Source of the DNA: Chthoniobacterales bacterium | GTDB lineage: Bacteria > Verrucomicrobiota > Verrucomicrobiia > Chthoniobacterales > UBA10450 | Reading direction: 5' to 3' | NCBI GenBank assembly: GCA_038240025.1 | Contig: JBBSED010000005.1 | Location: forward strand, 95,134-159,133 | DNA length: 64,000 bases | Shown: piece by piece, positions 1 through 64,000 of the stretch | How positions within the stretch are numbered: the first letter of the stretch is position 1 | Layout of the letters: each line of letters starts with the position of its first letter | Made by a program: the position numbers and the translations under genes | Notes under the pieces: model-generated | Told to the model about the DNA's origin: nothing | The model's database searches: none | Seen by the model: the letters and a program-made list of their open reading frames with translations, nothing else

Positions 1-687
1 GCGCCGCCGCACATGGATTACACCGATGGTCCGAAGTATCCCGATCTCTGCCGGATCGCGGCGAAGAAGGACTTGATCATCAACACCGTCCAATGCGGCG
101 CGATGGCGGAAACAACCCCGATCTGGCAGGAGATTGCGAAGCTCTCCGAAGGTCGTTACGCCGCGATCGCGCAGTCCGGGAATATGGCCGTGGTCGCGAC
201 TCCGATGGATACGCGACTCGCGGAACTCAACCGGAAGATTGGCGCGACTCTTATTCCTTATGGCGACAAGGACGCTCAAGGAGCAGTGGCGGCGAAGCAG
301 GCGGCTTCCGAGAGCGCACCGGCGAGCGCGACCGCTGATCGGTTGAGTTATAACGCGCGCACGAACAAGGCGGTGCAAGGGACTGGAGAGTTACTCGATG
401 CCCTGGCCAAAGATCGGTTGACGCTGCAAACGGTCGACCAGAAAAAACTGCCCGCTGAGTGGCAGGGTCTTAGTTCCGAAGAGCTGGAAAAGCGCGTGGT
501 CAAGGCCCGCTCTGATCGGGCTGAGGTCCAGAAAGAGATCGGAGAACTGGCCGCAAAACGGGAGACGTTCCTGCAAGCGGAGAACAAGCGACTCGCGGCC
601 GAGGGCAAGGGCGATGCCTTTGATGGCAAGGTCACCGAAACCATCCACGAACAGGCGGCGAAGAAGGGAATCGAATACGCCCGCTGA
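1..687 (+). CDS. C-terminal portion of a vWA-like/coiled-coil protein (5' end lies upstream of window)
   Basis: Frame open to nt 1; '...YTDGP...LIINTVQCG' resembles the end of a von Willebrand A fold followed by a Lys/Glu/Ala-rich tail. Confidence 0.4.
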   Translation, partial: APPHMDYTDGPKYPDLCRIAAKKDLIINTVQCGAMAETTPIWQEIAKLSEGRYAAIAQSGNMAVVATPMDTRLAELNRKIGATLIPYGDKDAQGAVAAKQAASESAPASATADRLSYNARTNKAVQGTGELLDALAKDRLTLQTVDQKKLPAEWQGLSSEELEKRVVKARSDRAEVQKEIGELAAKRETFLQAENKRLAAEGKGDAFDGKVTETIHEQAAKKGIEYAR

Positions 688-703
688 GTAACCCGATCGC
701 GGC

Positions 704-3674
<2,971 letters not shown>

Positions 3675-3711
3675 CTCCGCGCACGGGGATAAACTGCGTC
3701 CGAAGCTTGCC

Positions 3712-3793
3712 GCCAGGGTGGCGAAATTGGCAGACGCGCCAGACTTAGGATCTGGTGGAGCAATCCGTAGGGGTTCAAGTCCCCTCCCTGGTA
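3712..3793 (+). tRNA. tRNA-Leu (anticodon TAG), class II with long variable arm; CCA not encoded
   Basis: Cloverleaf read by hand: acceptor GCCAGGG/CCCTGGT (G1:U72), D-arm GCG-AAATTGGCAGA-CGC, anticodon arm CCAGA-CTTAGGA-TCTGG, 13-nt variable arm, T-arm AGGGG-TTCAAGT-CCCCT, discriminator A. Confidence 0.8.
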
Positions 3794-3802
3794 CGCTTTT
3801 GC

Positions 3803-4267
3803 ATGAAAGATCCGCACCTCGAGATCGAACGGAAGTTTCTCCTCCGGCAAATGCCGCGGGCCCTGGCGCAACATCCGCATCAGCGGATCGACCAAGGCTA
3901 TCTCACGATCGGTCACGATCGCTCGCACGTGCGGCTGCGGCGGAAAGGTCGTGGCTACACCCTGACCTTTAAACGCGGGGCGTCCACGGGCCGCGAGGAG
4001 CGGGAAATACGCCTGACGAAAAAGCAGTTCGATGTGCTCTGGCCGGCGACGGCGGGAGCGCGCCTCACGAAAACCCGCTACGAAGTGCCGTGGCGGAACT
4101 GGACCGTGGAGGTCGATGTTTATCACGGATCGAACGAGGGCCTGATCGTGGCCGAAGTGGAGTTCCCGAACCAACGGGCCTGCGAAAACTTTCGACCGCC
4201 TGCTTGGGTCGGCGCGGAGGTCACCGGCCAGGGCCGCTACAGTAATCCTCGGCTCGCGGGCGAGTAA
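3803..4267 (+). CDS. CYTH-domain (triphosphate tunnel metalloenzyme, CyaB/thiamine-triphosphatase-like) protein
   Basis: N-terminal LEIERKFLL signature; ATG at 3803 avoids overlap with the tRNA (track ORFs 3718.. and 3755.. read through the tRNA). Confidence 0.65.
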
Positions 4268-4337
4268 AAAACCGGCTTTCGTCCACGAAAAATTGCCACT
4301 CGCCCGGCCCTCCGGCATAGTGCCGCCATCCGCGCGC

Positions 4338-5030
4338 ATGAAAGATTCATCGAGCAAAAAAATCCTTCTCGTGGAAGACGAAACCGACGTCGTCGACCTG
4401 CTGACTTTGCAGCTCCGGAAGGCCGGCGGCTTTCTCGTGAGCGTGGCGAATGACGGCGCCGAAGCGTTGAAAAAGGCGCGCGCGGAACTCCCCGCGCTCG
4501 TCGTGCTCGACCTGATGTTGCCACGCATGACCGGCCTCGAAGTCTGCAAAGTTCTCAAGACCGATTCGGCCACGCGCCACATCCCGATCATCATGCTGAC
4601 GGCGAAAGCGGAGGAGATCGATCGGATCGTCGGGCTCGAATTCGGCGCGGATGATTACGTCACGAAGCCGTTCAGCCCGCGCGAAATGCTCCTGCGGATC
4701 AAGGCGATTCTGCGCCGGGGCGAGCCTAACGACGGCACGGAAAACCTCACCCGCGGAGCGATCACGATCGACAGCGCGCGGCACCAGGTTTCCGTCTCGG
4801 GCAAGCGAATCAATCTGACCGCAGTCGAGTTCAAACTCCTGAGTATGCTCATGCAGCGGCCCGGCCGGGTGCAGGCGCGCGACCGGCTGCTGAACGAAGT
4901 CTGGGGCTACGAGAGCGCGATCGACACCCGCACCGTCGATACCCATGTGCGGCGGTTGCGCGAGAAACTCGGCAAGGCCGCGAGCGCGGTCGAGACCGTG
5001 CGCGGGTTTGGTTATCGGCTGCGCGAATAA
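4338..5030 (+). CDS. phoB: Phosphate regulon response regulator (OmpR family)
   Basis: Receiver domain (ILLVEDE...LDLMLP...MLTAK) plus winged-helix OmpR/PhoB C-terminal domain; adjacent phoR. Confidence 0.85.
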   Translation: MKDSSSKKILLVEDETDVVDLLTLQLRKAGGFLVSVANDGAEALKKARAELPALVVLDLMLPRMTGLEVCKVLKTDSATRHIPIIMLTAKAEEIDRIVGLEFGADDYVTKPFSPREMLLRIKAILRRGEPNDGTENLTRGAITIDSARHQVSVSGKRINLTAVEFKLLSMLMQRPGRVQARDRLLNEVWGYESAIDTRTVDTHVRRLREKLGKAASAVETVRGFGYRLRE

Positions 5031-5039
5031 GCGAACACG

Positions 5040-6314
5040 ATGGGCTGGGTTGCATTTGCGCTCGCGCTGGCGCTGCTGGGTTACGGCGCCTGGCGGGTCT
5101 GGCGCGAGTGGATCTTGCCGGCGCGGCATCTCGACCACTTGGTCCAAGCGATCAACGCGCACGATCCGCCCCGCACTTTCCTGATCGGGGATCGCGGGCG
5201 GATGCGCCGGATCGGGCTCGCGCTGGAGGAAATTTACCTGCGGCAAAAGGAGCTGCGCTCGCAGGCGCAGAAGCGCGAGTTCGGCGTGCAGGCTATCACC
5301 GGAGCGCTGGCCGACGGACTGGTGGTGGTCGATCACGAACATCGCCTGCGCCTGATGAACCGCGCCTTTCGCGATCTCTTCGCGGTCGATCCCCTCACGA
5401 ACGACGGCAGCTTGCTCGAGCTGGTGCGCGAGGCCTCGGTCGAGCGATTGTTAGGCGAAACGCTCACCCGCGGCGAATCGCGCCGCGGCACCCTCACGCT
5501 TCCCGGGACCGATGGGGCTCATCTCGAAGTCGTGCTCGAGCCGATCAAGCACGAGGACGAAACCATCCGCGGCGCGGTCGTGCTTTTTCGCGATATCACC
5601 GGGATGCGCCAGACCGAAACGATGCGGCGCGATTTCGTCGCCAACGTCTCGCACGAGCTGCGCACGCCGCTCTCGATCCTGCGCGGTTATCTCGAGACGC
5701 TCCTGGAAAATCCGAAGCAGCCGCCGGCGGAGTTGCTCCGGATTTTCGAAGTGATGGAGCGGCATTCCAACCGGCTGACCTTGCTCGTAGATGACGTGCT
5801 CAGTCTCGCGAAACTCGAGGGCGCCGGCGCGTCGCTCGATTTCACCACCATCCGGCCGGCGACTTTTTTGGCGGCGATGCTGCGCGATTGGGAAAAGAAA
5901 TTCGCCGCGAAAAATCTGCACGCCGAACTCGAAGCGGCGGATGATTTGCCGCTCATCCAGGTGGACGAAGGCCGTCTCCAGGAAGTCATCTACAACCTGC
6001 TCGATAACGCGGTGAAATATACCGACGCCGGTGCACGCATCGTCGTGCGGGCGGCGTGGCAGGGGGAGGATGTCTGCTTCAGCGTGAGCGATACCGGGGT
6101 AGGAATTCCGGCGCGCGATTTGCCGCGGATCTTCGAGCGGTTTTATCGCGCGGATAAATCGCGCCAGCGCGAACGGGGCGGGACCGGGCTCGGACTTTCG
6201 ATCGTGAAACACATTGCGCAGCTCCACGGCGGCAGGGTCGAGGCGGAGAGCGAACCAGGGAGCGGGACGACGGTGCGGGTGGTTTTGCCAATCGTTCCCG
6301 CCATGAAATCGTAA
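5040..6314 (+). CDS. phoR: Phosphate regulon sensor histidine kinase
   Basis: TM segment, PAS, HisKA (HELRTPL) and HATPase (GTGLGLSIVKH) domains directly after phoB. Confidence 0.8.
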   Translation: MGWVAFALALALLGYGAWRVWREWILPARHLDHLVQAINAHDPPRTFLIGDRGRMRRIGLALEEIYLRQKELRSQAQKREFGVQAITGALADGLVVVDHEHRLRLMNRAFRDLFAVDPLTNDGSLLELVREASVERLLGETLTRGESRRGTLTLPGTDGAHLEVVLEPIKHEDETIRGAVVLFRDITGMRQTETMRRDFVANVSHELRTPLSILRGYLETLLENPKQPPAELLRIFEVMERHSNRLTLLVDDVLSLAKLEGAGASLDFTTIRPATFLAAMLRDWEKKFAAKNLHAELEAADDLPLIQVDEGRLQEVIYNLLDNAVKYTDAGARIVVRAAWQGEDVCFSVSDTGVGIPARDLPRIFERFYRADKSRQRERGGTGLGLSIVKHIAQLHGGRVEAESEPGSGTTVRVVLPIVPAMKS

Positions 6315-6351
6315 CCTCGCCACCGCCGCCGGCAGGTTATATCTTTCGCCG

Positions 6352-7041
6352 ATGATCGCGCCGAGACACATCCTGGGAACCTTCGACGAAGCCCTCGCGA
6401 CCCTGCGCAACAACGTCCTCATGATGACGAGCCTCGCGACTCGCAGCCTCGAGAACGCGCTCAACGGGCTCGTGCAACGGGACGACGACCTTTGCGCGAC
6501 AGCGATCGCGGACGACGAGGAAGTCGATCAGCTCGAGAAGCAGGTCGACAAGGACGGGATCGATCTGCTGCTCCGTTTCCAGCCGGTCGCGTCCGATCTG
6601 CGCCGGGTGGTTTCGGCGATGAAGCTCTGTTCCAACCTCGAGCGCATGGCGGACCAGGGCGTCAACATCGCGCGCAAAGCGCGGAAGCTGAACCGGCATC
6701 CGGTTTTGCCCGAAGTCGCGTTGATCGATCCGATGCGCGAACACGCGATGGCGATGTTCAAGGACAGCGCCGATGCCTTCGTGCGCGAGGACATCGAGCT
6801 CGGGCGCGGGCTGAAGGCGCGCGATAAGGCGCTCGATGAAATGAACGCAAACGCGAGCCGGAAGTTGATCGAGCGGATGGCGCAGGACCCGGAACAACTG
6901 CGCGGCTATCTAAATTTGATGTTCATCGCGCGGCATCTCGAGCGGGTCGGCGATCACGCGACAAACATCGCGGAAGACGCCGTCTACGCGGCCGCGGCGG
7001 AAGACATCCGGCACCAGCCCTACGTGCCGGCGGAAGCCTAA
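6352..7041 (+). CDS. phoU: Phosphate signalling complex protein PhoU
   Basis: Two PhoU repeats; stop codon TAA lies inside a GCCTAACGA motif copy. Confidence 0.8.
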   Translation: MIAPRHILGTFDEALATLRNNVLMMTSLATRSLENALNGLVQRDDDLCATAIADDEEVDQLEKQVDKDGIDLLLRFQPVASDLRRVVSAMKLCSNLERMADQGVNIARKARKLNRHPVLPEVALIDPMREHAMAMFKDSADAFVREDIELGRGLKARDKALDEMNANASRKLIERMAQDPEQLRGYLNLMFIARHLERVGDHATNIAEDAVYAAAAEDIRHQPYVPAEA

Positions 7042-7072
7042 CGAGTCGCGCGAATTCGGAAGTCCGGGGAGC

Positions 7073-7095
7073 ACAGGCCGCTGGCCTGTTGTTCG
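7073..7095 (+). terminator. Putative weak intrinsic terminator after phoU
   Basis: Hairpin ACAGGCC-gct-GGCCTGT followed by TGTTC. Confidence 0.35.
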
Positions 7096-7307
7096 AGGCG
7101 GCTCGCCTCGGACCCTGGGAGCCCAACGAAGCAAAGGCCGCACGTCGCTCCACCAGTTGCTCTTCGAGCAAACTGCAGCCGGCGAGCCACCGGCTGCGCC
7201 AGCCCACGGCCATGTGCACCCCGGCAGAAGAGGCCAGCAGGGCGCCGGTGCGTTTTTCCGCTTGGCCGGCCGTTTGATTTCGGCTAACCGCAGGACGACA
7301 TCGCCTT

Positions 7308-7946
7308 ATGCTCTCGCTCAAGAAACTCCTCGGCCACGACGAAAAATTCTACGACCTGCTCGAGGCGAGCGCGCAGCAGGCCGATAGCAGCGTCCATCAC
7401 CTCGTCGCTCTGCTCGCGAAGCTGGAGCAGCACGATTCCCCGCAGAGCCTCGAGGAATTCGTCCATAGCCGGCGGAAGGATAAAAAAATCACGCAGGAGC
7501 TGACCGAGCAGCTTTGCAAAACTTTCATCACCCCGCTCGAGCGGGAAGACATCCAGGCGCTCGCGGCCGCGCTTTATAAGATCCCGAAGACGGTCGAGAA
7601 AATCGGCGAACGCATCCTGATCTGCCCGAACGATCTCCACGGGCGGAATTTCGAGAAGCATTTGCAGCTCCTCGACCAGGCCGCGGAAGCGGTCCTCGCG
7701 ATGGTGAAAGAACTCCGCAACGGCACCGACGTCGCGACCGCGCGCGAGATGAACGCCCGCCTCCAGACGATCGAAGGCGACGCCGACAAGCTGGAGTTGA
7801 CCCTGCTGCGCGATCTCTATCACGGCGATTACGACGCCAAGCAGATCATCTTTTTGCGCGATCTCTATGAGTTGCTGGAGAAGGTGATCGATCGTTGCCG
7901 CGACGCCGGCAACATCATTCTCCAGATCGTGCTCAAGTATTCCTGA
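7308..7946 (+). CDS. DUF47/TIGR00153 family protein (PhoU-like accessory of Pit transporters)
   Basis: Family-typical helical protein immediately upstream of pitA. Confidence 0.7.
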   Translation: MLSLKKLLGHDEKFYDLLEASAQQADSSVHHLVALLAKLEQHDSPQSLEEFVHSRRKDKKITQELTEQLCKTFITPLEREDIQALAAALYKIPKTVEKIGERILICPNDLHGRNFEKHLQLLDQAAEAVLAMVKELRNGTDVATAREMNARLQTIEGDADKLELTLLRDLYHGDYDAKQIIFLRDLYELLEKVIDRCRDAGNIILQIVLKYS

Positions 7947-7966
7947 TTCGTTAGGCGAGGACGCGC

Positions 7967-9001
7967 ATGACGCTCTTTTTTCTCGTCGTCCTCGCGGCCG
8001 TCGCCTTCGAATACATCAACGGTTTTCACGACGCGGCGAACGCGATCGCGACCGTCGTCTCGACCAAGGTCCTGACCCCGCGGCAGGCAATCGCGCTCGC
8101 CGCTTTCTTTAATTTAACCGGCGCGCTCATGGGCACCGCGGTCGCGACCACGATCGGGAAAGGGATCGTCGACCTGAAAGTCGTGACCATGCGCACGATC
8201 CTTTGCGCGCTCCTCGGCGCGATCATCTGGAACCTCGCGACCTGGCTGCTCGGGTTGCCGTCGAGCTCGAGCCACGCCCTCATCGGCGGGCTCTGCGGGG
8301 CGGCGCTTGCGGCCTCCGGCGGAGATTTCTCGGTCCTGAAATGGTCGAGCGGGATTCTGCCGAAGGTAGTGATCCCGATGCTCACGTCGCCGATTGCCGG
8401 GTTCCTTTTCGGCGGGCTCCTGATGCTGCTGCTCCTGGTGATTCTACAGTCTTACACTCCCCATTTCGTGCACCGGATTTTCGGAAAATTGCAACTCGTG
8501 AGCGCGGCCTGGATGGCCCACAGCCACGGCACGAACGACGCGCAGAAAACAATGGGCATCATCGCCCTCGCGCTCTATACCGGCACGACCAACGGCGCTT
8601 TCGCGCATCTCCCGCCCGCGCTGCATTTTTTGAACACGCCGGTCTTCGCGGTTCCCAAATGGGTCGTGTTTCTTTGCGCGACGACGATGGCGGCGGGCAC
8701 CGCCGCGGGCGGCTGGCGGATTATTCGCACGTTAGGCCACAAGATGGTGAAGCTGCAGCCGGTGCATGGTTTCGCCGCGGAGACGACCGCGGCGGTGATC
8801 ATTCAGGTCGCGAGCTCTTACGGCATTCCGCTTTCCACCACCCATGTCATTTCCACCTCGATCATGGGCGTTGGCGCAGTGAAACGTTTCAGCGGCGTGA
8901 AGTGGGGCGTCGTGCAACGGATCGTCTGGGCGTGGGTTTTCACCCTGCCGGTAACGGCGCTGACCAGTTACCTGCTGGCGCGAATCTGGAGTTGGTTTTG
9001 A
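7967..9001 (+). CDS. pitA: Inorganic phosphate transporter, PiT family
   Basis: N-terminal GFHDAANAIATVV and internal repeat with HGTNDAQKTMGII. Confidence 0.85.
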   Translation: MTLFFLVVLAAVAFEYINGFHDAANAIATVVSTKVLTPRQAIALAAFFNLTGALMGTAVATTIGKGIVDLKVVTMRTILCALLGAIIWNLATWLLGLPSSSSHALIGGLCGAALAASGGDFSVLKWSSGILPKVVIPMLTSPIAGFLFGGLLMLLLLVILQSYTPHFVHRIFGKLQLVSAAWMAHSHGTNDAQKTMGIIALALYTGTTNGAFAHLPPALHFLNTPVFAVPKWVVFLCATTMAAGTAAGGWRIIRTLGHKMVKLQPVHGFAAETTAAVIIQVASSYGIPLSTTHVISTSIMGVGAVKRFSGVKWGVVQRIVWAWVFTLPVTALTSYLLARIWSWF

Positions 9002-9456
9002 AGCTTTATTTCCTGCGCCATGGGCGGGCGGATTGGCCCGACTGGAAAGGCGCGGATGACGATCGGCCGCTGACCAAAGCGGGCCGGAAAGAGGTGCGGG
9101 CGGTCGCCCGGCTTCTCGTTAGGCTGAAAGTGCGGCCGGATCTGATCCTGACCAGCCCGCTCCCCCGCGCGGCGCAGACCGCGGAGATCGCGGCGGCGGA
9201 GCTGAAAGTGAAATGCCGCGAGGAGAAATTGCTCGCGCCGGATTTCGATCTCGCGCGCTGGCGCCGGGTGGAGAAAAAGCATCCGGGCAAATGCCTGCTC
9301 CTGGTCGGGCACGAAGAGGATTTCTCGCGGTTGATCGCCAGCCTCACGAGCGGCCGGGTCAAGCTCGCGAAAGCCGGGGTCGCGCTGGTGGAACTCGAGT
9401 CGCCCGCGCGCGGCCGGCTCTGCTGGCTTTTCCCGCCGAAAGTCGCAACGGCCTAA
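8998..9456 (+). CDS. sixA: Phosphohistidine phosphatase SixA-like (histidine phosphatase superfamily)
   Basis: LYFLRHGRADW (RHG catalytic motif) ... LLVGHEEDFS; probable TTG start at 8998 overlapping the pitA stop, start uncertain; stop TAA lies inside the motif. Confidence 0.6.
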   Translation: MKLYFLRHGRADWPDWKGADDDRPLTKAGRKEVRAVARLLVRLKVRPDLILTSPLPRAAQTAEIAAAELKVKCREEKLLAPDFDLARWRRVEKKHPGKCLLLVGHEEDFSRLIASLTSGRVKLAKAGVALVELESPARGRLCWLFPPKVATA

Positions 9457-9474
9457 CGAGAACCTTCGTTAGGC
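9451..9474. repeat. Perfect inverted pair of the abundant 9-mer: GCCTAACGA-gaacct-TCGTTAGGC
   Basis: 9-bp arms with a 6-nt loop directly at the sixA stop; no downstream U-tract. Confidence 0.8.
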
Positions 9475-9488
9475 GTAGCGCGCGTCCC

Positions 9489-9959
9489 GTGAAAGCAGGC
9501 ACTGATAATTCCTTCAAAGCATCGCCGGCGGTTGTTCGCCGCGCGCAGCGCATCGATGCTCCAGCGGCTGTCGAGTTGTTGGCTGCTCTCGGTTATCCGT
9601 CGCCAGTCGCGCGCGTTGAGCGGAGCATCGCAGATAGCGCCGCTTCTACCGACACGGCCGTTTTCGTTGCGGCCGCGTCCATGCGCATCGTGGGCATCAT
9701 TTCTGTTCATCGTATTCCGCTTTTTCACGCTCTCGGTTTTCTTGGCCGCATCACGAGTCTCGTGGTCACCGCCGACTATCGGCAGCGCGGGATCGGTGGC
9801 TCGTTGGTTGCCGCAGCCGAGGAGTTCGCTTGGGCGCACGGCTGCATCGGCGTCGAAGTCACTAGCGGTGACCATCGTCCAGAGGCCCACGCTTTTTACG
9901 AGCACCTTGGTTACAAGCTCGATGCTCGACGCTTCATCAAACATGACCGCCACGCCTAG
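9489..9959 (+). CDS. GNAT family N-acetyltransferase
   Basis: C-terminal QRGIGGSLVAAAEEFAWAHGC...AHAFYEHLGYK acetyl-CoA binding fold; GTG start at 9489 chosen to avoid overlap with sixA. Confidence 0.6.
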   Translation: MKAGTDNSFKASPAVVRRAQRIDAPAAVELLAALGYPSPVARVERSIADSAASTDTAVFVAAASMRIVGIISVHRIPLFHALGFLGRITSLVVTADYRQRGIGGSLVAAAEEFAWAHGCIGVEVTSGDHRPEAHAFYEHLGYKLDARRFIKHDRHA

Positions 9960-10070
9960 GCATGCGATGCAGCCAACCCCTGGCCGGCGTACGCTCAAGA
10001 TTGCCATGACTCTAACCGCTCCTCCCGCCACCACGCGCGCCCTCTTCAGCGGTGGCGGATCTTGTTCTCG

Positions 10071-10754
10071 TCAGGCGACTTCGAGCAGGTTGTTCGGATG
10101 CCGGATGTCTTCGGCGACCGCAGTGTAAACGGCGTCTTCGCCGATGTTCTTCGCGTGGTCGCCGACCCGCTCGAGATGGCGCGCGATGAAGAGCAGCTCC
10201 AGGTAATCGGGAATGCGGTCGGGCTGTTCGGCCATGCGCGCGGTCAGGTTGTCGGCGATGTCGTGGTTCATCCGGTCGATCTCGCGGTCGCGCCGCCGAA
10301 GAGTGCGCGCGAGGTCGGTATCGGCGTCGGCGTAGGCGCGGATGCTGTCGCGGAAGAGGGCCATCGCTTCGATGAACATCGGGCCGAGGACGGTCGCTTC
10401 ATCCAGCTCCGGCTCGAGGGGGAGCTTGCGCGCGCGGCGCGCGATCTTCACCGCCTGGTCGGCGATGCGCTCGAGGTTGCCGCCGATTTTCATCGTCGAA
10501 ACCACCTGCCGCAGATCGGACGCGACCGGGTGGAAACGCCGGAGAATCTCCACGCCGTCGCGATCGATTTTTTTCTCGAGCGCGTCAATTTCCGCCTCGT
10601 CGGAAATGGCGACGGCACAAATGGCGGCATCGCGATCGAGCAGGCAGGTCATGGAGTTTTGCAGATTGCGATCGGTCAGGCTCGCCATCATCAAGGCATC
10701 GGCGCGCAACGAGTCGAGCGCCCGATCGAAGTCGCGGAGAATGTGGCCAGGCAT
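10071..10754 (-). CDS. phoU: PhoU (second copy, last gene of the pst operon)
   Basis: Paralogous to 6352..7041, same two-repeat architecture. Confidence 0.8.
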   Translation of the reverse strand: MPGHILRDFDRALDSLRADALMMASLTDRNLQNSMTCLLDRDAAICAVAISDEAEIDALEKKIDRDGVEILRRFHPVASDLRQVVSTMKIGGNLERIADQAVKIARRARKLPLEPELDEATVLGPMFIEAMALFRDSIRAYADADTDLARTLRRRDREIDRMNHDIADNLTARMAEQPDRIPDYLELLFIARHLERVGDHAKNIGEDAVYTAVAEDIRHPNNLLEVA

Positions 10755-10761
10755 ATCGCGC

Positions 10762-11619
10762 TCAACCGAATCGGCCGGTGATGTAGTCTTCCGTCTTGCG
10801 TTCCCGAGGCGAACTGAAAATCTGCGCGGTCTCGCCGTACTCGATCAATTCGCCGACATAGAGGAAGGCGGTTTTATCCGAGACGCGGCTGGCCTGCTGC
10901 ATGTTGTGGGTCACGATCACGATCGTGTATCGGGTGCGCAACTCGCGGATGAGCTCCTCGACGCGCGCGGTCGCGATCGGATCGAGGGCGCTGCACGGTT
11001 CGTCCATGAGGAGCACTTCGGGCTCGACCGCGATCGCGCGCGCGATGCAGAGGCGCTGCTGTTGGCCGCCGGAAATGCTCGTGCCCGGTTTCTTGAGATC
11101 GTTCTTCACCTCGTCCCAGAGTGCGGCCATGCGGAGCGATTTCTCGAGGCGCTCGTTCAGGATGTGGCGGTCGCGCACGCCATTGAGGCGCAGACCAACG
11201 AGGACGTTTTCCTCGATCGACATGGTCGGGAACGGATTCGATTTTTGAAAGACCATCCCGATGCGCCGCCGGGCCATCGCCGGATCGGCGTCGGGGCGAT
11301 AAAGATTTTCGCCCTGGAAAAGTATCTGGCCCTCGATCCGCGTCTTCGGCACGAGCTCGTGCATGCGGTTGAGACAACGGAGGAAGGTCGATTTGCCGCA
11401 GCCGCTCGGCCCGATGATCGCGGTCACGGTCTGCGCCGGAATGTTGATCGAGATGTTGTTGATCGCCTGCTTTTGGCCGTACCAGATCGAGAGATTTTTG
11501 ACTTCGAAAGCGGGCGTCTCCGTGGGCGTCGCGGGTGTCGCGGGCGGGGCGGCGGGTGCGTCCGTGATTTCGCTACGGGGTGAAGAAGGTGTCGGTGGTG
11601 ACATCGTGCGAGCTGACAT
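10762..11619 (-). CDS. pstB: Phosphate ABC transporter ATP-binding protein
   Basis: Walker [13 protein letters not shown] signature; start moved to the ATG at 11619, immediately after the pstA stop. Confidence 0.85.
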
Positions 11620-11623
11620 TTCG

Positions 11624-12484
11624 TTAGGTGACGCGAGCGCCGCGGTCGCGGGTGAGGAAGCGGACCAAAATATTAATGACGAAGATTCCCACCACAAGAA
11701 CGAGCGCGCCCGCCCAGGCCTGGCGGTGCCAATCTTCATACGGCGAAATCGCGTAAGAGAAAATCTGGAGCGGGAGCGCGGCGATCGGCTCGGCCAGGTT
11801 GCGATTCCAAAAGCGATTGCCGAACGCGGTGAAAAGGAGTGGCGCGGTCTCGCCCGCGATCCGCGCGACGGCGAGGAGAATGCCGGTGACGATGCCCTTG
11901 GACGCGGTCTTCATCACGATGTGGACGATCGTGCGCCAACGGCTGATCCCGAGCGCGAGCGAAGCTTCGCGGTAGCCGTTCGGCACGAGCAGGAGCACCT
12001 CTTCGGTCGTGCGCATGATCAGCGGGATCATCATGAACCCGAGCGCGAGTCCGCCCGCGTAGGCGGAGAAGCTTTTGAAAGTGATCACGACCAGGCCGTA
12101 GACGACCACGCCCCAGGTGATCGAGGGGACGCCGTTCAAAATGTCGGCGACGAAGCGCAGCCACCAGTTACTCGAAGTGGTGCCGTACTCGGCGAGGTGA
12201 ACGCCTCCGAGGACCCCGATCGGAATGCCGATGGCCGCGGCCAGCCCGAGCAACTCGAGCGTGCCGACGATCGCGTTGGCCATGCCGCCGCCGAGTTCGC
12301 CGACGGGTTTCGGGAGCTGAGTGAAGAAGTTCAGATTGACCGAGCCGGCGCCTTTTTGGAGCAGGTAGAAAAAGACGAGCGCGAGCGGCGCGATCACGAG
12401 CAGGGCCGCGAACATGGAGAGCCCGGAAGCGAGCGCGCTTTTGATTTTGCGCCAGCGATGGGAGTCCTGCCGGGTCGCGGTCAT
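11624..12484 (-). CDS. pstA: Phosphate ABC transporter permease PstA
   Basis: Family-typical permease; stop codon lies inside a TCGTTAGGT motif copy. Confidence 0.8.
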
Positions 12485-12487
12485 TCG

Positions 12488-13474
12488 TTAGGCACCGCGG
12501 CTGGCGCGGGAGGTGTTCAGGCTGCGGAGAAAGAGTTGCCCGAGCAGGTTCGCGAGAATGGTGATGCCGAAAAGGACGAGGCCGATCTCAAAAAGCGCCT
12601 GCAAATAAAGATCGCTCGTCGCCTCGGTGAACTCGTTCGCGATCACGCTCGCGAGGGTGTAGCCGGGCTTGAAAAGAGAAGCGGCGATCTGTGGCGTATT
12701 GCCGATCACCATTGTGACCGCCATCGTCTCGCCAAGCGCGCGGCCGAGCCCGAGAATGACCGCACCGAAGAGGCCGCGCTTGGCGTAGCTGAGGACCGCG
12801 ATACGGGTCACTTCCCAGCGGGTCGCGCCGAGGGCGTAGGCAGCTTCCCGCTGGAGGTTCGGCACACTGCGCAGGATCTCGCGCGAGACCGAGGTGATGA
12901 TCGGCAGGATCATGATCGCGATGATGATGCCGCCCGCGAGCATGCAGACGCCGTAGATCGGTCCGGTAAAAAGCCCGGTCCAGGCAAAGTATTTCTTGAG
13001 CCAGGGAAACGGGTAGTCCCGCAACCACGGGATCATGACGAAGATGCCCCAGAGACCGAGGATAACGCTCGGGATCGCTGCGAGCATTTCGATCAGCGAA
13101 GTGAGCGGCTGGCGAATCCAGAGCGGCGCGAGCTCGGTGAGATAAACCGCGGTCGCGATGCTCAACGGCACGGCGATGACGAGCGCGATGAGCGAGGAAA
13201 CAACGGTCCCGTAGATGAACGGGAGCGCGCCGAACTGTTCGGCGACCGGATCCCAGGTCGAAGTCCCGAGGAAGTTGAAGCCGAATTTTTTGATCGAAAG
13301 AAACGAGCCGGCGGCGAGTTGCCAGCCGACCAGGAAAACCAGGACGACGACCGCGAGCGCCATCCCGAGGGTGAGCCATTCAAACGCTCGATCCGCGAAG
13401 CGCGAAGGCGGAGGCAACTCGACCCGACGGCGCGCCTGCGGGAGCGCGGCGGGCATCGGTGCGACGACTGGCAT
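12488..13474 (-). CDS. pstC: Phosphate ABC transporter permease PstC
   Basis: Family-typical permease; stop codon lies inside a TCGTTAGGC motif copy. Confidence 0.8.
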   Translation of the reverse strand: MPVVAPMPAALPQARRRVELPPPSRFADRAFEWLTLGMALAVVVLVFLVGWQLAAGSFLSIKKFGFNFLGTSTWDPVAEQFGALPFIYGTVVSSLIALVIAVPLSIATAVYLTELAPLWIRQPLTSLIEMLAAIPSVILGLWGIFVMIPWLRDYPFPWLKKYFAWTGLFTGPIYGVCMLAGGIIIAIMILPIITSVSREILRSVPNLQREAAYALGATRWEVTRIAVLSYAKRGLFGAVILGLGRALGETMAVTMVIGNTPQIAASLFKPGYTLASVIANEFTEATSDLYLQALFEIGLVLFGITILANLLGQLFLRSLNTSRASRGA

Positions 13475-13544
13475 TTGCTTTTAACCGGGAAACCAACGGA
13501 GCCGCGCCGGCGTGGAACCAGGCGGGGCGCGAAGGCTGGCGGTG

Positions 13545-14564
13545 CTAATACTTAATTTCGTTTATCCGATCGAGCACGCGCTTTTGCAAAGCGTCCGGCA
13601 GCGGCGCGTAATCCAAATCCTTGGCCATCGATTCGCCATCCTTCTCCGCCCATTTCAGGAACTGGACGAGCTTCTCGCCTTTCGCGTGGTCCTTCTGCTG
13701 CTGATAAACCAGCAACCAGGTGGTGCCCGCAATCGGATAGGCATCCTTGCCCGGCGCGTTCGTCATCGAGAACCGGAAGTCATCAGGAATTTCCGCCGTG
13801 GCCAGCGCCGCGGTCACCGATTCCAAGGTCGGCTTGACGAATTCGCCGGCCGCATTCTTCAAGTCGGCATACGGCATCTTGTTTTGCAGCGCGTAGATCA
13901 GCTCGACGTAGCCGATCGAGTTCGGCGTCTGCTTCACCTGACCGGAAACGCCTTCGTTGCCTTTGCCGCCGAGACCGACGGGCCAATTCACGGAAGTGTT
14001 GTTGCCGACTTTAGTTTTCCAATCCGGGCTCACCTTGCTCAGGTAATCGGTGAAAATGTAAGTCGTGCCGCTGCCGTCCGAGCGATGGCAGACGACGATG
14101 TCCTCGTTAGGCAAAGCCGCGCCGCTGTTCATCCCGGCGATCCGCGGGTCGTTCCACTTCGTGATCTTGCCGAGGTAGATATCGGCCAGAGTCGGGCCAT
14201 CGAGCTTCAACGCCGGGCTGCCCGGCAAGTTATAGGTGATCGTGACCGCGCCGGCCACCGTGGGGATGTGGAGCAATTTGCCCGGCGCCTTGGCCAGGTT
14301 TTCATCGCTCATCGGGCCATCGGATGCGCCGAAGTCCACAGTCTGGGCGAGGACCTGTTTCTGGCCGCCACCCGAACCGATCGACTGGTAATTGAAGCGG
14401 ACCGACGGATCGACTTTGGCGTAAGCGTCGAACCATTTGGAATAAATCGGATAGGGAAAAGTCGCGCCGGCGCCGTTGATCGTCATCTGGGCGGAGGCCG
14501 TGGCGGCGACGCCGGAGAGGAGCAATCCCGCGAGGGAGGTGCGTGAGAGAGAGTGGAGTTTCAT
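13545..14564 (-). CDS. pstS: Phosphate-binding periplasmic protein PstS
   Basis: Signal peptide plus GAGATFPYP phosphate-binding motif. Confidence 0.85.
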   Translation of the reverse strand: MKLHSLSRTSLAGLLLSGVAATASAQMTINGAGATFPYPIYSKWFDAYAKVDPSVRFNYQSIGSGGGQKQVLAQTVDFGASDGPMSDENLAKAPGKLLHIPTVAGAVTITYNLPGSPALKLDGPTLADIYLGKITKWNDPRIAGMNSGAALPNEDIVVCHRSDGSGTTYIFTDYLSKVSPDWKTKVGNNTSVNWPVGLGGKGNEGVSGQVKQTPNSIGYVELIYALQNKMPYADLKNAAGEFVKPTLESVTAALATAEIPDDFRFSMTNAPGKDAYPIAGTTWLLVYQQQKDHAKGEKLVQFLKWAEKDGESMAKDLDYAPLPDALQKRVLDRINEIKY

Positions 14565-14608
14565 CTGCCGGCACCGTTCCGCAGCGGCCCCGGCAGGGTC
14601 AAAAAATT

Positions 14609-14630
14609 TACTGTTACAATCCCATGACGC
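14609..14630 (-). promoter_or_regulatory. Candidate Pho box upstream of pstS
   Basis: On the pstS strand: GCGTCAT-GGGA-TTGTAAC-AGTA, i.e. two CTGTCAT-like 7-mers with 11-nt periodicity ~50 nt upstream of the start, followed by TAAATT. Confidence 0.35.
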
Positions 14631-14673
14631 GAATTCGTTAGGCAGAGTGAATCCGCGCCGGAAACCACCTCCG

Positions 14674-14979
14674 CTAATCGGTCAGCGTGTGGGTCGCGTG
14701 CGTCACCGCGGCGCCGGCCCGGAGCGCGGCGGAGACCATCGCCGTCTCGACTAATTCCGCCTCGGTCGCACCCGCTTTGCGGGCGTTCCCGGCATGGACG
14801 TCGATGCATTACGGGCACTGCGTGGTGTGCGCGACCGCGACCGCGATCAGCTCTTTGTATTTCACCGGGATCGCGCCGTCGGCGAGGGCCGCCTTGTCGA
14901 AAGCCCAGAAAGCTTTCATCACCTCGGGCGCCAGGGAGTCCATCTTCTTCAACCGGCCAAGATTGCTTTTGTTGTACAT
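14674..14979 (-). pseudogene. AhpD-like carboxymuconolactone decarboxylase family gene with an in-frame TAA inside the catalytic CxxC motif
   Basis: Hand translation gives MYNKSNLGRLKKMDSLAPEVMKAFWAFDKAALADGAIPVKYKELIAVAVAHTTQCP*CIDVHAGNARKAG...; family motif is CPYC-x3-H; the TAA (nt 14809-14811) replaces the Tyr codon. Confidence 0.55.
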
Positions 14980-15084
14980 AAATTACCCGAAACATGAGGA
15001 CCGGGAACGGCCCGGACAAGCTGATTTTGCGAAAGCCCGCGTTCGCAAAAGGCATCGTCGACAGCCAGCCGCCTCGGATTTAGA

Positions 15085-15742
15085 TCAGCGACTGCTGCTG
15101 GCCGCGGCCTCAGCCTTTGCCTTCTTGAAGTTCAGGTTCGGCTCGTAATCGGGGTGCTCGGCGCGCTCCGTTCCATCCAGTAAGCCCTCAATTGTCGGCA
15201 ACTGGACTCGCGCGAACTTCTTTCCCGCCATACTTTCGTAGAACCCGACCGAGGCCGCATCCTTCACCATCGCCGGCGTCGGTTGATCTATCGAAATAAA
15301 GAGCGCGATCTCGGCTTTCTCCCGTTCGCGTACATGATTCAGCGCACCCACGTCATCCGGCTTGATCCCGCCGCCCTTCACACTCACCACGATCTTGCGC
15401 ACTTGCCTTCCGGTCGAGGTCGCGGAAGAACTTCACCCCATCAATACCGGTATCGGCGCCTTTCTTCTTTCTCTGGGACGGCTGCGCCTCGATGAGCGAC
15501 ACCGCCCACCACTGGAATTGATACTTATCGCGCTCCGCCAGGTTGCGCGCGCCATCGAGGTCTTTTGGCGTGCCGTGGACTTCAAACTTCGCCCAGCCTT
15601 TGTAGCGATCCTTCAGCCGCTTCTCGAGCCAGCATTCGCGGCCGGGGACGAGGCGTTTGACCATATACCTCCTTAGGCATATAGATTCGCCCATGAAACT
15701 CGACGAATTGAAATCCCTGCTCCGCGCCCATCCCGAGGCCAC
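15085..15742 (-). pseudogene. Mrr-like (PD-(D/E)xK) restriction endonuclease domain gene, frameshifted
   Basis: Two overlapping ORFs in different frames (15353..15742 and 15085..15402) together give ...KKKGADTGIDGVKFFRDLD / IVVSVKGGGIKPDDV..., matching the Mrr_cat pattern. Confidence 0.45.
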
Positions 15743-16175
15743 TCCGCGTTTCTTCCTGCCGGATGGCGATGCGATTCCCGCTCATTTTCACATCACCGAG
15801 GTGGGGCATGTGGCGAAGCGTTTCGTGGATTGCGGCGGCACCGTGCACGACTCGCGCGAGACTTGTCTTCTCCAGACTTATGTCGCCGGCGCTCTCGAAC
15901 ACCGGCTCGATGCGGCGACCTTCACGAAAATCCTCGACCTCGGGAAAGCGGTCCTGCCCGGCGACGATCTCGAGGTGGAGGTGGAATACGATTGCTGCGT
16001 GACCGCGCAATATCCGATCGCGAGCGCGCAGTCCTCCGGGGCGCATCTCGATTTCCAACTCGAAGCGAGACACACCGATTGTCTCGCGAAAGAGAAGTGC
16101 GGGATCGAATCCGGCTGCTGCGGCGATGGCGACAGCGCAGAGGCCGCGGCAATGACGACTAGCTGCTGCTGTTAG
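15693..16175 (+). CDS. Hypothetical protein with Cys-rich C-terminus (CGIESGCCGDGD...SCCC), putative metal-binding
   Basis: Sits at the head of the CDF-ArsR-aquaporin-ArsC cassette; no family confidently recognised. Confidence 0.35.
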   Translation: MKLDELKSLLRAHPEATPRFFLPDGDAIPAHFHITEVGHVAKRFVDCGGTVHDSRETCLLQTYVAGALEHRLDAATFTKILDLGKAVLPGDDLEVEVEYDCCVTAQYPIASAQSSGAHLDFQLEARHTDCLAKEKCGIESGCCGDGDSAEAAAMTTSCCC

Positions 16176-16187
16176 GACCGAAGCCAC

Positions 16188-16808
16188 ATGGGATGCTCCT
16201 GCGCCAGCGAACCCGCGGACGACCGGCAGCGCCGCGTCCTGGTTCTCGCGCTCACGCTTAACGCGATCATGTTCGTGGTCGGCCTCGTCGGCGGGATCTT
16301 CGCGCAGTCGATCGGGCTGGTGGCCGATTCGCTCGACATGCTGGCCGATACGCTCGCTTACGCGATCGCGCTCTACGCGATCGGTCGCTCGCTCCTGTTC
16401 AAAGCGCAGGCCGCTCGCCGGACCGGCATCTTTCTGGTTTTCCTCGGGCTGGGAGTTTTCGTGGACGCGGGGCGGCGCGCGCTCTTCGGGGCGGCGCCGG
16501 AAAGCCTGGTGATGTTGATCATCGCGGGGATTTCGCTGGGGGTGAACTCGCTCGTTCTGTATCTGCTCACCGCCTACCAGAAGGACGAAGTGCATCTCCG
16601 CGCGACCTGGCTCTGCACCCGCGCCGATGTGGTCGCAAACGTCGCGGTGATCGCTTCCGCCGTGGTCCTGCGGGTGAGCGGCTGGCGTTTCATCGACCCT
16701 CTCGTGGGCGCGGCGATCGGCGCTTACATCGTGAAGGAGGCGTGGGAAATCCTCCGCAACGCGCGCGCGGCTCGCAGCGAGGCGGGAGCTTTGCCGGTCT
16801 TGGAATGA
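16188..16808 (+). CDS. Cation diffusion facilitator family metal efflux transporter
   Basis: Six TM helices, N-terminal His/Cys-rich tail, CzcD-like sequence. Confidence 0.7.
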   Translation: MGCSCASEPADDRQRRVLVLALTLNAIMFVVGLVGGIFAQSIGLVADSLDMLADTLAYAIALYAIGRSLLFKAQAARRTGIFLVFLGLGVFVDAGRRALFGAAPESLVMLIIAGISLGVNSLVLYLLTAYQKDEVHLRATWLCTRADVVANVAVIASAVVLRVSGWRFIDPLVGAAIGAYIVKEAWEILRNARAARSEAGALPVLE

Positions 16809-17179
16809 CGAGCCTGGTCCAAATCTACGAGTGCCTCTGCGACCGGACGCGGCTGCGCATTTTGCATCTGCTCGGGCAAGGGCCGCTCTGTGTCTGCCAT
16901 TTCCAGGAAGTGCTCGGCGAAGCGCAGGTGAAGATCTCCAAGCACCTCGCCTACCTCCGGGCTCGGGCACTGGTCGAGACGGAGCGGAGCGGGAATTGGA
17001 TCATCTATTCCTTGCCGGCCCGGCGCGCGGCGGAGCTGGAGGCAAACCTGAAGTGCCTGCAGGATTGCGCGCAGGGCGATCCGCAGTTCCGACGGGATCT
17101 GGAGAAATTGGCGACGCTGGACTTGGAGTGCTGCGGGATCGGGGAGGTGCTGGCGCGGCGGAAGGCGCGGAGCGCGTGA
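16805..17179 (+). CDS. arsR: ArsR/SmtB family metalloregulatory transcriptional repressor
   Basis: Winged HTH with ECLCDRTRLRILHLL and CVC metal site. Confidence 0.7.
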   Translation: MTSLVQIYECLCDRTRLRILHLLGQGPLCVCHFQEVLGEAQVKISKHLAYLRARALVETERSGNWIIYSLPARRAAELEANLKCLQDCAQGDPQFRRDLEKLATLDLECCGIGEVLARRKARSA

Positions 17180-17853
17180 AGAAGTATTTGGCCGAGCTCA
17201 TCGGCACCTTCTCGATGGTCTTCGCCGGCACGGGCGCGATCGTGATCGATCAGGCGAGCGGCGGTGCGGTCACGCATGTCGGCGTGGGCCTCACCTTCGG
17301 GCTCGTGGTCATGGCGATGATCTACGCGCTCGGCGATGTCTCGGGCGCGCATCTCAATCCGGCGGTGACGATCGGTTTCTGGGCGGCGCGGCGCTTGCCG
17401 GGGGCGCAAGTGGCTCCTTACATCGCGAGTCAATCCGCCGGCGCGCTGCTCGCCAGTGGCGCCTTGCGCTATCTCTTCCCGACCGATGCGACCCTGGGCG
17501 GCACCGTGCCCGCGGGCGCGGCGAGTCAGTCGTTCGTCCTCGAACTGATCCTCACGTTCATCCTCATGTTCGTGATTCTCGCCGTCTCGACCGGAGCGAA
17601 GGAACGCGGGATTACCGCCGGGATCGCGGTTGGTGGAGTGATCGCCCTGGAGGCACTTTTCGCCGGTCCGATCTGCGGGGCCTCGATGAATCCGGCGCGG
17701 TCGTTAGGCCCGGCGCTCGTCTCCGGACATTTCGGCGCGCTCTGGATTTATCTGCTCGCGCCGGTGGCCGGGGCGCTCCTCGGAGTCGCCGCCTGCCGCT
17801 GCGTGCGGGACGATGCCTTCGGCCTGGCTACATCGAAAGCCGTTAGGTCATGA
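17176..17853 (+). CDS. MIP/aquaporin family channel (aquaglyceroporin; arsenite channel in this context)
   Basis: Two NPA boxes (HLNPAVT, SMNPARS); GTG start overlapping the arsR stop. Confidence 0.7.
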   Translation: MKKYLAELIGTFSMVFAGTGAIVIDQASGGAVTHVGVGLTFGLVVMAMIYALGDVSGAHLNPAVTIGFWAARRLPGAQVAPYIASQSAGALLASGALRYLFPTDATLGGTVPAGAASQSFVLELILTFILMFVILAVSTGAKERGITAGIAVGGVIALEALFAGPICGASMNPARSLGPALVSGHFGALWIYLLAPVAGALLGVAACRCVRDDAFGLATSKAVRS

Positions 17854-18296
17854 ACAAACAAAAGGTCCTCTTCATCTGCATCCACAACAGCGCGCGCAGC
17901 CAAATGGCGGAAGCGTGGTTGAACCATATCTGCGGAGATTATTTCGAAGCCCAAAGCGCCGGCCTCGAGCCCGGAGTAATGAATCCGCTGGTGGTCGAAG
18001 CGATGCACGAAGTGGGGATCGATCTTTCGCAGAAGCGGACCCAAGGGGTCTTTGACGTCTGGAAATCCGGGCAACTCTTTGCCTACGTCGTTACCGTCTG
18101 CGACGAATCGAGTGCGGAGGGTTGTCCCATCTTTCCGGGTCACGGCAAGAAACTTCACTGGGGATTTCCCGATCCCTCCGCGCTCACCGGCAGCCGCGAG
18201 GAAAAGCTGGCGAGGATGCGCGAAATCCGCGACGACATCCGGCGGAAAGTCGAGTCGTGGTGCGACGAAGTCTGCGCCCGGCCTGCTTCTGCCTAA
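17850..18296 (+). CDS. arsC: Arsenate reductase, LMW-PTP type
   Basis: CIHNSARSQMAE P-loop; stop TAA lies inside the motif. Confidence 0.75.
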   Translation: MNKQKVLFICIHNSARSQMAEAWLNHICGDYFEAQSAGLEPGVMNPLVVEAMHEVGIDLSQKRTQGVFDVWKSGQLFAYVVTVCDESSAEGCPIFPGHGKKLHWGFPDPSALTGSREEKLARMREIRDDIRRKVESWCDEVCARPASA

Positions 18297-18305
18297 CGAA
18301 CCCGC

Positions 18306-19823
18306 TCAGCTGTGCTCTGAGACCTCGGCTTCCGCGAGGGCGGCCCGGCCATGTTTGCCTTCGATCTCGTCGATGTATTTCCGGGTCGCGGCGGGGAGCG
18401 CATGCCAGACGCGCCAGGCGAGGAGGGCGCCGATGAGGGCGAAAGGGATGAGGAACACCGGCCACCATTGCCAGCCGGCGTGGGTGACGAGATAACCCAC
18501 GCCTAACGACTGCAGGCCGCTGCCGAGATAGACGAAACCGTCGATGATCCCCGAGCAGGTGGCGGTGGCTTTGCGCCCGCCGAAATCGGCCGCCGCGGTG
18601 CCCGACATGAGGGAGTGCACGCCGGTCACGGCCGCGACGATGCCGAGCGCGGCCACGCCGACGACGAGAGGGCGGGCGAAAATGTTCAGCGCCATCACGC
18701 CCGCGAGCAGAGCCATGAGCCCGCTAAAAATCGCCACTGGCGGTCCGCGCCGGGAATGGAAGAGCTTGTCGGAGATCAAGCCGCCGGCGAAGCCGCCGAT
18801 GATCCCGAAGATGCACAGCAGCAGTCCCCAGTGCGCCACGATGCCTTCGGCGCCGATCTGTTTCACCTCGTGCCCGAAGATCGTGTACCACTGCATGATC
18901 CCGTTGCGGAGCACGCCGGCGGTCAGCTCGATGCAGGCGAACAGGAGCATCAACGGGTTCAGGAAAACCTTCTTCAGCAGGTCGAGGGTCGAATATTTCT
19001 CGTCCATCTTGCCCGTCGAAGCGTCGTCGGTCTCGAGGTAAGCGAAGCCGGCTTCCTCCGGGGTGTCCTTGATCAGGAAAACATCGAGCACCGCCCAAGC
19101 GACGAGGATCGCCGCCGGCACGAAGAAGACCGCCCAGGTCGCGCCGATCGTCGCGCCCTCGGGCAGGAAAAGGCGTCGGAGCAAAGTCTGCAGCCACGAA
19201 CCGCCAGCCGGCTCGGTGGCCTTGGTCATGTTCACGATCGCCTGTCCCCAATCGAAGGCGAAATAGACGCCGAACGAGATCAGCGTCCCGAAGATCGCGC
19301 CAAAGATGCCGCGCTCGCGCACGTGAAACCAGTTCGCTTTCACCTTGATAATCGAGACGGCGCCGTAGCTCTGGAAATACATGTTAAGCGCGTAGAGGGC
19401 GGAGAAGATGCCGACCAGCTTCACCTGCAACCGGCCGGTCAGGACCAGCCGGGTAACCACCCCGAGCGCCGTATTCGCCGCGGCCGCTCCGAGCGCCGCG
19501 ATAAGGATGCCCTTCTTCCCGCCAATCTTGTCGACGAGCGGCCCATTAACCAAAAACGAGAAGGCATAAGTGAGCGTGCCCGCGGCGAAAATGAGGCCGA
19601 AATCCTCGTTCGAAAGTCCGCGGCCGAGCGCGTTCTTCGCGACCGTGAGATTGTAGCGTCCCATGTAGAGGAACGAGTAGGTCATCCCGAGCGGGAACCA
19701 GTTCAGGAAACGCCGGCTCAGAAACCACGAGCTGTGCCGGAGGGGGTTGTTGTAAAAATAGAGCCCGACGACAACGGCCAGGCAGATGAAGACAATCGCG
19801 AGCGACATACGGGCCCGCTTCAA
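18306..19823 (-). CDS. MFS transporter, organophosphate:Pi antiporter (GlpT/UhpC-like) family
   Basis: 12 TM helices; N-terminal region matches the OPA-family pattern around RYNLTVAKNALGRGLSNEDFG. Confidence 0.55.
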   Translation of the reverse strand: MKRARMSLAIVFICLAVVVGLYFYNNPLRHSSWFLSRRFLNWFPLGMTYSFLYMGRYNLTVAKNALGRGLSNEDFGLIFAAGTLTYAFSFLVNGPLVDKIGGKKGILIAALGAAAANTALGVVTRLVLTGRLQVKLVGIFSALYALNMYFQSYGAVSIIKVKANWFHVRERGIFGAIFGTLISFGVYFAFDWGQAIVNMTKATEPAGGSWLQTLLRRLFLPEGATIGATWAVFFVPAAILVAWAVLDVFLIKDTPEEAGFAYLETDDASTGKMDEKYSTLDLLKKVFLNPLMLLFACIELTAGVLRNGIMQWYTIFGHEVKQIGAEGIVAHWGLLLCIFGIIGGFAGGLISDKLFHSRRGPPVAIFSGLMALLAGVMALNIFARPLVVGVAALGIVAAVTGVHSLMSGTAAADFGGRKATATCSGIIDGFVYLGSGLQSLGVGYLVTHAGWQWWPVFLIPFALIGALLAWRVWHALPAATRKYIDEIEGKHGRAALAEAEVSEHS

Positions 19824-20837
19824 TCGAGCATCGGCCCCTTATGGGCAACGACGCGCTGGGGGTCAAAGCCGGAAATGTTACGATCAGGTGACGCACCACG
19901 GAGGGGAAGGGACTCCTGGCTATCGCCCGCGCGCGCCTCAGAGCAGCCGAAAAGCTTGCACGGTCTGAATCATCGGCCACAACGAGAGCGCCGCGAGGAG
20001 CCCGAAGATGGCCAACTCGATCAGAAACCAGCGGGTCGATTCCCGCTGCACGAATTGGCGCTGGAGCCGCCACCAGGCGGGGGCGGAGAAAGTCGTCGCC
20101 GTGGGATCTTTCGTGACGGTGAGAGTGAGAGAAGGATTAAGCATAGGAAGGGTAATAGTTAAGATAACTACCCATCCTTTAGCGCGAGCTGGCAGAGTGT
20201 CAGGTTACGAACCGTGAAGATCGCGTGACCTCTGGGTGACGCCGTTCCCCCTGCCGGCCCCTCGCTTATGCGTCGTCGGCACCACCGTCCGGCCTGACGA
20301 CGGCAGCGGTGGCACGGTCCAAATTCCCTTCATCTATCGCGACGGCCGGATGTTCGATCTGGAAACGTTAGTCGATGAGTCTGGAGCGACGCTGTGGCCA
20401 TTACGCGCGCCAAGTACCACCGTGGAGTCCTTCACGTGACAGCAACGCCTCCGCCGTGTTGAAAGTTTACGTAACTTCGACAGGCTCGCTCATTGGCGCA
20501 CTGAGCCTTAAGGCGCGTGTCTAGAGGCAAGTTCTCCTTGGCCACTAACTCGGTGAATGTTACGGAAAAAGCGACTTGGGAAGTCGTGCCATGAAATCCA
20601 TGACTCTCTCCGGACTTGCATTGGAGCGTGTCATGCACTTTGGCGCCGCCGCTTGACGGAAGACAGGCATCTTTGCCTGTTCTGGCTGACGGGCTTCCAG
20701 CTGTCGCTTCAAAGCGAAAGGAAAAAAGATTCCTATCTCCGCGGCGCATCCGTTTGCAGCATCGAAGTGCTGCCACTCTCTCGTGCAGCGTAACCTCAAC
20801 TTGTGAGACGCGGGAGTCGCTTCGCTCTCCGCACTTT

Positions 20838-20908
20838 CACCTACACTTACACCTGACTTTTCGCAGGTGTTCCAGGGAGTGTAAGTGCAAGTGTAGGTGC
20901 AAGTCAGG
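20838..20908. repeat. Solo inverted-repeat element built from ACACCTAC/ACACTTAC units (same family flanks the 38.8-39.2 kb four-helix-bundle gene)
   Basis: CACCTACACTTACACCTGACTT ... GTGTAAGTGCAAGTGTAGGTGCAAGTCAGG with a ~20-nt spacer. Confidence 0.5.
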
Positions 20909-20910
20909 AC

Positions 20911-20944
20911 GGCAAAACGCCCCGGGCCTGTCCTGACCCGGGGC
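20911..20944 (-). terminator. Rho-independent terminator of the 20988..22544 gene
   Basis: GCCCCGGG-10 nt loop-CCCGGGGC followed on the minus strand by GUUUUGCC. Confidence 0.6.
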
Positions 20945-20987
20945 GCTGCTGCCTAACGCCTAACCAATGCGCGCGCCTGCGCCGAAG

Positions 20988-22544
20988 TTATTCGCCTGCC
21001 GAGTCGCCGGGAGTCAGGGCCTTCACTTCGAAGAGATTGTTCTCTCCGTGTTGCTGGGTGAAAAAGAGACGCCCTTGCCGCGGATTCGGAATCCTTCCTC
21101 CGATCAATCCCGCGATCGAGCTGTCGCCATCTGAGAAATGCACGCCGGTCGGTTCGTTATCCTCGTCGATCGCCATCCGATCCTGACCGAGCGCGAGAAA
21201 ACGCGAGCCCGCTCCGCCGATTGCATTCACGTCGTAGGCCCAGATCGAGTCGAGCTTGTCGAGCTGATCATGGAGGGTATCGCCGCGATCCTCAGCTGCG
21301 AGCACGGTCGTGCGGCTGGTGAAGGTCAGGTTATCGAAGCTTGCGTGATCGGCATCGCCCAGCACCACGATGGAGAGGGTGCCGGTCTCGCGGCTCGAGT
21401 CGAGGTCGACCCGGAAGATGCCGCCCCATGCTCCGCGCGCGGCTAGCGCCGGATCGTTCCCGGCGTTCGCGTCGGTGTCACCGGTGATGTCGAAAACAAA
21501 CGTCTGGAACTGCGAGCCCGGCTTGAATTGCGCGTTCTCCGGGCGCTTGAACGGCGTCGCGCCGGCAGCCTTGGCGGCCGCGTTCGCGTCGAAGTCGGCG
21601 GTTCCATCGACCGCTGTGTCGTGCACCGTCACCCACTGCACCGGATAGCTGGTGCCGAGCGTGTGGAGCTTGAGCTGATTCTCCGAGAGCGTGTCGCCCG
21701 TCGGCACGAAGACGACCGGCTGGCCGTCGATGCTTACCTGGAGCGCCTGCAGTTTACCCTGGGTGAGATCGGACGGGTTCGTGGGCACGAAACGGTAGAC
21801 GAACGAGTTCGGATTCTTCGCGAAACCGAAGAGGGCGCCGCCCACGTCTTCGATGATGAGAATGTTCCCCTGGTCGTCCGCATGAATGCCTTCATAACCG
21901 CCGCGGCCGAGGCTCCCATAAAGGGTGCGCAGACCAGCACCGCCGCCGCTATTCGCGTCGAAGTCCGCGCTCACCTCGATCACGCCACCGACCGTCCCGC
22001 GCTCCTGCGCGAAGAGGAGCGATTGGCTGCTCGGATTCCAGGACGAGCCATCGATGCTGTTGAAATGCGTGAGTCCATCCGCGCCCGGGGGAGTGAGGAG
22101 CGTCACCCGATGGTCGGGGTTCGAGACATCGAGGTTGATGCGGGTGAGGTAGGCGAGGTCGCCGCTGTTTTCGTGGCCTTGGAAAAGGAAGTGCCGGCCG
22201 TAGTCATAGTCGGGCGTTGGGCCGCCGGGGTTATGGTCGAGGATGAGATAGGTGTTCTCATCCGGCTCGGTGCGGGTGACCCCATCCGCGAGATAACCAT
22301 AACGTGCGAACGCGCCGTTCGGGTTTTCGAGCAGGTCGATACCTTGCTCGCGCAGGTCGAGGGTGAAGCCGCTGGCGATGATGTTATCCGAGACGACGAC
22401 CGGGTTGGCGTCCGGCACGCTCGGCACGGGTCGACCGAAGACGCGGATCTGACCGGCCGAAGCGCCCGCGGCCAAAGCCGAGGTCGCGAGTAGACTAACG
22501 AGAAGAGTTTTTTTGATCATGGGATTGAATGCGAAGGACTGCAT
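20988..22544 (-). CDS. Secreted hypothetical protein (possibly PhoX-like/DUF839 or phytase-like esterase; unresolved)
   Basis: Sec signal peptide, Asp/Gly/Asn-rich repeats; located among Pho-regulon genes. Confidence 0.3.
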   Translation of the reverse strand: MQSFAFNPMIKKTLLVSLLATSALAAGASAGQIRVFGRPVPSVPDANPVVVSDNIIASGFTLDLREQGIDLLENPNGAFARYGYLADGVTRTEPDENTYLILDHNPGGPTPDYDYGRHFLFQGHENSGDLAYLTRINLDVSNPDHRVTLLTPPGADGLTHFNSIDGSSWNPSSQSLLFAQERGTVGGVIEVSADFDANSGGGAGLRTLYGSLGRGGYEGIHADDQGNILIIEDVGGALFGFAKNPNSFVYRFVPTNPSDLTQGKLQALQVSIDGQPVVFVPTGDTLSENQLKLHTLGTSYPVQWVTVHDTAVDGTADFDANAAAKAAGATPFKRPENAQFKPGSQFQTFVFDITGDTDANAGNDPALAARGAWGGIFRVDLDSSRETGTLSIVVLGDADHASFDNLTFTSRTTVLAAEDRGDTLHDQLDKLDSIWAYDVNAIGGAGSRFLALGQDRMAIDEDNEPTGVHFSDGDSSIAGLIGGRIPNPRQGRLFFTQQHGENNLFEVKALTPGDSAGE

Positions 22545-22686
22545 GGAGTTGGTTTGATGGTTGGTTGCGACGACGAACCCGCCGTCTGGAGAGCAAGTTG
22601 GCGGACGTTTGTGGCGTCCAAGTGAAGCGGACGTGACGTTCCGGTGAATTCCGCCAGCGAGAGGGCGCGCGCCGCCCTCGCCACGC

Positions 22687-23562
22687 CTAACCCGGGACCG
22701 GCTCGGTCTCGTGCAACCGGCCGTAATCCACGATCAGTTTCCCCTCTGCGGTGAACTCGTAGATATCGACGAAGCGCTCGTTGAACCGGATGTCGCGGAC
22801 GCTGTAATCCTGCATGGACTGGACCGCGGCGGGGATGACCGTTTCAATGCAATTGAGCGAGACCACGAAACGCGCGTCGCTCGCGCGGAGCGACTCGAGC
22901 GTCTCGCCGTAGAGCGGGCTCGTCTCGTCGATGGTGTGCCGGACGGTGAGCGCGGTCGGGAAGACGATCAGGCGGTCGAAGTGGAGCTTCAGCATGTAGA
23001 ATTTCCGAAACTGATCATCCTCCAGGATCGCTTCGTCGCGGTTGAAATTAATCCGGAACTCCGCCTCGACCATGCTGTGGTTGCGCATGTTCGCCACCCG
23101 GATCATCAGCGTGGGCACGCCGTCGAAGGGCGCGATGACGATGTTCTTGCTGAACTCAACCCGCGCCGTCGGCCGGGAGAAGCGCACGAAGATGAGCCCG
23201 GTAATCACCGCGAGCCAGAACATCCCGACCATGATCTCGATCGTGGTCAGGAGATGGCCGTAAAGCGTCGCCGGGTAGGCATGTCCGTAGCCGACCGTGG
23301 CCAGCGTTTCCACACTGAAGAAAAAGGCCGCGAGCAAGGAACCGGGCTCGAGCCCATCGATGCAACGGCCGCCGATGGTGTAGAGCGCGGCGAAGAGGAG
23401 ATTGATCGCGAGGTAAACGCCCGCGATGAAGGCGGAGAACTGCGGCCAACTGAGCGAGAGCACCCAGTGATAAATGTCGCGCCATTCCCGCCGGCCGACG
23501 TTGATCTTGAGGAACTCGAACTGACCGACCTGCATTGAGACCGCGTGCGGTTTTTTCTTCAT
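22687..23562 (-). CDS. Inward-rectifier (Kir/KirBac-like) potassium channel
   Basis: Two TM helices, pore helix and selectivity filter TVGYG, plus a cytoplasmic Kir beta-rich domain. Confidence 0.7.
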   Translation of the reverse strand: MKKKPHAVSMQVGQFEFLKINVGRREWRDIYHWVLSLSWPQFSAFIAGVYLAINLLFAALYTIGGRCIDGLEPGSLLAAFFFSVETLATVGYGHAYPATLYGHLLTTIEIMVGMFWLAVITGLIFVRFSRPTARVEFSKNIVIAPFDGVPTLMIRVANMRNHSMVEAEFRINFNRDEAILEDDQFRKFYMLKLHFDRLIVFPTALTVRHTIDETSPLYGETLESLRASDARFVVSLNCIETVIPAAVQSMQDYSVRDIRFNERFVDIYEFTAEGKLIVDYGRLHETEPVPG

Positions 23563-23688
23563 GATGTGAGCCTGGCCCAGCGTCGCAACTTGGCGCGCAT
23601 TGAGGAGGTAAAGGAATTTCGTGCGCGCGTAAACCGGTCTGTTTCGCTGGACATTTCACTGTGGTTAAGAACTAATCATCGGCCTGTC

Positions 23689-24768
23689 ATGGCGGACGTG
23701 GAAACAAAGGGGGTCGAAAGCCGCGTCGTTTTCTCCAGTGGGGAAGACGCGTTCACGGTCCGCGATCTCATCGATGCCGCGCATTTCCGCGGCGAAGTGG
23801 CGCCGCTCTGGCGCGATCTCCTGCGCCTCGTCGCGGCGGAGGAAAAGGCGGACGCGCGCGAGCTCGAGATCGAAGACTCCGCGATCGACTCCGCGGCGGA
23901 ACAGTTTCGTTATCAGCACGACCTGATCACGGCGGAAGAAACGGAGCGCTGGCTGAGCGAACGCGGTCTCACCCTCGGAGATTTCGGGGCCTATTTCGTG
24001 CGCCATCATTGGGGCGAGACGGCGGAGGAAAGCGCGGCCGCGGCGGAGGATTATCTCGAAGCCTCCGCGGAAATGCGCGAGCTGCTCACGCTGGAATTGA
24101 TTCTGAACGGCGAGATCGAGCGCATGGCCGGCCGCTCGAGTTGGCGCGTCGCGGCGCGGCGCGCAGAGGGCGGCGGTGACGTCGCCGATGAATTGCTCAA
24201 CGCGGAGAAGGGCCGTTTCCTCGAGCGGAACGAACTGCCGCACGAGCAGGTGCCGGAATGGCTGGGCAAGCTTGAGCGCGATCACGCCTGGCTGCGCGAA
24301 CAGCTTGCGACCGAGGCGGTTTACCAGCGCACCACCGACGCGCTCCTCACCCGCGAAGCGCGCGCCCACGAAGTCTCGGCGCTCCGGTTGCCGCTCACGC
24401 TTTTCGAGGTCGAGACGATCGAGTTTGATTCGCTCGACGCCGCGCGCGAGGCGCTCCTCTGCGTGCGCACGGATGGCATGGAGATGCAGGCCGTGGCCGA
24501 GGAAGGCCGCTATCCCTACCGGCACGCGGAGATTTTGCTGGAGGATGTCCCGGAAGATTTGCAGCAGAAATTCCTCAGCGTCACGCCCGGCAGCGTGCTC
24601 GAACCGATCACTCGCGGCGATGGTTTCCACCTCTGCCGGATCATCGCCAAGGCGGAGCCAAACGTGGACGACCCGATCGTGAAAACCCGGGCGGAGGAGC
24701 GCATCCTCGATCGGCATTTCGGCGAGCTCTGCGCCCAGCACGTGCAATGGAAAAATCTTCTCCCCTAA
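23689..24768 (+). CDS. Hypothetical acidic protein, possibly with a C-terminal parvulin-like fold; first gene of the peptide-export operon
   Basis: Stop 4 nt before the peptidase-ABC start; family not recognised; stop TAA lies inside a motif variant. Confidence 0.3.
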   Translation: MADVETKGVESRVVFSSGEDAFTVRDLIDAAHFRGEVAPLWRDLLRLVAAEEKADARELEIEDSAIDSAAEQFRYQHDLITAEETERWLSERGLTLGDFGAYFVRHHWGETAEESAAAAEDYLEASAEMRELLTLELILNGEIERMAGRSSWRVAARRAEGGGDVADELLNAEKGRFLERNELPHEQVPEWLGKLERDHAWLREQLATEAVYQRTTDALLTREARAHEVSALRLPLTLFEVETIEFDSLDAAREALLCVRTDGMEMQAVAEEGRYPYRHAEILLEDVPEDLQQKFLSVTPGSVLEPITRGDGFHLCRIIAKAEPNVDDPIVKTRAEERILDRHFGELCAQHVQWKNLLP

Positions 24769-24772
24769 CGAA

Positions 24773-27700
24773 ATGAAGGCGACCGACGACACCCTCCTGC
24801 GGCGCGCGGCCCTCTTCCAGTTTCTCTCCGACGACCATTTCGAACAGCTGCGCGCGCTCCTGCACGAGGAACACTACGAGTTTGGCGACATCATCGTTAG
24901 GCAAGGCGAGCCGGCGGACGCGTTTTATATTCTTCTCTCCGGCCGCGCCCGGGTGGTGAAGGCCGACCAAAACGGCACCGAAGTGGTGCTCGCGAGCGTG
25001 AAGCCGGGCGATAGTTTCGGCGAAGCCGCGCTCGCCGAAGGCGGCACCCGCAACGCCACCGTCCGTTGCAGCACCGGCGTGGAAGCGCTCCGGCTCGATC
25101 GCGCGGATTTCCTCCAGGTGGTCGAGGAAAATCCGGAGCTGAAACAGCATCTCGAGATCACCGCGCGGCATCGCGCGCTCCACGGTTTTCTTTACCAGTT
25201 CAGCAATTTCGGCCGGTTGCCCGTGCCGGCCTTGCGCAGCTTGATCGAGAAGCTCCGACCGGTCGAAGTGGCGAAGGGGCGCGCCATCATCCAGCAGGGC
25301 GACGCCCCCGGCGCGATGTTCATTCTCGAAAAAGGGCGCGCCCGCGCGTTCGCGCAAAATAACGGGTCGACGAAGAATCTCGCCTTCTATCGCGATGGCG
25401 ACTTCTTCGGTGAGCTCTCAATTCTCAAAGGCACGCCCCGCTCCGCCTCGGTGGAGGCATTCAGCGATTGCCGGCTGCTCGCGCTCGAGCCGGCGGCGGT
25501 GCGCGACCTGAAGAAGAACTATCCGGAATTTGGCCAGCTGATGGAAGAACGGCTCGCCCAATACGAGGCAAAAACGGAGGCGCGCGTCCCGCTCGATTTC
25601 GATACCGAGATGCTCCCGGCCGCGAGCACGACGCACGACAAAGTCGCGCTCGACGAGAACGCGGCGAAGCGGAGCGACGACGCCACCGCACCCTTCGCGG
25701 AAGAGGGCGGGCTCTTCCGGAAAAGCAAAAAGCGGATCCGCAAAATCGAAGCGATCGAGCAGATCGACGAGATGGATTGCGGCGCTGCGAGCCTCGGGAT
25801 GATCTGCCGGCATTTCGGCCGCAAAGTCTCGCTCTCGCGGATCCGCCAGCTCTGCCACACCTCGACCGACGGCACGAGTTTGAAGGCGCTTTGCCGCGCT
25901 GCGACCGAGCTCGGGCTCGCGGCGCGCGCGCTCAAGGTGTCGCTGCGCAATCTCAACGTCATGCCGCTGCCGGCCATCATCCACTGGGAGGGCAACCACT
26001 GGATGGTGCTCTACGACGTGCAGCCGGCGTTCGTGAAAGTCGCCGATCCCGCGCGCGGCTTGCGCAAGATTCCGCGCAAAGAATTCGAGCAGAACTGGTC
26101 CGGCTACGCCGCGCTTTTCGATTACACGACGGCCTTCGAGAGCGCACCGGAAAGCAAGGCGTCGTTCGCGTGGATGTGGCCGTTCCTGGCGAAATTCAAA
26201 GTCATTTTCGCGCAGGTGATGCTCCTCGCGGTCGCGATCACGGTCCTCGAGCTGCTCTTCCCGATCTTTACCGAGATGGTGGTCGACAAGGTGATCGTCG
26301 AGAAAGACGTCGGCCTCCTCAAGATCATTCTGCTCGGGATGGGCGCGGCGCTTTTCTTCGTCACCGCTGCTTCGCTTGCGCAGGAATTTCTCCTCTCCTT
26401 CGCCGCCGTGCGGCTGGACACGGCGATCCTCGATTTCCTGAGCCGGCAGATGCTTTCGCTGCCGATGACTTATTTCACCACCCGGCGCACGGGCGACATC
26501 CAGCGGCGGCTCGATGGCGCGCGGCAGGTCCGGCAATTTGCCGTGCAGCACGGCATCGGCGCCATCCTCGCCCTCGTCCAGCTCGCGGGCGCTCTCGGAC
26601 TCATGGTCATCTACAGCCCGTCGCTCATGTTCGCCTTTCTCGCGACCACCCCGCTCTATCTCGGGCTGATGTATTTCTCGCAAAAGGTCCTGCGCCCGCT
26701 CTTCGCCGGCGTCGAGGAGAGCCAGGGGAAATATTCCTCGCACCAGATCGACGCGATCAAGGGGATCGAAGCGGTCAAAGCCGCCGCCGCGGAATCGGTC
26801 TTCCGCGACATGATGTTGAACGAGTTCCTCTCCGTTTCGAAAAAGCTCTTCCGGAGCAGCTTCATCGTCATGACCTACGACAGCGTGATGCAAAGCATCG
26901 GCATGATCTCGACCGCCGTTTTCCTCTGGGTCGGCGCGAACCAGGTGATGAACGGCGCGCTCTCGATCGGCGGCTTCGTCGCCTTCAGCTCGCTCACCGC
27001 GATGGCCTACAGCGGGATCATGCGAACGTTGGGCGTCTGGGATAATCTGCAGTTCGCGACCGTTTTGCTGAACCGGTTAAACGACGTCTTCGAGCAGGAA
27101 CCGGAGCAGGGTCGCGACCGTTCCCGCCTCACGCCGGTACACAGTCTCGAAGGGCGGATCGAATTAAAAAATGTCAGCTTCAAATACGGTGGGCCGGAAG
27201 CGCCGAACATTCTCGCCAACGTCACACTCGACCTCGCGCCCGGAAAAATGGTCGCGTTCGTCGGCCGGAGCGGTTGCGGCAAGACAACGCTGATCAAGCT
27301 CATTGCCGGTCTGCTCGAGCCGACGGAAGGGACGATCCTCTTCGATCACGTCGACCTGAAAACGCTCAACTACCGCGACGTGCGGCGACACATCGGGATG
27401 GTTTTACAGGAGAACCACATCTTCAACGAATCGATCGCGCGCAACATCGCTTTCGGCGACGCCGAGCCCGATCTCGACCGCGTCCTGGTCGCGGCGCAGG
27501 CGGCGGCAGCGCACGATTTCATCATGCGGTTGCCGATGGGTTACGAGACCAAGATCGGCGAATCCGGACTCTCCCTTTCCGGCGGACAAAAACAGCGGGT
27601 CGCGATCGCGCGCGCGATCTACAACAACCCGCCAGTGTTGATTTTCGACGAAGCCACCAGCGCCCTCGACACCGAATCGGAGCGTGCGATCCAGGATAAT

Positions 27701-27883
27701 CTCGGACGTTTGACCGCCGGCCGGACCACGATCGTGATCGCGCACCGCCTGAGCACGATCCGCGAAGCCGACGCCATCGTCGTTCTGGAAAAAGGCTCCG
27801 TCGCCGAGGTCGGCAACCATGACCAGCTGATGGCGCAGCGCGGTCTCTATTTCTACCTCAGCAGCCAGCAGCTGGGGATTTAA
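24773..27883 (+). CDS. Peptide-export ABC transporter: two N-terminal cNMP-binding domains + C39 double-glycine peptidase + permease + ATPase
   Basis: cNMP phosphate-binding cassettes (FGEAALAEGGTRNATV, FGELSILKGTPRSASV), C39 catalytic Cys (MDCGAASLGMI) and His (EGNHWMVLYD), 6 TM helices, Walker A GRSGCGKTT, signature LSGGQKQR. Confidence 0.8.
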   Translation: MKATDDTLLRRAALFQFLSDDHFEQLRALLHEEHYEFGDIIVRQGEPADAFYILLSGRARVVKADQNGTEVVLASVKPGDSFGEAALAEGGTRNATVRCSTGVEALRLDRADFLQVVEENPELKQHLEITARHRALHGFLYQFSNFGRLPVPALRSLIEKLRPVEVAKGRAIIQQGDAPGAMFILEKGRARAFAQNNGSTKNLAFYRDGDFFGELSILKGTPRSASVEAFSDCRLLALEPAAVRDLKKNYPEFGQLMEERLAQYEAKTEARVPLDFDTEMLPAASTTHDKVALDENAAKRSDDATAPFAEEGGLFRKSKKRIRKIEAIEQIDEMDCGAASLGMICRHFGRKVSLSRIRQLCHTSTDGTSLKALCRAATELGLAARALKVSLRNLNVMPLPAIIHWEGNHWMVLYDVQPAFVKVADPARGLRKIPRKEFEQNWSGYAALFDYTTAFESAPESKASFAWMWPFLAKFKVIFAQVMLLAVAITVLELLFPIFTEMVVDKVIVEKDVGLLKIILLGMGAALFFVTAASLAQEFLLSFAAVRLDTAILDFLSRQMLSLPMTYFTTRRTGDIQRRLDGARQVRQFAVQHGIGAILALVQLAGALGLMVIYSPSLMFAFLATTPLYLGLMYFSQKVLRPLFAGVEESQGKYSSHQIDAIKGIEAVKAAAAESVFRDMMLNEFLSVSKKLFRSSFIVMTYDSVMQSIGMISTAVFLWVGANQVMNGALSIGGFVAFSSLTAMAYSGIMRTLGVWDNLQFATVLLNRLNDVFEQEPEQGRDRSRLTPVHSLEGRIELKNVSFKYGGPEAPNILANVTLDLAPGKMVAFVGRSGCGKTTLIKLIAGLLEPTEGTILFDHVDLKTLNYRDVRRHIGMVLQENHIFNESIARNIAFGDAEPDLDRVLVAAQAAAAHDFIMRLPMGYETKIGESGLSLSGGQKQRVAIARAIYNNPPVLIFDEATSALDTESERAIQDNLGRLTAGRTTIVIAHRLSTIREADAIVVLEKGSVAEVGNHDQLMAQRGLYFYLSSQQLGI

Positions 27884-27897
27884 CCTTCCGCCTAACG

Positions 27898-29079
27898 ATG
27901 CCTAACGAACTCATGCAGCCAGGGTCGATCGACAAGGAATCGGAGATGCTCCCGCAGGATCCACCGCCCTGGTTCGTCCGCTCGGCCGCGTGGCTCATGG
28001 TCTCGATGTTCGGGGTCGCGCTCCTCGCCTCGGTGCTGGTGAAGCTGCCGGAAACGGTCAGTTGTCCCTTCGTGCTCACCTCGGCTTCGGGCGCCGATCC
28101 GATTCAATCGCCCCGCCTCGCCGTCGTGGACAAGGTCTGCGTCACCGAAGGGCAAACCGTCCGCAAGGCCGCGCCGCTCTTCCTCCTCCGCTCCGATGAG
28201 ATCCGTGGCATGGACACGGATCAACGCACCCTCACCGAAGATCTCCACACGCACGAGGAAGGCTTGGCGAAAGCAGACGCGGCTTTCGCGGCGCAGCTCG
28301 AGATCAAGACCGCCGAGATCGCGCAGGCGGAAAGCGAAGTCGGCTTCCGCGAAAAGCATTCCGCCACCAGCCGCGACCTCGTCGAGCGGATGAACAAGTT
28401 GACCAAAAACGGCGGCATCTCCAAGGTCGAAGTGCTCCGTTATCAACTCGAATCGGCTGAATCCGACAAGGACCTGAGCGTCGCGCAACGGACCGTGCAG
28501 CAGGTCGGCCTCGAGCTCACGCAGCTCAAGAATGAACACGCCCGCGCGCACGACGAAAACGTGGCCGAGATCGAAAAACTGAAGGTCCGCCTGAGCGCGC
28601 TGCGGGGAGACTTGGAAAATTCTAAACAAAATGTCCTCACCGTCCGAGCGCCCTACGACGCCGTGGTCATCTCGCTCGCGCAGCGCAACGCGGGGAGCGT
28701 GGTCCAAAACGGCCAGGAGCTTTGCCAGCTTTCCGCGACCGATTCGAAACCGCGTGCCCGCCTCGTGGTCGGCGAAGCGGGACTTCCAAAACTGGCGAGT
28801 GGCCAGACCGTGCGCCTTTTCTTCGACGCGTTCCCCTACCAGCGCTACGGCGTCGTCTCCGCTAAGCTGGACTGGATTAGTCCCGCGGCGGTCGCCTCCA
28901 CGGACGGGCCGCAGTTCATCGGGCTCGCCTCGCTCGATGCCAGCTCCGCGGGCCGGCGTCGTCCGCTCGCCGTGCGCGTTGGCATGACGGGCGAAGCGCG
29001 CATCGTGGTCGGCCAGCGCACGATCATGGAATACGCTTTCGAGCCAATCCGCCAGTTGCGCGAGAACGTGCGCGACTAA
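27898..29079 (+). CDS. HlyD-family secretion (membrane fusion) protein
   Basis: N-terminal TM, long coiled-coil, C-terminal beta domain; start ATGCCTAACGA overlaps two motif copies. Confidence 0.7.
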   Translation: MPNELMQPGSIDKESEMLPQDPPPWFVRSAAWLMVSMFGVALLASVLVKLPETVSCPFVLTSASGADPIQSPRLAVVDKVCVTEGQTVRKAAPLFLLRSDEIRGMDTDQRTLTEDLHTHEEGLAKADAAFAAQLEIKTAEIAQAESEVGFREKHSATSRDLVERMNKLTKNGGISKVEVLRYQLESAESDKDLSVAQRTVQQVGLELTQLKNEHARAHDENVAEIEKLKVRLSALRGDLENSKQNVLTVRAPYDAVVISLAQRNAGSVVQNGQELCQLSATDSKPRARLVVGEAGLPKLASGQTVRLFFDAFPYQRYGVVSAKLDWISPAAVASTDGPQFIGLASLDASSAGRRRPLAVRVGMTGEARIVVGQRTIMEYAFEPIRQLRENVRD

Positions 29080-29088
29080 CCAGCCGCC

Positions 29089-30087
29089 ATGCTGCGCCCG
29101 CTTTCCAAGCTCAAGATCGAGGACATCGCGACCACGAACCCCGCGATGGCGCGCTGCCTGAAGCTCGCGCAACTCGCCGCCACTTCCGACGTGCCGGTCG
29201 TCTTGTTAGGCGAAACTGGGACCGGCAAAACCCTGCTGGCCCACGCGATCCACAATTCCTCCGGTCGCGCCGAGCGCCCGTTCGTCGCCTTCAACGCCTC
29301 CGCGATGAGCGACACCTTGATCGAGAGCCAGCTCTTCGGGCATGAGCGCGGCGCCTTCACCGGCGCGCAAACGACCGTGAAAGGGAAATTCGAGCTCGCC
29401 AGCCAGGGCACGCTTTTCCTCGACGAAATCGCGGACATGAGCCCGCTCGCGCAGGTAAAGATCCTGCGCGTGCTCGAGTACGGCGAATTCGAGCGCGTCG
29501 GCTCCGAGCACATGCTCACCTGCGACGTGCGGATCATCTGCGCGACCAACTGTTCGCTGCGCGACCGCGTGCGCCAGGGCAAATTCCGCGAAGACCTCTA
29601 CCATCGCTTGAACGGACTCACCCTGCTCATCCCTTCCCTGCGCGACCGGAGCGAAGAGCTCCCCGCGCTCATCGCCGCCGAGCTGCGTGCGTCCGCCCGG
29701 AACGAGGGGAAAAAGATCACCGCCATTCATCCCGCGGCGATGGGCAAGCTGCTCACCTACGATTGGCCGGGCAACCTGCGCGAGCTCAATCACACCGTGC
29801 GCACGATGACGCTCTTCTGCGATGGGCGCGTCATTCTTCCCGAGCACGTCGTTTTTCCCCCGGATTTGCAAACCAGCGAACCTGAACCGCTCCCCGCCGT
29901 CGCTCCTGCGCCGGACGAAAACGGCAGCGAACCGCCCCCCGATGATTTTTCCCTTGCCACCGCGCTAGCGCGTCACGTCGCCTCGGTCTATGAACAGACG
30001 GGACGGAACCAGCGCCAGACCGCGCGCCGGCTGGGCATCTCCCGCGCCACGCTCGCCCGGCACCTGCGAAAGATGAGTCAAAAGTGA
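29089..30087 (+). CDS. Sigma-54-dependent transcriptional activator (AAA+ and HTH domains only, no receiver)
   Basis: Walker A GETGTGKT, GAFTGA, ELPALI... and C-terminal Fis-type HTH (RRLGISRATL). Confidence 0.8.
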   Translation: MLRPLSKLKIEDIATTNPAMARCLKLAQLAATSDVPVVLLGETGTGKTLLAHAIHNSSGRAERPFVAFNASAMSDTLIESQLFGHERGAFTGAQTTVKGKFELASQGTLFLDEIADMSPLAQVKILRVLEYGEFERVGSEHMLTCDVRIICATNCSLRDRVRQGKFREDLYHRLNGLTLLIPSLRDRSEELPALIAAELRASARNEGKKITAIHPAAMGKLLTYDWPGNLRELNHTVRTMTLFCDGRVILPEHVVFPPDLQTSEPEPLPAVAPAPDENGSEPPPDDFSLATALARHVASVYEQTGRNQRQTARRLGISRATLARHLRKMSQK

Positions 30088-30192
30088 ACCGTGAACCGGA
30101 TCAGGAATGCGACGCGACAGTTTCACAACGAGACCGGCTGGGAAAGGCACCTCCGAGCCGGCCAAAGTCTTTTTCAGAAACTTTCGCCTTGT

Positions 30193-30262
30193 CGTTAGAT
30201 CCCCAGTTACCTATGAAAACATGGCCCGTAACCCTGCGCGACGCTCGTTCGTTAGATGGGGA
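30193..30262 (+). promoter_or_regulatory. Candidate enhancer/promoter region of the small-peptide operon
   Basis: CGTTAGA-TCCCCA ... CGTTAGA-TGGGGA (direct 7-mers with inverted 6-mers) flank a weak -24/-12-like TGGCCC-N6-CTGCG; spacing off consensus by 1. Confidence 0.25.
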
Positions 30263-30303
30263 AACCGGGCCCCGGCATGGATCATGATAAGAGGACGGCG
30301 AAC

Positions 30304-30498
30304 GTGAGTACGGCGAAGGACAAAAAAGCAGCGGCGGCGGGGGATTCTTCGATTCCCAAGCCGAAACGCGGCAAAGAAAAATTGATCAAGCTCGATGATC
30401 TAATCCCGAAAGGGAACGTCTCGGGCGGGAGACAATTGCTCTTCGGCGCCACGGACATCAACACAACAACAACAACCAAAAACAAAACAAGGAGATAG
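30304..30498 (+). CDS. Small conserved protein A1 with a double-glycine-leader-like motif (…KLIKLDDLIPKGNVSGG RQLLFGATDI…)
   Basis: GTG start with AAGAGGA RBS; paralog A2 differs mainly at synonymous sites (purifying selection). Confidence 0.55.
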   Translation: MSTAKDKKAAAAGDSSIPKPKRGKEKLIKLDDLIPKGNVSGGRQLLFGATDINTTTTTKNKTRR

Positions 30499-30503
30499 CT
30501 CAT

Positions 30504-30677
30504 ATGGCTCAGAAAAAAGAAGTACAAGTCAAAGACCTGAAACCGAAAAAAGACGCCAAAGGCGGCGTGGGCGCGCGGCAGCAAACCAACACCAGCCGCA
30601 GCCAGACGAATCGCGGCACCCACCAGGCCGATTCGAGTCGTGGCAACGCCAACGGCGCGACCCGCGGCCTCCTGTAA
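30504..30677 (+). CDS. Small peptide P1 (57 aa, not in the ORF track): leader MAQKKEVQVKDLKPKKDAKGG, then a Gln/Thr/Asn/Arg-rich Cys-free core
   Basis: Strong RBS AAGGAGA 8 nt upstream of the ATG; paralogous to P2 and P3. Confidence 0.6.
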   Translation: MAQKKEVQVKDLKPKKDAKGGVGARQQTNTSRSQTNRGTHQADSSRGNANGATRGLL

Positions 30678-30756
30678 GGATTACCATCGGACAGCCGACC
30701 CGCGGTCCGAACCCGCGCGGCAGTCCACCTCTCCCTGGTTAGGAGTAATCAAAGAG

Positions 30757-30787
30757 CCGCAGGCGACCGTTTCGCCGGCGGCTTTTT
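30757..30787 (+). terminator. Rho-independent terminator after P1 (also closes convergent nlpC-like gene)
   Basis: 10-bp stem CCGCAGGCGA/TCGCCGGCGG (one mismatch), loop ccgtt, followed by CTTTTTCGATTT. Confidence 0.6.
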
Positions 30788-30791
30788 CGAT

Positions 30792-31316
30792 TTAGAGACC
30801 GGCCGGATGCCGGGACTCGAAGCCGCGCGGCGGACGGTTGTTTGGATGCCAGCGCGGCGCGTCGCGATCGTCGCGGCTATTCCAGGCCGTCGTATCCAGG
30901 CGCAGGCCGGCGATGACGGCGTAAGCATGGCCGTTCCGCGCGTAAACGGTGATCCATTTGCCGCGACCATGCTGACCGTAGCGAACCAGGTCGTTCGAGC
31001 TCATCGGTAACCGCAATAAACCCGCTGCCGCCAGCGCATAGGAAACCGTGCCGGAGCAGTCGTAGCCGCTATCGAGAAAAGACCGATGCCCGCCGCCGTA
31101 CCGGTACGGCCGTTTGCGCAATTCATTCGCGGCCCAGATCGCGCGCTTCACCGCCAGCGGCGCCTTGTCCGGGGCGCAGGCCACCCCGTGGCGGAGCTGC
31201 GCGACCTGTCCCGGCACCGTCGGCCCGCGGGTCGGGAAGGGATTCTCCGCCAGCGCGGGTGCTGCTCCAAAAACGAAAAGGTTGAGAATGACGCCGATGC
31301 GTCGCAATAACTTCAT
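30792..31316 (-). CDS. Secreted NlpC/P60-family cysteine peptidase
   Basis: Signal peptide; YRYGGGH...GYDCSGTVSYAL (catalytic Cys) ... NGHAYAVIAG (His). Confidence 0.6.
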   Translation of the reverse strand: MKLLRRIGVILNLFVFGAAPALAENPFPTRGPTVPGQVAQLRHGVACAPDKAPLAVKRAIWAANELRKRPYRYGGGHRSFLDSGYDCSGTVSYALAAAGLLRLPMSSNDLVRYGQHGRGKWITVYARNGHAYAVIAGLRLDTTAWNSRDDRDAPRWHPNNRPPRGFESRHPAGL

Positions 31317-31422
31317 ACTTTTCCAGTAGCCGTTGGCGTGCCAGCCGGGGCCACTGGATTAAACGACGCGCGGAAGTTTTCGACGTTTCTCGCTTTCCGC
31401 GCAACCCTTTCCGCTGCAGCCA

Positions 31423-31700
31423 ATGGAAAAAGAGCAAATCGTCGAGGTTCTCGAAACCATCGCGACCCTGCTCGACCTCCAGAAGAGAACCCGTACAAGA
31501 TGCGCGCCTACACGAACGGAACTGCGGCGAGAAGCCGCGGCGGCCGGCCGGCTCCCGCACTGTTGTCGCCATCAACGCCTCCGCCATGAGCGATACCCTG
31601 ACCGAGTGCCAGCTCTTCGGCCACGAACGCGGGTCACCAACGCCGGAGCGCGCGAAGGTTAGGCAGCTCGCGCGCAACCCTGGCACGGCACTTACAGAAA
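31423..31700 (+). pseudogene. Duplication-junction remnants: 5' fragment of polX fused to internal and 3' fragments of the sigma-54 activator gene
   Basis: MEKEQIVEVLETIATLLDLQ... matches the polX N-terminus (33254..); ...VAINASAMSDTLTECQLFGHER... and ...RHLQKLNQK* match the activator at ~29290 and ~30060. Confidence 0.6.
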
Positions 31701-31929
31701 CTTAATCAAAAGTGAGCCAAAAGGTTGGGACGAATCGATGCCAAGGAGCGAAACAATGAGACCGACTCGACTCTACCCGGAGAAGTCCTGCCAAACTATT
31801 TTCGCAATTTTTTCGCCGTCATACGCTGCTTAATGCAGAGGGAAGCGAACCCCATCGGACGGGATCGTTAGGCCATGACAAGGCCAGCAAAATGGCCCCG
31901 GCACAGAAGATGATAAGGAGAAGACAACC

Positions 31930-32112
31930 GTGAGTACGCCGAAGAACAAAAGAGCCGCCTTCGCGGGGGAATCTGAGATTCCCCGCAGAAGCGGCAAAGC
32001 AAAATTGCTCCGGCTCGATGACGTCATTCCCAAAAAGAATGTCGCGGGCGGGCGGCGGTTGCTCTTCGGCGCGACTGACATCGACCCAACAACCAACAGA
32101 AAAAGGAGTTAG
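31930..32112 (+). CDS. Small conserved protein A2 (paralog of A1; …KLLRLDDVIPKKNVAGG RRLLFGATDI…)
   Basis: GTG start, RBS GATAAGGAG. Confidence 0.55.
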   Translation: MSTPKNKRAAFAGESEIPRRSGKAKLLRLDDVIPKKNVAGGRRLLFGATDIDPTTNRKRS

Positions 32113-32117
32113 TTATT

Positions 32118-32291
32118 ATGGCTACAGACAAGAAAAAAGAAGTGAAGATGAAAGACCTCAAGCCCAACAAAGACGCCAAAGGCGGCGTGGCTCGTCAAAC
32201 CAACACCCAGAAGGGCAACGTGAATCGCGCGGGCGGTCAGACGAACAAGCTCGGTTCCGACGATCCCATTATAATCAACAAGAATCGATAG
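32118..32291 (+). CDS. Small peptide P2 (57 aa, not in the ORF track): leader MATDKKKEVKMKDLKPNKDAKGG
   Basis: RBS AAAAGGAG; paralog of P1. Confidence 0.6.
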   Translation: MATDKKKEVKMKDLKPNKDAKGGVARQTNTQKGNVNRAGGQTNKLGSDDPIIINKNR

Positions 32292-32404
32292 CGATTACCG
32301 CCCGGGACGGGTATCCGCCCGTGGCGCCTCCCAGGCAGGCGCTCGGCGGTCCAAACCCGCTCGACTCCACTAAAAAAACCTCAAACAACCGAAAGAAAAA
32401 AACT

Positions 32405-32575
32405 ATGGCTACAGCTAAGAAAACGAGCAAAACCGGCGCGAGCAAAAAGCCCAGCGTCAAAATGAGCGACCTCAAACCGTCGAAAGACGCCAAGGGCGGC
32501 GTCGCCACGAAACGTCCCGCGAGCAATCGCGGGACCCGATCGGTGGACGGCCGCGTTGGACGTCAGATCAACTGA
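32405..32575 (+). CDS. Small peptide P3 (56 aa): leader MATAKKTSKTGASKKPSVKMSDLKPSKDAKGG
   Basis: In-frame C-terminal part of track ORF 32018..32575; shares the DLKPxKDAKGG|V motif. Confidence 0.5.
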   Translation: MATAKKTSKTGASKKPSVKMSDLKPSKDAKGGVATKRPASNRGTRSVDGRVGRQIN

Positions 32576-32601
32576 TCGTCGCCAAAATCCTCCGAAGGAG
32601 A

Positions 32602-32643
32602 CGGCCGCCGCGGTTTACCGTTGGCGGCCGGTTCTTTCTCTTC
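32602..32643 (+). terminator. Rho-independent terminator after P3
   Basis: CGGCCGCC-13 nt loop-GGCGGCCG followed by GTTCTTTCTCTTC. Confidence 0.5.
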
Positions 32644-33333
32644 GGCCGTAGTTGTGGGCGGTGGCGATGGCCCCCCTTACAACCCCGCAGGATGGCGCAC
32701 TTCGAAACCGCGCGGGGGCGCGATTCGCCGGATGCCACCGCGGCGCATCGCGATCGCTGCGATCATTCCGCGCGTAGACCTTGATCCATTTTCCTCGGCC
32801 GTGCTTTCCGTAATGCAGCAGGTCGCTTGAGCTCATCGGAACCTGAAGCAAGCCCGCGCCCGCCAGCGCATAGGAAACCGGACCGGAACAATCGTAGCGC
32901 CGTCGTTAAATGAACCATGGCCGCCGCCCCATCGATACGGCCGTTTGCGCAATTGCTTGCCCGCCCAGATCGCTCGCTTCACCCCCAGCGGCGCTTTTTC
33001 CGGCGCGCAAGCGACGCCGTGGCGGAGTTGCGCGGTGTTACCAGGGACCGTCGGGCCGCGCAGAGAAAACGATTCCGCCGACAAAGATTGCGACGCTCCT
33101 AAGAAGATAAAAAATGGAAAAGACCCCGCCGCGCCGCCAGAATTCCATGCCTCTATCCAAGCGGTTGGCGTGCCAGGCGGGATTCTGGCGCACACCGAAG
33201 TTCGGCGCATCGACGCAATCGCTTTTCCGCGCAACAGTTTCCCTGTGCTGGAGATGAAAAAAGAACAAATCGTCGAGGTTCTCGAGACGATTGCGACTTT
33301 GCTCGAGCTGCAAGCGGAGGAGAATCCGTTCAA
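32615..33333 (-). pseudogene. Second NlpC/P60-like copy, frameshifted and internally deleted
   Basis: Two ORFs in different frames; the DCSG and His regions are lost relative to 30792..31316. Confidence 0.55.
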
Positions 33334-35020
33334 AATTCGCGCTTACACCAACGCTGCGCGTTCGATCGAAACCTGGGGCGGCAACCTGCGCGAGCTCGCC
33401 GCGGAGGATCGGCTCCAGGAGATCCCCGGCGTCGGCAAAGCGATCGCCGGCAAAATCAGCGAGCTGGTGCTGACCGGCTCCTTGAAGTTTTACGACGAAC
33501 TGCGCGCGCAGTTTCCCGAGAAAATTCTCGAGCTTTTTTCTCTCCCGGGATTGGGCGCGAAAAAAATCAAGGCGCTCTACGAGAAGTTAGCGGTGAACTC
33601 GATCGCCGATCTGGCACGCGCCTGCACCGAAGGCCGGGTCGCGGAGCTGCCCGGGTTCGGCAAGGCGACGCAGGAAAAATTCGCTAAGACCATCGCGGAT
33701 CGCGCCCGTCATGCGGGGAGTTTTTCGATCGGGGCAGTCGCGGGCGCGGCCGAGCAGTTGCAGCGCGATCTGCGCCAACACCCGGACGCCCTCCTGGTCA
33801 GCACCGCGGGAAGTTATCGGCGTCGCAAGGAAATCGTGCGCGATCTCGATTTCATCGTCGCGACGAAAGAGCCGGCGGCGGTCACAGAATTTTTCGTTAG
33901 GCATGCGCTCGTCGAGAGCGTAATCGCGCGCGGCTCGACGAAGACGAGCGTGCGCTTGCACTCGGGCATTCAGGCTGATCTGCGCGTCGTCAGCAACGCC
34001 GAATATCCTTTCGCGCTGGGCTATTTTACCGGGAGCAAAGAGCACAATATCGTGTTGCGGAACCGGGCCCTGCAGCGCGGTTGGACGCTCAACGAATACC
34101 GGCTCGCGCCCGCCGAGGGAGGACCGACGCAGAAGAAGAAGCGCCCCGCAGAGAAGATCCCGCTGGTCGGAGACGAGGCGGATTTGTATCGCGCGCTGGG
34201 ACTCGACTTCGTTCCGCCGGAGCTGCGCGAAAACTGTGGCGAAATCGAAGCCGCCGCGGAGGGCCGTTTGCCGCGGCTGCTCGAGCCGGAGAATTTGCGG
34301 GGCACTTTTCATTGCCACACGAGCGCGAGCGATGGCCGGAATTCGCTCGAGGAAATGGCCGCGGCCGCGCAGGAGCTAGGCCTGCAATATCTGGGCATCG
34401 CGGATCACAGCCGCAGCTCGATCCAGGCGGGCGGACTTGATCGGACGCGCCTCCGGGCGCAAGTCGCAGCCATTCGAGAATTGAACAAGTCGTTTGACGG
34501 CTTCCGGCTTTTCGCTGGCGTCGAGTGCGACATTCTGCGCGACGGCTCGCTCGACTTCGACGACGAAACCTTAGCCGGCCTCGACTACGTGGTGGCCTCG
34601 ATCCATTCCGCGTTTCAGTTGCCGGAAGCTGAGATGACCGAGCGGATCATCCGCGCCATCCAAAATCCGCACGTCACCTTTCTCGCGCATCCGACCGGTC
34701 GGCTGCTCCTGCGGCGCGAAGCCTACGCGATCGACATTCCCGCCATCCTCGACGCGGCGGCCGCGACTGGGACGTGGATCGAAATCAACGCCGCGCCGAA
34801 GCGGCTCGATCTCGACTGGCGCTGGTGGCCGTTGGCGAAGGAGAAGGGAGTAAAATGCGTGATCAATCCCGACGCGCACGGGGTGGAGAAATTGCCGGAG
34901 CTTTGGTTCGGGGTCGGTGTCGCGCGCAAAGGCTGGCTCACCAAAAGCGACGTGATGAATTGCCTCCCGTTAGGCAAGATCGAGGTGGCGCTAGAGAAAA
35001 AGCGGCAGGCCAGCGGCTAA
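33254..35020 (+). CDS. polX: DNA polymerase X family protein with C-terminal PHP domain
   Basis: Helix-hairpin-helix and Pol-beta-like palm, then PHP motifs HCHTSASDG ... DHS. Confidence 0.75.
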   Translation: MKKEQIVEVLETIATLLELQAEENPFKIRAYTNAARSIETWGGNLRELAAEDRLQEIPGVGKAIAGKISELVLTGSLKFYDELRAQFPEKILELFSLPGLGAKKIKALYEKLAVNSIADLARACTEGRVAELPGFGKATQEKFAKTIADRARHAGSFSIGAVAGAAEQLQRDLRQHPDALLVSTAGSYRRRKEIVRDLDFIVATKEPAAVTEFFVRHALVESVIARGSTKTSVRLHSGIQADLRVVSNAEYPFALGYFTGSKEHNIVLRNRALQRGWTLNEYRLAPAEGGPTQKKKRPAEKIPLVGDEADLYRALGLDFVPPELRENCGEIEAAAEGRLPRLLEPENLRGTFHCHTSASDGRNSLEEMAAAAQELGLQYLGIADHSRSSIQAGGLDRTRLRAQVAAIRELNKSFDGFRLFAGVECDILRDGSLDFDDETLAGLDYVVASIHSAFQLPEAEMTERIIRAIQNPHVTFLAHPTGRLLLRREAYAIDIPAILDAAAATGTWIEINAAPKRLDLDWRWWPLAKEKGVKCVINPDAHGVEKLPELWFGVGVARKGWLTKSDVMNCLPLGKIEVALEKKRQASG

Positions 35021-35823
35021 ACGGATTCGCGCTGCGGCAGGAACATCGTCAGGCACTTGCAGGCGCCGCCCGCTTTCAGGAATTCCGTCATTGGGAGCGC
35101 GTGGCAGTTGTAGCCACGTTCGCCTAACGACTTCATCAGTTTCGGCGCGCCCTGCGGGAGGACGATCTCTTTTTCCAGCACAACCGCGTTACAGGAAAAA
35201 TGGGCCGCTTCCTCTTCCTCGACGTCAATCAGGTTAGGCACGTGATCGCGGATCGTCCGCTGCCCGTATTCATCGAACGCGGCCGGGAACCAGACCGCGC
35301 CGCCGTCGGTCAGCGGACAGAAGCAGGTGTCGATATGGTAAAAGCGCGGATCGACCAGCTCGACCGAGATGACGAGACAGTTGAAAATCTCGCCGACGGA
35401 CCGGTGCGCACTCACATCGGTGCGGAATTTGTAGCCACAAAAAAGCGCGTCGCCCGCGAAGAGGGCATCTCCTTCGCCTTCGAAATACTGGTCCTCCGGC
35501 AGCCAGATGATCTCGTAGCCGTGTTCTTCCATCCATTTCGCGAAGAGGGGCGCTTCGCCGGCGCGCTCGGGATGGCGGAAATTGCTCGGGATAAACCGAT
35601 TCCCGACCGCGAGGCCGGCGTTGGCGGTGAAAACCATGTCGGGCAGGCGCGGCACGCCGGGCACGAGATGGACGTCGCAGCCTAACGACTTCAATTTATC
35701 GTGCAGCCCGCGCCATTGCGCCTGCACCACCGGCTTATCGGCGGCGCGGTCGCGGCTCATCCAGGGATTGATCTCGTATTCGATGCCGTAGTGGTCCGGC
35801 GCGCAGAGGAGGAGTTTTCGCAT
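35017..35823 (-). CDS. Amidinotransferase/DDAH-superfamily hydrolase (arginine dihydrolase N-domain-like)
   Basis: LLLCAPDHYGIEYEINPWM... and C-terminal catalytic Cys (GGACKCLT). Confidence 0.55.
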   Translation of the reverse strand: MRKLLLCAPDHYGIEYEINPWMSRDRAADKPVVQAQWRGLHDKLKSLGCDVHLVPGVPRLPDMVFTANAGLAVGNRFIPSNFRHPERAGEAPLFAKWMEEHGYEIIWLPEDQYFEGEGDALFAGDALFCGYKFRTDVSAHRSVGEIFNCLVISVELVDPRFYHIDTCFCPLTDGGAVWFPAAFDEYGQRTIRDHVPNLIDVEEEEAAHFSCNAVVLEKEIVLPQGAPKLMKSLGERGYNCHALPMTEFLKAGGACKCLTMFLPQRESV

Positions 35824-35837
35824 GGTAAATTTTCCGC

Positions 35838-37061
35838 CTAACGAAGCGCCTCGATGCAGTCGGTGAGCTCGCGCAGGAAGGGCTCGATGTCGGTGACGAG
35901 GCCGATCGCCTGGAAGGTTCCGCGATCGGCCAGCTTCGTCACCACGCCCGGGTTGATATCGACGCAGATCGTTTTCACGCTCGCCGGCAGGAGGTTTCCG
36001 ACGGCGATCGAATGCAGCATCGTGCCCATCATCATCGCGATCGTGACCCCCTCGAGTTTCGCGCGCATCGCCCGCTGGGCCTCGAGCGCATCGGTGATCA
36101 CGTCCGGCAGCGGCCCATCGTCGCGGATGGAGCCGGCGAGGACAAAGTCGACGCCGTTCTTCACGCAGGAATACATGATCCCGCTCTTGAGCAGCCCGTT
36201 TTTCACCGCGGGCCGGATGCCGCCGACATTGCGAATCGCGTTGATCGCGCGCATGTGATTTTCGTGGCCGGACTCGGCCAGCGAACCCTTCTCCAGGAAG
36301 ACGCCTAACGACGTCCCGAAAAGCGCGTTCTCGATGTCGTGCGCGGCGAGCGCGTTGCCGGCGAAGAGCAGGTTCACATAGCCCCAGTCGATCAGTTTCT
36401 CGAAATGCTCCGCCGCGCCGGTATGGACGATCGCGGGGCCGCCAACGACGAGGATTTTGCCCTTCTCCTGCCGGGCGCGATGAAATTCCTGCGCCATCCC
36501 GCGGATCACGGCCGTCTTCGGCTTCTCGATCGAGACGTTGCTCGCCATGAACTCAAACGCGTCGGTGCGGGAAGTGGAACGTTGGAGCGGGATCACTCGG
36601 ATGCCCTGGTGGCCGACGACTACTTCCTGGCCTTTTTTTACACCGTAAAATTTCGTCGAGGTCGCGGTCTTCGCGGCCCGGTCGATCACGATCGCGCTGT
36701 CCATCAGCGCGGGCTGCACCTCGACTTCGCCGTCGTCGATACGGGCGAAAGTCTGCTGATTCGTGGTCACGTAAAAGTGCTCAGGAAAGACTCCGTCGGC
36801 GGGCGCCGCCGCCAGTTGGACGCTTTTCTTTTCCAGGACCTCCGCGCCGTGCTGGCGCAGCCGGAGGATCAGATCGTCGAGCTCGTCGGCCGAGGGACCG
36901 GTGACCTCGATGCGCGCAAAGCTCTGGTCGGCACGGGCTTCGCCGATGCGGATCTCGCCGATCTTGAAGGTGCCGCCGTGGGTGATGATCTCGTCGAGAA
37001 CCTTCGGCAGAATCAGGGAATCAATAATGTGGCCGCGCAGCTCGATCGTCTCGGAAAGCAT
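35838..37061 (-). CDS. LOR/SDH-like (TIGR00300 family) protein, ornithine cyclodeaminase-like domain as in AgrE/ArgZ C-termini
   Basis: Family-typical N-terminus MLSETIELRGHIIDSLILPKVLDEI; start taken at that internal Met; stop TAG lies inside the motif. Confidence 0.5.
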   Translation of the reverse strand: MLSETIELRGHIIDSLILPKVLDEIITHGGTFKIGEIRIGEARADQSFARIEVTGPSADELDDLILRLRQHGAEVLEKKSVQLAAAPADGVFPEHFYVTTNQQTFARIDDGEVEVQPALMDSAIVIDRAAKTATSTKFYGVKKGQEVVVGHQGIRVIPLQRSTSRTDAFEFMASNVSIEKPKTAVIRGMAQEFHRARQEKGKILVVGGPAIVHTGAAEHFEKLIDWGYVNLLFAGNALAAHDIENALFGTSLGVFLEKGSLAESGHENHMRAINAIRNVGGIRPAVKNGLLKSGIMYSCVKNGVDFVLAGSIRDDGPLPDVITDALEAQRAMRAKLEGVTIAMMMGTMLHSIAVGNLLPASVKTICVDINPGVVTKLADRGTFQAIGLVTDIEPFLRELTDCIEALR

Positions 37062-37188
37062 CGCCGAACTTAGCCGGGGACGGCGTGCGCGCCAGTCAGC
37101 AAGCCCGCCGCGAGGGTCGGCGGGGAATCCACTTGTCGGTTCGGCGCGGTAGGTTATTAATGCTGCGCGCTTGCCCAGGCGATTGTCC

Positions 37189-38025
37189 ATGAACGAAATC
37201 GAGACCAACCATCAGACGGCTGAGAGCGCGGGAGCCGGCTATCAAATTTCCGCGGAGCCGGTCGTGCCAACCCGGCGCGTGTCGGGAGAAAAAGAAGAGC
37301 CTGCCGGCATCCAGGCGGAGGCGGGACGAGCGTTGGCGGGTTCCTTGGCCGTCCTGGCGCGGGATCCGAAGACACTTTTTGTCTACTGGGACTTGAAGGT
37401 CTCGCAGCACCTGACCGCCGCAGACCTAGAGCAGGGGAGAATCCTCCTGCGCGTCCTGCGCGCCGACGGGACGGAGGAGACGACTTTCGCGATCGATCCG
37501 CTGCTCGGTTACGCGTTCGCCGAAGTGGGTTCGCCCGGGGCGGGCTACACTTGCGAGTTCGGTTATCTCGAGGGTTCGAGCTGGCGGGGATTGGTGGAAT
37601 CAAACGCGACCGAGACCCCGCCCGGCGCGATCTCAGAAAACGAGGACGCGGACTTCGCGACGCTGCCCTTTCATCTCAGCTTTCAACGTTTGATCGATAT
37701 CTTCCGAGCCTCCTCGAACAGCCGGAAAACGCTCACCGAGTCGATCGCCACCATGCAAGGCAAAGCGCGGGAACTGCGCGCGGCGATGTCCCCGGACGAG
37801 TGGTCGCGCCTGGTCGAGACGGCGGCTTCGTCGGTCGAAGCGGAAACCGGCCTCGGGCTTACAGGCGTGCAGCCGAAAGAGTTGGCCGCGCTCCTGCAGA
37901 CGGTCAAGGAAGACGTGCGGCGACAACTTCCATCGCCCGAAACGCGCAGGCGCTGGCAGCATGTCGGGGAAAGCTTTGGCGGCTCGAGCGGTGGAGCGAG
38001 CTGGGGCGGCGAGAGCTCGCTGTAG
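37189..38025 (+). CDS. Hypothetical protein (DUF4912-like; motif DPKTLFVYWDL)
   Basis: ORF with low-complexity Gly/Ser tail. Confidence 0.3.
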   Translation: MNEIETNHQTAESAGAGYQISAEPVVPTRRVSGEKEEPAGIQAEAGRALAGSLAVLARDPKTLFVYWDLKVSQHLTAADLEQGRILLRVLRADGTEETTFAIDPLLGYAFAEVGSPGAGYTCEFGYLEGSSWRGLVESNATETPPGAISENEDADFATLPFHLSFQRLIDIFRASSNSRKTLTESIATMQGKARELRAAMSPDEWSRLVETAASSVEAETGLGLTGVQPKELAALLQTVKEDVRRQLPSPETRRRWQHVGESFGGSSGGASWGGESSL

Positions 38026-38048
38026 CGCTTTCGCGGCGCCAAGCGCGG

Positions 38049-38756
38049 CTACCCGCCGAGATAAGCGTTCTTCACCTTCTCGTTCACTCGCAATGCCGCC
38101 GAACGATCGTGCAGAATAATCCGGCCGGTCTCGAGCACGTAGCCGTAATGCGAAACTTCGAGCGCGAGATTCGCGTTCTGTTCCACCAGCAGGACGGTGA
38201 TGCCTAACGATTGGTTGATCTCGCGGATCTTCTCGAAAATCGTCTTCACCAACAGCGGTGCGATCCCTAACGAAGGCTCGTCGAGCATGAGGCAGCGCGG
38301 CTTGCTCATGAGCGCGCGGCCGATTGCGAGCATCTGCTGTTCGCCGCCGGAGAGCGTCCCCGCGACCTGCTTGGCACGCTCTTTCAACCGCGGGAACATT
38401 CCGAAGATGTAGTCGAATTCGTTTTTCAACTTCGAGCGGTCTTTCCGGAGGTAGGCGCCCATGAGCAGGTTCTCGTGCACGCTCAGGTTGGCGAAAATCA
38501 TCCGCCCTTCCGGCACATGCGAGAGTCCGCGCGCGACGATCTTGTGGGCGGCTTCGCCGGCAATCTCCTGGCCGTCATAAAGGATGCTCCCCTGCGTCGG
38601 TTTCAAGAGACCGGAGATGGTCCGGAGCGTGGTCGATTTCCCCGCGCCATTCGCGCCGATCAGGGTGACGATCGAGCCCTGCTCGACCCGCAACGAAACG
38701 TCGTGCAGCGCGACGATCGAACCGTAATTCACGGTCACGTTTTTCAGCTCAAGCAT
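38049..38756 (-). CDS. livF: Branched-chain amino acid ABC transporter ATP-binding protein
   Basis: Walker A GANGAGKST; LivF-length ATPase. Confidence 0.8.
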   Translation of the reverse strand: MLELKNVTVNYGSIVALHDVSLRVEQGSIVTLIGANGAGKSTTLRTISGLLKPTQGSILYDGQEIAGEAAHKIVARGLSHVPEGRMIFANLSVHENLLMGAYLRKDRSKLKNEFDYIFGMFPRLKERAKQVAGTLSGGEQQMLAIGRALMSKPRCLMLDEPSLGIAPLLVKTIFEKIREINQSLGITVLLVEQNANLALEVSHYGYVLETGRIILHDRSAALRVNEKVKNAYLGG

Positions 38757-38788
38757 GGCACCAGATCACTTTTATCCTGCACTTACAC

Positions 38789-39190
38789 CTACACCTGCAC
38801 TTCCCCGATTCCGTCGGGATCCTCATAAACGCGATTAGGCGCGATCGCCTTGGTCAACCCGACCAGCATCGAGACCACGCTCACCAGCAGTCCTTTCGCC
38901 TCCGCCACCGCGCTTGGCGTCAGCAACTTCTTCACCACCAATACATCCAAACACGCCGCACACTCCAATGCCGAGCCGCGCGCAATGTCGTAGAAGCGGC
39001 AGCGATCGGGCATCGTCCATTTGCCTGTTCCCTCGGCAATGTTGAGGGGAATCGCGGTGGACGCGCGGTCGAGTTGGTTGTGGGCGGCGAGTGCTTTGGG
39101 AATTCGTTCCAGTAGGTCCGTGGCGAGGGCTACGAACTGGAGGGATAGCTGGTAGACTTTCAGCTTTTCGTGATCGAATTGGGCGGGCAT
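38789..39190 (-). CDS. Four-helix-bundle protein (TIGR02436; 23S rRNA intervening-sequence protein family), inserted between livG and livF
   Basis: Family-typical helical protein; flanked by imperfect inverted repeats of ACACCTAC/ACACTTAC units (38775-38804 and 39191-39215). Confidence 0.6.
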   Translation of the reverse strand: MPAQFDHEKLKVYQLSLQFVALATDLLERIPKALAAHNQLDRASTAIPLNIAEGTGKWTMPDRCRFYDIARGSALECAACLDVLVVKKLLTPSAVAEAKGLLVSVVSMLVGLTKAIAPNRVYEDPDGIGEVQV

Positions 39191-39215
39191 CGGAGGTGTA
39201 AGTGTAGGTGTAGGA

Positions 39216-39992
39216 TTAAAGTGAGGGAGTTTCCTCGCCGAGATACGCTTCGATCACCTTCGGGTTCGCGCGGATTTCGGCGGGCGAGCCCTCCGCGATT
39301 TTTACTCCGTAATCGAGCACGGCGATCCGCTGGCAGATCCCCATCACCACCTTCATATCGTGCTCCACCAGCAACACCGCGATGTTGAACTTCTCCTTCA
39401 CGAACTGGATCAGCTTCATCAGGTCGTCTTTCTCGCGCGGGTTCATTCCGGCCGCGGGCTCGTCGAGCAGAAGCAGCTTCGGTCGCGTGGCCAACGCCCG
39501 CACGATCTCGAGCCGGCGCTGGTCGCCATACGACAAGCTCTTGCAGGACGTGCTCCGCGCTTTTTCGAGTTGGAAGATAGAGAGAATTTCCAGGACCTGC
39601 TCGTCGATCTCGCGTTCTTCTTTCAGAAACGGTTTCCCCCGCCAGAGCGCGTGCGCGATGCCGTGGCGCAGATGCATCGTAAAGGCGGCGCGGACGTTGT
39701 CGTAAACCGTGAGCGAGGGGAAGAGCCGGATGTTTTGAAAAGTCCGCGCAATCCCGCGCGCGGCAATGGCATTGGCTTTGCGGCCGACGATCGACTCGCC
39801 GGCGAGAGTGATCGCCCCCGAGGTCGGGGTGTAGATGCCGGTGATGATGTTGAAAACGGTCGTCTTTCCCGCGCCGTTCGGGCCGATCAGGCCGACGAGG
39901 TCGTTCGGCCCGATCGCGAGCGAGAGCGCGTTAACGGCGGTGAGGCCGCCGAACTGCACCGTGCATTCCCGCAGATCAAGCAGCGCTGCCAT
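39216..39992 (-). CDS. livG: Branched-chain amino acid ABC transporter ATP-binding protein
   Basis: Walker A GPNGAGKTT and LivG-type C-terminal extension. Confidence 0.8.
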   Translation of the reverse strand: MAALLDLRECTVQFGGLTAVNALSLAIGPNDLVGLIGPNGAGKTTVFNIITGIYTPTSGAITLAGESIVGRKANAIAARGIARTFQNIRLFPSLTVYDNVRAAFTMHLRHGIAHALWRGKPFLKEEREIDEQVLEILSIFQLEKARSTSCKSLSYGDQRRLEIVRALATRPKLLLLDEPAAGMNPREKDDLMKLIQFVKEKFNIAVLLVEHDMKVVMGICQRIAVLDYGVKIAEGSPAEIRANPKVIEAYLGEETPSL

Positions 39993-40995
39993 CTTCCACC
40001 GGGGTTCGTTTTTTCCGCAGCCAACCGGGCCGCCGCCAGGCGATCCCGCCGAAGAGTCCCTGCGGCCGCGTCAGCATCAGGATGATGAGCATGAGCGAGT
40101 AAATCACCATCCGGTATTCCTGCACCGGCCGCAGCACTTCGGGCAAAATCGTGAGCAGGATTGCGGCGAAGATGACGCCCACGGTGTTTCCCATGCCGCC
40201 GAGGATCACCATGACGATGATCTCGATCGATTTCATGAACCCGAAACCTTCCGGCGTGAGATAACCAATGAAGTGCGCGTAGAGTCCGCCCGCGATCCCG
40301 GCGAAAAACGAGGCGAGGACGAAGGCGACGACCTTGTATTTCGTAGTGTTCACGCCGATCGCCTCAGCTGCGATCTCGTCGTCGCGCACGGTGAGAAAGC
40401 CGCGGCCATAAGCGGAGTTTACCAGGTTCACGACCACGTAAACCGTGATCGCCGCGACGGTGTAGGTCCAAAAAATCGTGGTGTAAATTCCCGAGACGGA
40501 GAAGCCGCGCGAGCCGCCCATCGTCTCGGTGTTCTGGATGATCACGCGAATGATTTCGCCGAAGCCGAGCGTGGCGATGGCGAGGTAATCGCCTTTGAGC
40601 CGGAGCGACGGAACGCCGACGATAAGACCGGCGAGGGCGGCGGCGAGACCACCGAGCGTGAGCGCGACGACAAAGAGCGTGGTGGTGGTGAACGGGTTGA
40701 CTCCGCCTAACGAAGCGAACCAACGCGCTCCGCCGAAGCTGGTCATGGCCGCGGCGGTATAGGCCCCGATCGCCATGAAGCCAGCGTGGCCCAGGGAGAA
40801 CTGGCCGGTGTAGCCGTTCACCAGGTTCAGGCTGACCGCGAGGATGATGTTGATCCCGATGTTGATGACCACAATCGAGAAGTAGGGATTGAGGTGGATG
40901 AATTGGGAGAAGAGCAGTGCCGCGATGATCGCCGCGATGAGCCAGAGCTTCGGATAGGTGGCGCCGGGCTTGCAGGATGGAGGCGTCGCGGGCAT
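39976..40995 (-). CDS. livM: Branched-chain amino acid ABC transporter permease
   Basis: LivM-type permease. Confidence 0.75.
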   Translation of the reverse strand: MPATPPSCKPGATYPKLWLIAAIIAALLFSQFIHLNPYFSIVVINIGINIILAVSLNLVNGYTGQFSLGHAGFMAIGAYTAAAMTSFGGARWFASLGGVNPFTTTTLFVVALTLGGLAAALAGLIVGVPSLRLKGDYLAIATLGFGEIIRVIIQNTETMGGSRGFSVSGIYTTIFWTYTVAAITVYVVVNLVNSAYGRGFLTVRDDEIAAEAIGVNTTKYKVVAFVLASFFAGIAGGLYAHFIGYLTPEGFGFMKSIEIIVMVILGGMGNTVGVIFAAILLTILPEVLRPVQEYRMVIYSLMLIILMLTRPQGLFGGIAWRRPGWLRKKRTPVEDGSAA

Positions 40996-40999
40996 CGGG

Positions 41000-41920
41000 C
41001 TAGACCTTCTCGACGGTGCCTTTACCTAACAATCCCGACGGCTTGAAAAGCAGGATCGCGATCAGAAGCACAAACGCGACCGCGTCGCGATAACTCGGCG
41101 GCACATGAATCTTATCGCCGTAACCGACGATCATGGTTTCGGCGACTCCGAGGATGAGTCCGCCTAAGGCCGCGCCGGGAATGTTGCCGATCCCGCCGAG
41201 GACCGCGGCGACGAACGCTTTGATCCCGGGCAGCAGACCCATGAGCGGGGTGATCACCGGGTAATTCAACGAAGACAAGATCCCCGCCGCCGCGGCCAGC
41301 GCCGAGCCGAGCCCGAAGGTGAAGGAGATGATGACGTTGTTGTTAATCCCCATCAGCGAACAGGCCATCGGGTTAAACGAAAGCGCGCGCATCGCCATAC
41401 CCATCTTGGTTTTGCGCACGATAAAAGTCAGCCCGACCAGAAGCACGATCGTGACGCCGAGAACGATCAGCCCCTTGTTCGTAAAACTAAGTCCCCCGTA
41501 GTTGATCATCCGATCCGGAATCAGCGCCGGGAACGGTTTCGGATCCGCGCCGAAGAAAACCTGGCCGGAGTATTCTAGGAAAAGCGAGACGCCGATTGCC
41601 GTGATCAAGACCGTGAGGCGCGGGCTGTTGCGCAACGGTCGATAAGCCAGGCGCTCGATCACCAACCCCGTGATCGCGCAGAAGATCATCGAGCCCAGGA
41701 GCACGACGACGAGTAGCAGCCAGCCCGCTGGCATCCCGAGGCTATTCGTGAGCCAGCGGCCCAGGTAATAGCCGCTGAACGCGCCGACCATGTAGACATC
41801 GCCATGGGCGAAGTTTATGAACCGGAGCACGCCATAAATCATGGTGTAGCCGAGCGCGATCAGCGCGTAGATCGAGCCTAACGAGAGCCCGTTGATGAGC
41901 TGCTGGATGAACTGGCTCAT
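41000..41920 (-). CDS. livH: Branched-chain amino acid ABC transporter permease
   Basis: LivH-type permease. Confidence 0.75.
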   Translation of the reverse strand: MSQFIQQLINGLSLGSIYALIALGYTMIYGVLRFINFAHGDVYMVGAFSGYYLGRWLTNSLGMPAGWLLLVVVLLGSMIFCAITGLVIERLAYRPLRNSPRLTVLITAIGVSLFLEYSGQVFFGADPKPFPALIPDRMINYGGLSFTNKGLIVLGVTIVLLVGLTFIVRKTKMGMAMRALSFNPMACSLMGINNNVIISFTFGLGSALAAAAGILSSLNYPVITPLMGLLPGIKAFVAAVLGGIGNIPGAALGGLILGVAETMIVGYGDKIHVPPSYRDAVAFVLLIAILLFKPSGLLGKGTVEKV

Positions 41921-42044
41921 CGCCCTGTAGTCGCTTCGCTGTGCGAAGCGTGAGATGGACGTTCAAATACGGCTTCCCCGGCCACCGCCCCGATGCCCGC
42001 GTTTCCCACAGGGAAACGTCTACAGGTCCAGTTCATCACTTCGC

Positions 42045-43262
42045 CTACGGCGCGATCGTTTCGACAAAATGGAATTTCCCGTCCTTGATCGTCAGCACCT
42101 TGGCCGACTTGGTCGCGTTCCGCTGTTCGTTGATCGTGATCGTGCCGGTGACGCCTTCGTAGTTCTTCGTCGCCGCGATCGCGTCGCGGAGCTTTTGCGG
42201 GTCGGTGCTCCCGGCGCGCTTCATGGCGTCGAGTAAAACCGCCGCGCCATCGTAACCGAGCGCCGCCATGGCGTCGGGATCCTTCTTAAACCGCGCCCGA
42301 TAATCTTTCACGAAACCCTGCACGATCGGCGAGGTGTCGTCGGTCGAGAAGTGGTTGGAGAAATAATCGCCTTCGATCGCCGCCCCGCCGATCTGGGTGA
42401 GCGTCGGTGAATCCCAGCCGTCGCCGCCCATCAGCGGCACGGTGATCCCGAGCTCATGCGACTGGCGCGCGATCAGGCCAACTTCGTTGTAATAACCGGG
42501 CACGAAAATCGCCTCCGGGTTGGAGCTCTTGATCGAGGTGAGCTGCGCCTTGAAATCCTGATCGCCCGAGCTGTAGCTCTGTTCCGCCACAACCGTGCCG
42601 CCATGGCTGGTGAAGTAAGCCTTATAAGCCGCCGCCAGGCCGACGCTGTAATCTTGCCGCACGTCGATCAGGACCGCGACCTTGGTTTTCTTGAGCGTGT
42701 TGAGGGTAAACTTCGCCATCACTTCGCCCTGGAAGGGATCGATGAAGCAGACCCGGAAAATGTAATCGCCGACCTGCGTGACTCTCAGGTTGGTCGAGCC
42801 CGGCGAGATCATCGGGATCTTGCTCTGCTGCGCGATCGGCGCGGCCTCGAGCGTGCGCGAGGAAGCGATTTCGCCTAACAATGCCACGACTTGGTCGCGC
42901 GACATCAATTTGCGCACCGCGGTGGCGGCTTCGCCCGGCTTCGATTGGTCGTCCTCGGTGATGAGATTGATCTTTTTCCCGAGCACGCCGCCGCTGGCGT
43001 TGGCTTTTTCCACGACCAGCGTGGTCCCGTTGTGCGCCGCCGTGCCGAAGCTCGCGGTCAGGCCGGTGAGGCAGGCATATTCGCCCACCGCGATGGAGTC
43101 GCCGCTCGCGCCCCCTCCGCCTTTGCCGCAACCGGCGAGGAGAAGAGCCGCGCCTAACGACAGCGCGCCCGCTCGCCTAACGAATGAAAGAGACCCGGCG
43201 AAAGAAGAACGGAGTGACATAATCGGTTCGCTCCGAATACGGGCTGGCGCGAGGCGAATCAA
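42045..43262 (-). CDS. Branched-chain amino acid ABC transporter substrate-binding lipoprotein (LivK/LivJ-like)
   Basis: Lipoprotein signal (LLAGC) and periplasmic binding protein type I fold. Confidence 0.75.
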   Translation of the reverse strand: MIRLAPARIRSEPIMSLRSSFAGSLSFVRRAGALSLGAALLLAGCGKGGGGASGDSIAVGEYACLTGLTASFGTAAHNGTTLVVEKANASGGVLGKKINLITEDDQSKPGEAATAVRKLMSRDQVVALLGEIASSRTLEAAPIAQQSKIPMISPGSTNLRVTQVGDYIFRVCFIDPFQGEVMAKFTLNTLKKTKVAVLIDVRQDYSVGLAAAYKAYFTSHGGTVVAEQSYSSGDQDFKAQLTSIKSSNPEAIFVPGYYNEVGLIARQSHELGITVPLMGGDGWDSPTLTQIGGAAIEGDYFSNHFSTDDTSPIVQGFVKDYRARFKKDPDAMAALGYDGAAVLLDAMKRAGSTDPQKLRDAIAATKNYEGVTGTITINEQRNATKSAKVLTIKDGKFHFVETIAP

Positions 43263-43281
43263 GCGTTTTCGCGGAGCGGCG

Positions 43282-44265
43282 ATGGTGCTATTCTCGCGCG
43301 TGAAATCCTCCAGCGCCGGCTTTGTTCCGCGACTGCTCCAGCCGGCTCTGGCGGTTCTGCTCGCCGCCGCGTCGGCTTCGGCCGCACCGCCCGCGACGGA
43401 GGAGGCGCAGTTCCAGGCGCTCCCCCTCGAGCGCTCCCGGCAGAATCACCTGCTCGTCCACGCCCGGATCAACGGCAAACCGGCGCTCCTCGGGGTGGAC
43501 AGCGGCGCGCCGGTGAGCGCGATCTCGGTCACGCGCCGGAAACATTTCGGACTCACCGAGCTCCCCGGTTCCTCGAAGCTGCCGCCGCGGCTACGGATCA
43601 ATGGCGGCTTTAATCGGGTGGCGATCGCGCATCGGTTGCAGCTCGGCGCGCTCACGCTCGTGGACGAGCCGATGGTGGCGATCGACCTGAGCGGGCCGGC
43701 CCGTTCTTCCCGCGATTTTCACGAGCAGGAACTCGACGGCATTCTTGGCGCGGACGTTCTTTTTCCCACCCAGGCGGTGCTCGATTGCGAGAAGCAAATC
43801 CTGATCATGAAAGTGGATCCCGATATTCCGGGCACGGTGCCGGGAATTGATCACCGCGGCTGGCGCGAGGTGCCGATTCGGGTGACGAAAGGCTGGAACC
43901 TCTACGTCGACAGCAAGCTCAACGGCAAAGCCGCGCAGCTTATGATCGATACCGGCGCTTTCACGACGCTCATCCACAAGCCGTTCCTCCACGAAATGCG
44001 CCTCGCGCTGCGCGAAACGCCTTACACTTCCGGCGCGGTGAATCTCGAGGACCGCGGGTTGCAACTCGCGACCATCCGGCGTTTCTCGGTGGGTGATTTC
44101 TTGGTCAAACGCAAGGAGGTCGGGGTGATGGATCTCGAGGGGTTGATCCACGGTGATCTGCTCACCGGCGAGCCGCCGGTCGCGGGATTGTTAGGTTCAG
44201 AATTTCTCCGGCGCAATCACGGCATCATCGATTTCGGCACGCGCACGCTCTATCTGAAGTTGTAG
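43282..44265 (+). CDS. Secreted retropepsin-like (clan AA) aspartic protease with two catalytic lobes
   Basis: Signal peptide; LGVDSGAPVSAI and LMIDTGAFTTLI Asp-Thr/Ser-Gly motifs; ATG at 43282 inside the longer track ORF. Confidence 0.55.
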   Translation: MVLFSRVKSSSAGFVPRLLQPALAVLLAAASASAAPPATEEAQFQALPLERSRQNHLLVHARINGKPALLGVDSGAPVSAISVTRRKHFGLTELPGSSKLPPRLRINGGFNRVAIAHRLQLGALTLVDEPMVAIDLSGPARSSRDFHEQELDGILGADVLFPTQAVLDCEKQILIMKVDPDIPGTVPGIDHRGWREVPIRVTKGWNLYVDSKLNGKAAQLMIDTGAFTTLIHKPFLHEMRLALRETPYTSGAVNLEDRGLQLATIRRFSVGDFLVKRKEVGVMDLEGLIHGDLLTGEPPVAGLLGSEFLRRNHGIIDFGTRTLYLKL

Positions 44266-44294
44266 CCGCGCGCCCCCCGTGGCACTGGTCTGCC

Positions 44295-45026
44295 ATGAAA
44301 CGGATTCTTTTTTGCAGCCTGCTCTGTGCCCTCGGCCTAACGACTTCCCACGGTCGGGAGACCGAGAAAATTGCCGGTCAATCTAGCCCAGCCAAGGGCA
44401 CCCATGGCCTCGCCACCCCCTCGGCCGAGACCATGCCGGCAACCGCGCCCGCCGCGAAACTGGAAGAAAACGCGAAGTCAGGCGAAGCTAAGCACATGGA
44501 TAAAGATCAAAAGGAAGTGGCCGTGCTCAAAACCAGCGCGGGCGAAATGGTGGTGGAATTCTGGCCGGACGTGGCCCCGAAAACCGTGGAAAATTTCAAG
44601 AAACTCGCCAAGGAAGGCTTCTATGATGGCACGGCGTTTCATCGCATCATCAAGGGCTTCATGATCCAGGGCGGCGATCCGAACACGAAGGATCTCTCGA
44701 ACGAAGCGATGTACGGCACCGGCGGTCCGGGTTACCAAGTCGCCGCGGAATTTAACGAGCGTCCGCACGTGCGCGGCGTCCTTTCGATGGCCCGCTCGCA
44801 GGATCCGAACTCGGCCGGTAGCCAATTTTTCGTCTGCCTCGGGGTCGCGAAATCGCTCGACCGGCAATACACCGCTTTCGGTCATCTGATCAAAGGCCTC
44901 GACGTCCTCGAACGGATCGGCGACACGCCGGTGGGTCGCGGGAACGGCGGCGAAATGAGCAAGCCGGCCAGCCGGGTCACGCTCGAGAGCGTGAAGATCG
45001 TGCCGGCCGATTCGATCAAGAAATAA
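44295..45026 (+). CDS. ppiB: Cyclophilin-type peptidyl-prolyl cis-trans isomerase (secreted)
   Basis: GFYDGTAFHRIIKGFMIQGGDP core. Confidence 0.8.
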   Translation: MKRILFCSLLCALGLTTSHGRETEKIAGQSSPAKGTHGLATPSAETMPATAPAAKLEENAKSGEAKHMDKDQKEVAVLKTSAGEMVVEFWPDVAPKTVENFKKLAKEGFYDGTAFHRIIKGFMIQGGDPNTKDLSNEAMYGTGGPGYQVAAEFNERPHVRGVLSMARSQDPNSAGSQFFVCLGVAKSLDRQYTAFGHLIKGLDVLERIGDTPVGRGNGGEMSKPASRVTLESVKIVPADSIKK

Positions 45027-45910
45027 TGCCTAACGAGACGACCCGCGTCGCCGCCATCCAGATGCAATGCGGGACCGACCCGCAGGCCAACCTGGAGAAG
45101 GCGGTCGCGCGTGTCCGTGAGGCCGCGGCGCAGGGGGCGCAGATCATCTGCCTGCCGGAGCTCTTCCGTTCGCAGTACTTTTGCCAATCGGAGGACCACG
45201 CGAACTTCGAGCTCGCGGAGACGATTCCCGGGCCCTCGACCGAGTCGTTAGGCGAAGTCGCGCGCGAGACGGGCGCGGTCATCATCGCCTCGCTTTTCGA
45301 AAAGCGGACCGCCGGGCTTTATCACAACACCGCCGCGATCATCGGGACGCAGGGTGAGTTGCTCGGGCGGTATCGCAAGATGCACATCCCGGATGATCCC
45401 TCGTATTACGAGAAGTTTTATTTCACCCCGGGCGATCTTGGTTTTCTTAACTGGCCGACCCCGCACGGCAACGTCGGCGTCTGCGTCTGCTGGGATCAAT
45501 GGTACCCGGAAGCCGCCCGCCTCACGACTCTGCGCGGTGCCGAGATTCTCTTTTACCCGACCGCGATTGGCTGGCATCCGAGCGAGAAAGAGAAATACAG
45601 CTACGCCCAGCATTCCGCCTGGGAAACGATGCAGCGCAGCCACGCGATCGCGAACGGCTGCTTCGTTGTCGCGGTGAATCGCGTCGGGCTGGAGCGGCCG
45701 GTCGGCGGCGACGGGATCGAGTTCTGGGGTCAAAGCTTCATCGTCGCTCCGAGCGGCGAGATCCTGGCGAAGGCGAGCGTCGAACGCGAAGAAACGCTTT
45801 TCGCCGAGGTGGAATGGAAGCGCGTGAATGAATACCGCACGCATTGGCCCTTCCTGCGCGACCGCCGGATCGATGCCTACGCCGGAATCGAGCAGCGTCT
45901 GCTCGATTAA
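45026..45910 (+). CDS. aguB: Carbon-nitrogen hydrolase family; N-carbamoylputrescine amidase-like
   Basis: Catalytic triad context E...K...C (CVCWDQWYPE); start ATGCCTAACGA overlaps the ppiB stop and a motif copy. Confidence 0.6.
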   Translation: MPNETTRVAAIQMQCGTDPQANLEKAVARVREAAAQGAQIICLPELFRSQYFCQSEDHANFELAETIPGPSTESLGEVARETGAVIIASLFEKRTAGLYHNTAAIIGTQGELLGRYRKMHIPDDPSYYEKFYFTPGDLGFLNWPTPHGNVGVCVCWDQWYPEAARLTTLRGAEILFYPTAIGWHPSEKEKYSYAQHSAWETMQRSHAIANGCFVVAVNRVGLERPVGGDGIEFWGQSFIVAPSGEILAKASVEREETLFAEVEWKRVNEYRTHWPFLRDRRIDAYAGIEQRLLD

Positions 45911-45938
45911 CTTTCGGCGACCAGTCAGATTGAGCGAA

Positions 45939-47255
45939 ATGAGATTCAAATTTTCGCTGCTGCTGACCCTCCTCGCGCTCAGCAACCTCGCCGCTTTCGC
46001 CGAAATGAAACGCGTGCCGATCAACGCCATCTCGGAGCATTACGTGAAGCTCGTCCTCGCGATGACGCCGCACGATCCTGATTACGTCGACGCGTATTAC
46101 GGCCCACCGACCTGGAAATCCTCCGTCGAAGCCGCGAAACCTTCTCTCGTCGAAATCGCCCGCGAGGCCGCCGACTTGCGCGGGCAGCTCGCGAAACTGC
46201 CGCCGCCGCCGCAGGAAATCGATCGTCTCCGTCGCGAATACCTCGACAAACAGCTGGCGGCTCTAGGCGCGCGCGTGCGGCTCTTACAGGGCGAAAAAAT
46301 GACTTTCGATGAGCAATCGCGCGCGCTCTACGACGCCGTCGCACCGACTTATCCGGCGGAACATTTCCAGAAATTGATCGACGAGATCGAGGCGACCGGT
46401 GCCGTGAAACCGAACGGCCCGTCGGATCACCGAACGCTCGCCGAGCGTTACGCCGCCTGGCGCAAAGCGTTCATCATTCCGAAGGACAAACTCGACGCGG
46501 TCTTCCAGCTGGCGATCAAAGAATGCCGCGCGCGCACCCTCGCGCATCTGCGCTTGCCGCCGGACGAGAGCTTCACCGTCGAGTACGTGACCAACAAACC
46601 ATGGGGCGGTTACAACTGGTATAAGGGGAACTTCCGCAGCGTCATTCAGGTGAATACCGACCTGCCGAATTACATCGATCGCGCGGTCGACCTCGCCGCG
46701 CACGAGGGCTATCCCGGTCATCACGTTTACAACACGCTCCTCGAGCGCAACCTCACCCGGGATCGCGGCTGGATGGATTTCTCGGTCTACCCACTTTACT
46801 CGCCGCAGTCGCTCATCGCCGAGGGCACCGCGAATTTCGGACGCGAAATAGTTTTCACGAAACCGGAGCGGCGGAAGTTTGAGAAGGACGTCCTCTGGCC
46901 GGCCGCCGGCCTCGATTCCGCGCGAGCGGAGGAGTATTACAAGGTGCAGGACTTGATGACAAAACTAAGCTATGCCGGGAACGAAGCGGCGCGGCAGCTA
47001 CTCGATGGGAAGACGGATCCAGCGGGCGCGGCGGAATGGCTCGAGAAATACGAGCTGCAGGATCCGGAACGGGCGAAGAAGCGAGTGCAATTCATCCAGC
47101 ACTACGGCAGCTACGTGATTAACTATAATTACGGCGAGGATCTCGTTAGGCAGTATATCGAAAAGCGGGGCGGGACACCCGGGGATCCGGAGAAGCGCTG
47201 GGAAGAATTCGGGAAGTTACTTTCGTCGCCTCGCCTGCCGAGCGGTCTGCGCTAA
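45939..47255 (+). CDS. DUF885 family protein (putative secreted metallopeptidase-like)
   Basis: Signal peptide and HEGYPGHH motif. Confidence 0.55.
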   Translation: MRFKFSLLLTLLALSNLAAFAEMKRVPINAISEHYVKLVLAMTPHDPDYVDAYYGPPTWKSSVEAAKPSLVEIAREAADLRGQLAKLPPPPQEIDRLRREYLDKQLAALGARVRLLQGEKMTFDEQSRALYDAVAPTYPAEHFQKLIDEIEATGAVKPNGPSDHRTLAERYAAWRKAFIIPKDKLDAVFQLAIKECRARTLAHLRLPPDESFTVEYVTNKPWGGYNWYKGNFRSVIQVNTDLPNYIDRAVDLAAHEGYPGHHVYNTLLERNLTRDRGWMDFSVYPLYSPQSLIAEGTANFGREIVFTKPERRKFEKDVLWPAAGLDSARAEEYYKVQDLMTKLSYAGNEAARQLLDGKTDPAGAAEWLEKYELQDPERAKKRVQFIQHYGSYVINYNYGEDLVRQYIEKRGGTPGDPEKRWEEFGKLLSSPRLPSGLR

Positions 47256-47577
47256 AGGCGGCGGCCGATTTCGGGCGATTTTCCTTGCAGCCGGAACCCG
47301 CTGTCGTACGCTTTTGTTAGTTCTTTGTTATTGCTGAGTGATCGGGCCCAATGGCCCGGTCAACGGGGGAACCAAAATCTCCGGGGAACCGGATCGGGGC
47401 GTGTGGCGCTGCGGCGCCAGGGACACTTGGTGGTCCTAGCCCGACAGCTAACCTCGTAAGCGCAAACACCGGGAGCAGGAATCGTCGCAGGACCTCCTAC
47501 ACTCGTTAGGCAGGGTCTCTCTGTCCGCAGGGGAGAGCCGTCATGGGCTGAAGAAGCCCTTTAGAAAGAAAAGTAAA

Positions 47578-48879
47578 ATGAGCACTGTTAAGAAATTAGC
47601 GGTGTTTGGGTTAGTGGCAGTGATTGCCGTGTCAGTGGAAGCCGTGTGGCTGAGCGCGCTGGAACCGCGTCTCTCCGCCACACTCGCCGTGGCGCAGTTG
47701 AATGGCGGTAACGACGCCTTTCTTCGGCTCCGCCTTTTCGATACCTATCGCGCGGCGGCGCACACCGTCGTCGTCGCGGTTATCCTGCTGGCCTTGGTCT
47801 GGGTCGTGCGGCCTCGGCGGAAAGCCACTGCGCGCAAGGCAGTGACCCTGTTGCTAGTGGGCAGTTGTAGTCTGCTCGGCAGTTGCATGAAGCCGTACGA
47901 CACGCCGGAATACGCCGAGATCGATACCTCCGAAACGGGCTTTCTCATCCCGCTCGAAGGCGACTCCGGCAGCCAGGCGAAGTTCCAGTCCGAGCAATAC
48001 CTCCGCGACATGAAAGTTGCGGCCAAGCGCGTCCAGGTGACTCATCGCTGGTCGCAGGAAGGCCGCTTCTATGGGAGCGGGCGCTGGATCCCGACCGTGC
48101 GGTTGATCAAGGTCAACCGCTCACCCGTGACGCGGGAATGGACGGCCGAGAACAACAGCGGCACGGCCGAGAAGAACCAGGCGATCTGGATCGAGAGCGC
48201 GGACAGCGTCGGATTCAGCATGGGCTTCACCTGCACCGCTTTCATCGCGGAGGAGGACGCGGCGAAATTCCTCTACTGGTATCCGAGCGGCTCGCTCGAC
48301 AAGGTCATGGACAGCGAAACGCGCGGCCGCATCCAACAGATCAGCGCCGAGGTCGCGGCCAAATATCCGCTCGATACCCTGCGCGAAAAGAAGCAGGAAA
48401 TCTCCGACGCGGTGAAGAACGACATCACGAAGTTCTTCGCCAGTCGCGGAGTGACCGTGACCACACTCGGCATGTTCGGCGGCATGACCTACGAGAACGG
48501 CGAGATCCAGAAAGCGATCGACAACACCATCATCGCGCAACAGCTCAAGGTGGTGAACGAAGCGCGCTTCGCCGCGCAACGGCGCGAGAACGATCGCATC
48601 GAACTCGAGGCCAACGCCACGGCCGAGCGCGCTCGCCGCATCGCCGCCGGTGAAGCGGACGCGAAGAAAATAAACGCCGCCGCGGAAGCGCAATCGATCC
48701 GCGAGGTGAACGCCGCGCTCGCCGAGGCGAAAGAGAATCCGTTGCTCTACCAACTGCGTTCGCTCGAAGTCGAGCGGGCGCGGGTGCAGCAATGGAACGG
48801 CCAATACCCGACCTACTTCGTCGGCACCGGCGGAGCCGCACCGGCGATGCTCCTGCCGGCGCCGGTCGCACCGCGGTGA
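47578..48879 (+). CDS. SPFH/band-7 (prohibitin/HflKC-like) domain membrane protein
   Basis: N-terminal TM helices, SPFH core and C-terminal coiled coil. Confidence 0.6.
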   Translation: MSTVKKLAVFGLVAVIAVSVEAVWLSALEPRLSATLAVAQLNGGNDAFLRLRLFDTYRAAAHTVVVAVILLALVWVVRPRRKATARKAVTLLLVGSCSLLGSCMKPYDTPEYAEIDTSETGFLIPLEGDSGSQAKFQSEQYLRDMKVAAKRVQVTHRWSQEGRFYGSGRWIPTVRLIKVNRSPVTREWTAENNSGTAEKNQAIWIESADSVGFSMGFTCTAFIAEEDAAKFLYWYPSGSLDKVMDSETRGRIQQISAEVAAKYPLDTLREKKQEISDAVKNDITKFFASRGVTVTTLGMFGGMTYENGEIQKAIDNTIIAQQLKVVNEARFAAQRRENDRIELEANATAERARRIAAGEADAKKINAAAEAQSIREVNAALAEAKENPLLYQLRSLEVERARVQQWNGQYPTYFVGTGGAAPAMLLPAPVAPR

Positions 48880-48949
48880 CGGGTCGTCAGGCCAAGTCCC
48901 GGGGAGCGCGGTTCGCTCCCCGGGATGAGCTGTGCGAATTTCTCGCCCG

Positions 48950-49978
48950 ATGGAATTGCTGACCCTCCGCCAAATCCGCCAAACCGTGCCCCAGGGACCG
49001 CTGGAAGCGCGCGCTCATGTGCAACTCGAAACCGTGGCCTCGAAAACCACCCGCGACCAAAAGCCGTATTGCGAGCTGGCGCTCGCCGACGCGGTCGATC
49101 GCATGACCTTGCGCGTCTGGAGCGACAACCCGAATTTCAAAGCCTGCGAGTCGATGCAGACCGGCGATTTCGTCGAGATCAACGGCGAATTTTTCCAAGG
49201 CCAATATGGCCTCGACGCGCGCCGCTGGAAAACCCGCAGCCTAACGAGTGAAGAACAGGCCCACCTTCTTCAAGGCCCGCCGGCGCTGCGCGCGAAGCAG
49301 GCCGCGGATTGGGAATTCATTCTCGCGACCACGGCGGCGATCCGCGACCCCCGGCTCTACGCGCTCTGCGCGGAGTTTATCGCGGAGCATGGCAGTCGGT
49401 TCCGGAACAGCGCTGGCGCCCGCACTTATCATCACGCGCGGCGAGGCGGACTCGTGGAACACACCGCGCAGATGATGCGCGTCGCGACTCAACTCGCGCC
49501 GCTCTATCCCGATCTGAACCTCGACCTGCTCGTGGCCGGAATTCTTTTCCACGACTCCGGCAAGCTCTGGGAAAATCATCTCCCGGAGACCGGTTTTAGC
49601 ATGCCCTTCGACGAACGCGGCGAGATGATCGGCCACATCTCGCTCGGGATGGATCTGGTGAATTCCCTCTGGCGGAAAATCCAGGCCGATCCGCAACAGG
49701 CGGCCGATTGGTCGAAGCTCTCGCCGCCGCTGGAAGATATCCGCCTGCACCTCCTCCACCTGGTCGCGGCGCACCATGGCGAGATGCAGTTCGGGTCGCC
49801 CGTCGTCCCGAAAACGCCGGAGGCGCTGGCGCTCAACTACATCGATAACCTCGATGCGCGGTTGGAGATGTTCATTGCCGGCTATCCGGTGGCGAAGCCG
49901 CTGGCCGAACGCGTCTTCGAGCGGGTGCGCCCGCTGCCGGCGAATTTGGTTAAGCCGCTCGAGAAATTTTCCGGGTAG
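48950..49978 (+). CDS. YhaM-like protein: OB-fold plus HD-domain phosphohydrolase (3'-5' exoribonuclease family)
   Basis: N-terminal OB fold, HD motif (LFHDSGK...HHGEMQFG). Confidence 0.5.
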   Translation: MELLTLRQIRQTVPQGPLEARAHVQLETVASKTTRDQKPYCELALADAVDRMTLRVWSDNPNFKACESMQTGDFVEINGEFFQGQYGLDARRWKTRSLTSEEQAHLLQGPPALRAKQAADWEFILATTAAIRDPRLYALCAEFIAEHGSRFRNSAGARTYHHARRGGLVEHTAQMMRVATQLAPLYPDLNLDLLVAGILFHDSGKLWENHLPETGFSMPFDERGEMIGHISLGMDLVNSLWRKIQADPQQAADWSKLSPPLEDIRLHLLHLVAAHHGEMQFGSPVVPKTPEALALNYIDNLDARLEMFIAGYPVAKPLAERVFERVRPLPANLVKPLEKFSG

Positions 49979-50753
49979 CTTCCGCGAGGTATTGCTCGTC
50001 GATTTCGAAACCGACGAACTTCGTTAGGCCACAACGCTGGGCCGCGAGCGCGGAATGGCCGATTCCAAGAAACGGATCCAGCATGGTTTTCGCTCTCGTT
50101 AGGCCGTGGAGGAGAATGCAATTTACCGCCAGTTGCACCGGAAACGTCGCCGGATGCGGCCGTTCTTTATCCCGGCGCTGGATCGTTTGGTAAGGGACGA
50201 ACCAAGTGTTCCCTCGGCAACGCCGGTCGCGGCCCGCGGTATGCGACCAGCGGGCGATGTTGCTCTTGTCCTGATAAGGGACGCCGAGCGCGAGCCGATC
50301 GAGCGGCGTCTTTCCGTGCGGCGTGAAATGGAACACGTATTCGTGGCAGTCGTTCAGGAAGCGCGGCGAATTGATCGGCTTGAAGTGTCCGCGGGAGATC
50401 TCTCCGTCTCCAAACTCGTTAGGCAAGGTGATCGCCTTGATCCAGTGAATTGTATTCTGCAGCACGAAGAACTTTCGCAACCGGAGCGCGAGCTCGTGCG
50501 GCAGCATCGGGCTCTTCGGGGAGGCGCCGAGGTTGAGAAAGAGCGACCCGTTAGGCCGAAGCAGGCGGCGAATTTCTGCCGCCCATTCCTCGCACCAGTC
50601 GAGATACAGGGAGCGATCCGCGTCGTCAGAAAACCTCCCGTAGCGAATGCCGAGATTGTAGGGCGGCGAAGTCACCAAAAGATCGATCGAGCCCGCCGCC
50701 AATCCGGACATCCCCTGGACGCAATCGCCCAGCCGCAGATCGAACTCCGTCAT
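49950..50753 (-). CDS. Orphan DNA methyltransferase, N4/N6 family (PF01555); SPPY motif favours N4-cytosine or beta-class
   Basis: LLVTSPPYNLG motif IV and C-terminal AdoMet region; no nuclease gene adjacent. Confidence 0.65.
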   Translation of the reverse strand: MTEFDLRLGDCVQGMSGLAAGSIDLLVTSPPYNLGIRYGRFSDDADRSLYLDWCEEWAAEIRRLLRPNGSLFLNLGASPKSPMLPHELALRLRKFFVLQNTIHWIKAITLPNEFGDGEISRGHFKPINSPRFLNDCHEYVFHFTPHGKTPLDRLALGVPYQDKSNIARWSHTAGRDRRCRGNTWFVPYQTIQRRDKERPHPATFPVQLAVNCILLHGLTRAKTMLDPFLGIGHSALAAQRCGLTKFVGFEIDEQYLAEATRKISRAA

Positions 50754-50810
50754 CGACGCAGTTTACGAATTTCAAAATGAAAGTACAAGGGCGCGCTGTA
50801 AGTTGCCGGC

Positions 50811-51605
50811 ATGTCGGATAAGCCGTCAAAACTCAGGATCGCCGATCGCGAATTTGATTCGCGACTGCTCGTCGGCACCGGTAAATTTTCGTCGAACGAA
50901 CTGATGCGCGACGCGCTCGACGCGAGCGGCACGGAGCTGGTCACGGTCGCGCTGCGGCGCGCCGATCTCTCTGGAAAAGGCGACCCGTTCGCAAACATCC
51001 TCGATTTCATCGACCCGAAACGCTTCCTGCTTTTGCCGAACACGAGCGGCGCGCGGAATGCGGAGGAAGCGGTCCGGCTCGCGCGGCTCGCGGCCAGCGC
51101 CGGCCTACCGACCTGGGTAAAACTCGAGATTCATCCCGATCCGCGCTACCTCCTGCCCGATCCGGTCGAGACGCTCGCGGCCGCGACCATCTTGGTGAAG
51201 GAAGGTTTCACCGTCCTCCCGTACATCAATGCCGACCCCGTTCTCGCGAAGCGCCTGCAGGACGTGGGGACCGCGACGGTGATGCCGTTAGGCTCGCCGA
51301 TCGGGAGCAATCGCGGCATCGAAACCCGGGCGCAGATCGCAATCATCATCGAACAGGCCACCGTCCCGGTCGTGGTCGACGCCGGTCTCGGCGCGCCGAG
51401 TCAGGCCGCCGAAGCGCTTGAGATGGGCGCCGATGCCGTGCTCGTGAACACCGCGATCGCCATCGCTTCCGACCCGGTGCGGATGGCGCGGGCGTTCCGC
51501 AAAGCGGTCGAAGCCGGCCGCGCGGCGCGCGAAATCGGTCTCGCGGAGACGCGGAGCGAAGCCTCGGCCACGAGCCCGCTGACAGCGTTCTTTACCGAGG
51601 CCTAA
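50811..51605 (+). CDS. thiG: Thiazole synthase
   Basis: Full-length ThiG; stop TAA lies inside the motif. Confidence 0.85.
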
Positions 51606-51880
51606 CGATCCTGCCGTTCGTCTTCCGGACGCACATTGCCGGTGCGGGCGCGCTCCTGCCGTTCGTAGGCGTCGTTGTAAAATTCGATTCGACGACCGCC
51701 CAATCGCCTAACGACGCGCCAGCCATGGGCGTGCGCGAACTCGCGCAGGTTGTCGTCGCTCAGCGAACCGAAGAGAAGTTTCTCGCTGGGGTGGGTGATG
51801 AAATGCTCCGGCTTACGCGCGAGCTGTTGCGCGATCACGCGAGCCATCGGCTCGAGCCGGGCGTGCAAATCGGTGTTCAT
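51602..51880 (-). CDS. Small hypothetical protein
   Basis: ORF only; overlaps the thiG stop by 4 nt. Confidence 0.25.
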
Positions 51881-52120
51881 CAGCCCTGCGGGCGGTCGCC
51901 GTTGATCGGGCGACTTTGAGGTTTCCGGCGCGGCAAAGGAAGATCGTTAGGCGAGGGCGGCACCTTGGGCGGCCGATTCAATTTATCGCCGAGCGACTGC
52001 TTGGATTTAGAGGAAGGTGAAGGGCCGCGCGCTTCGGGTTTTTTCATCGTCGTGGGATGGGGACGGCCCCATCTTGTCGTCCGGTCGTTTTTCGTGGTAG
52101 CTGCGACTCTTCCTCTTGTC

Positions 52121-53935
52121 ATGCAGAATTCCTTTTCCCAGCGAAGCCAAGGCGCCGATCTGGTCGAGGGCGGAGTGCGTTATCGCACCTGGGCTCCCGG
52201 GAAGAGGGAGATCGCGGCGGTGGTTTGCGACCGCGCCGGCGCAGAGCTGCGGACAGTTGGCCTAACAAAAAGTGAGGACGGCTACTTTTCCGGGCTGGAT
52301 GAACGCGGGCGCGCCGGCGATCGCTATCGATACCACTTCGAAGGTAGGGACTGGCCCGATCCGGCTTCGCGTTTCAACCCCGACGGTGTGCACAGAGCGG
52401 CGCAGGTGATCGATCCACGCGACTACGAATGGCAGGATGGATCATGGCGCACTCCGGCTTTCTCGGGGCTGGTTCTTTACGAGCTGCATCTCGGGACTTT
52501 CACGCCGGTAGGAACTTTCCGAGCGGCGATCGAGAAGCTCGATCACCTCGTGGAGCTGGGCGTGAACGCGCTTGAGGTCATGCCAATCGCGGACTTCCCG
52601 GGCGCGCGGAACTGGGGTTACGACGGCGTGCTGCTCTACGCGCCGGCGCGGGTTTATGGCTCGCCTAACGAGCTGCGGGCGCTGGTCGATGCCGCCCACG
52701 CCCGCGGCCTCGCCGTCGTTCTGGATGTCGTCTACAACCATCTTGGTCCGGACGGCAATTATCTCGGGACTTACAGCCCGGATTATTTCAACCCCGCGCA
52801 CAAAACGCCGTGGGGCGATGCGTTCAATTTCGAGCTTCTGCCGGTCCGGCAATTTTTTCTCGAGAACGCCGAATACTGGCGGCGGGAATTTCACTTCGAC
52901 GGCTTCCGGCTCGATGCCACGCACGCGATGGTCGACACTTCGGAAACCCATTTTCTCGCGGAAGTGGCAGCGCGGGTGCATTCGTTAGGGGGCTTCATTA
53001 CGGTGGAGGACGAACGGAATGCGCCACAGCTCCTTCTTCCGCCGGCCCGCGGGGGGATGGGACTCGACGCTTCCTGGGCGGATGATTTTCACCACGTCGT
53101 GCGCGTGTTGCTGACGGGCGCGAGGGAAGGCTACTACCGCTCGTACGCGGGGACGGTGGCGGAATTGGCGGCGACTTTGCGGAACGGTTGGCTGCTCCAC
53201 GGGGCGGCCCGGACGCGCAGCCTAACGAATCCGCCTAACGAATCCGCGGAGCTGCTGCCGGCGCAGTTCGTTTTCTGCATCATGAATCACGACCAGATCG
53301 GGAACCATGCGTTTGGTCAGCGGCTGAATGTCAAAGTGACCGCCGCGAGTTATCGCGCGGCCTCCGCGTTGCTCTGCCTGGTGCCGTATACGCCGCTCCT
53401 TTTCATGGGACAGGAATGGGCCGCTACGGCGCCGTTTCAATTTTTCACCGATCACGAGCCGGACCTCGGCCGGAAGATCACCGCCGGCCGGCGCGAGGAG
53501 TTCAAGGGCTTCGCGGAGTTTCGGGATCCGGTCACGCGCGAACAGATTCCCGATCCGCAGGCTGAATCGACTTTTCTCCGTTCCAAGCTGCTCTGGGAGG
53601 AACTGAAAGGCGAAGCGCACGCCGCGACATTGCGACTTTATCGCCAGCTGCTGCGGCTGCGGCGCACGCAACCGGCGCTGCAGAATCGCGCGCGCACGAA
53701 CTGGCACGTGACGGAGTTGGACGACGGATTGGTGCAAATTGATTTTGGCCTAACGAGTCCCGACCCGCGCTGCCGGGTGCTGGTCGATTTGCTCGGTGGC
53801 CAGGGTCGGGCACAGCCGCCAGCCGATGAATGGAAGTTGCTGCTTTCGACAAACGAAGCGCGTTTTGGCGGCGAGGCCTTGCCGGCTTTCGTCGCGCCGG
53901 AAGTGCGGGTGTTCGAGTCCTCCGGGCGGGATTGA
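52121..53935 (+). CDS. treZ: GH13 family alpha-amylase-type enzyme, malto-oligosyltrehalose trehalohydrolase-like
   Basis: N-terminal E-set domain, GH13 catalytic regions (GVNALEVMPIADF, VVLDVVYNHLGPDGNYL); ATG at 52121. Confidence 0.55.
   Translation: MQNSFSQRSQGADLVEGGVRYRTWAPGKREIAAVVCDRAGAELRTVGLTKSEDGYFSGLDERGRAGDRYRYHFEGRDWPDPASRFNPDGVHRAAQVIDPRDYEWQDGSWRTPAFSGLVLYELHLGTFTPVGTFRAAIEKLDHLVELGVNALEVMPIADFPGARNWGYDGVLLYAPARVYGSPNELRALVDAAHARGLAVVLDVVYNHLGPDGNYLGTYSPDYFNPAHKTPWGDAFNFELLPVRQFFLENAEYWRREFHFDGFRLDATHAMVDTSETHFLAEVAARVHSLGGFITVEDERNAPQLLLPPARGGMGLDASWADDFHHVVRVLLTGAREGYYRSYAGTVAELAATLRNGWLLHGAARTRSLTNPPNESAELLPAQFVFCIMNHDQIGNHAFGQRLNVKVTAASYRAASALLCLVPYTPLLFMGQEWAATAPFQFFTDHEPDLGRKITAGRREEFKGFAEFRDPVTREQIPDPQAESTFLRSKLLWEELKGEAHAATLRLYRQLLRLRRTQPALQNRARTNWHVTELDDGLVQIDFGLTSPDPRCRVLVDLLGGQGRAQPPADEWKLLLSTNEARFGGEALPAFVAPEVRVFESSGRD
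53220..53246 (+). repeat. Two adjacent copies of GCCTAACGAATCC inside treZ, encoding LTNP and PNES in different frames
   Basis: cag-CCTAACGAATCCG-CCTAACGAATCCG-cgg; 13-nt period, frame maintained. Confidence 0.8.
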
Positions 53936-53968
53936 CCGCGGGACGCACCCAGCGAAGATGTCGACACC

Positions 53969-54454
53969 TTGAAGACGAAAATTCTTTCACTTGAGGAACT
54001 GGGCGAACGCGCCCGCGTGCTCCGCGACGGCGGTGGTCGACTGGTGTTGACCAATGGTTGCTTCGATCTGCTGCACGTCGGTCACGTGCGTTGTCTGCAG
54101 CAGGCTCGGGGGCTCGGCGATCGCCTGGCGGTGGCGTTGAACGGTGACGAATCGGTGCGTTCGCTCAAGGGGCCGGGGCGTCCCATTAATTGCGCGGCCG
54201 ACCGCGCGGAGGTGTTGGCGGCTCTGGAGTGTGTGGATTTCGTCACCATTTTTCCAGCGATCCGGGCGACCGAGGTGATCTTCGCGACGCGTCCGGCGAT
54301 CTATGTGAAGGGCGGCGATTACACGGCGGAGAGTCTGGACGCCGAAGAGCGGGCCGCGTTGGATGAGGTCGGCGCGAAGATCGAGATCCTTCCGTTGGTC
54401 CCGGGCAAATCCACTGCGAGAATTGTCGAGCGAATGTCAGCTCCCTCGCTGTGA
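53969..54454 (+). CDS. D-beta-D-heptose 1-phosphate adenylyltransferase (RfaE domain II-like cytidylyltransferase)
   Basis: GCFDLLHVGH nucleotidyltransferase motif. Confidence 0.65.
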   Translation: MKTKILSLEELGERARVLRDGGGRLVLTNGCFDLLHVGHVRCLQQARGLGDRLAVALNGDESVRSLKGPGRPINCAADRAEVLAALECVDFVTIFPAIRATEVIFATRPAIYVKGGDYTAESLDAEERAALDEVGAKIEILPLVPGKSTARIVERMSAPSL

Positions 54455-55047
54455 AGCCGCTCCGATTGGGCGTTCTCGGGTCGGGCAAAGGATCGAACTG
54501 TCGCGCGATCCTGGAGGAAATTCGGGGCGGTCGGTTGGCGGCCGCAGTGCGGTTGGTCGTCGCGGATGGGCCGGACGCTGGAATTCTCGACGTCGCGCGG
54601 GAGTTCGGCGTGCCGAGCGCGGTCCTACCGGAGGGTCCATGGCGGACCAAGCTCGATCCGGCGGCCGAGGCGGAACTCGTTAGGCTATTACGCGCGGCGG
54701 AAGTGGAACTGGTCGTGCTCGCCGGTTTCATGCGCATCCTGAAAGCGCCGGTGCTCGACGCTTTCGCCGGGCGGATCGTCAATATTCACCCCTCACTGCT
54801 GCCAAGATTCCCCGGGAAAGAGGCGTGGACACAGGCGCTCGCCGCCGGTGAAACGGTGACGGGCTGCACGGTACACTTCGTCGATTCCGGAGTCGATACG
54901 GGCGAAATTATCGCGCAGCGGGAAATCGCGATCCTGCCTAACGACACGGCGGCGGCATTGCACGCTCGAATCCAGATCGCGGAGCGAAAGCTGTTCCCCG
55001 CGGTCATCGGTCAACTCGCGGCCCGCTGGGCCGAAAGCGGGTCCTAA
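54451..55047 (+). CDS. purN: Phosphoribosylglycinamide formyltransferase
   Basis: GSGKGSN ... VNIHPSLLP ... HFVDSGVDTG motifs; GTG start. Confidence 0.8.
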   Translation: MKPLRLGVLGSGKGSNCRAILEEIRGGRLAAAVRLVVADGPDAGILDVAREFGVPSAVLPEGPWRTKLDPAAEAELVRLLRAAEVELVVLAGFMRILKAPVLDAFAGRIVNIHPSLLPRFPGKEAWTQALAAGETVTGCTVHFVDSGVDTGEIIAQREIAILPNDTAAALHARIQIAERKLFPAVIGQLAARWAESGS

Positions 55048-56042
55048 CTTCGCTCGGATTTCTGGTCCCGCTCGAGCAGTTCCTGCATCGCCTGCGCGGG
55101 GACCCTCCGTTGGTGCAAGACGGCGTAGACCTGATCGATGATCGGCGTTTCAATGCCGAGTTTTCGCGCGCATTCGAAGGCGCTACGGGCAGTAGGGATT
55201 CCTTCGGCGACGGTCTTCATGCCGTTCGTAATCTCAGTTAATGTTTTTCCCCGGCCCAACTCTTCGCCCACGCGGCGATTCCGGCTGAGGCGGCTGAAAC
55301 AGGTGGCGACCAGATCGCCCGCGCCGCTCAGGCCTTGGAACGTGCGCGGTTCGCCGCCCATCGCGGCGCCGAGGCGGGAAAGTTCCGCGAGAGCGCGAGT
55401 GACCAAGGCGGCTTTGGAATTGTCACCCAAGCCAAATCCGTCCCCCACGCCGGCCGCGATCGCGAAGATGTTTTTCAGGGCGCCTCCGAGTTCGATGCCC
55501 ACGATCTCGTGGCTGGTGTAAACGCGGAAGCGAGAGCTGCCGAAGAGCTGCTGGAGCCGTTCGGCGATCGCCTGATCACGGCAGCCGAGGACCGTCGCGG
55601 TGGGCAGGCCTCGGGCGACTTCGACGGCCAGATTCGGGCCAGAAAGGACCGCCACTTGATTGGTTGGGAATTGTTCGGCCAGAATCTCCGTCATGCGCAT
55701 GCCGGTGCCGTGCTCGATCCCCTTGGTGCAGCTGAGCAGGATCGTCTCGTCGTTCTGCACCAGGGTCCGCAATCGGCTGGCCACGTCGCGCAGAACGACG
55801 GAGGGCGTGACGAAGACCAAAACGTCCGCCTCCGCGCATTCCGAGAGCTCACTCGTTAGGCGAAGGTTCTCCGGCAGATCGGTCCCCGGGAGATAGTCCG
55901 GGTTCTGCCGGGTGCGAGAGATTTCCTTTACCCGCTCGGGGGTATGCCCCCAGAGCAGGACCTCGTTTTCCTGCCGTGCCCAGAGGACCGCAAGAGCGGT
56001 GCCCCACCCGCCGGTCCCGAGGATCGCGATCTTATTGGTCAT
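55044..56042 (-). CDS. gpsA: NAD(P)H-dependent glycerol-3-phosphate dehydrogenase
   Basis: N-terminal GTGGWGTALA Rossmann fold, full-length GpsA. Confidence 0.85.
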   Translation of the reverse strand: MTNKIAILGTGGWGTALAVLWARQENEVLLWGHTPERVKEISRTRQNPDYLPGTDLPENLRLTSELSECAEADVLVFVTPSVVLRDVASRLRTLVQNDETILLSCTKGIEHGTGMRMTEILAEQFPTNQVAVLSGPNLAVEVARGLPTATVLGCRDQAIAERLQQLFGSSRFRVYTSHEIVGIELGGALKNIFAIAAGVGDGFGLGDNSKAALVTRALAELSRLGAAMGGEPRTFQGLSGAGDLVATCFSRLSRNRRVGEELGRGKTLTEITNGMKTVAEGIPTARSAFECARKLGIETPIIDQVYAVLHQRRVPAQAMQELLERDQKSERS

Positions 56043-56673
56043 TTTTTGAAACGAAGCGTTCTTCAGTGCCCTGCCAGAGTCGCGCGATGTTCGAACGATG
56101 TCTCCAGATCACAACCCCGGCGATAAGAATCGAAAAGGGCAGCAGAGCCGGTCCGCTGATCACTTTCATTCGCAGGTAGAGGAGAACGAAGAGGGGTAAA
56201 GCTGCGGCCGCAGTGATGGAGGCAATCGACACGTAGCGGGTGATCTTAAAGATCACGAGCCAGACAAGGAAAACGGAAATGACGGCTACGGGCATGAGGC
56301 CGAGGAGCACGCCGGCGGACGTTGCGACACCTTTTCCGCCTCGGAAACGTAACCAGACGGGAAACGTGTGCCCCAGAATGCAGGCGAGGCCGCCTACGAT
56401 CCCAACGATCTCCGGGTGACTGATCTGGGGGGATCTTGCGGCCAGGAGGAAGGCGATTTCCACGGCAACGTAGCCTTTGAGCGCGTCTAGGAAAAAAACG
56501 AGGAAGCCCCAACTCTTGCCCAAAACCCGCAAGACGTTAGTCGCGCCGATGTTGCCGCTGCCATGCTGGCGAATGTCAATTCCGCGAGCCCGCGAGATGA
56601 GGAGACCGTTCGGGCACGAACCTAAAAAGTAACCGATGATCGCCGCCAGAACAAAACAGATGAGAATTTGCAA
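56032..56673 (-). CDS. plsY: Glycerol-3-phosphate acyltransferase PlsY
   Basis: Family-typical membrane protein with GSGNIGATN. Confidence 0.8.
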   Translation of the reverse strand: MQILICFVLAAIIGYFLGSCPNGLLISRARGIDIRQHGSGNIGATNVLRVLGKSWGFLVFFLDALKGYVAVEIAFLLAARSPQISHPEIVGIVGGLACILGHTFPVWLRFRGGKGVATSAGVLLGLMPVAVISVFLVWLVIFKITRYVSIASITAAAALPLFVLLYLRMKVISGPALLPFSILIAGVVIWRHRSNIARLWQGTEERFVSKNDQ

Positions 56674-56684
56674 AAGTCTATTAA

Positions 56685-58553
56685 TCAGTTGGTTATACTA
56701 TGCTTTTTGATCCACATAGATAAAATTCCTAGATCGCTAGGAGTGACTCCGCTGATCCGTCCGGCCTGCCCGATGTTGGTCGGCTGTGAGATAGCCAGTT
56801 TCTGCCGAGCCTCATTTCGCAGGCCCGCGACGGCTGCATAATCGAATTCATTCGGGATCAGTTGGGATTGAGCCTTCCTCATCAGATCGACCTGATCGCG
56901 TTCCCGTCGGATGTATCCCTCGTACTTGAGGTCGGTGGTTACGAGCTCCCAGAATTCCAAGGGTATATTGTGCCGAATTCCGTCCGGAATGGACGACGCT
57001 TGAAACTCGGTTTGCTTCATGAGGTGGCTGAGCAACTGGCCTTCCAAACGAGTGGTTTCGGCCAGGGTTCTTGCGCTCCGCAAAGTCTGTTCTTTATCGG
57101 AGAGGAGCATTCTTCGTCTTTCGTCGACCAGTCCGATTTCGGCTGCCTTCGGCGTAAGGCGAAGATCAGCGTTGTCCTGCCTCAAGAGCAGGCGGTGCTC
57201 CGCACGGCTGGTGAACATCCGATAAGGTTCGAGGGTTCCCTTGGTGACCAGATCGTCGATCATCACGCCGATGTAAGCCTCGCTCCGGTCTAGAATGAAC
57301 TCCCGACCGGAGGAGAGTTTGAGCGCGGCGTTTGTCCCTGCCATTAATCCTTGGGCCGCTGCTTCCTCGTATCCCGAAGTTCCGTTGATTTGGCCCGCAA
57401 AGTAGAGGCCGCCAACCAGCTTGGTTTCCAGGGTAGGCCGGAGCTGCGTCGGTGGGAAGTAGTCGTATTCGACCGCGTAGCCTGGCCTCATTATTTCGGC
57501 CTTTCGCAAGCCAGGAATCGAACGAATGAAGCGGAGTTGGACATCGTAGGGGAGGCTGGTCGAGACGCCGTTCACATAAAATTCTTCAGTTTGGCGCCCC
57601 TCAGGCTCCAGAAAAATCTGATGCTGCGCGCGGTCTGGGAATTTCACCACTTTGTCTTCGATCGAGGGACAGTAACGCGGCCCCTTACCTTCGATCTTAC
57701 CGCTGTAGAGGGCAGATTGATGAAGATTATCGTGAATAATTTCGTGGGTCTCCGGCGTGGTGTTTGTAATCCAGCACGGAAGCTGTTCCACATGGAACGC
57801 ACCGTTCACGACCGTGTTGAGCGTGAGAAACTCTTCCGACGCATCGAACGCTTGCAAAGGCGGTAAAAAGCTAAAGCGACACGGAATTTGGTCGCCATCT
57901 TGGCGTTGGCAAAGGTCGAAATTGATGGACTTGGCGTTCAACCGGCAGGGCGTTCCTGTCTTGAAGCGTCCCACTTCAAAACCTATTCCGCGAAGACTCT
58001 CACTAAGCGGGGAACTCGCGTCTGCCATTCGGCCGCCCTTCAATTGTCGATTGCCGAGATGCAGCAAGCCTCGAAGGAAGGTGCCGGCCGTGAGAACAAT
58101 GCTGCGACCGAAAAACTGGACACCCAAGTCCGTTTCAACGCCCCTCGCGACGTCATCAGCGAGGATAACCCGAGCTACTCCTCCTTGTTTCACGTCTAGA
58201 TTTCTCGCTTGTTCTAGAACGTATTTGAGGCGGAACTGATAGGCTTTTTTATCGCATTGGACTCTCGGAGCTCGAACGCTGGGGCCTTTTGAACGATTGA
58301 GAAGGCGAAATTGGATGCCGGTAGCGTCAGCGTTGACACCCATAATTCCACCGAGAGCATCGATCTCGCGCACCATGTGTCCCTTAGCTAATCCTCCAAT
58401 AGCCGGATTGCACGACATCTGACCCAACGTATCAAGGTTCTGACTTAGAAGCAGGGTTTTTGCCCCCAACCGCGACGCGGCTAAGGCGGCCTCCGCGCCA
58501 GCATGTCCTCCGCCCACAGCGATTACGTCGTAATGTGTCCCTGACGAATGCAT
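56685..58553 (-). CDS. mnmG: tRNA uridine-5-carboxymethylaminomethyl modification enzyme MnmG (GidA)
   Basis: FAD-binding N-terminus ([14 protein letters not shown]) and full-length MnmG. Confidence 0.9.
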
Positions 58554-58559
58554 ATGGAA

Positions 58560-58952
58560 TTACTTCGGACTCTCCAAGATGCCGGCATTCGGTAGCGGTA
58601 GCAGGTCAGAGAGCTGTCGCTCAAGCGGCAATCGGGAATTTCCTTCACTGAAGATTCGGAGGCGGGGGGAAAACTCGGCAAGAACCTGACGGCACGCTCC
58701 GCACGGGACGATCGCAGTCGGGGTAGCGGCCACAATCGCCAAGGCGGTGAACTTCGTTTCGCCGGCTGCAATTGCGCTGAAAACTGCAGATCGCTCCGCA
58801 CAGATCGTAAGACCAAACGAGATATTTTCGACATTACAGCCCGTGAAGATAGCTCCTGAATCGGAAAGAATGGCCGCTCCCACTTTGAAGCTAGAGTAGG
58901 GCGCGTAAGCGAGCTCCCGCACCCTCCACGCATGATCCAATAATTCACGCAC
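58560..58952 (-). CDS. cdd: Cytidine deaminase
   Basis: Zn motifs CAERSA and PCGACRQ. Confidence 0.8.
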   Translation of the reverse strand: MRELLDHAWRVRELAYAPYSSFKVGAAILSDSGAIFTGCNVENISFGLTICAERSAVFSAIAAGETKFTALAIVAATPTAIVPCGACRQVLAEFSPRLRIFSEGNSRLPLERQLSDLLPLPNAGILESPK

Positions 58953-58955
58953 GAG

Positions 58956-59738
58956 TTATTTGCCTGCCCATGCCGGCCTCGGTTTCAACTTGTCAGACAT
59001 TGGAACCATCTTATTAGCCGCCTCGGTTTTTGCGGCAGCTTCTTCGGCCTCCTTCAGGAGGCGAAGAGATATTCGCCCCAACGCAACCAGAACGACTGCC
59101 GAGAGCAGGAGTCCACCTCCCCATACCCAATATTCGAACAACCGAGGATGCGATTTCCCGCGAATTAAATTCAACCCCAGTTGACCCAGAGTGCCAATAT
59201 AGGCGTAAAGGAAAAGACCGGGTGCCTGACCAATGGCGACCCAGAGCATACATGTCCGGAATCGCATGGAGGTGAGGCCATAGAGGTAGTTCAGGAGGCT
59301 CGTCGGGAATAAGGGGTGGAGCTGACTAAGCAGGATTATCTTCCAACCCTCTCGCTCCACTGCAGGCTCCAACGCCTCCAACGTGGCATTCCGCATGAGT
59401 TTCCTTCTTAGCCAGTTTCTTCCTAGCCAACGACTTATATAGAATGAAATCGCAGCGCCGGTCACGTTCCCTACGAGGATGATCAAGAATCCCCACCAAA
59501 GCCCGAAGAAGAATCCCCCGCCGATACTAAGGAGACCGCCCGGTAGCAACAGAACATTGCAACAAGCATATAAGAGCGGATACCAGATGGCGCTCCAAGC
59601 GCCGAGCCGCATCACTTTTTGCTGGATCGCCGAAATCCAGTCGACGAGGGGAAAATAATGTCCGGCAACGGCGAACAGAGCGGCAACCAGGACAAGCCCG
59701 CCGACCTGAACAAAAACCGCGCGGCGAACTTTCGACAT
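58956..59738 (-). CDS. DedA/TVP38/TMEM64 (VTT-domain) family membrane protein
   Basis: Family-typical TM pattern; internal Met start at 59738. Confidence 0.55.
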   Translation of the reverse strand: MSKVRRAVFVQVGGLVLVAALFAVAGHYFPLVDWISAIQQKVMRLGAWSAIWYPLLYACCNVLLLPGGLLSIGGGFFFGLWWGFLIILVGNVTGAAISFYISRWLGRNWLRRKLMRNATLEALEPAVEREGWKIILLSQLHPLFPTSLLNYLYGLTSMRFRTCMLWVAIGQAPGLFLYAYIGTLGQLGLNLIRGKSHPRLFEYWVWGGGLLLSAVVLVALGRISLRLLKEAEEAAAKTEAANKMVPMSDKLKPRPAWAGK

Positions 59739-59838
59739 CACGTTAATTTGCCAACAACCCTGGTCCAGCGCAAACACTGAGCAGCTTGCAGCGGCCGGGA
59801 AGAGTGGCTTTTTAGCCGCGGCAGACGCATAGCCGAAT

Positions 59839-59905
59839 CCCGACATAGCTCAGTTGGTAGAGCAGCTGATAGCAGTTTGACCGTTTCGACCCGCTACGAC
59901 TATCG
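59839..59905 (+). other. tRNA-like fragment: acceptor 5' strand plus perfect D-arm (TAGCTCAGTTGGTAGAGCA) without a recognisable anticodon/T-arm/3' acceptor
   Basis: Hand folding fails beyond position ~26; followed by a degenerate motif copy TATCGTTAGC. Confidence 0.35.
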
Positions 59906-60020
59906 TTAGCTTTCGCGGATCAGCACTGACGGCGGAAGCTCGGAATCGAGCTATGATTAACTCCAATTTGCCGTCATTGTGGCGTTGCGGGTCCAACGCG
60001 GGTCCAAGTGCGAAGATCAG

Positions 60021-61790
60021 TCAGCGAGCCATCGCCACTACGAGCGCGTGACGCAAGGCTGCGCGCGAGAGTGGTTTCCCCAGAACGAGGTCGATTCCTT
60101 CGGGCGCGATTCCGGCCGAGAAGGAGTCGTCCCCATACCCGGTCAGCAGGATAACAGGAGTCTCGGGCGCGAGCTTTTTAACTTCCAACGCGAGTTGCTC
60201 GCCGTTCATTTCCGGCATGATCTGATCGGTGATGACGAGGTCGAAATTGCCCGCGCGGAATTTTTCAAGAGCCCCGCGGCCGCCCTCCGCCGTCTCAACG
60301 GAATGCATGTCGATCTGCAGGTATTCGCAAAGGAGCTGGCAGAGGACGGGCTGATCGTCCACCATTAGGATATGGAGTGGGCGGTGAAGTGATCCCGCCG
60401 CCGCGATCGTGGTGTCAGTGGGGCCTTCGGCCGAAGGAAAACGCAATTTAAACGTTGTCCCGCGGCCGGGTGCGCTCTCGACCTCGACCGAGCCGGCGTG
60501 CCGCTGTACGATGCCGAAGACCATGGAGAGGCCGAGGCCGGTGCCTTTTTCGCCCTTGGTGGTGAAGAAGGGCTCGAGGCAACGCTCGCGCACTTCGTCG
60601 CTCATGCCGGTGCCGGTGTCGCTGATCTCGACGACCACCTCGTTTTCTTTCACGAGCGTGCGCAGGGTTATGGTGCCGCCTTCGGGCATGGCGTCGACGG
60701 CGTTGAAAATTAGGTTAGTCAAGGCCTCGCGCAATGCCGCTGGATCGCCCGAGATAAAGCCGATCTCACCGAAATCCGCCTCGGCGAAAATCGGTCGGCC
60801 GGCGGCGCGCGATTGGGTTTCCCAGCGCGGCTTGGTCAGAAAGACGGCCTGCTCGAGCAGCTCGTTGAAGTCGACTGGCAGGTGCACTTCATCTTCCTCA
60901 TCCGAGCGATAGAATTCGCGCAGACGTCCGACAATCTTGGAGGCGTCTTTGGCGGCGGTGAGAATGGTATTGAGCGGTTGGGCTGCCCGTTCCTTGGTCA
61001 GGCCGTTGTCGGAATCGGTGAGCAGGATTTCGCTAAAGCCCATGATCACGCTGAGCGCGTTATTGAAGTCGTGCGCGATCCCGCCGGCCATCGTGCCGAG
61101 GGCGGCGAGCCGTTCCTGTTGCGCCACCTGGCGCTGGGTCTCTTTCAATTCCGCAAGCGCCTTCTCGAGATCGATGGTGCGCTTGCGTACGTGCATTTCG
61201 AGGGTGGCGTTTTGTTCCTGAATCTTGAGATGCGCCGCTCGGGACTGGAGCAGATTGCCGATCCGCAGGAGCACTTCGAGTTGATCGAAAGGTTTGGTGA
61301 GAAAATCAGTCGCGCCGGCGGCGAGCGCCCTGCGCTTCGTCTCGCTCGTGATGTCCGCCGTGAGCACGACGATCGGGAGGTAATCATCGCTGCCGTGGTG
61401 GTCGCGCAGTTGCTCGAGCACCGCCAGGCCGTTGAAATGCGGCATCATCCAATCGGTTAGCACAAGATCGGGCTCGTGTTGTCGGAAGCTGGCGAGCGCC
61501 TCGCGCGAATCGGTGGTGCTGATGAGGTGATGGCAGTTCGCGCGTTTCAGAATCCGCTCCAGCAGGCGCACGTTCGATAACTCGTCGTCGATGATCAGAA
61601 TCTTCGCCGCCGCGATCAAAGGTTGGTCGAGCATTTCCAGGGCTGCGGTCAAGGCGCCAGCCGAAGGCGCGCTTTGAGGTGCGGAGCCACCCGGCTGGTG
61701 CGGTCGTCGTGACAAGGGAGAAAACAGCTTCGTTGCGGGGTAGGAGTCGGCGCTGGTTGCACTCATAGTCGTTATTATGCTGAGGAGCAA
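60021..61790 (-). CDS. Hybrid sensor histidine kinase: REC - HisKA - HATPase - REC
   Basis: Receiver motifs (ILIIDDE, Asp in LVLTDWMMP), H-box GIAHDFNNAL, GTGLGLSMV, C-terminal receiver; alternative start at 61634. Confidence 0.75.
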   Translation of the reverse strand: MLLSIITTMSATSADSYPATKLFSPLSRRPHQPGGSAPQSAPSAGALTAALEMLDQPLIAAAKILIIDDELSNVRLLERILKRANCHHLISTTDSREALASFRQHEPDLVLTDWMMPHFNGLAVLEQLRDHHGSDDYLPIVVLTADITSETKRRALAAGATDFLTKPFDQLEVLLRIGNLLQSRAAHLKIQEQNATLEMHVRKRTIDLEKALAELKETQRQVAQQERLAALGTMAGGIAHDFNNALSVIMGFSEILLTDSDNGLTKERAAQPLNTILTAAKDASKIVGRLREFYRSDEEDEVHLPVDFNELLEQAVFLTKPRWETQSRAAGRPIFAEADFGEIGFISGDPAALREALTNLIFNAVDAMPEGGTITLRTLVKENEVVVEISDTGTGMSDEVRERCLEPFFTTKGEKGTGLGLSMVFGIVQRHAGSVEVESAPGRGTTFKLRFPSAEGPTDTTIAAAGSLHRPLHILMVDDQPVLCQLLCEYLQIDMHSVETAEGGRGALEKFRAGNFDLVITDQIMPEMNGEQLALEVKKLAPETPVILLTGYGDDSFSAGIAPEGIDLVLGKPLSRAALRHALVVAMAR

Positions 61791-63445
61791 AGCTGGGCCA
61801 CGGCTTCGCGGAGTTCGTTTTGCGGAATTGGCTTGCTTAAGATGAGATCAACGCCCGCTGGCTTTTCCTTCGGATCCAGCTTCGGATCGGTGAAGCCGGT
61901 GAGCAGCAGGATCGGCTGGGACGCGCGCATAGCTTTGAGCGCCTCTGCTAATTGCGAGCCGTTCATGCCCGGCATGGCGTGATCGGTGATAACGAGGTCG
62001 AACTCGCTGGCTTCAAATCGCTCGACCGCTTCCTGGCCGCTCGCCGCAGTGACGACCTCATGGCCATCGGCGGCGAGATATTGCCGCACCACATCGCGCG
62101 GGACCGAGTCGTCATCGACCACGAGCACGCGCAGTGAGCAGGGTGCCGCGATCTCGCTCGCGACCGCGGGCGCGAACGTTTTTACCTGGCTCGGAAAGCT
62201 GATGCGAAAAGTGGTGCCGCACCCCGGCTCGCTCTCGATTTCCAACTCGGCATCGTGGCGCTGTATGACCCCGAACGTCGTCGAGAGCCCCAGACCGGTC
62301 CCGCGCTCGCCCTTCGTCGAGAAGAATGGCTCGAGGCAGCGGGTGCGCACCTCTTCCGTCATCCCCGTGCCGGTGTCGCTGATTTCAAAGCCGACCCGCT
62401 CCTGCAGGCGATAGCTCCGCAGGGTAATCGTCCCGCTGGCAGGCATGGCATCGACCGCGTTGAAGATCAGGTTCGTGAAGACCTCGCGCAGCTCCGCCGG
62501 ATTGCCCGGGATCGTCGGCACCTTTTCGAGATCCATCTCCACCGCGATCGTCCGGCCGGCGAGCAGCGCCTGGTCTTTCCATTTCGGCTGGGTGAGCGAA
62601 ACCGCCTGCTCTATCACCTGGTTGAGCGCGACCGATTCAAACACGTCCGTCTCTTCGCGCGGCCGGTAGAATTCACGCAGCCGCCCCACGACGTGCGCGG
62701 CGTCGCGGCCCGCCGTGTTCATCGTCTGGAGGTAACCGAGCACGGCTGGCTTGTCGTCCAGCATGGCCGGGTCATTCAGGAGCAGCTCGGTGTAACCGAC
62801 CACCGACATGAGCGCGTTATTGAAATCGTGCACCACGCCGCCGGCCATTTCGCCGAAGGCGCGGAGTCGTTCCTGCTGCACCATGCGGTGCTGGGTTTCC
62901 TTTAATTCTTCAAGCGCGCGCGAGAGCTCCTGCGTGCGCTCGGTCACCTTCTGGTCGAGGAGCTGGTTCTGGTTTTGCGCCGCGAGGTGAAGAAAGCGCG
63001 ACTGCAAAAGATTGCGGATGCGCATGAAAATCTCGGAGGCATCGAAGGGCTTATGCAGGAAATCCGTGGCGCCGGCGGCGAGCGCCTTGCGTTTGGTGGG
63101 CGGCGCAATGTCCGCGGTGAGGACGAGGATCGGCAGATAGCCATCACTTGGGATCACGCCCGCAAGTTGTTGCATGACCTGAAAGCCATCCAGGTGCGGC
63201 ATCATCAAATCGAGGATGATCAGGTCCGGCTTGAACTCCTCCAGGAGGGCCAAGGCTTCGCGCGAGTCGGTCGTGTGGCGCAGCGTGCTGTAGCCGATCC
63301 GGCCCAGCATATTGTTGAGCAGCGCGATGTTCGAGACGTTGTCGTCCACGATCAAAATGCGCGCCTCTTTCGGGTTCATCGTGATCATGAAAACGTCGCG
63401 TCGCCCCGGCCGCTTAGGCGCGCGCCGGGGTCTGGTCCAAAACAA
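61775..63445 (-). CDS. Hybrid sensor histidine kinase, tandem paralog of 60021..61790
   Basis: Same four-domain architecture, H-box GVVHDFNNAL. Confidence 0.75.
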   Translation of the reverse strand: MFWTRPRRAPKRPGRRDVFMITMNPKEARILIVDDNVSNIALLNNMLGRIGYSTLRHTTDSREALALLEEFKPDLIILDLMMPHLDGFQVMQQLAGVIPSDGYLPILVLTADIAPPTKRKALAAGATDFLHKPFDASEIFMRIRNLLQSRFLHLAAQNQNQLLDQKVTERTQELSRALEELKETQHRMVQQERLRAFGEMAGGVVHDFNNALMSVVGYTELLLNDPAMLDDKPAVLGYLQTMNTAGRDAAHVVGRLREFYRPREETDVFESVALNQVIEQAVSLTQPKWKDQALLAGRTIAVEMDLEKVPTIPGNPAELREVFTNLIFNAVDAMPASGTITLRSYRLQERVGFEISDTGTGMTEEVRTRCLEPFFSTKGERGTGLGLSTTFGVIQRHDAELEIESEPGCGTTFRISFPSQVKTFAPAVASEIAAPCSLRVLVVDDDSVPRDVVRQYLAADGHEVVTAASGQEAVERFEASEFDLVITDHAMPGMNGSQLAEALKAMRASQPILLLTGFTDPKLDPKEKPAGVDLILSKPIPQNELREAVAQLCSSA

Positions 63446-63806
63446 TTTCGATCGAGCTAACGAGCGCCGCGGTGTCGATCGGTTTGGGCAGGAAGAGATC
63501 CCCGCCTCGTTTGCTCAGCGCCTGCCCGCCTTCATTTTGCGAGAGAAGCGAAGTGAAGAAGATGATGTGCAAATCTCCGAGCGACGTATCGGCGCGAAGC
63601 TGTGCCGCGACGGCGCCGCCATCCATGCCTGGCATGTCGACATCGAGCAGCACCAGATGAGGTCGAAACTCGCGCGCGCAGGCCAGCGCCTGGCGGGAAC
63701 GATTTTCGACTCTCACCTCGTAGAGGCGTGTTTTTTCCAATGCGAGGCCGACGAGCCGCGAGAGCCCGATGTCGTCGTCCACAATTAAAATGCGAGGTAA
63801 GTCCAT
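63414..63806 (-). CDS. Single-domain response regulator (CheY-like receiver)
   Basis: ILIVDDD ... LVLLDVDMPGMDG ... LPKP. Confidence 0.75.
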   Translation of the reverse strand: MDLPRILIVDDDIGLSRLVGLALEKTRLYEVRVENRSRQALACAREFRPHLVLLDVDMPGMDGGAVAAQLRADTSLGDLHIIFFTSLLSQNEGGQALSKRGGDLFLPKPIDTAALVSSIEIVLDQTPARA

Positions 63807-64000
63807 AAGTTTAGGGTGCGTTCTGCGGGATCCTGGCCGGGGTCATGAATGTCGCCGATCGTCGAAGTGCTGGTGGTCGATCCCGCGATGGTCGCGATCG
63901 TTCTCGAAGGAATTATTTTGTTTCATGAGTCGTGAGGCTCGAGCACGGGAGGATGCACCACGGATCAGAGCTTGCTCCGTGCCAACAGCGCGGAGCGGGT

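Follow-up and report, generated by a model that had tools for sequence, protein, structure and literature searches.

Stop codons inside a dispersed nine-base word of a Chthoniobacterales genome: a probable by-product of a word maintained at the DNA level

The window analysed here, a 64-kb stretch (64,000 nt) of a soil Verrucomicrobiota genome from a member of the Chthoniobacterales known solely from metagenome-assembled genomes, carries 58 genes, the ends of which were called by a self-trained codon-usage gene caller and supported by Pfam. A 9-mer, GCCTAACGA, was found in 47 exact copies, where dinucleotide-preserving shuffles gave 0.31 ± 0.51, an over-representation of approximately 150-fold and a frequency of about one per 1.3 kb. 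The 8-mer CCTAACGA occurs 51 times, 30 on the plus and 21 on the minus strand. One-mismatch variants of GCCTAACGA are few, which defines the 9-mer sharply. Copies are dispersed on both strands from 702 to 55861, with none in 55862–64000. The word is non-palindromic (reverse complement TCGTTAGGC), and contains a stop codon whichever way it is read, TAA in one orientation and TAG in the opposite one.

Nine stop codons and two ATG-CCT-AAC-GA start sites had been reported in the earlier note to lie inside copies of this word. All of them are genuine and lie in genes with Pfam support; for the stops, the sequence at each coordinate, the gene caller and Pfam agree. Seven are sense stops of the form xCC-TAA-CGA and two are antisense stops of the form T-CGT-TAG-GC. 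The accompanying rule, that forward copies supply TAA and reverse copies TAG, holds relative to the gene but not relative to the window, since the pstA and pstC copies are on the minus strand and give TAA. Approximately 15% of the genes in the window end in the word, and 18% of its copies constitute stop codons.

The two antisense cases are the tgt-methyltransferase fusion (704–2722, minus strand), in which a plus-strand copy at 702–710 gives TAG at 704–706, an arrangement kept in relative L070, and the LOR/SDH ArgZ-like gene (35838–37061, minus strand), which ends in the CGT-TAG of a plus-strand copy at 35836–35844. Among the sense cases, phoU (6352–7041) ends in a plus-strand copy at 7036–7044 that provides its last codon GCC and TAA (7039–7041); this embedded stop is common to L005 and L008, and motif-poor relatives stop within one codon, with TGA. 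The SixA-like gene ends in an inverted pair, GCCTAACGA-gaacct-TCGTTAGGC (9451–9474), the first arm of which supplies TAA at 9454–9456. On the minus strand, pstC ends in GCC-TAA (copy 12485–12493, stop 12488–12490), and the remaining CGA is the entire spacer before the ATG of pstA. The same junction reads CAA-TAA/TAG-CG/CC-ATG in motif-poor relatives, so up to six of the nine bases were pre-existing. An 8-mer copy at 11621–11628 (minus strand; ACC-TAA-CGA, TAA 11624–11626) closes pstA, with a single A between it and the ATG of pstB (start 11619); L001, L003, L005, L008 and L070 share it, and elsewhere among the relatives this codon position holds TAG or TGA. The LMWPc/ArsC-type gene ends in GCC-TAA (18294–18296; plus-strand copy 18291–18299), the orthologous stop in L002 being CCA-TAA-CGA. 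ORF 23689–24768 ends in a plus-strand 8-mer copy at 24764–24771 (CCC-TAA-CGA, stop at 24766), which a single A separates from the ATG (24773) of a cNMP-binding C39-peptidase ABC exporter, and this embedded stop is kept in L008 and L070. Finally, thiG ends in GCC-TAA (51603–51605; plus-strand copy 51600–51608), 8 residues after the end of its ThiG domain; every embedded stop lies 7 or more residues beyond the end of the preceding Pfam domain.

At the junction of the ABC exporter with the HlyD gene, two direct plus-strand copies lie 10 nt apart (27890–27908; GCCTAACGATGCCTAACGA), the second sharing its initial G with the HlyD start codon (ATG, 27898) and encoding M-P-N-E. An alternative ATG is available at codon 6, and the double copy is also present in L008. 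Similarly, a plus-strand copy at 45028–45036 shares its first base, G, with the start codon (ATG, 45026) of the aguB-like CN_hydrolase gene and encodes M-P-N-E. This is the sole start upstream of the CN_hydrolase domain, which begins at residue 7, and it overlaps the TAA that ends the cyclophilin gene before it (TAATG); the N-terminus is variable among relatives and the word is absent in L081. Seven copies in the window sit 4–25 nt downstream of stops, among them the antisense copy at 7948–7956 (minus strand), located in the 20-nt spacer that follows the stop of gene 7308–7946.

Away from these boundaries, the word is indifferent to coding. Forty-one of the 51 copies (80%) overlap genes, compared to a coding fraction of 83%, and per-base density is alike in intergenic and coding DNA, with enrichment only in the 25 nt after stops. 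Gene-internal copies are divided between sense (15) and antisense (17) orientations and use all four stop-free reading frames, mostly in frame inside conserved genes of unchanged length. Encoded proteins are affected: in the window proteome the tripeptide PNE occurs 7 times versus 1.5 expected (6 of the 7 encoded by the motif), and SLG 19 times versus 8.4, 12 of these with the rare TTA codon. Comparison of orthologues revealed replacement of a conserved PDQ by PNE or PND in PstS and of LDR by LVR in SixA, as well as a synonymous change of TCGCTCGGC to TCGTTAGGC; gain or loss of the word consists of clustered changes restricted to the 9-mer.

Two structural explanations of the gene-end copies bear on these observations, and we consider both very improbable. 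The word could be a remnant or target of a mobile or repeated element (a REP or MITE end, a transposon target-site duplication or an excision footprint) located near gene ends, and a few adjacent direct duplications (27891/27901, 53221/53234 and TAACG-CCTAACGA in L070) are of the kind expected. Against this, flanks are essentially random across 269 distinct contexts, T being weakly enriched at −4 to −2 and at +2, and outside the core neither sequence nor structure is conserved in the way of REP/MITE elements; close pairs are few among 287 copies, 7 direct and 2 inverted, and the in-frame copies in conserved genes entail no length change. Alternatively, copies might serve as transcription terminators, as paired uptake sequences (DUS and USS) do. 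The pair at 9451–9474 folds into a 9–10 bp hairpin (ΔG −21.6 kcal/mol, z −1.9) directly after the SixA-like gene, and 3′ flanks of genes are enriched. This hairpin, however, lacks a T-tract and is the only such pair in the window (two among the 287 copies), none of the 28 terminator-like sites in 1–20 kb overlaps a copy, and three of the embedded stops are operon-internal, with the start codon of the following gene right behind them.

The extent to which embedding exceeds chance depended strongly on the null model. Uniform random placement predicts 0.046 embedded stops versus 9 observed (P = 2.5e-18), whereas crediting the T and A bases of the stop codon itself raises the expectation approximately 45-fold, to 2.1 (P = 4e-4). 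That increase favours a purely arithmetical explanation, in which the TAA/TAG content of the word and its overall frequency account for embedded stops with no preference for gene ends, and the TAG mode is fully accounted for in this way (2 observed versus 0.7 expected, not significant; 2/15 TAG stops versus 10/141 intergenic TAG in the word). Sense stops, at 7 versus 1.46 (P = 8e-4), disfavour it, as does the fraction of TAA stops in the word: 7/25 compared to 10/167 for intergenic TAA (OR 6.1, P = 0.002), or 28% versus 6–8% of other TAA trinucleotides (P ~ 0.002–0.003). Among relatives, which are not independent of one another, the figures are 16.5% and 5%. The sample behind these figures is the 58 genes of the window together with those relatives. 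Moreover, gene ends appear to be preferred in general, since the flank at +4 to +25 after stops also holds 8.4 times the generic motif density (P = 3e-5). Overall, arithmetic without any gene-end preference is an improbable account.

Multiplying the local 3′-flank density by the contribution of stop-codon bases predicts 13.9 sense and 4.9 antisense embedded stops, compared to 7 and 2 observed, so no excess over the local 3′-flank baseline was seen in the window. The residual excess of the sense/TAA mode over the genome-wide, stop-base-corrected baseline (~ 4-fold, P ~ 1e-3) would allow for some modest additional preference at stops. Stop slots are also predisposed: across 41 motif-poor relatives, 8.6% are three or fewer mismatches from the word, versus 1.0% of generic slots. 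With embedded stops excluded, TAA usage is 35% (18/51), and in motif-poor relatives it is 34%.

These comparisons bear on the suggestion that the word is a translational signal, selected at stop/start junctions for better termination, re-initiation or coupling. Several features are compatible with it: a narrow spike of copies (7 in the window, 14 in relatives) in precisely the register that embeds the stop, the adjacent coding slots being empty, three embedded stops that abut the next ATG (pstC/pstA, pstA/pstB and 24766/24773), and a residual 4–6-fold excess at TAA stops after conditioning on TAA. Nevertheless, 42 of the 51 copies lie away from stops, and the antisense copies give another stop in another context with no enrichment. 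The earlier note had described the word as tolerated, or favoured, at the very points where translation ends or restarts. Tolerance and enrichment are real, but favouring in the translational sense is not supported, because there is no mRNA-strand preference (15:17), the TAG mode is unenriched, the spike does not exceed the 3′-flank prediction, three motif-rich relatives (L013, L007 and L032; 8–20 copies per locus) have no embedded stops at all, and conservation between species is no greater for embedded stops than for internal copies. Tight junctions, in addition, already existed as TAA-CG-ATG in relatives that do not have the word. We found no evidence of a role of the word in translation termination or re-initiation, and hold such a role to be slightly less credible still than the arithmetical account.

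Relatives also indicate how the embedded stops originated. Those of phoU, sixA, pstA, pstC and arsC lie at most one codon from the stop in 40–80 relatives, which mostly end these genes with TGA or TAG; the comparison shows that the embedded stops arose in place by replacing TGA or TAG, some being common to several species. GCCTAACGA is also the top 9-mer in L005, L007, L008, L013, L032 and L070 and is dense only in the closest relatives, while a different word, AGATCGACA, is dispersed in sister clades (L010, L012, L022, L024, L034, L049 and others).

Taken together, we regard the gene-boundary pattern as a probable by-product (probability roughly 0.7) of an uptake-sequence-like word with a stop codon on each strand. 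Such a word would have built up as DNA sequence, irrespective of strand, across the genomes of one Chthoniobacterales clade, much as a DNA uptake sequence does. Inside genes each orientation is barred from one of three frames, a register that can fit only the gene's own stop, and this would be the cheapest site for the word: the A/T core, rare at 62% G+C, is partly present in the stop codon already, the one residue obliged to change is the last, which is unconstrained (xCC; to Ala, Thr or Pro), and the other three bases of the word lie outside the gene. Together with a general preference for gene 3′ flanks, this would leave about 15% of genes ending in the word, and where operon genes are tightly packed such a copy would also abut the next start codon.

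The known uptake sequences offer the closest parallels. Over-representation, absence of strand polarity, tripeptide enrichment and clade-specific words are traits of USS and DUS that GCCTAACGA shares. DUS of the Neisseriaceae (GCCGTCTGAA / ATGCCGTCTGAA) are likewise short, non-palindromic, clade-specific, present at about one per kb in both orientations and inflate encoded tripeptides, as has been reported for USS and DUS alike (PMC2817400); one of their sense frames contains a stop, TGA, and they occur preferentially at the 3′ ends of genes (PMC2817400, PMC2346458, bioRxiv 10.1101/2025.10.24.684340). Overlap with annotated start codons also has a counterpart, M-P-S-E in DUS corresponding to M-P-N-E here, and approximately 30 N. 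meningitidis ORFs begin with the ATG of a DUS (PMC2346458). The stop frame of Neisseria DUS, by contrast, is used in 0 of 653 cases (PMC2817400, Table 2) and is 'rarely seen' (bioRxiv 10.1101/2025.10.24.684340), whereas GCCTAACGA has a stop on both strands and nearly a fifth of its copies are stops. The boundary pattern, which had been called unusual even for known uptake sequences, is therefore unusual in degree but not new in kind. DUS further differ in being strongly depleted in coding DNA (~ 35% in ORFs) and in forming many inverted-repeat terminators, and their function is demonstrated (ComP-dependent uptake), where for GCCTAACGA a role in uptake is suggested by analogy. USS of the Pasteurellaceae (AAGTGCGGT) are 9-mers as well, with a core about once per 1.2 kb in both orientations, and approximately 65% of copies are in ORFs in preferred frames (PMC2817400); both words roughly double encodable tripeptides and gather at tolerant positions (PMC2817400). 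The USS core has no stop in any frame and so is unable to supply gene ends, and USS differ from GCCTAACGA in AT-rich flanking motifs, frequent terminator pairs, phylum and proven competence. Neither the coding depletion nor the frequent terminator pairs of USS/DUS were seen for GCCTAACGA in the window or, for pairs, among the 287 copies.

Strand symmetry, the use of all stop-free frames, PNE/SLG inflation and residue replacement are traits at the level of DNA and resemble those of DNA uptake sequences, and we infer that accumulation of the word is driven by a process acting on DNA with a sequence bias, for example preferential uptake and subsequent recombination. Uptake specifically is a tentative choice of driver; none of the 58 genes in the window is a competence gene (ComEA, ComEC, DprA or type IV pilus). 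Somewhat less likely, in our estimation, is a site for an abundant DNA-binding, repair or modification protein, maintained by selection or biased repair in the manner of HIP1 or Chi, in which case the pattern at gene boundaries would again be a by-product of keeping the cost low. HIP1 (GCGATCGC) of cyanobacteria is hyper-abundant in coding and non-coding DNA alike, not terminator-bound, lineage-specific and functionally unexplained. GCCTAACGA shares its abundance, indifference to coding, lack of a terminator link and lineage specificity, and with no coding depletion and few hairpins it is closer to HIP1 than to USS/DUS. A literature search found no evidence of uptake or competence for this lineage, and an orphan beta-class N6/N4 DNA methylase gene (49950–50753) holds three copies. 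That methylase, however, scores far below every family cut-off, so that no specificity is assignable, and HIP1 is a palindrome without a stop codon, unlike the asymmetric GCCTAACGA. The Chi and KOPS octamers are, like GCCTAACGA, short asymmetric over-represented words tolerated in genes, but they are strongly skewed to one replication strand and over-represented only a few-fold, well below the level seen here. In the window, where cumulative GC skew rises monotonically, no strong replication-strand skew of the word was found (30:21, from one window and still compatible with a weak skew).

It is possible, although rather doubtful, that this abundant, uncultured soil Chthoniobacterales clade has its own sequence-specific DNA uptake or recombination system with GCCTAACGA as its signal, and that its sister clades use the unrelated AGATCGACA. 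If true, the signal would be strong enough to rewrite approximately 15% of stops, shift stop usage to TAA and replace conserved residues, and uptake-sequence 'languages' would for the first time be known from outside Proteobacteria.

The 9-mer GCCTAACGA was present in 47 copies, both strands together, in the window (61.6% G+C), against an expectation of 0.31 ± 0.51 copies in dinucleotide-preserving shuffles, and its 8-mer core, CCTAACGA, in 51 copies (30 on the + strand, 21 on the − strand). The word is sharply defined: its 27 one-mismatch variants summed to ~ 32 copies, most of them at background level. Across 269 distinct contexts pooled from relatives, the only flanking signals were G at −1 (76%), T slightly over-represented from −4 to −2, and A/T at +1/+2. 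A runs test of copy orientation, performed by hand, was not compelling (z ~ −1.7). A 13-nt tandem duplication (CCTAACGAATCCG × 2) at 53220–53246 (+), within an alpha-amylase-family gene, yields two copies in different frames, and a similar motif pair with 10-nt spacing lies at 27890–27908. Readings of the word as a transposon footprint, mobile element or REP element were rejected on flank-context and close-pair evidence, and a terminator role on inverted-pair and terminator-site evidence.

A self-trained codon-usage gene caller produced 58 confident genes accounting for 83% of the window, almost all with Pfam support. Pfam upheld the gene names proposed in the earlier note (TGT plus methyltransferase fusion, PhoU, SixA-like histidine phosphatase, PstA, PstC, LMWPc/ArsC, LOR/SDH ArgZ-like, ThiG, HlyD and CN_hydrolase); the gene at 24773–27883 was corrected to a cNMP-binding C39-peptidase ABC exporter, and the pstB start to 11619. 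All nine stop codons reported there to lie inside the motif were indeed found within a copy (embedded stops), seven in the sense register xCC-TAA-CGA (7039, 9454, 11624(−), 12488(−), 18294, 24766 and 51603) and two in the antisense register T-CGT-TAG-GC (704(−) and 35838(−)). Both TAA and TAG are thus supplied, as had been claimed, with the choice set by copy orientation relative to the gene rather than to the window. Small minus-strand ORFs at 9453–9953 and 51602–51880 would also end in a motif copy and were left uncounted (low coding scores, no Pfam match). Pfam domains terminated at least 7 residues ahead of every embedded stop, which leaves the last residue, encoded by the motif, in a tail free of constraint. 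Three embedded stops abut the ATG of the following gene within an operon, at tight junctions that read TAA-CGA-ATG for pstC/pstA and TAA-CGA-A-ATG for pstA/pstB and for 24766/24773. Both claimed M-P-N-E starts were also present, that at 45026 being the sole start upstream of a domain beginning at residue 7, and that at 27898 having an alternative ATG five codons further on.

A peptide-export cluster at 23689–30087 (+), comprising a protein with a weak TIGR04500 peptide-maturation match, the cNMP-binding C39-peptidase ABC exporter, an HlyD-type adaptor and then a sigma-54 activator, has motif copies at both internal gene junctions. An antisense copy at 47503 lies between a c-di-AMP riboswitch (RF00379, 56.6 bits, 47322–47477 (+)) and the Band-7/SPFH gene downstream of it (47635–48879). 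The periplasmic-binding-protein gene at 42045–43262 (−) probably starts upstream of its called start, since its Pfam domain begins at residue 6 and leaves no room for a signal peptide; with a start further upstream, the part encoding its signal peptide would include two ‘intergenic’ copies (43153 and 43176), read in the S-L-G and V-R frames.

Under uniform placement 0.046 embedded stops were expected, compared with the 9 observed (P = 2.5e-18). The earlier note had made its claim depend on a genome-wide excess over what the word's own TAA/TAG content predicts; in the window the excess was significant for sense stops and not for antisense stops. With a content-corrected null, crediting each word base already matched by the existing stop codon, 7 sense stops were observed vs 1.46 expected (P = 8e-4), and 2 antisense stops vs 0.69 (P = 0.15). 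TAA triplets lay inside the word at 7/25 stops, compared with 10/167 intergenic TAA (OR 6.1, P = 0.002) and with 44/581 when every other TAA is counted (OR 4.7, P = 0.003), while TAG showed no significant difference (2/15 stops vs 10/141). In 11 motif-bearing relatives the corresponding TAA fractions were 14/85 and 27/556 (OR 3.9, with a P value inflated by the many orthologous stops), and 2/44 TAG stops lay in the word. The gene-end enrichment is therefore real. The sense mode exceeds the number predicted from TAA content at P ~ 1e-3, and an account of it as bookkeeping and nothing more is rejected.

The positional profile of the word around stops showed a spike at the exact embedded register, and zero copies in the last 60 coding nt before stops. 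Positions +4 to +25 beyond the stop held 7, which is 8.4 times the generic density (P = 3e-5). Multiplying this local 3′-flank density by the stop codon's own bases predicts 13.9 sense and 4.9 antisense embedded stops, equal to or above the observed numbers. The enrichment thus amounts to a 3′-end preference plus the head start given by the stop codon, and is not specific to the act of termination. Pre-adaptation of TAA stops by flank composition (GCC before, CGA after) was small (1.2–1.6×). Internal copies did not cluster near gene termini as is reported for the USS of Pasteurellaceae (KS P = 0.93), nor were they significantly enriched within 150 nt of termini (41% vs 31%, P = 0.17). A role of the word as a translational signal is unlikely: zero excess remains over the local 3′-flank baseline, mRNA-strand bias is absent, the majority of copies are located elsewhere than at stops, the TAG mode is not enriched, and some motif-rich relatives have no embedded stops.

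Within genes, 15 sense and 17 antisense copies occupied all four stop-free frames (P-N-E/D 8, x-L-T-x 7, S-L-G 12, x-V-R-x 5). The proteome was distorted correspondingly, with 7 PNE tripeptides vs 1.5 expected (6/7 word-encoded) and 19 SLG vs 8.4 expected, 12 of them encoded by TCG-TTA-GG, while TTA made up only 2.5% of Leu codons; tripeptide distortion is a known signature of USS and of the DUS of Neisseria (PMC2817400). CUA is among the rare codons introduced in the x-L-T-x frame, and a tRNA-Leu with anticodon UAG, which reads CUA, is encoded at 3712–3794 (+). Orthologue comparison shows the word overwriting pre-existing sequence: in PstS, PDQ, conserved in 46 relatives, becomes PNE/PND where the word is present, in SixA LDR becomes LVR, and elsewhere SLA becomes SLG and, synonymously, TCGCTCGGC becomes TCGTTAGGC. 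Presence or absence among close relatives took the form of clustered changes limited to the 9-mer.

Comparison with PstA-centred loci from 80 genomes assigns the window to Chthoniobacterales within Verrucomicrobiota, close to Ca. Udaeobacter, with all of its closest relatives being metagenome-assembled genomes. The embedded stops of phoU, sixA, pstA, pstC and arsC lay at most one codon from the stop in word-free relatives, which mostly had TGA or TAG there. In motif-poor relatives the sequence joining pstC to pstA is often CAA-TAA-CG-ATG, with six of the nine word bases therefore already in place. Other species had the same embedded stops at pstA (5 relatives), pstC (4), 24766 (2), tgt (1) and phoU (2, plus a one-mismatch copy in the locus L070), and internal copies were shared between species to a similar extent. 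In L070 (20400–20410) two convergent genes overlap by 4 nt (CTAA) and are closed by one copy, which provides TAA for one and TAG for the tgt fusion on the opposite strand. The double copy at the HlyD start was kept in the locus L008. For the aguB-like gene a metagenome scan yielded only two close relatives, on 2–3 kb contigs; the closest had no word at the start, and N-termini differed among relatives (M-ANPQTT, M-AKPDKT, MAETT). Stop codons comprised 25 TAA, 15 TAG and 18 TGA in the window, and 34% TAA, 25% TAG and 41% TGA in motif-poor relatives (612 genes), a usage that is unusual for genomes of 55–62% G+C across the window and the relatives' loci L001–L080. Without embedded stops TAA usage fell to 18/51 (35%), equal to that of the motif-poor relatives, which indicates that the word added TAA stops, displacing TGA and TAG. 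Upstream of the pst operon in the locus L001 (5249–6777), from the closest relative, a 25-bp palindrome, CGTTCCCAAAC-nnn-GTTTGGGAACG, occurs four times within 1.5 kb; it looks like an operator or REP-like element and is unrelated to the motif.

The best-supported reading is a strand-symmetric accumulation of the word at the DNA level, with copies settling where the cost is lowest. As each strand of the word contains a stop, one register per orientation is possible solely at a gene's own stop. That register is cheap, since part of the rare A/T core pre-exists, just one unconstrained residue is hit and three bases fall in non-coding DNA. In the antisense register two codons are constrained, including the rare CGT, and TAG is required, which fits its lower use. 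The driver may be preferential uptake and recombination, as in the USS/DUS model, which would fit the abundance, symmetry, sharpness, proteome effects, clade specificity and motif-free, low-GC 56–60 kb region; against it, the word shows neither the scarcity in coding DNA nor the pairing at terminators that typify USS/DUS, and the driver may instead resemble that of the cyanobacterial palindrome HIP1 or involve protein binding. The last 8 kb (55862–64000) held zero copies (P ~ 0.05 for such a gap), and G+C was 0.55 at 56001–60000 though the genes are core (plsY, mnmG/gidA, a VTT-domain protein); this stretch could have been imported recently from a relative that lacks the motif and has a lower G+C, or could reflect a chimeric assembly. 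The densest motif spot, three copies in 800 bp, is an orphan-looking beta-class N6/N4 DNA methyltransferase gene (49950–50753 (−)) with no adjoining restriction gene; it matched only generic methylases of that class, below all cut-offs, too general a match to tie it to the word.

DUS and USS are the closest known systems. Like the word described here, DUS has a stop in one frame, and its 12-mer form also holds ATG; ~ 30 MC58 ORFs begin with DUS (PMC2346458). Use of the DUS stop frame was 0/653 as tabulated (PMC2817400) and ‘rarely seen’ (bioRxiv 10.1101/2025.10.24.684340), whereas in the window 18% of copies double as stop codons and the word closes ~ 15% of genes. The phenomenon is thus much stronger in degree, though not different in kind. 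Literature searches for the word itself matched primers and oligonucleotides only, no paper was found that connects uptake sequences or competence to Verrucomicrobia or to Udaeobacter, and the searched literature holds no earlier description of such a word in this phylum.

GCCTAACGA was the top 9-mer in the closest relatives only. In other Chthoniobacterales clades the hyper-abundant dispersed word is a different one, (A)AGATCGACA(A), which occurs in both orientations and with unique flanks at 4–11 copies per 10–20 kb (loci L010, with the flank variant AGATCGACATC, L012, L022, e.g. at 900–9450, L024, L033, L034, L049, L052, L053, L067 and L077); it is free of stop codons in every frame. These two words are a more interesting lead than the gene-boundary pattern, which is largely explained: for a genome-wide driven word with stop triplets on both strands, no site is cheaper to land on than a gene end. 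The word then has measurable effects on the choice of stop codon, on C-terminal residues, on N-termini and on operon junctions. Annotation calls for caution over starts and stops that the motif creates and over spurious convergent ORFs, and the boundary pattern offers a quantitative handle on the strength of the underlying drive. The larger prize is a USS/DUS-like signature in Chthoniobacterales, whose member Ca. Udaeobacter is described as among the most dominant soil bacterial groups (PMC7343977); with different words in different clades, sequence-specific exchange of DNA would become open to direct tests in soil bacteria that are uncultured.

Follow-up and report, generated by a model that had tools for sequence, protein, structure and literature searches.

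This study revealed that a nine-base word, GCCTAACGA/TCGTTAGGC, is clearly maintained at the DNA level in an uncultured and very abundant soil group of Verrucomicrobia, and that most gaps between its copies fall in conserved genes that are gapped alike in related genomes. Because conserved genes in related species show the same gaps, the gaps do not mark recent acquisitions, and the proposal of a first-pass annotation that motif-poor segments are recently acquired, island-like DNA is mostly unsupported. The window (the whole 64-kb stretch of DNA that was analyzed) derives from a Udaeobacter-like Chthoniobacterales (Verrucomicrobiota) bacterium, a member of a soil group; its features are listed in the table.

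The motif that the first-pass annotation had left unnamed was identified through k-mer counting as this exact 9-mer, which occurs in 47 exact copies in 64 kb, compared with 0.31 ± 0.51 expected from dinucleotide-preserving shuffles. The over-representation is approximately 150-fold and the density about 1 copy per kb; all 27 one-mismatch variants together yielded 32 hits, and the flanks of the window copies exhibited no conservation beyond the 9 bases. Coding sequence holds 30 of the 47 copies, in all four stop-free frames and equally in sense (15) and antisense (15) orientation, and the other 17 are located at stop codons or in intergenic DNA, compared with 14% of the sequence being non-coding (P = 1.6e-4). 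Both strands of the word contain stop codons, and a copy often provides the stop of a gene. Among the peptide contexts in the window that are able to encode it, 30 of 53 do so (0/5 in 56–64 kb versus 30/48 elsewhere), and 16% of all CTA, TTA, and AGG codons fall within copies. The only inverted pair in the 64 kb (9451–9474) folds as a hairpin (−20.5 kcal/mol, z = −2.6).

Six related loci were used for comparison, and the related sequence available amounted to about 150 kb. The results revealed that 28 of 36 window copies were conserved exactly in relatives, compared with 13–40% for control 9-mers. Exact conservation was observed for 7/7 copies in L001 (controls, 30%), 11/14 in L163 (26%), 3/4 in L164 (17%), 6/10 in L082 (13%), and 1/1 in L081 (40%), and the gpsA copy occupies the same codon position even in genomes with only 62–67% GpsA identity. 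The copies are old and retained in position; since their positions are inherited, the gaps between them are not independent draws. The word is present in L001, L163, L164, L082, and L167, and many Udaeobacter-like loci contain it sparsely; within the PstS set, no other phyla carried it.

Table. Features of the 64-kb window (positions counted from its first nucleotide)
Feature	Position	Strand	Basis or remark
GCCTAACGA/TCGTTAGGC copies	702..55861	28 +, 19 -	exact match
Indel relative to sister genome L001, holding a second phoU	9447..10756	phoU 10071-10754 -	L001 contiguous here
pstB-pstA-pstC-pstS and truncated CMD/AhpD gene	10757..15026	-	core; 87% nt identity to L001
Hypervariable hotspot, pstS to Kir channel gene	15027..22594		three close genomes, differing gene sets
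Kir channel, 359-aa protein, cNMP-C39-ABC exporter, HlyD, sigma-54 activator	22595..30087		conserved locus
Small K-rich peptide genes with double-glycine-type leaders, and duplicated fragments	30100..32950		ORFs
Motif-rich stretch, 29 copies at 1.3/kb	33894..55861		exact word
plsY-mnmG-cdd-VTT housekeeping block	56032..59846	-	GC 54-56%, GC3 0.60-0.67, no motif copy
Two hybrid response-regulator/histidine kinases and a response regulator	60021..63806	-	domains

Exact copies leave gaps from 9466 to 12485, from 14635 to 17701, and from 18501 to 24894; the next copies are at 27890/27900 and 31865, and none follows 55853. The gap locations of the first-pass annotation, including the copy-free tail, were right for the exact 9-mer. 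The single copy that it counted in 18.6–24.7 kb was probably the 8-mer variant at 20951, with 0 exact copies in that interval, and its density of approximately 1.6/kb over 33.9–55.9 kb was too high, with exact copies amounting to 1.27/kb and the inclusion of 8-mer cores giving approximately 1.55/kb. Gap significance was tested against uniform placement of 47 points. The largest gap (8148 nt, 55.9–64.0 kb) yielded P = 0.078 and the second (6393 nt, 18.5–24.9 kb) P = 0.030; six gaps of at least 3 kb were observed, with 5.0 expected (P = 0.35), and the variance/mean ratio of copies in 4-kb bins was 1.6 (P = 0.065). The 2–3 kb gaps at 9.5–11.6 kb (P = 0.21) and 14.65–17.7 kb (P = 0.11) are therefore at chance level, and the copy shortage in the 24.9–31.8 kb stretch was not significant (P = 0.12).

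In the left part of the window, pstB-pstA is core DNA, and the three motif copies of the pst block are all kept in L001. The adjoining CMD/AhpD gene is truncated (model positions 1–38 of 84), and an intact 101-aa gene is found in L001 and L163. The indel preceding this block starts with the inverted motif pair. Loss of the second phoU in L001 is likely because the PhoU adjoining pstB in L009 best matches the second copy of the window, and for part of the DNA confined to the window (phoU2, MFS), loss in this sister genome is the better explanation.

The stretch between pstS and the Kir channel gene is variable, as the first-pass annotation had held for part of it. Its genes comprise endonuclease-like fragments, DUF6428, CDF, arsR, aquaporin, arsC, MFS, and PhoX, along with 1.1 kb of non-coding DNA. 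The truncated CMD/AhpD, CDF, ArsR, MIP aquaporin, and LMW-phosphatase ArsC genes that the annotation had named were found, DUF6428 is additionally present, and the proposed Mrr corresponds to only a weak restriction-endonuclease-like match (E = 8e-4). In L001, the hotspot is without CDF, aquaporin, and MFS, and its remaining genes are 72–83% identical at the nucleotide level; in L163, it contains CMD and MFS only. The shared genes DUF6428, arsC, and PhoX are deeply divergent alleles, with 71–72% amino acid identity compared with approximately 90% in the flanks and with 4-fold sites near saturation. The hotspot is typical in composition and carries three motif copies (17701, 18291, and 18501; 0.40/kb; P(≤3 copies) = 0.20), and the accessory aquaporin, arsC, and MFS genes each carry copies.

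The next locus does contain a cNMP-C39-ABC exporter with HlyD, which confirms the peptide-export content proposed earlier. This locus is syntenic in L163 and L164 (80–88% nucleotide identity) and in L001 up to the end of that locus (w27476), and the motif sites of the exporter, 24894 and the pair 27890/27900, are matched at two places in L163/L164 (6997/6994 and 10003). HlyD identity falls smoothly from 91% to 66% across the clade. The small peptide genes that follow lie in locally rearranged DNA with one motif copy (31865) and a tetranucleotide z of 3.0, which is alignable only in part to L163/L164; its duplicated fragments derive from the NlpC/P60, PolX, and sigma-54 activator genes.

The motif-rich stretch begins with genes for PolX, DDAH-like and ArgZ-like proteins, a liv transporter, cyclophilin, and a CN hydrolase and continues with a c-di-AMP riboswitch, a DNA methylase, thiG, amylase, purN, and gpsA. 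It is syntenic with L163 at 35.0–41.8 kb and with L082/L167 at 50.4–56 kb, with many copies at identical positions. A sharp step at the gpsA|plsY junction (56032–56042) leads into the plsY-mnmG-cdd-VTT block, in which VTT denotes the VTT/DedA protein gene; the DNA at 55.9–59.9 kb has 55% GC and a tetranucleotide z of 7.1. The gpsA-thiG side carries 1.5–2.5 copies/kb where it is covered (the window, L082, and L167), and the step recurs in loci covering both sides (L082 and L167; L081 only partly). The plsY-VTT order, low GC3, and motif absence are also found in L081, L082, L167, and L168; the order is kept in every Udaeobacter-like relative checked, with cdd confirmed where genes were called, and also in low-GC relatives. 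Four related loci exhibit both the low GC3 and the sharp step, and in three of them the synonymous sites of mnmG have reached saturation. Lineages that have each retained a GC3 of about 0.6 are saturated relative to one another at the 4-fold sites of mnmG and cdd; the GC3 of the block is therefore at equilibrium, and the observations point to a long-standing local state and not to a recent, un-ameliorated import. MnmG is vertically inherited: in a neighbor-joining tree (without support values), the window protein and P0001 are sister to P0004 and P0002. An old in-situ swap of plsY-VTT for a low-GC allele may have occurred before the window and L081 lineages split.

The two-component cluster at the right end has normal GC3 (0.70–0.81) and no motif copy, and the tetranucleotide z of 59.9–64 kb is 0.4. 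Its RR-HK2-HK1 order is kept in two relatives, L165 and L166, and HK2 identity grades from 91, 83, and 82% down to 60% across Chthoniobacterales. The close relative L165 (85.5% nucleotide identity) has 0 copies in 12.84 kb, comprising the kinase cluster and 9.6 kb past the window end, and L166 has 1 copy in 11.5 kb. The joint probability of this desert in the window and L165 is about 1e-4 to 2e-6. The right-end desert is convincing only when such data from relatives are added; a desert shared between genomes, as opposed to chance spacing, is then indicated. The HK1|VTT junction (approximately 59.9 kb) is not common to L082 or L168, which implies rearrangement there, and the kinase cluster may have been acquired long ago, before the sampled lineages split.

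We consider it likely that GCCTAACGA is a lineage-specific word of locally inherited density and that its poor stretches combine chance gaps, one hotspot, and conserved deserts. The word is kept at the DNA level in the Udaeobacter-like Chthoniobacterales clade and its copies are old; each locus would inherit its local density, so that the motif-poor stretches would form a three-part mixture. The first part would consist of ordinary 2–3 kb chance gaps within core operons (pstBA and the ars cluster) and the second of the one real variable hotspot, the density of which is not demonstrably below that of the neighboring core. The third would comprise deserts that are conserved and vertically inherited, namely the exporter locus, plsY-mnmG-cdd-VTT, and the two-component cluster, in which the word would never have built up in any sampled lineage. 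Motif absence is thus no evidence of recent acquisition.

Over-representation, positional conservation, conserved deserts, synteny, and composition are direct observations, and an uptake or recombination function is inferred from them. We tentatively entertain the idea that the word acts like a DNA uptake sequence and spreads and persists through biased uptake or recombination between related genomes, in which case its density would reflect the share of a block in exchange and not foreignness. The 64-kb window contains no competence genes, and a literature search on competence in Udaeobacter found nothing.

It is rather doubtful that the deserts are recombination-cold blocks, with the word promoting uptake or homologous exchange between related genomes. 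Blocks rich in the motif would then be homogenized between lineages and raised in GC3 through GC-biased conversion or through introgression of high-GC, motif-rich DNA, and motif-free blocks would retain an ancestral low GC3 and diverge. Such a process is consistent with the excess 4-fold identity between the window and L082, which is 0.32 in thiG-gpsA and 0.07 in plsY-VTT and drops gene by gene toward mnmG/cdd, although L082 and L167 represent the same locus and are not independent replicates. Sites within 100 nt of a copy tend to show the highest synonymous identity, a trend that is clear for L163 and L164, and the lowest values lie beyond 1–2 kb in L001, L081, and L082. Over all gene/relative pairs, divergence is slightly greater in genes lacking a copy nearby (rho = 0.31, P = 0.027). 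Across 71 genes of relatives, GC3 is higher where the motif is present (rho = 0.49, P = 1e-5), but within the window GC3 and motif content are unrelated at the gene level outside plsY-VTT (rho = 0.05), and GC3 is at a normal, high level in both the kinase desert and the motif-poor exporter locus. Density increases from approximately 0.1/kb in loci of 52–57.5% GC to 0.4–0.6/kb in loci of 57.5–64% GC, although the locus-level correlation is not significant (rho = 0.15). In low-GC relatives, GC3 is near 0.6 on either side of the gpsA|plsY boundary, and a link between GC content and recombination has been reported in bacteria (PMC4866539). The full form of this scenario, in which the word is an uptake or recombination signal, the copy map is a map of gene flow and not of foreign DNA, and the deserts are exchange-cold, low in GC3, and diverging to synonymous saturation, we regard as unlikely.

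Less probable still is the model of the first-pass annotation, in which a genome-signature word marks as recent islands those segments that have yet to gain copies. The variable gene content and pseudogene fragments at 15.0–22.6 kb, the low density and deep allelic divergence of the hotspot and PhoX, the slightly greater divergence of genes lacking a copy nearby, the atypical 55.9–59.9 kb, the unoccupied peptide contexts in 56–64 kb, and the use of DUS-poor regions as markers of ICEs in Neisseria (PMC7371117) agree with it. However, clearly atypical composition is confined to 55.9–59.9 kb, apart from the deviating sub-part at 30.1–32.95 kb, and that low-GC block consists of plsY, mnmG, cdd, and VTT/DedA, with a clade-wide order and with low GC3 and motif absence shared by synonymously saturated lineages. 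The first four motif-poor segments have tetranucleotide z values of 0.6, −1.0, 0.5, and −0.6, similar to motif-bearing DNA; the annotation had itself named composition indistinguishable from the core as evidence against its reading, and this is what four of the five segments exhibit. Density is 0.72/kb in the core, defined as DNA syntenic in every relative spanning the site (37.5 kb), compared with 0.52/kb over the 11.5 kb that are variable or confined to the window, a nonsignificant difference in a small sample (P about 0.3), and accessory genes carry copies. Absence from the same site in close relatives was observed only for parts of 15.0–22.6 kb and small pieces. The comparison with relatives upholds the hotspot, with its divergent alleles, as variable DNA, and the remaining deserts are conserved: pstBA, Kir-exporter-sigma54, plsY-VTT, and the RR-HK2-HK1 cluster are present in relatives. 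Pfam scans of the called genes revealed no integrase, transposase, or relaxase domains, and no tRNA lies at a segment border, the only tRNA being tRNA-Leu at 3712–3794. No foreign phylogenetic affinity was found for MnmG (which groups with its nearest relatives), HlyD, or HK2; their best database matches (the source's own HK2 aside) are at 90–91%, followed by a falling gradient. Across the five segments, composition, occurrence in relatives, the scans for mobility genes, and the affinity of these three proteins spoke against genomic-island status, and the island reading is largely refuted for 10.8–14.6, 22.6–30.1, and 56.0–59.85 kb.

That copies are placed purely by chance and no gap is meaningful is very improbable: the number of long gaps, the largest gap, the dispersion, and the three shorter segments fit such placement, but the second gap, the continuation of the right-end desert in L165 and L166 (joint P < 1e-3), the recurring gpsA|plsY step, and the inherited copy positions do not.

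Among known systems, Chi and KOPS/AIMS are likewise over-represented short words that can be core-enriched, but they are 5–8 nt long and strongly co-oriented with replication. A polar word of this type was rejected for the 9-nt GCCTAACGA on its 28:19 strand split (binomial P = 0.24) over a cumulative GC skew that rises almost throughout the window, with replication direction inferred from the skew alone. A REP/MITE-type repeat was rejected on the lack of conservation beyond the 9 bases and the number of copies in coding sequence. HIP1 of cyanobacteria (GCGATCGC) is an abundant, lineage-specific word in coding sequence that is conserved between relatives and the function of which is debated; it is palindromic and is associated with the site of a methyltransferase. 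The word described here, GCCTAACGA, resembles HIP1 in its abundance, lineage specificity, and conservation but is not palindromic.

GC-biased gene conversion and heterogeneity in GC linked to recombination are known in bacteria (Lassalle et al. 2015, cited in PMC4866539). A local difference in recombination would predict neighboring blocks of vertical descent that differ stably in GC3, as seen here. A link to a specific sequence word is not known to have been described, and the present evidence comprises one boundary locus and weak correlations. At this one sharp boundary, motif density, GC3, and synonymous divergence shift together in several deeply diverged lineages, and if the pattern were genome-wide, it would make gene flow and the evolution of GC content directly accessible in unculturable organisms.

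Atypical DUS distribution has been used to detect islands and ICEs in Neisseria (Hughes-Games et al. 2020, PMC7371117), and the first-pass annotation followed the same logic, by which a word-free stretch is candidate foreign DNA. Gaps in a signature word work in Neisseria, whereas the longest stretches lacking the word in this window consist of conserved, syntenic DNA, part of it housekeeping, and relatives are likewise without the word. Because these stretches are conserved and without mobility genes, the word-gap method gives false positives in the window and would mislabel conserved housekeeping and signaling genes as islands. Motif deserts should accordingly be compared with relatives before acquisitions are called.

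The closest likeness is to the DUS of Neisseriaceae (GCCGTCTGAA core) and the USS of Pasteurellaceae (AAGTGCGGT core). Similar to these, GCCTAACGA is a short, exact, non-palindromic word that occurs in both orientations and within genes, has a surplus at gene ends and a hairpin-forming inverted pair, and is common to related species with conserved positions. Its imprint is also visible in codons and peptides, a feature that has been described for USS/DUS (PMC2817400). It differs in having one inverted pair per 64 kb and no extended flanking consensus, in carrying stops on both strands and often supplying the stop, and in its host, an uncultured soil member of another phylum, the Verrucomicrobiota, known from metagenome assemblies only. 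On sequence grounds, GCCTAACGA looks like a putative DNA-uptake-sequence-like word. If the uptake or recombination reading is true, it would represent the first uptake-sequence-like system outside Proteobacteria, operating in a bacterial group that ranks among the most abundant in soil and visibly affecting how base composition evolves.

Counting of k-mers revealed a single outlier in the window, the 9-mer GCCTAACGA (reverse complement TCGTTAGGC). Its exact copies number 47 in 64 kb (28 on the plus strand and 19 on the minus strand), compared with 0.31 +/- 0.51 expected from dinucleotide-preserving shuffles. It is strictly a 9-mer: the flanking positions are not conserved, and all 27 of its one-mismatch variants together occur only 32 times. 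The stop triplet TAA occurs on one of its strands and TAG on the opposite one, and the word often serves as a gene's stop codon; 17 of the 47 copies sit at stop codons or in intergenic DNA, compared with a non-coding share of only 14% of the window (P = 1.6e-4). Of the 30 copies inside genes, 15 are sense and 15 antisense, and together they use all four stop-free frames. Literature searches for the sequence of the word yielded primers and unrelated oligonucleotides only, and those on competence or uptake sequences in Udaeobacter or Verrucomicrobia yielded nothing. Pfam scans detected no integrase or transposase among the called genes of the window.

Features of the window, with side observations (L001 is a sister genome; L082, L163, and L164 are loci from related genomes)
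Feature	Position	Strand	Content or observation
Phosphate block	0.7-14.6 kb		tgt fusion, PPK2, CYTH, phoB/phoR, phoU, DUF47, PHO4 transporter, His-phosphatase, second phoU, pstBACS
Inverted motif pair	9451-9474		Hairpin with 9-bp stem directly downstream of the gene for the His-phosphatase; the first copy contains that gene's TAA stop
Indel versus L001	from 9447-9474		1.3 kb; begins exactly at the inverted motif pair
Gene fragments	14.8-15.7 kb		Truncated CMD/AhpD gene (model positions 1-38 of 84); weak endonuclease-like fragments
Arsenic and transport genes	15.7-23.6 kb		DUF6428, CDF, ArsR, MIP aquaporin, LMW-phosphatase ArsC, MFS transporter, PhoX, Kir-type channel
Stretch between MFS and PhoX genes	19824-20987		1.1 kb without convincing ORF; may be a decayed gene; missing from L001, L163, and L164
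Adjacent near-copies at end of that stretch	20951, 20958		GCCTAACGC and GCCTAACCA, respectively
Exporter locus	23.7-30.1 kb		359-aa protein, cNMP-C39-ABC exporter, HlyD, sigma-54 activator
Peptide region	30.2-32.6 kb		Small K-rich peptides with GG-type leaders; duplicated gene fragments
K-rich peptide ORFs	30256-32575		Two families; a 56-59 aa ORF at the matching place in L163 and L164
Family 1	30504-30677, 32118-32291, C-terminus of 32018-32575		Double-glycine-type leader DLKPxKDAKGG
Family 2	30256-30498, 31930-32112		Motif ...LDDLIPKxNVxGGRxLLFGATDI
Local duplication or rearrangement	30792-33333		NlpC/P60 intact at 30792-31316; second-copy fragments at 32615-33333
Duplicated PolX 5' end	31423-31662
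Sigma-54 activator fragment	31586-31705
Central genes	33-56 kb		PolX, DDAH-like, ArgZ-like, liv transporter, cyclophilin, CN hydrolase, c-di-AMP riboswitch, HD protein, N6/N4 DNA methylase, thiG, amylase, cytidylyltransferase, purN, gpsA
23S-rRNA-IVP family gene (four-helix bundle)	38789-39190	-	Between two liv ABC ATPase genes; missing from the corresponding liv site in L163
c-di-AMP riboswitch	47322-47477	+	56.6 bits; upstream of the SPFH/Band-7 gene
Word copy	47503		Between the aptamer and the SPFH/Band-7 start codon
SPFH/Band-7 gene	47578-48879		433 aa
N6/N4 DNA methylase gene	49950-50753	-	No restriction gene recognised alongside; at least partly conserved beside thiG in L082
Word copies in methylase gene	50021, 50096, 50416		Three in ~400 nt, among the window's densest clusters
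Right-end genes	56-63.8 kb		plsY, mnmG, cdd, VTT/DedA protein; two hybrid kinases and a response regulator

In a PstS-based genome scan, the window grouped in Verrucomicrobiota, with Chthoniobacterales of the Candidatus Udaeobacter type. In this set, the sister genome L001 (PstS identity 92%, 62% GC) carried 11 copies in 21 kb, several relatives at 54-56% GC carried 1-4 copies each, and other phyla carried none. Further related loci were obtained through homologue searches with MnmG (L081, 90% identity; L082, 74%; L167 and L168, 75%), HlyD (L163, 85%; L164, 81%), and the hybrid kinase HK2 (L165, 91%; L166, 83%), and the closely related sequence compared totalled ~150 kb. The 80 GpsA loci from soil metagenomes (JGI), all with <=67% identity, served for deep conservation and not for close synteny. 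When loci were pooled by GC, motif density was ~0.1/kb at 52-57.5%, 0.42/kb at 57.5-60%, and 0.59/kb at 60-64%; nevertheless, despite this approximately five-fold spread, GC and density were not significantly related at the level of individual loci (rho 0.15).

We examined the conservation of the window copies wherever relatives could be aligned. Copies were exactly conserved in 7 of 7 cases in L001, 11 of 14 in L163, 3 of 4 in L164, 6 of 10 in L082, and 1 of 1 in L081, compared with 30, 26, 17, 13, and 40% of control 9-mers in the same respective alignments. The copy inside gpsA encodes Leu-Thr by using the rare codon CTA, and it occupies the identical codon position in many genomes with GpsA identity of only 62-67%. 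Among the window proteins, 30 of the 53 peptide contexts able to encode the word by synonymous choice were occupied (57%), and 16% of all CTA, TTA, and AGG codons fell within copies, in a genome whose GC3 is near 0.8. Codon usage is visibly shaped by the word, and peptide usage probably is also. The aligned positions indicate that the copies are old. Positional conservation together with context and codon occupancy therefore shows that the word is maintained at the DNA level and that each genome inherits its local density instead of building it up anew.

The first-pass annotation had interpreted the motif-poor segments at 9.5-11.6, 14.65-17.7, 18.6-24.7, 24.9-31.8, and 55.9-64.0 kb as recent acquisitions. 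The gaps between exact copies were located correctly (9466 to 12485, 14635 to 17701, 18501 to 24894, 24894 to 27890 and 27900 to 31865, and no copy after 55853), but the density across 33.9-55.9 kb was 1.27/kb for the exact word and ~1.55/kb when 8-mer cores were counted, not about 1.6/kb. Under uniform placement of 47 points along the window, P was 0.078 for the largest gap (8148 nt) and 0.030 for the next largest (6393 nt); six gaps of >=3 kb were seen versus 5.0 expected, and the variance/mean ratio of copies in 4-kb bins was 1.6 (P = 0.065). The segments at 9.5-11.6, 14.65-17.7, and 24.9-31.8 kb were each unremarkable (P = 0.21, 0.11, and 0.12). Judged from the window alone, heterogeneity is therefore only borderline.

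Composition was compared with that of random equal-length pieces from the motif-bearing parts of the window. The tetranucleotide z scores of the first four segments were 0.6, -1.0, 0.5, and -0.6, and that of 59.9-64 kb was 0.4; the only outliers were 55.9-59.9 kb (GC 55%, z 7.1) and 30.1-32.95 kb (z 3.0). Most of the motif-poor segments are thus typical of the window (z -1.0 to 0.6), which argues against their being recent acquisitions.

Synteny also separated the segments: pstBA, the exporter locus, plsY-VTT, and the kinase cluster (response regulator RR, HK2, and HK1) were conserved, whereas 15027-22594 was variable. The pstB-pstA segment (9.5-11.6 kb) is core DNA with 87% nucleotide identity to L001, from which only 9447-10756, carrying the second phoU, is absent. 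Loss of this gene in L001 is likelier because the pstB-adjacent PhoU of the related locus L009 best matches the second copy. Comparison of the loci indicates that 15027-22594 is a real variable hotspot. In L001, its endonuclease-like fragments are replaced by different DNA, and CDF, aquaporin, and MFS are missing; the genes in common (DUF6428, arsR, arsC, and PhoX) show only 72-83% nucleotide identity. In L163, the pstS-to-Kir interval contains only CMD and MFS. Because arsC and aquaporin also adjoin pstS in the more distant Udaeobacter-like relatives L003-L007 (window counterpart 14564-18296), the linkage of arsenic detoxification and phosphate uptake is itself an old clade feature, although the particular genes present vary.

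Within the hotspot there are 3 copies in 7.6 kb (P(<=3) = 0.20), and the adjoining, fully conserved 22.6-30.1 kb likewise has 3 in 7.5 kb. DNA common to every relative spanning it carried 27 copies in 37.5 kb (0.72/kb) versus 6 in 11.5 kb (0.52/kb) for variable and window-only DNA, a nonsignificant difference (P about 0.3). Recent acquisition thus applies at most to the hotspot at 15.0-22.6 kb, where depletion is not significant, and fails for the statistically strongest desert (55.9-64 kb) and the exporter locus, both of which are conserved in relatives.

The Kir channel, 359-aa protein, exporter, HlyD, and sigma-54 activator genes show synteny with L163 and L164, as they do with L001 up to window coordinate 27476, where that locus ends. 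L163 and L164 share the same two motif sites with the window, and HlyD identity declines smoothly across the clade from 91% to 66%. Within this segment, only the part at 30.1-32.95 kb shows rearrangement and odd composition. Neither Rfam nor tRNA scans accounted for the atypical 30-33 kb stretch, which contains small peptide genes and duplicated gene fragments. The K-rich peptides are probably substrates of the adjacent locus encoding the cNMP-gated C39-ABC exporter, HlyD, and sigma-54 activator.

L082, L167, and all six low-GC relatives checked share the order VTT-mnmG-plsY-gpsA-purN (cdd was confirmed only where genes were called), and the order RR-HK2-HK1 was conserved in L165 and L166. L165, with 85.5% nucleotide identity over the kinase cluster, had no copy in 12.84 kb, 9.6 kb of it past the window end, and L166 had one copy in 11.5 kb; joint probabilities for the right-end desert with these relatives were 1e-4 to 2e-6. 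None of the 5 motif-compatible peptide contexts in 56-64 kb was occupied, versus 30 of 48 elsewhere (P = 0.012), and the word's absence is therefore not a coding constraint. No alternative 'dialect' or other enriched word and no enrichment of the motif's sub-words was detected in the deserts (window 55.9-64 kb, L165, and the left half of L082). These comparisons indicate that the deserts are real yet conserved among relatives.

The plsY-mnmG-cdd-VTT genes had GC3 of 0.53-0.67 and no copy in the window, L081, L082, L167, and L168. On the gpsA-purN-amylase-thiG side, GC3 was 0.67-0.89, with 1.5-2.5 copies/kb where covered (window, L082, and L167), often at identical positions. The step in both measures is sharp at the gpsA-plsY junction (window overlap 56032-56042), where GC3 rises from about 0.6 to 0.73-0.83, and recurs in the other loci covering both sides, L082 (12511) and L167 (3980); in low-GC relatives, GC3 is near 0.6 on both sides. 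Recent import of the mnmG block from a low-GC Udaeobacter was rejected: the genome of the best MnmG match (L081, 90%) shows the same GC step, the 75% matches group with the window, and identity to ordinary low-GC members is only 61-71%. In a neighbour-joining tree without support values, MnmG clustered with its nearest relatives. Fourfold sites of mnmG and cdd were saturated between the window and L082 or L167 (excess identity 0.0-0.03, scored against codon-family-specific expectations). This saturation, together with the GC3 near 0.6 kept there by all of these lineages, points to a local equilibrium in plsY-VTT GC3 and not to imported DNA that has yet to be ameliorated. Neighbouring genes, both inherited vertically, thus seem to differ in their equilibrium GC3.

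We further investigated the relationship between the word and divergence. Synonymous identity to relatives tended to peak within 100 nt of a copy and to reach its minimum past 1-2 kb. Excess fourfold identity to L082 was 0.40 in thiG, 0.23 in gpsA, and 0.03 in mnmG, and genes lacking a copy nearby were more divergent across 50 gene/relative pairs (rho 0.31, P = 0.027); L082 and L167 are one locus and hence not separate replicates in this pattern. Across six related loci, motif-bearing genes had higher GC3 (rho 0.49, P = 1e-5). These findings fit, albeit weakly, a role of the word in promoting exchange among relatives, in which motif-rich blocks would have been recently exchanged and deserts would be exchange-cold. 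The normal GC3 of the kinase desert and the exporter locus argues against this role, and GC3 was unrelated to motif density in window genes outside the plsY-VTT block.

Regarding known systems, a Chi/KOPS-type identity was rejected on the 28:19 strand split, and a REP-type identity was rejected because conservation does not extend past 9 bases and 30 of 47 copies are intragenic. The reasoning of the first-pass annotation has a known precedent in the DUS-gap method for finding ICEs (PMC7371117). The DNA uptake sequence is the closest known analogue of the word, which has four of its six defining features.

What the first reader, a model, noticed from the sequence alone, without database searches (positions are those of the whole stretch)
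23689..33333. Sigma-54-controlled, cyclic-nucleotide-gated double-glycine peptide export locus with an unrecognised family of small Cys-free peptides
The operon comprises a hypothetical protein, a cNMP-binding(x2)-C39-peptidase-ABC transporter, an HlyD protein and a sigma-54 activator. It is followed by small genes that the 60-aa ORF track misses. P1 (30504..30677), P2 (32118..32291) and P3 (32405..32575) share the leader M-x-(K)DLKP-x-KDAKGG immediately before Val. This fits a double-glycine cleavage site for the C39 domain. Their cores (36, 34 and 24 aa) are rich in Gln/Thr/Asn/Arg/Gly, lack Cys and are strongly hydrophilic, so they are unlike lantibiotic, NHLP/Nif11 or class II bacteriocin cores. 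P1 and P2 are each preceded by a second conserved small gene. A1 and A2 carry …L-x-x-LDD-x-IPK-x-NV-x-GG and then R-x-LLFGATDI. The paralogs differ mostly at synonymous sites, so they are under selection. A secreted NlpC/P60 peptidase gene follows each module. A cNMP-binding domain fused to a C39-ABC exporter is known by architecture, but I do not recognise these precursor peptides as a described family.
Basis: partly seen in the sequence, partly recalled or inferred. Interest (0 to 1): 0.85.

Follow-up and report, generated by a model that had tools for sequence, protein, structure and literature searches.

The report
Gated peptide-export locus, two undescribed peptide families
A gene cluster conserved in soil Verrucomicrobia (Chthoniobacterales, including Candidatus Udaeobacter) pairs a nucleotide-sensing peptide-cleaving exporter with two undescribed families of tiny secreted peptides, one conserved and one hypervariable; the machinery is a known kind, but the peptides and their wiring are new.

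Summary
The window carries a SurA/PrsA-like chaperone gene, a cNMPx2-C39-ABC exporter with an intact catalytic triad, a HlyD adaptor and a domain-less sigma-54 activator with GAFTGA. Five small genes follow: A1, P1, A2, P2 and P3.

A and P share one atypical double-glycine leader, h-x-h-x-DL-x-PK-x-x-[AV]-x-GG. The order chaperone-exporter-HlyD-activator-A-P(1-3) recurs in at least 157 species-level genomes, all Chthoniobacterales, Ca. Udaeobacter or unclassified Verrucomicrobia.

- **A family:** at least 192 proteins, with an invariant ...LDDLIPKxxVxGG|RQLLFGATD.
- **P family:** at least 600 clusters at 50% identity. The leader is nearly invariant. Cores are Cys-free, cationic and disordered, and often built of short tandem repeats.
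- **Selection:** pN/pS is 0.05-0.2 for leaders and A, and about 0.8-1 for P cores.
- **Regulation:** a -24/-12-like element lies 29 nt before A in almost every locus, but its -12 C is never present. Three phased dyads lie 125-200 nt further upstream.

Corrections: the two modules are an old tandem duplication, the second NlpC/P60 is a pseudogene, and NlpC/P60 is not part of the system. No Pfam, NCBIfam, Rfam or literature match exists for A or P. Verdict: a new variant of a known kind; the function of the peptides is unknown.

The parts
23689..24768 (+). Gene 1: cytoplasmic SurA/PrsA-like accessory protein (359 aa). It has a helical chaperone-like body plus a C-terminal parvulin-fold domain and is distantly related to TIGR04500/MirC.
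24773..27883 (+). Peptidase-containing ABC transporter (PCAT) with two N-terminal cyclic-nucleotide-binding domains (1036 aa).
   Evidence: Pfam cNMP_binding x2, Peptidase_C39, ABC_membrane, ABC_tran. The C39 domain aligns to LahT150 (E 2.6e-21), PCAT1 and ComA, with DCG Cys, NHW His and ADP Asp in register. Full-length matches to PCAT1, ComA and HlyB. The CNB pair resembles PKA-R/PKG.
27898..29079 (+). HlyD-family membrane-fusion (periplasmic adaptor) protein, 393 aa.
   Evidence: TIGR01843 type_I_hlyD E 1.5e-39; Pfam HlyD_3 and HlyD_D23. It always follows the PCAT gene in related loci.
29089..30087 (+). Sigma-54 enhancer-binding protein made only of an AAA+ domain plus a Fis-type HTH (332 aa). 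It has no sensory or receiver domain.
   Evidence: Pfam Sigma54_activat E 5e-64 over residues 14-179, AAA_lid_14, HTH_8. GAFTGA at nt 29350. The 330-340 aa length is conserved in related loci.
30075..30134 (.). Three phased 16-nt dyad-like sites (30075-30090, 30098-30113, 30119-30134), consensus GGCCTAAAAATGAGCC. This is the putative enhancer (UAS) for the activator. The first site overlaps the activator's stop codon.
   Evidence: A PWM trained on other loci scores 13.3, 10.1 and 9.5 bits. The triplet is conserved with 20-24 nt spacing, 125-200 nt upstream of the -24 element. Single sites are not specific: 29 sites of >=9 bits occur in the window.
30273..30290 (+). Sigma-54-like -24/-12 element CGGCATGGATCATGATAA before A1.
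   Evidence: The motif occurs once per 20-kb locus, 29 nt before the A start. GGCA and TG are invariant. No RNA structure is conserved there. No sigma-70-like promoter is found in 23300-33400.
30304..30498 (+). A1: conserved small peptide (64 aa, GTG start). Leader ...KLIKLDDLIPKGNVSGG, predicted core RQLLFGATDINTTTTTKNKTRR.
   Evidence: pN/pS is 0.19-0.21 across orthologs. Where the GTG is lost, an ATG appears two codons downstream.
30504..30677 (+). P1: variable small peptide (57 aa). Leader MAQKKEVQVKDLKPKKDAKGG, core 36 aa.
   Evidence: The exact protein is also called as a gene in a public assembly. An AGGAG Shine-Dalgarno sequence precedes it, and it starts 5 nt after the A1 stop.
31703..31762 (.). 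Second-copy enhancer-like sites (31703-31718 and 31747-31762 are good; the middle one is degraded), inside the remnant of the duplicated activator 3' end.
   Evidence: 11.4, 4.3 and 10.2 bits.
31899..31916 (+). Second copy of the -24/-12-like element (CGGCACAGAAGATGATAA) before A2.
31930..32112 (+). A2: paralog of A1 (60 aa). Sequence ...KLLRLDDVIPKKNVAGG|RRLLFGATDIDPTTNRKRS.
32118..32291 (+). P2: variable peptide (57 aa). Leader MATDKKKEVKMKDLKPNKDAKGG, core 34 aa.
32405..32575 (+). P3: variable peptide (56 aa). Longer leader ...KKPSVKMSDLKPSKDAKGG, core 24 aa.
   Evidence: Second and third P genes with the same 'MxTxKK...' longer leaders occur in many related loci.

Best explanation
This is a self-contained peptide secretion module specific to Chthoniobacterales. 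I propose the following sequence of events.

1. A domain-less sigma-54 activator binds three phased sites at the end of its own gene. From there it drives a -24/-12-type promoter directly in front of a two-gene (or longer) peptide cassette.
2. The cassette encodes A, a conserved peptide, and one to three P peptides, which are hypervariable. All carry the same atypical double-glycine leader: a basic stretch, then h-x-h-x-D-L-x-P-K-x-x-[A/V]-x-G-G.
3. The cytoplasmic SurA/PrsA-like protein probably holds or presents these disordered, Pro-containing leaders.
4. The C39 domain of the ABC exporter cuts after GG. The cores leave through the exporter, the HlyD adaptor and an outer-membrane channel encoded elsewhere.
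5. The two N-terminal cyclic-nucleotide-binding domains make export conditional on an intracellular nucleotide signal.

The released products are unmodified, Cys-free, cationic, disordered peptides. A (RQLLFGATD plus a polar tail, about 2.2-2.5 kDa) most likely acts as a conserved signal or regulatory peptide. The P cores (11-50 aa, often pentapeptide-type repeats with one basic residue per unit) are strain-specific cargo for competition or recognition between close relatives.

**Shown here:** gene content, catalytic residues, the shared leader, conservation and selection patterns, and the promoter-like and enhancer-like elements.

**Inferred:** cleavage, export, nucleotide gating, the chaperone role, and every statement about what the mature peptides do.

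For: **Substrates.** A and P leaders align in register by profile-profile comparison (P 1.7e-4).

**Linkage.** The gene order is conserved in 79 of 79 inspected loci from 157 genome hits. A close relative carries the unduplicated arrangement, and distant ones keep HlyD-activator-A-P-P without the NlpC/P60 or PolX neighbours.

**Real genes.**
- Pooled ortholog pN/pS is 0.21 for the A block, 0.18 for the P leader and 1.01 for the P core.
- In close genome pairs it is 0.10 (activator), 0.19 (A), 0.05 (P leader) and 0.80 (P core). Core pN is about 40 times leader pN.
- The leader and the 3' flank stay conserved while the core is replaced through indels and repeats.

**Family size.** A has at least 192 proteins. 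P has 600 clusters at E<=1e-3.

**Core properties.** 107 of 110 cores are unique and 0 of 107 contain Cys. Net charge is +3.7 and GRAVY is -1.04. 31 of 107 carry at least three tandem units.

**Regulation.** The promoter-like element is described, with no RNA structure. Orphan P genes keep the promoter element.
Against: - There is no experimental or transcript evidence of any kind.
- The -12 element lacks the consensus C in every locus. The implied start site leaves only about 4 nt before the GTG, which would exclude the apparent Shine-Dalgarno sequence from the mRNA.
- No rpoN gene was seen in the DNA held.
- The leader does not fit the canonical PCAT pattern of hydrophobic residues at -7, -12 and -15. 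It has Lys at -7 and Pro at -8.
- No immunity gene, receptor kinase or outer-membrane factor is conserved in the cluster. Neither a bacteriocin role nor a signalling role therefore has its usual partner.
- The CNB ligand is unknown; the CNB domain of HetC binds ppGpp in vitro.
- Gene 1 seems to lack the first catalytic His of parvulins. This was judged by eye and the strand positions, so isomerase activity is doubtful.
Confidence: 0.62

Rival explanations
1. The P peptides are classical microcin-like or class II bacteriocin-like toxins. They kill related strains, and immunity is encoded elsewhere or provided by the exporter itself. A is a second toxin component or an inducer.
For: The machinery is of Gram-negative PCAT + HlyD type, as for class II microcins. 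The cores are unmodified and sit behind a GG leader. Extreme core diversification occurs between near-identical strains. Several paralogs occur per locus. A and P are adjacent and probably translationally coupled, as in two-peptide bacteriocins.
Against: No immunity gene is conserved in the cluster. The cores have no hydrophobic or amphipathic segment, almost no aromatic residues and GRAVY -1.04, so membrane activity is unlikely. No existing bacteriocin model matches. Core composition is conserved while sequence is free, which fits poorly with recognition of a specific receptor.
Confidence: 0.2
2. Export-coupled regulation. A, or the 42-residue basic leader fragment left in the cell after cleavage, modulates the domain-less activator. 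Nucleotide-gated export of A would then set transcription of the cassette, as a FlgM- or ExsE-like checkpoint built on a PCAT.
For: The activator has no sensory domain, like PspF and HrpR/S, which are controlled in trans (established knowledge). A is present once per system and is strongly conserved, including the residues after GG, unlike the cargo P. Extra modules lose A but keep the promoter and P. The authors of the HetC study propose a similar idea for that CNB-PCAT.
Against: There is no evidence of any A-activator contact. A simple feed-forward logic, with the activator co-transcribed with the exporter, explains the layout as well. A's N-terminal third is only moderately conserved.
Confidence: 0.12
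3. The P peptides are poly-pheromone precursors. The tandem 3-9-residue units, mostly with one Arg, Lys or His each, are released outside the cell by proteolysis as many copies of a short signal. This would resemble yeast alpha-factor or Phr-type pentapeptides.
For: 31 of 107 cores contain at least three tandem units, most often pentapeptides such as TAGRT, RQGAT, NRSAT and VAGRT with one basic residue per unit. Copy number changes between close strains (L029 versus L031 differ by one unit).
Against: Two thirds of the cores, including all three in this window, have no clear repeats. No conserved extracellular protease, importer or receptor is linked to the system.
Confidence: 0.08
4. A and P are RiPP precursors whose Ser-, Thr- and Asn-rich cores are modified (for example glycosylated or phosphorylated) by enzymes encoded elsewhere, or by gene 1.
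For: A conserved leader with a hypervariable core is the RiPP hallmark. Gene 1 is distantly related to TIGR04500, whose member MirC is needed for graspetide maturation. Some cores are rich in N-x-S/T motifs.
Against: No modifying enzyme (ATP-grasp, LanM, radical SAM, YcaO, glycosyltransferase) is conserved in 79 loci. Gene 1 has a chaperone/parvulin fold, not a modifying-enzyme fold. There is no Cys. There are no hits to NHLP, Nif11 or other precursor models.
Confidence: 0.1
5. The small ORFs are not genes. The conservation reflects non-coding regulatory DNA or RNA downstream of the activator.
For: The ORFs are very short, low-complexity and Lys/Arg-rich, and most annotations miss them.
Against: Codon-level purifying selection acts on leaders and A while synonymous sites are saturated (pS 0.54-0.64, pN 0.11). 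Start-codon compensation is seen. AGGAG sequences lie at the right distance. The reading frame of the leader is always kept while cores change by indels. There is no Rfam hit and no conserved RNA fold. The GG motif sits next to a dedicated GG protease.
Confidence: 0.02

Closest known systems
HetC of Nostoc PCC 7120 (PCAT with an N-terminal cyclic-nucleotide-binding domain)
   Same: The architecture is CNB domain + active C39 peptidase + ABC exporter in a Gram-negative bacterium. A regulatory nucleotide is proposed to gate export of a peptide (PMC10986499).
   Different: As described in that paper, HetC has one CNB domain, no adjacent membrane-fusion gene and no recognisable GG-leader gene nearby, so its substrate is unknown. 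Here there are two CNB domains, a HlyD gene, and obvious substrates immediately downstream. Orthology to HetC was not tested.
Class II microcin systems (e.g. CvaA/CvaB/TolC with microcin V) and Gram-positive ComAB/ComC or PCAT1/CtA
   Same: A PCAT plus membrane-fusion protein exports unmodified peptides after cleavage behind a GG leader. The C39 catalytic residues are conserved.
   Different: The leader is atypical, with Pro at -8, Lys at -7 and no hydrophobic residues at -7, -12 or -15. The cores are fully hydrophilic and disordered. There is no immunity gene (bacteriocin case) and no two-component sensor (ComC case). The system adds CNB domains, a SurA-like protein and a sigma-54 activator.
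NHLP/Nif11 leader peptide families with NHLM-type exporters (TIGR03793, TIGR03798, TIGR03796); prochlorosins
   Same: A highly conserved leader ending in GG is joined to hypervariable cores, with several paralogs per genome. The exporter's best NCBIfam hit is TIGR03796.
   Different: The exporter scores 533.5 against a cut-off of 853.3. The leaders are 21-42 aa with no similarity to nitrile hydratase or Nif11. There are no hits to those models, no Cys and no modifying enzyme.
MirC / TIGR04500 'putative peptide maturation system protein' of the rosaritide graspetide cluster
   Same: It is a cytoplasmic SurA-like chaperone-domain protein encoded next to a PCAT in a small-peptide cluster.
   Different: Sequence similarity is very weak (26.6 bits against a cut-off of 180). 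MirC's partner is an ATP-grasp ligase, which is absent here. MirC reportedly lacks similarity to the PPIase domain, whereas the model here has a clear parvulin-fold domain.
PspF- and HrpR/S-type sigma-54 activators lacking a regulatory domain
   Same: They consist of an AAA+ domain with GAFTGA plus a C-terminal HTH only.
   Different: Those are controlled by known trans-acting inhibitors (PspA, HrpV). No such partner is identified here. The target promoter has a non-consensus -12.

Membership tests
Peptidase-containing ABC transporter (PCAT/AMS) | N-terminal C39 peptidase domain with catalytic Cys, His and Asp | tested here: met
   Pfam Peptidase_C39 E 3.5e-36. The alignment to LahT150, PCAT1 and ComA places DCGAAS, NHWMVL and VADPA in register with their catalytic residues.
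Peptidase-containing ABC transporter (PCAT/AMS) | Type I exporter transmembrane domain plus nucleotide-binding domain in the same chain | tested here: met
   ABC_membrane E 1e-42 and ABC_tran E 1e-36. Full-length alignment to PCAT1 and ComA, residues 323-1031.
Peptidase-containing ABC transporter (PCAT/AMS) | Cleaves and exports GG-leader substrates | not testable with these tools
   Only co-localisation with GG-leader genes in 79 loci is available.
Canonical double-glycine leader peptides (class II bacteriocin / microcin / ComC type) | Gly-Gly (or GA/GS) at -2/-1 and a small or hydrophobic residue at -4 | tested here: met
   GG is invariant. Position -4 is Ala in P (98%) and Val in A (100%).
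Canonical double-glycine leader peptides (class II bacteriocin / microcin / ComC type) | Amphipathic helix with hydrophobic residues at -7, -12 and -15 | tested here: not met
   P has Lys at -7, Pro at -8 and Arg/Lys at -12. A has Lys at -7, Pro at -8 and Asp at -12. Hydrophobic positions are instead -10 and -13, and -15/-16 in A.
Canonical double-glycine leader peptides (class II bacteriocin / microcin / ComC type) | Recognised by existing family models | tested here: not met
   There are no NCBIfam or Pfam hits even at E<=10.
Bacteriocin/microcin locus | Dedicated immunity gene linked to the toxin gene | tested here: not met
   Only four proteins plus A and P are conserved across loci. Downstream genes differ between clades.
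NHLP / Nif11 precursor families with NHLM exporters | Long leader homologous to nitrile hydratase alpha or Nif11 (TIGR03793/TIGR03798), and an exporter above the TIGR03796 cut-off | tested here: not met
   No precursor model hits. Exporter scores 533.5 bits against a cut-off of 853.3.
Lanthipeptide or other Cys-dependent RiPPs | Cys in the core and a linked modifying enzyme | tested here: not met
   0 of 107 cores contain Cys. No modifying enzyme is conserved in the cluster.
HetC-type CNB-PCAT | Cyclic-nucleotide-binding domain N-terminal to C39-ABC | tested here: met
   There are two cNMP_binding domains, residues about 33-120 and about 170-260. HetC is described with one.
HetC-type CNB-PCAT | Nucleotide (ppGpp or cNMP) binding that controls function; orthology to HetC | not testable with these tools
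   Domain 2 has the FGE...PRSA cassette (seen in the sequence). No binding assay was possible, and no HetC sequence was available to compare.
TIGR04500 (MirC-like peptide maturation partner) | Score above the model cut-off | tested here: not met
   26.6 bits against a cut-off of 180.
TIGR04500 (MirC-like peptide maturation partner) | SurA-like chaperone fold, cytoplasmic, encoded beside a PCAT | tested here: met
Sigma-54-dependent promoter | Cognate enhancer-binding protein with GAFTGA | tested here: met
Sigma-54-dependent promoter | -24 TGGCAC-type element with GG, and correct spacing to the -12 G | tested here: met
   YGGCAYG, with GG-N10-G invariant in about 80 loci.
Sigma-54-dependent promoter | -12 TTGC(W) with the conserved GC doublet | tested here: not met
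   The position of the C is A, T or G in every locus (TG[ATG]T). No canonical TGGCAC-N5-TTGC lies upstream of A.
Sigma-54-dependent promoter | Upstream activator sites about 100-200 bp away | tested here: inconclusive
   Three phased dyad-like sites are conserved. Single sites are not specific, and no binding was tested.
Sigma-54-dependent promoter | rpoN present in the genome; transcription start 12-13 nt after the -12 element | not tested
   No RpoN box was found in the 1.4 Mb held, which is not a whole genome. No transcript data are available.

The most novel reading that the evidence does not exclude
The locus may be a secretion-coupled sigma-54 switch. The conserved A peptide, or the basic 42-residue leader fragment that stays inside after cleavage, would control the sensor-less activator. 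A second-messenger signal read by the exporter's CNB domains would then be converted, through export of A, into transcription of a hypervariable library of secreted repeat peptides. Those peptides would serve as strain identity tags or weapons in Chthoniobacterales, the order that includes the soil lineage Candidatus Udaeobacter. That would be a regulatory principle not yet described for PCATs. It would also supply a working model for what HetC does in cyanobacterial development.
Probability: 0.12. Interest if true: 0.85.

Novelty: new variant of a known kind. Interest (0 to 1): 0.66.

Why it matters
- **A tractable CNB-PCAT.** The only studied PCAT with a nucleotide-binding domain, HetC, has no known substrate. 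This system has the same type of exporter with its substrates, adaptor and regulator side by side. Nucleotide gating of a PCAT therefore becomes directly testable in vitro.
- **Hidden small-protein families.** Two sizeable families (A with at least 192 proteins, P with at least 600 clusters at 50% identity) have no Pfam, NCBIfam or literature description. They sit in at least 157 species-level Chthoniobacterales genomes, including Candidatus Udaeobacter. From my own knowledge, not tested here, that lineage is among the most abundant soil bacteria.
- **A new leader type.** The motif DL-x-PK-x-x-[AV]-x-GG is a PCAT recognition motif with a conserved Pro, paired with a cytoplasmic SurA-like protein. 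It is useful for genome mining and as a possible secretion tag.
- **Localised hypervariation.** P cores change by repeat gain and loss and by frameshifts between an almost frozen leader and a conserved 3' flank. This is a clean natural case of localised hypervariation without a diversity-generating retroelement.

Tried and rejected
- **Canonical sigma-54 promoter.** TGGCAC-N5-TTGCW upstream of A or of gene 1 is not present. Window matches with up to 2 mismatches are at chance level (22 observed, 21.4 expected).
- **Mis-spaced pattern.** My first motif search used N7 instead of N6 and missed the sites. This was corrected.
- **Sigma-70 promoter.** None is found in 23300-33400. A TTGGCA/TAAnAn pairing has only a 10-nt spacer, so I rejected it.
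- **RNA element around the conserved motif.** There is no Rfam hit. The consensus fold energy is -0.14 kcal/mol, with only 3 trivial pairs. The apparent TGGCAT...ATGCCA hairpin exists in only a few loci.
- **NlpC/P60 and PolX as system parts.** Rejected. They are conserved only in the closer clade and replaced by unrelated genes in distant loci.
- **Exact look-up of the exporter protein.** It is not on record.
- **AlphaFold-database fold search for gene 1.** The library was unavailable.
- **Positive selection on P cores.** pN/pS is 0.8-1.1, not clearly above 1, and the alignments are unreliable because of indels. I claim only strongly relaxed or accelerated evolution.
- **Canonical sigma-54 sites elsewhere in the fetched loci.** There are 2 exact matches in 1.4 Mb against about 1.3 expected by my own estimate, which is uninformative.
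- **Diversity-generating retroelement.** No reverse transcriptase gene is among the conserved neighbours.

Full report
**1. What is in the window**

- Gene 1 runs 23689-24768 (359 aa from the Met used by relatives).
- A 1036-aa protein at 24773-27883 carries two cNMP_binding domains, Peptidase_C39, ABC_membrane and ABC_tran.
- A HlyD-family adaptor lies at 27898-29079.
- A 332-aa sigma-54 activator at 29089-30087 consists only of the AAA+ domain (from residue 14) and a Fis-type HTH. It contains GAFTGA.

Five small genes follow on the same strand: A1 (GTG 30304-30498), P1 (30504-30677), A2 (31930-32112), P2 (32118-32291) and P3 (32405-32575). A1, P1, A2 and P2 have an AGGAG-type Shine-Dalgarno sequence; P3's is weak. 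P1 and P2 start 5 nt after the stop of A1 and A2.

**2. The two modules are a duplication**

Repeat analysis shows direct repeats with a 1620-1831 nt period and 73-85% identity. tblastn finds scars between the modules:
- residues 63-98 and 308-332 of the activator, at 31556-31712;
- the first 40 or so residues of the downstream PolX gene, at 31423-31535.

The segment from the activator to the 5' end of polX was therefore duplicated in tandem, and the second activator copy then decayed. A close relative (contig_38990; 91-95% protein identity) has the single ancestral arrangement: gene 1, PCAT, HlyD, activator, A, P, NlpC/P60, PolX.

The first NlpC/P60 gene (30792-31316, minus strand) is intact. 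The second (about 32681-33114) has a frameshift and an 18-residue deletion, so it is a pseudogene.

**3. The small genes are real and belong to two large families**

*P family.* A search with P1 returned 33 peptides. They share an almost identical leader, MAQKK(E)TKKIKVRDLKPKKDAKGG, and have unrelated cores. A profile search of 1.84 billion cluster representatives found 600 clusters at E<=1e-3.

*A family.* A search with A1 returned at least 192 proteins of about 60-65 aa, all named 'hypothetical'. Named ones come from Chthoniobacterales, Spartobacteria or Verrucomicrobia MAGs. The block LDDLIPKxxVxGGRQLLFGAT is invariant or nearly so.

*Genomes.* Scanning one genome per species with the A profile gave 157 confirmed genomes. 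The 79 loci kept are all titled Chthoniobacterales, Candidatus Udaeobacter, Spartobacteria, Verrucomicrobiae or Verrucomicrobia(ota).

*Gene order.* tblastn of the window proteins shows the order gene 1, PCAT, HlyD, activator directly upstream of A wherever the contig reaches far enough. NlpC/P60 and PolX follow only in the closer clade. In the loci inspected, each has one A (two in L035 and L085), followed by one to three P genes.

*Selection.*

| Comparison | Activator | A | P leader | P core |
|---|---|---|---|---|
| Orthologs pooled (pN/pS) | - | 0.21 | 0.18 | 1.01 |
| Close genome pairs (pN/pS) | 0.10 | 0.19 | 0.05 | 0.80 |
| Window paralogs (pN/pS) | - | 0.57 (A1/A2) | 0.19 (P1/P2) | 1.14 (P1/P2) |

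Synonymous sites in the pooled ortholog comparison are near saturation. DNA alignments of close pairs show an almost frozen leader and a conserved 3' flank. The core between them changes through indels, repeat gain and loss, and frameshifts. Where the GTG of A is lost, an ATG appears two codons later. The 'not a gene' reading is therefore untenable.

**4. One leader type for both families**

Counting back from GG, A and P share [V/A] at -4, Lys at -7, Pro at -8, Leu at -10, Asp at -11, a hydrophobic residue at -13 and a basic stretch further upstream. A profile-profile comparison aligns IrLDDLIPKgnVsGG with iKVrDLKPKKDAKGG in register (P 1.7e-4).

This differs from the classical PCAT leader, which has hydrophobic residues at -4, -7, -12 and -15 (established knowledge of ComC, CtA and LahT substrates). 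No Pfam or NCBIfam model matches A or P, even at E<=10.

**5. The cores**

Of 110 P cores from the genome loci, 107 are unique.
- Length is 11-50 aa, median 33.
- Composition is G 19.5%, S 11.7%, A 11.0%, R 10.7%, T 9.4%, N 8.5% and Q 6.5%.
- None contains Cys.
- Mean GRAVY is -1.04 and mean net charge is +3.7.
- 31 of 107 contain at least three tandem copies of a 3-9-residue unit. These are mostly pentapeptides with one basic residue, such as TAGRT, RQGAT, NRSAT, VAGRT and HGPTQ. GHT and GQHT units also occur.

The window's own cores fit the composition but are not repetitive. A's predicted core is the opposite: a fixed RQLLFGATD followed by a short polar tail.

**6. The proteins**

*C39 domain.* Its best solved relatives are LahT150 (E 2.6e-21), PCAT1 and ComA. 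The catalytic Cys (DCGAAS), His (NHWMVL) and Asp (VADPA) align.

*CNB domains.* The N-terminal 319 residues match tandem CNB domains of PKA regulatory subunits and PKG. Read directly from the sequence, the second domain has the canonical FGELSILKGTPRSASV cassette. The first has FGEAALAEGGTRNATV.

The one characterised TIGR04500 member, MirC, is a SurA-like partner protein. It is required for maturation of a graspetide and is encoded beside a PCAT (PMC13097080). No ATP-grasp or other modifying enzyme is present here. I infer a role in leader binding or presentation, possibly centred on the invariant Pro at -8. Catalytic prolyl isomerase activity is doubtful.

**7. Regulation**

No canonical TGGCAC-N5-TTGC lies upstream of A. 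Aligning the activator-A spacers revealed a sharply conserved element, YGGCAYGRAT-NN-TG[ATG]T[AT]A, 29 nt before the A start.
- With the right spacing it occurs four times in the window, twice at A1 and A2.
- It occurs once in most 20-kb related loci, always at the same place. Extra copies sit only in front of duplicated A genes or of orphan P genes that retain a remnant of A.
- The -24 half is a perfect sigma-54 match and the GG-N10-G spacing is right. The consensus C of the -12 GC doublet is never present.
- There is no conserved RNA fold, no Rfam hit and no sigma-70-like promoter.

Further upstream lie three 16-nt dyad-like sites (consensus GGCCTAAAAATGAGCC). They start on the activator's stop codon, sit 20-24 nt apart, and lie 125-200 nt before the -24 element. 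In the window they are at 30075-30134, with a partly decayed copy at 31703-31762. This is the classical enhancer-plus-promoter layout of sigma-54 genes.

It is not proof. Single sites are common (29 in the window), rpoN was not seen in the DNA held, and the geometry predicts a start only about 4 nt before the GTG. That would exclude the apparent Shine-Dalgarno sequence from the transcript. This last point is unexplained.

**8. Mechanism and function**

*Shown:* the parts list, the catalytic residues, the shared leader, the linkage and the selection pattern.

*Inferred:* the activator drives A-P. The SurA-like protein handles the leaders. C39 cuts after GG. The exporter, HlyD and an unlinked outer-membrane channel release the cores. 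The CNB domains gate the process. The ligand may not be a cyclic nucleotide, because HetC's CNB domain binds ppGpp in vitro.

The role of the mature peptides is open. The usual partners of a bacteriocin (an immunity gene) or of a pheromone (a sensor kinase) are both absent from the conserved cluster.

My working view is that A is a conserved signal or regulatory peptide. P would be strain-specific cargo whose composition matters more than its sequence. Rivals are set out separately: microcin-like toxins, export-coupled control of the sensor-less activator, poly-pheromone precursors, and RiPPs modified elsewhere.

**9. Comparison and novelty**

The system works like a Gram-negative PCAT/HlyD peptide exporter and meets the defining PCAT features. 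It fails membership tests for canonical GG-leader families, NHLP/Nif11, Cys-based RiPPs, TIGR04500 proper, and the strict sigma-54 -12 consensus. The closest studied transporter is HetC, whose substrate is unknown and which has no adjacent adaptor or GG-leader gene.

Full-text searches found no description of these peptides or of this cluster. The library does not cover most subscription journals.

I therefore class it as a new variant of a known kind. It has two undescribed peptide families and a new leader motif. Interest is moderately high because it makes CNB gating of a PCAT directly testable and because of the breadth of the lineage.

Noticed in passing
window 31423-31712: Scars of the tandem duplication. 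There is a polX 5' fragment (31423-31535, with a frameshift). Two fragments of the sigma-54 activator follow: residues 63-98 at 31556-31663 and residues 308-332 at 31638-31712. Their coordinates overlap in different frames, which implies an internal deletion of about 210 codons.
   Followed up: yes
window 32681-33114 (minus strand): The second NlpC/P60 copy is a pseudogene, with a frameshift near residue 83 and an 18-residue deletion. The long plus-strand ORF 32945-35020 listed by the ORF finder is PolX extended upstream, antisense to this pseudogene. The real PolX start is about 33254 (MKKEQIVEVLE).
   Followed up: partly
L036 13124-13390; L039 9152-9421; L067 9161-9400: These are orphan P modules. 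The promoter-like element is kept, A is reduced to a roughly 100-nt remnant, and P is intact. L067's orphan has a leader without the Pro (DLKVKKDVKGG).
   Followed up: partly
L050 versus L052 (10186-10420); L018-L021 (10192-10360): Between genomes whose A genes differ at <=12% of synonymous sites, the P core is rewritten by a 2-nt indel directly after the GG codons and by repeat changes. In L052 the frame then runs through the old stop into the conserved 3' flank. Frameshifting in repeat DNA looks like a routine source of new cores.
   Followed up: partly
window 30299-30306 and the equivalent position in about 80 loci: If the conserved element is a -24/-12 promoter, the transcript of A would start about 4 nt before its GTG start codon. 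That would make it a nearly leaderless mRNA with a GTG start. The conserved 'TAAnAGG' would then be promoter sequence, not a ribosome-binding site. This is unexplained.
   Followed up: partly
window 30767-30781: A terminator-like hairpin (CCGTTTCGCCGGCGG followed by CTTTTTCGAT) sits between P1 and the convergent NlpC/P60 gene. It may be a bidirectional terminator.
   Followed up: no
window 20988-23562 (minus strand): Upstream neighbours are a PhoX-like phosphatase with a signal peptide (weak Pfam hit) and a bacterial inward-rectifier-type (IRK/KirBac-like) potassium channel. Both are also present in the closest relative (L002).
   Followed up: no
window 35017-37208 (minus strand): A DDAH-like amidinotransferase-fold gene lies next to an ArgZ-like arginine dihydrolase / LOR-SDH gene. 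The pair suggests an arginine catabolism module.
   Followed up: no
window 56000-60000: GC content drops to 0.55 from about 0.62 over ordinary housekeeping genes (PlsY, MnmG/GidA, a VTT/DedA-family membrane protein). There is no sign of a mobile element.
   Followed up: partly
L046 1230-1300: A perfect canonical sigma-54 promoter, TGGCACGCGCGTTGCA, lies about 35 nt before an ORF that begins with a signal-peptide-like sequence. One such match is within chance expectation for 1.4 Mb. It hints that canonical sites may exist in these genomes, which would make the missing -12 C at the A promoter a specific feature.
   Followed up: no
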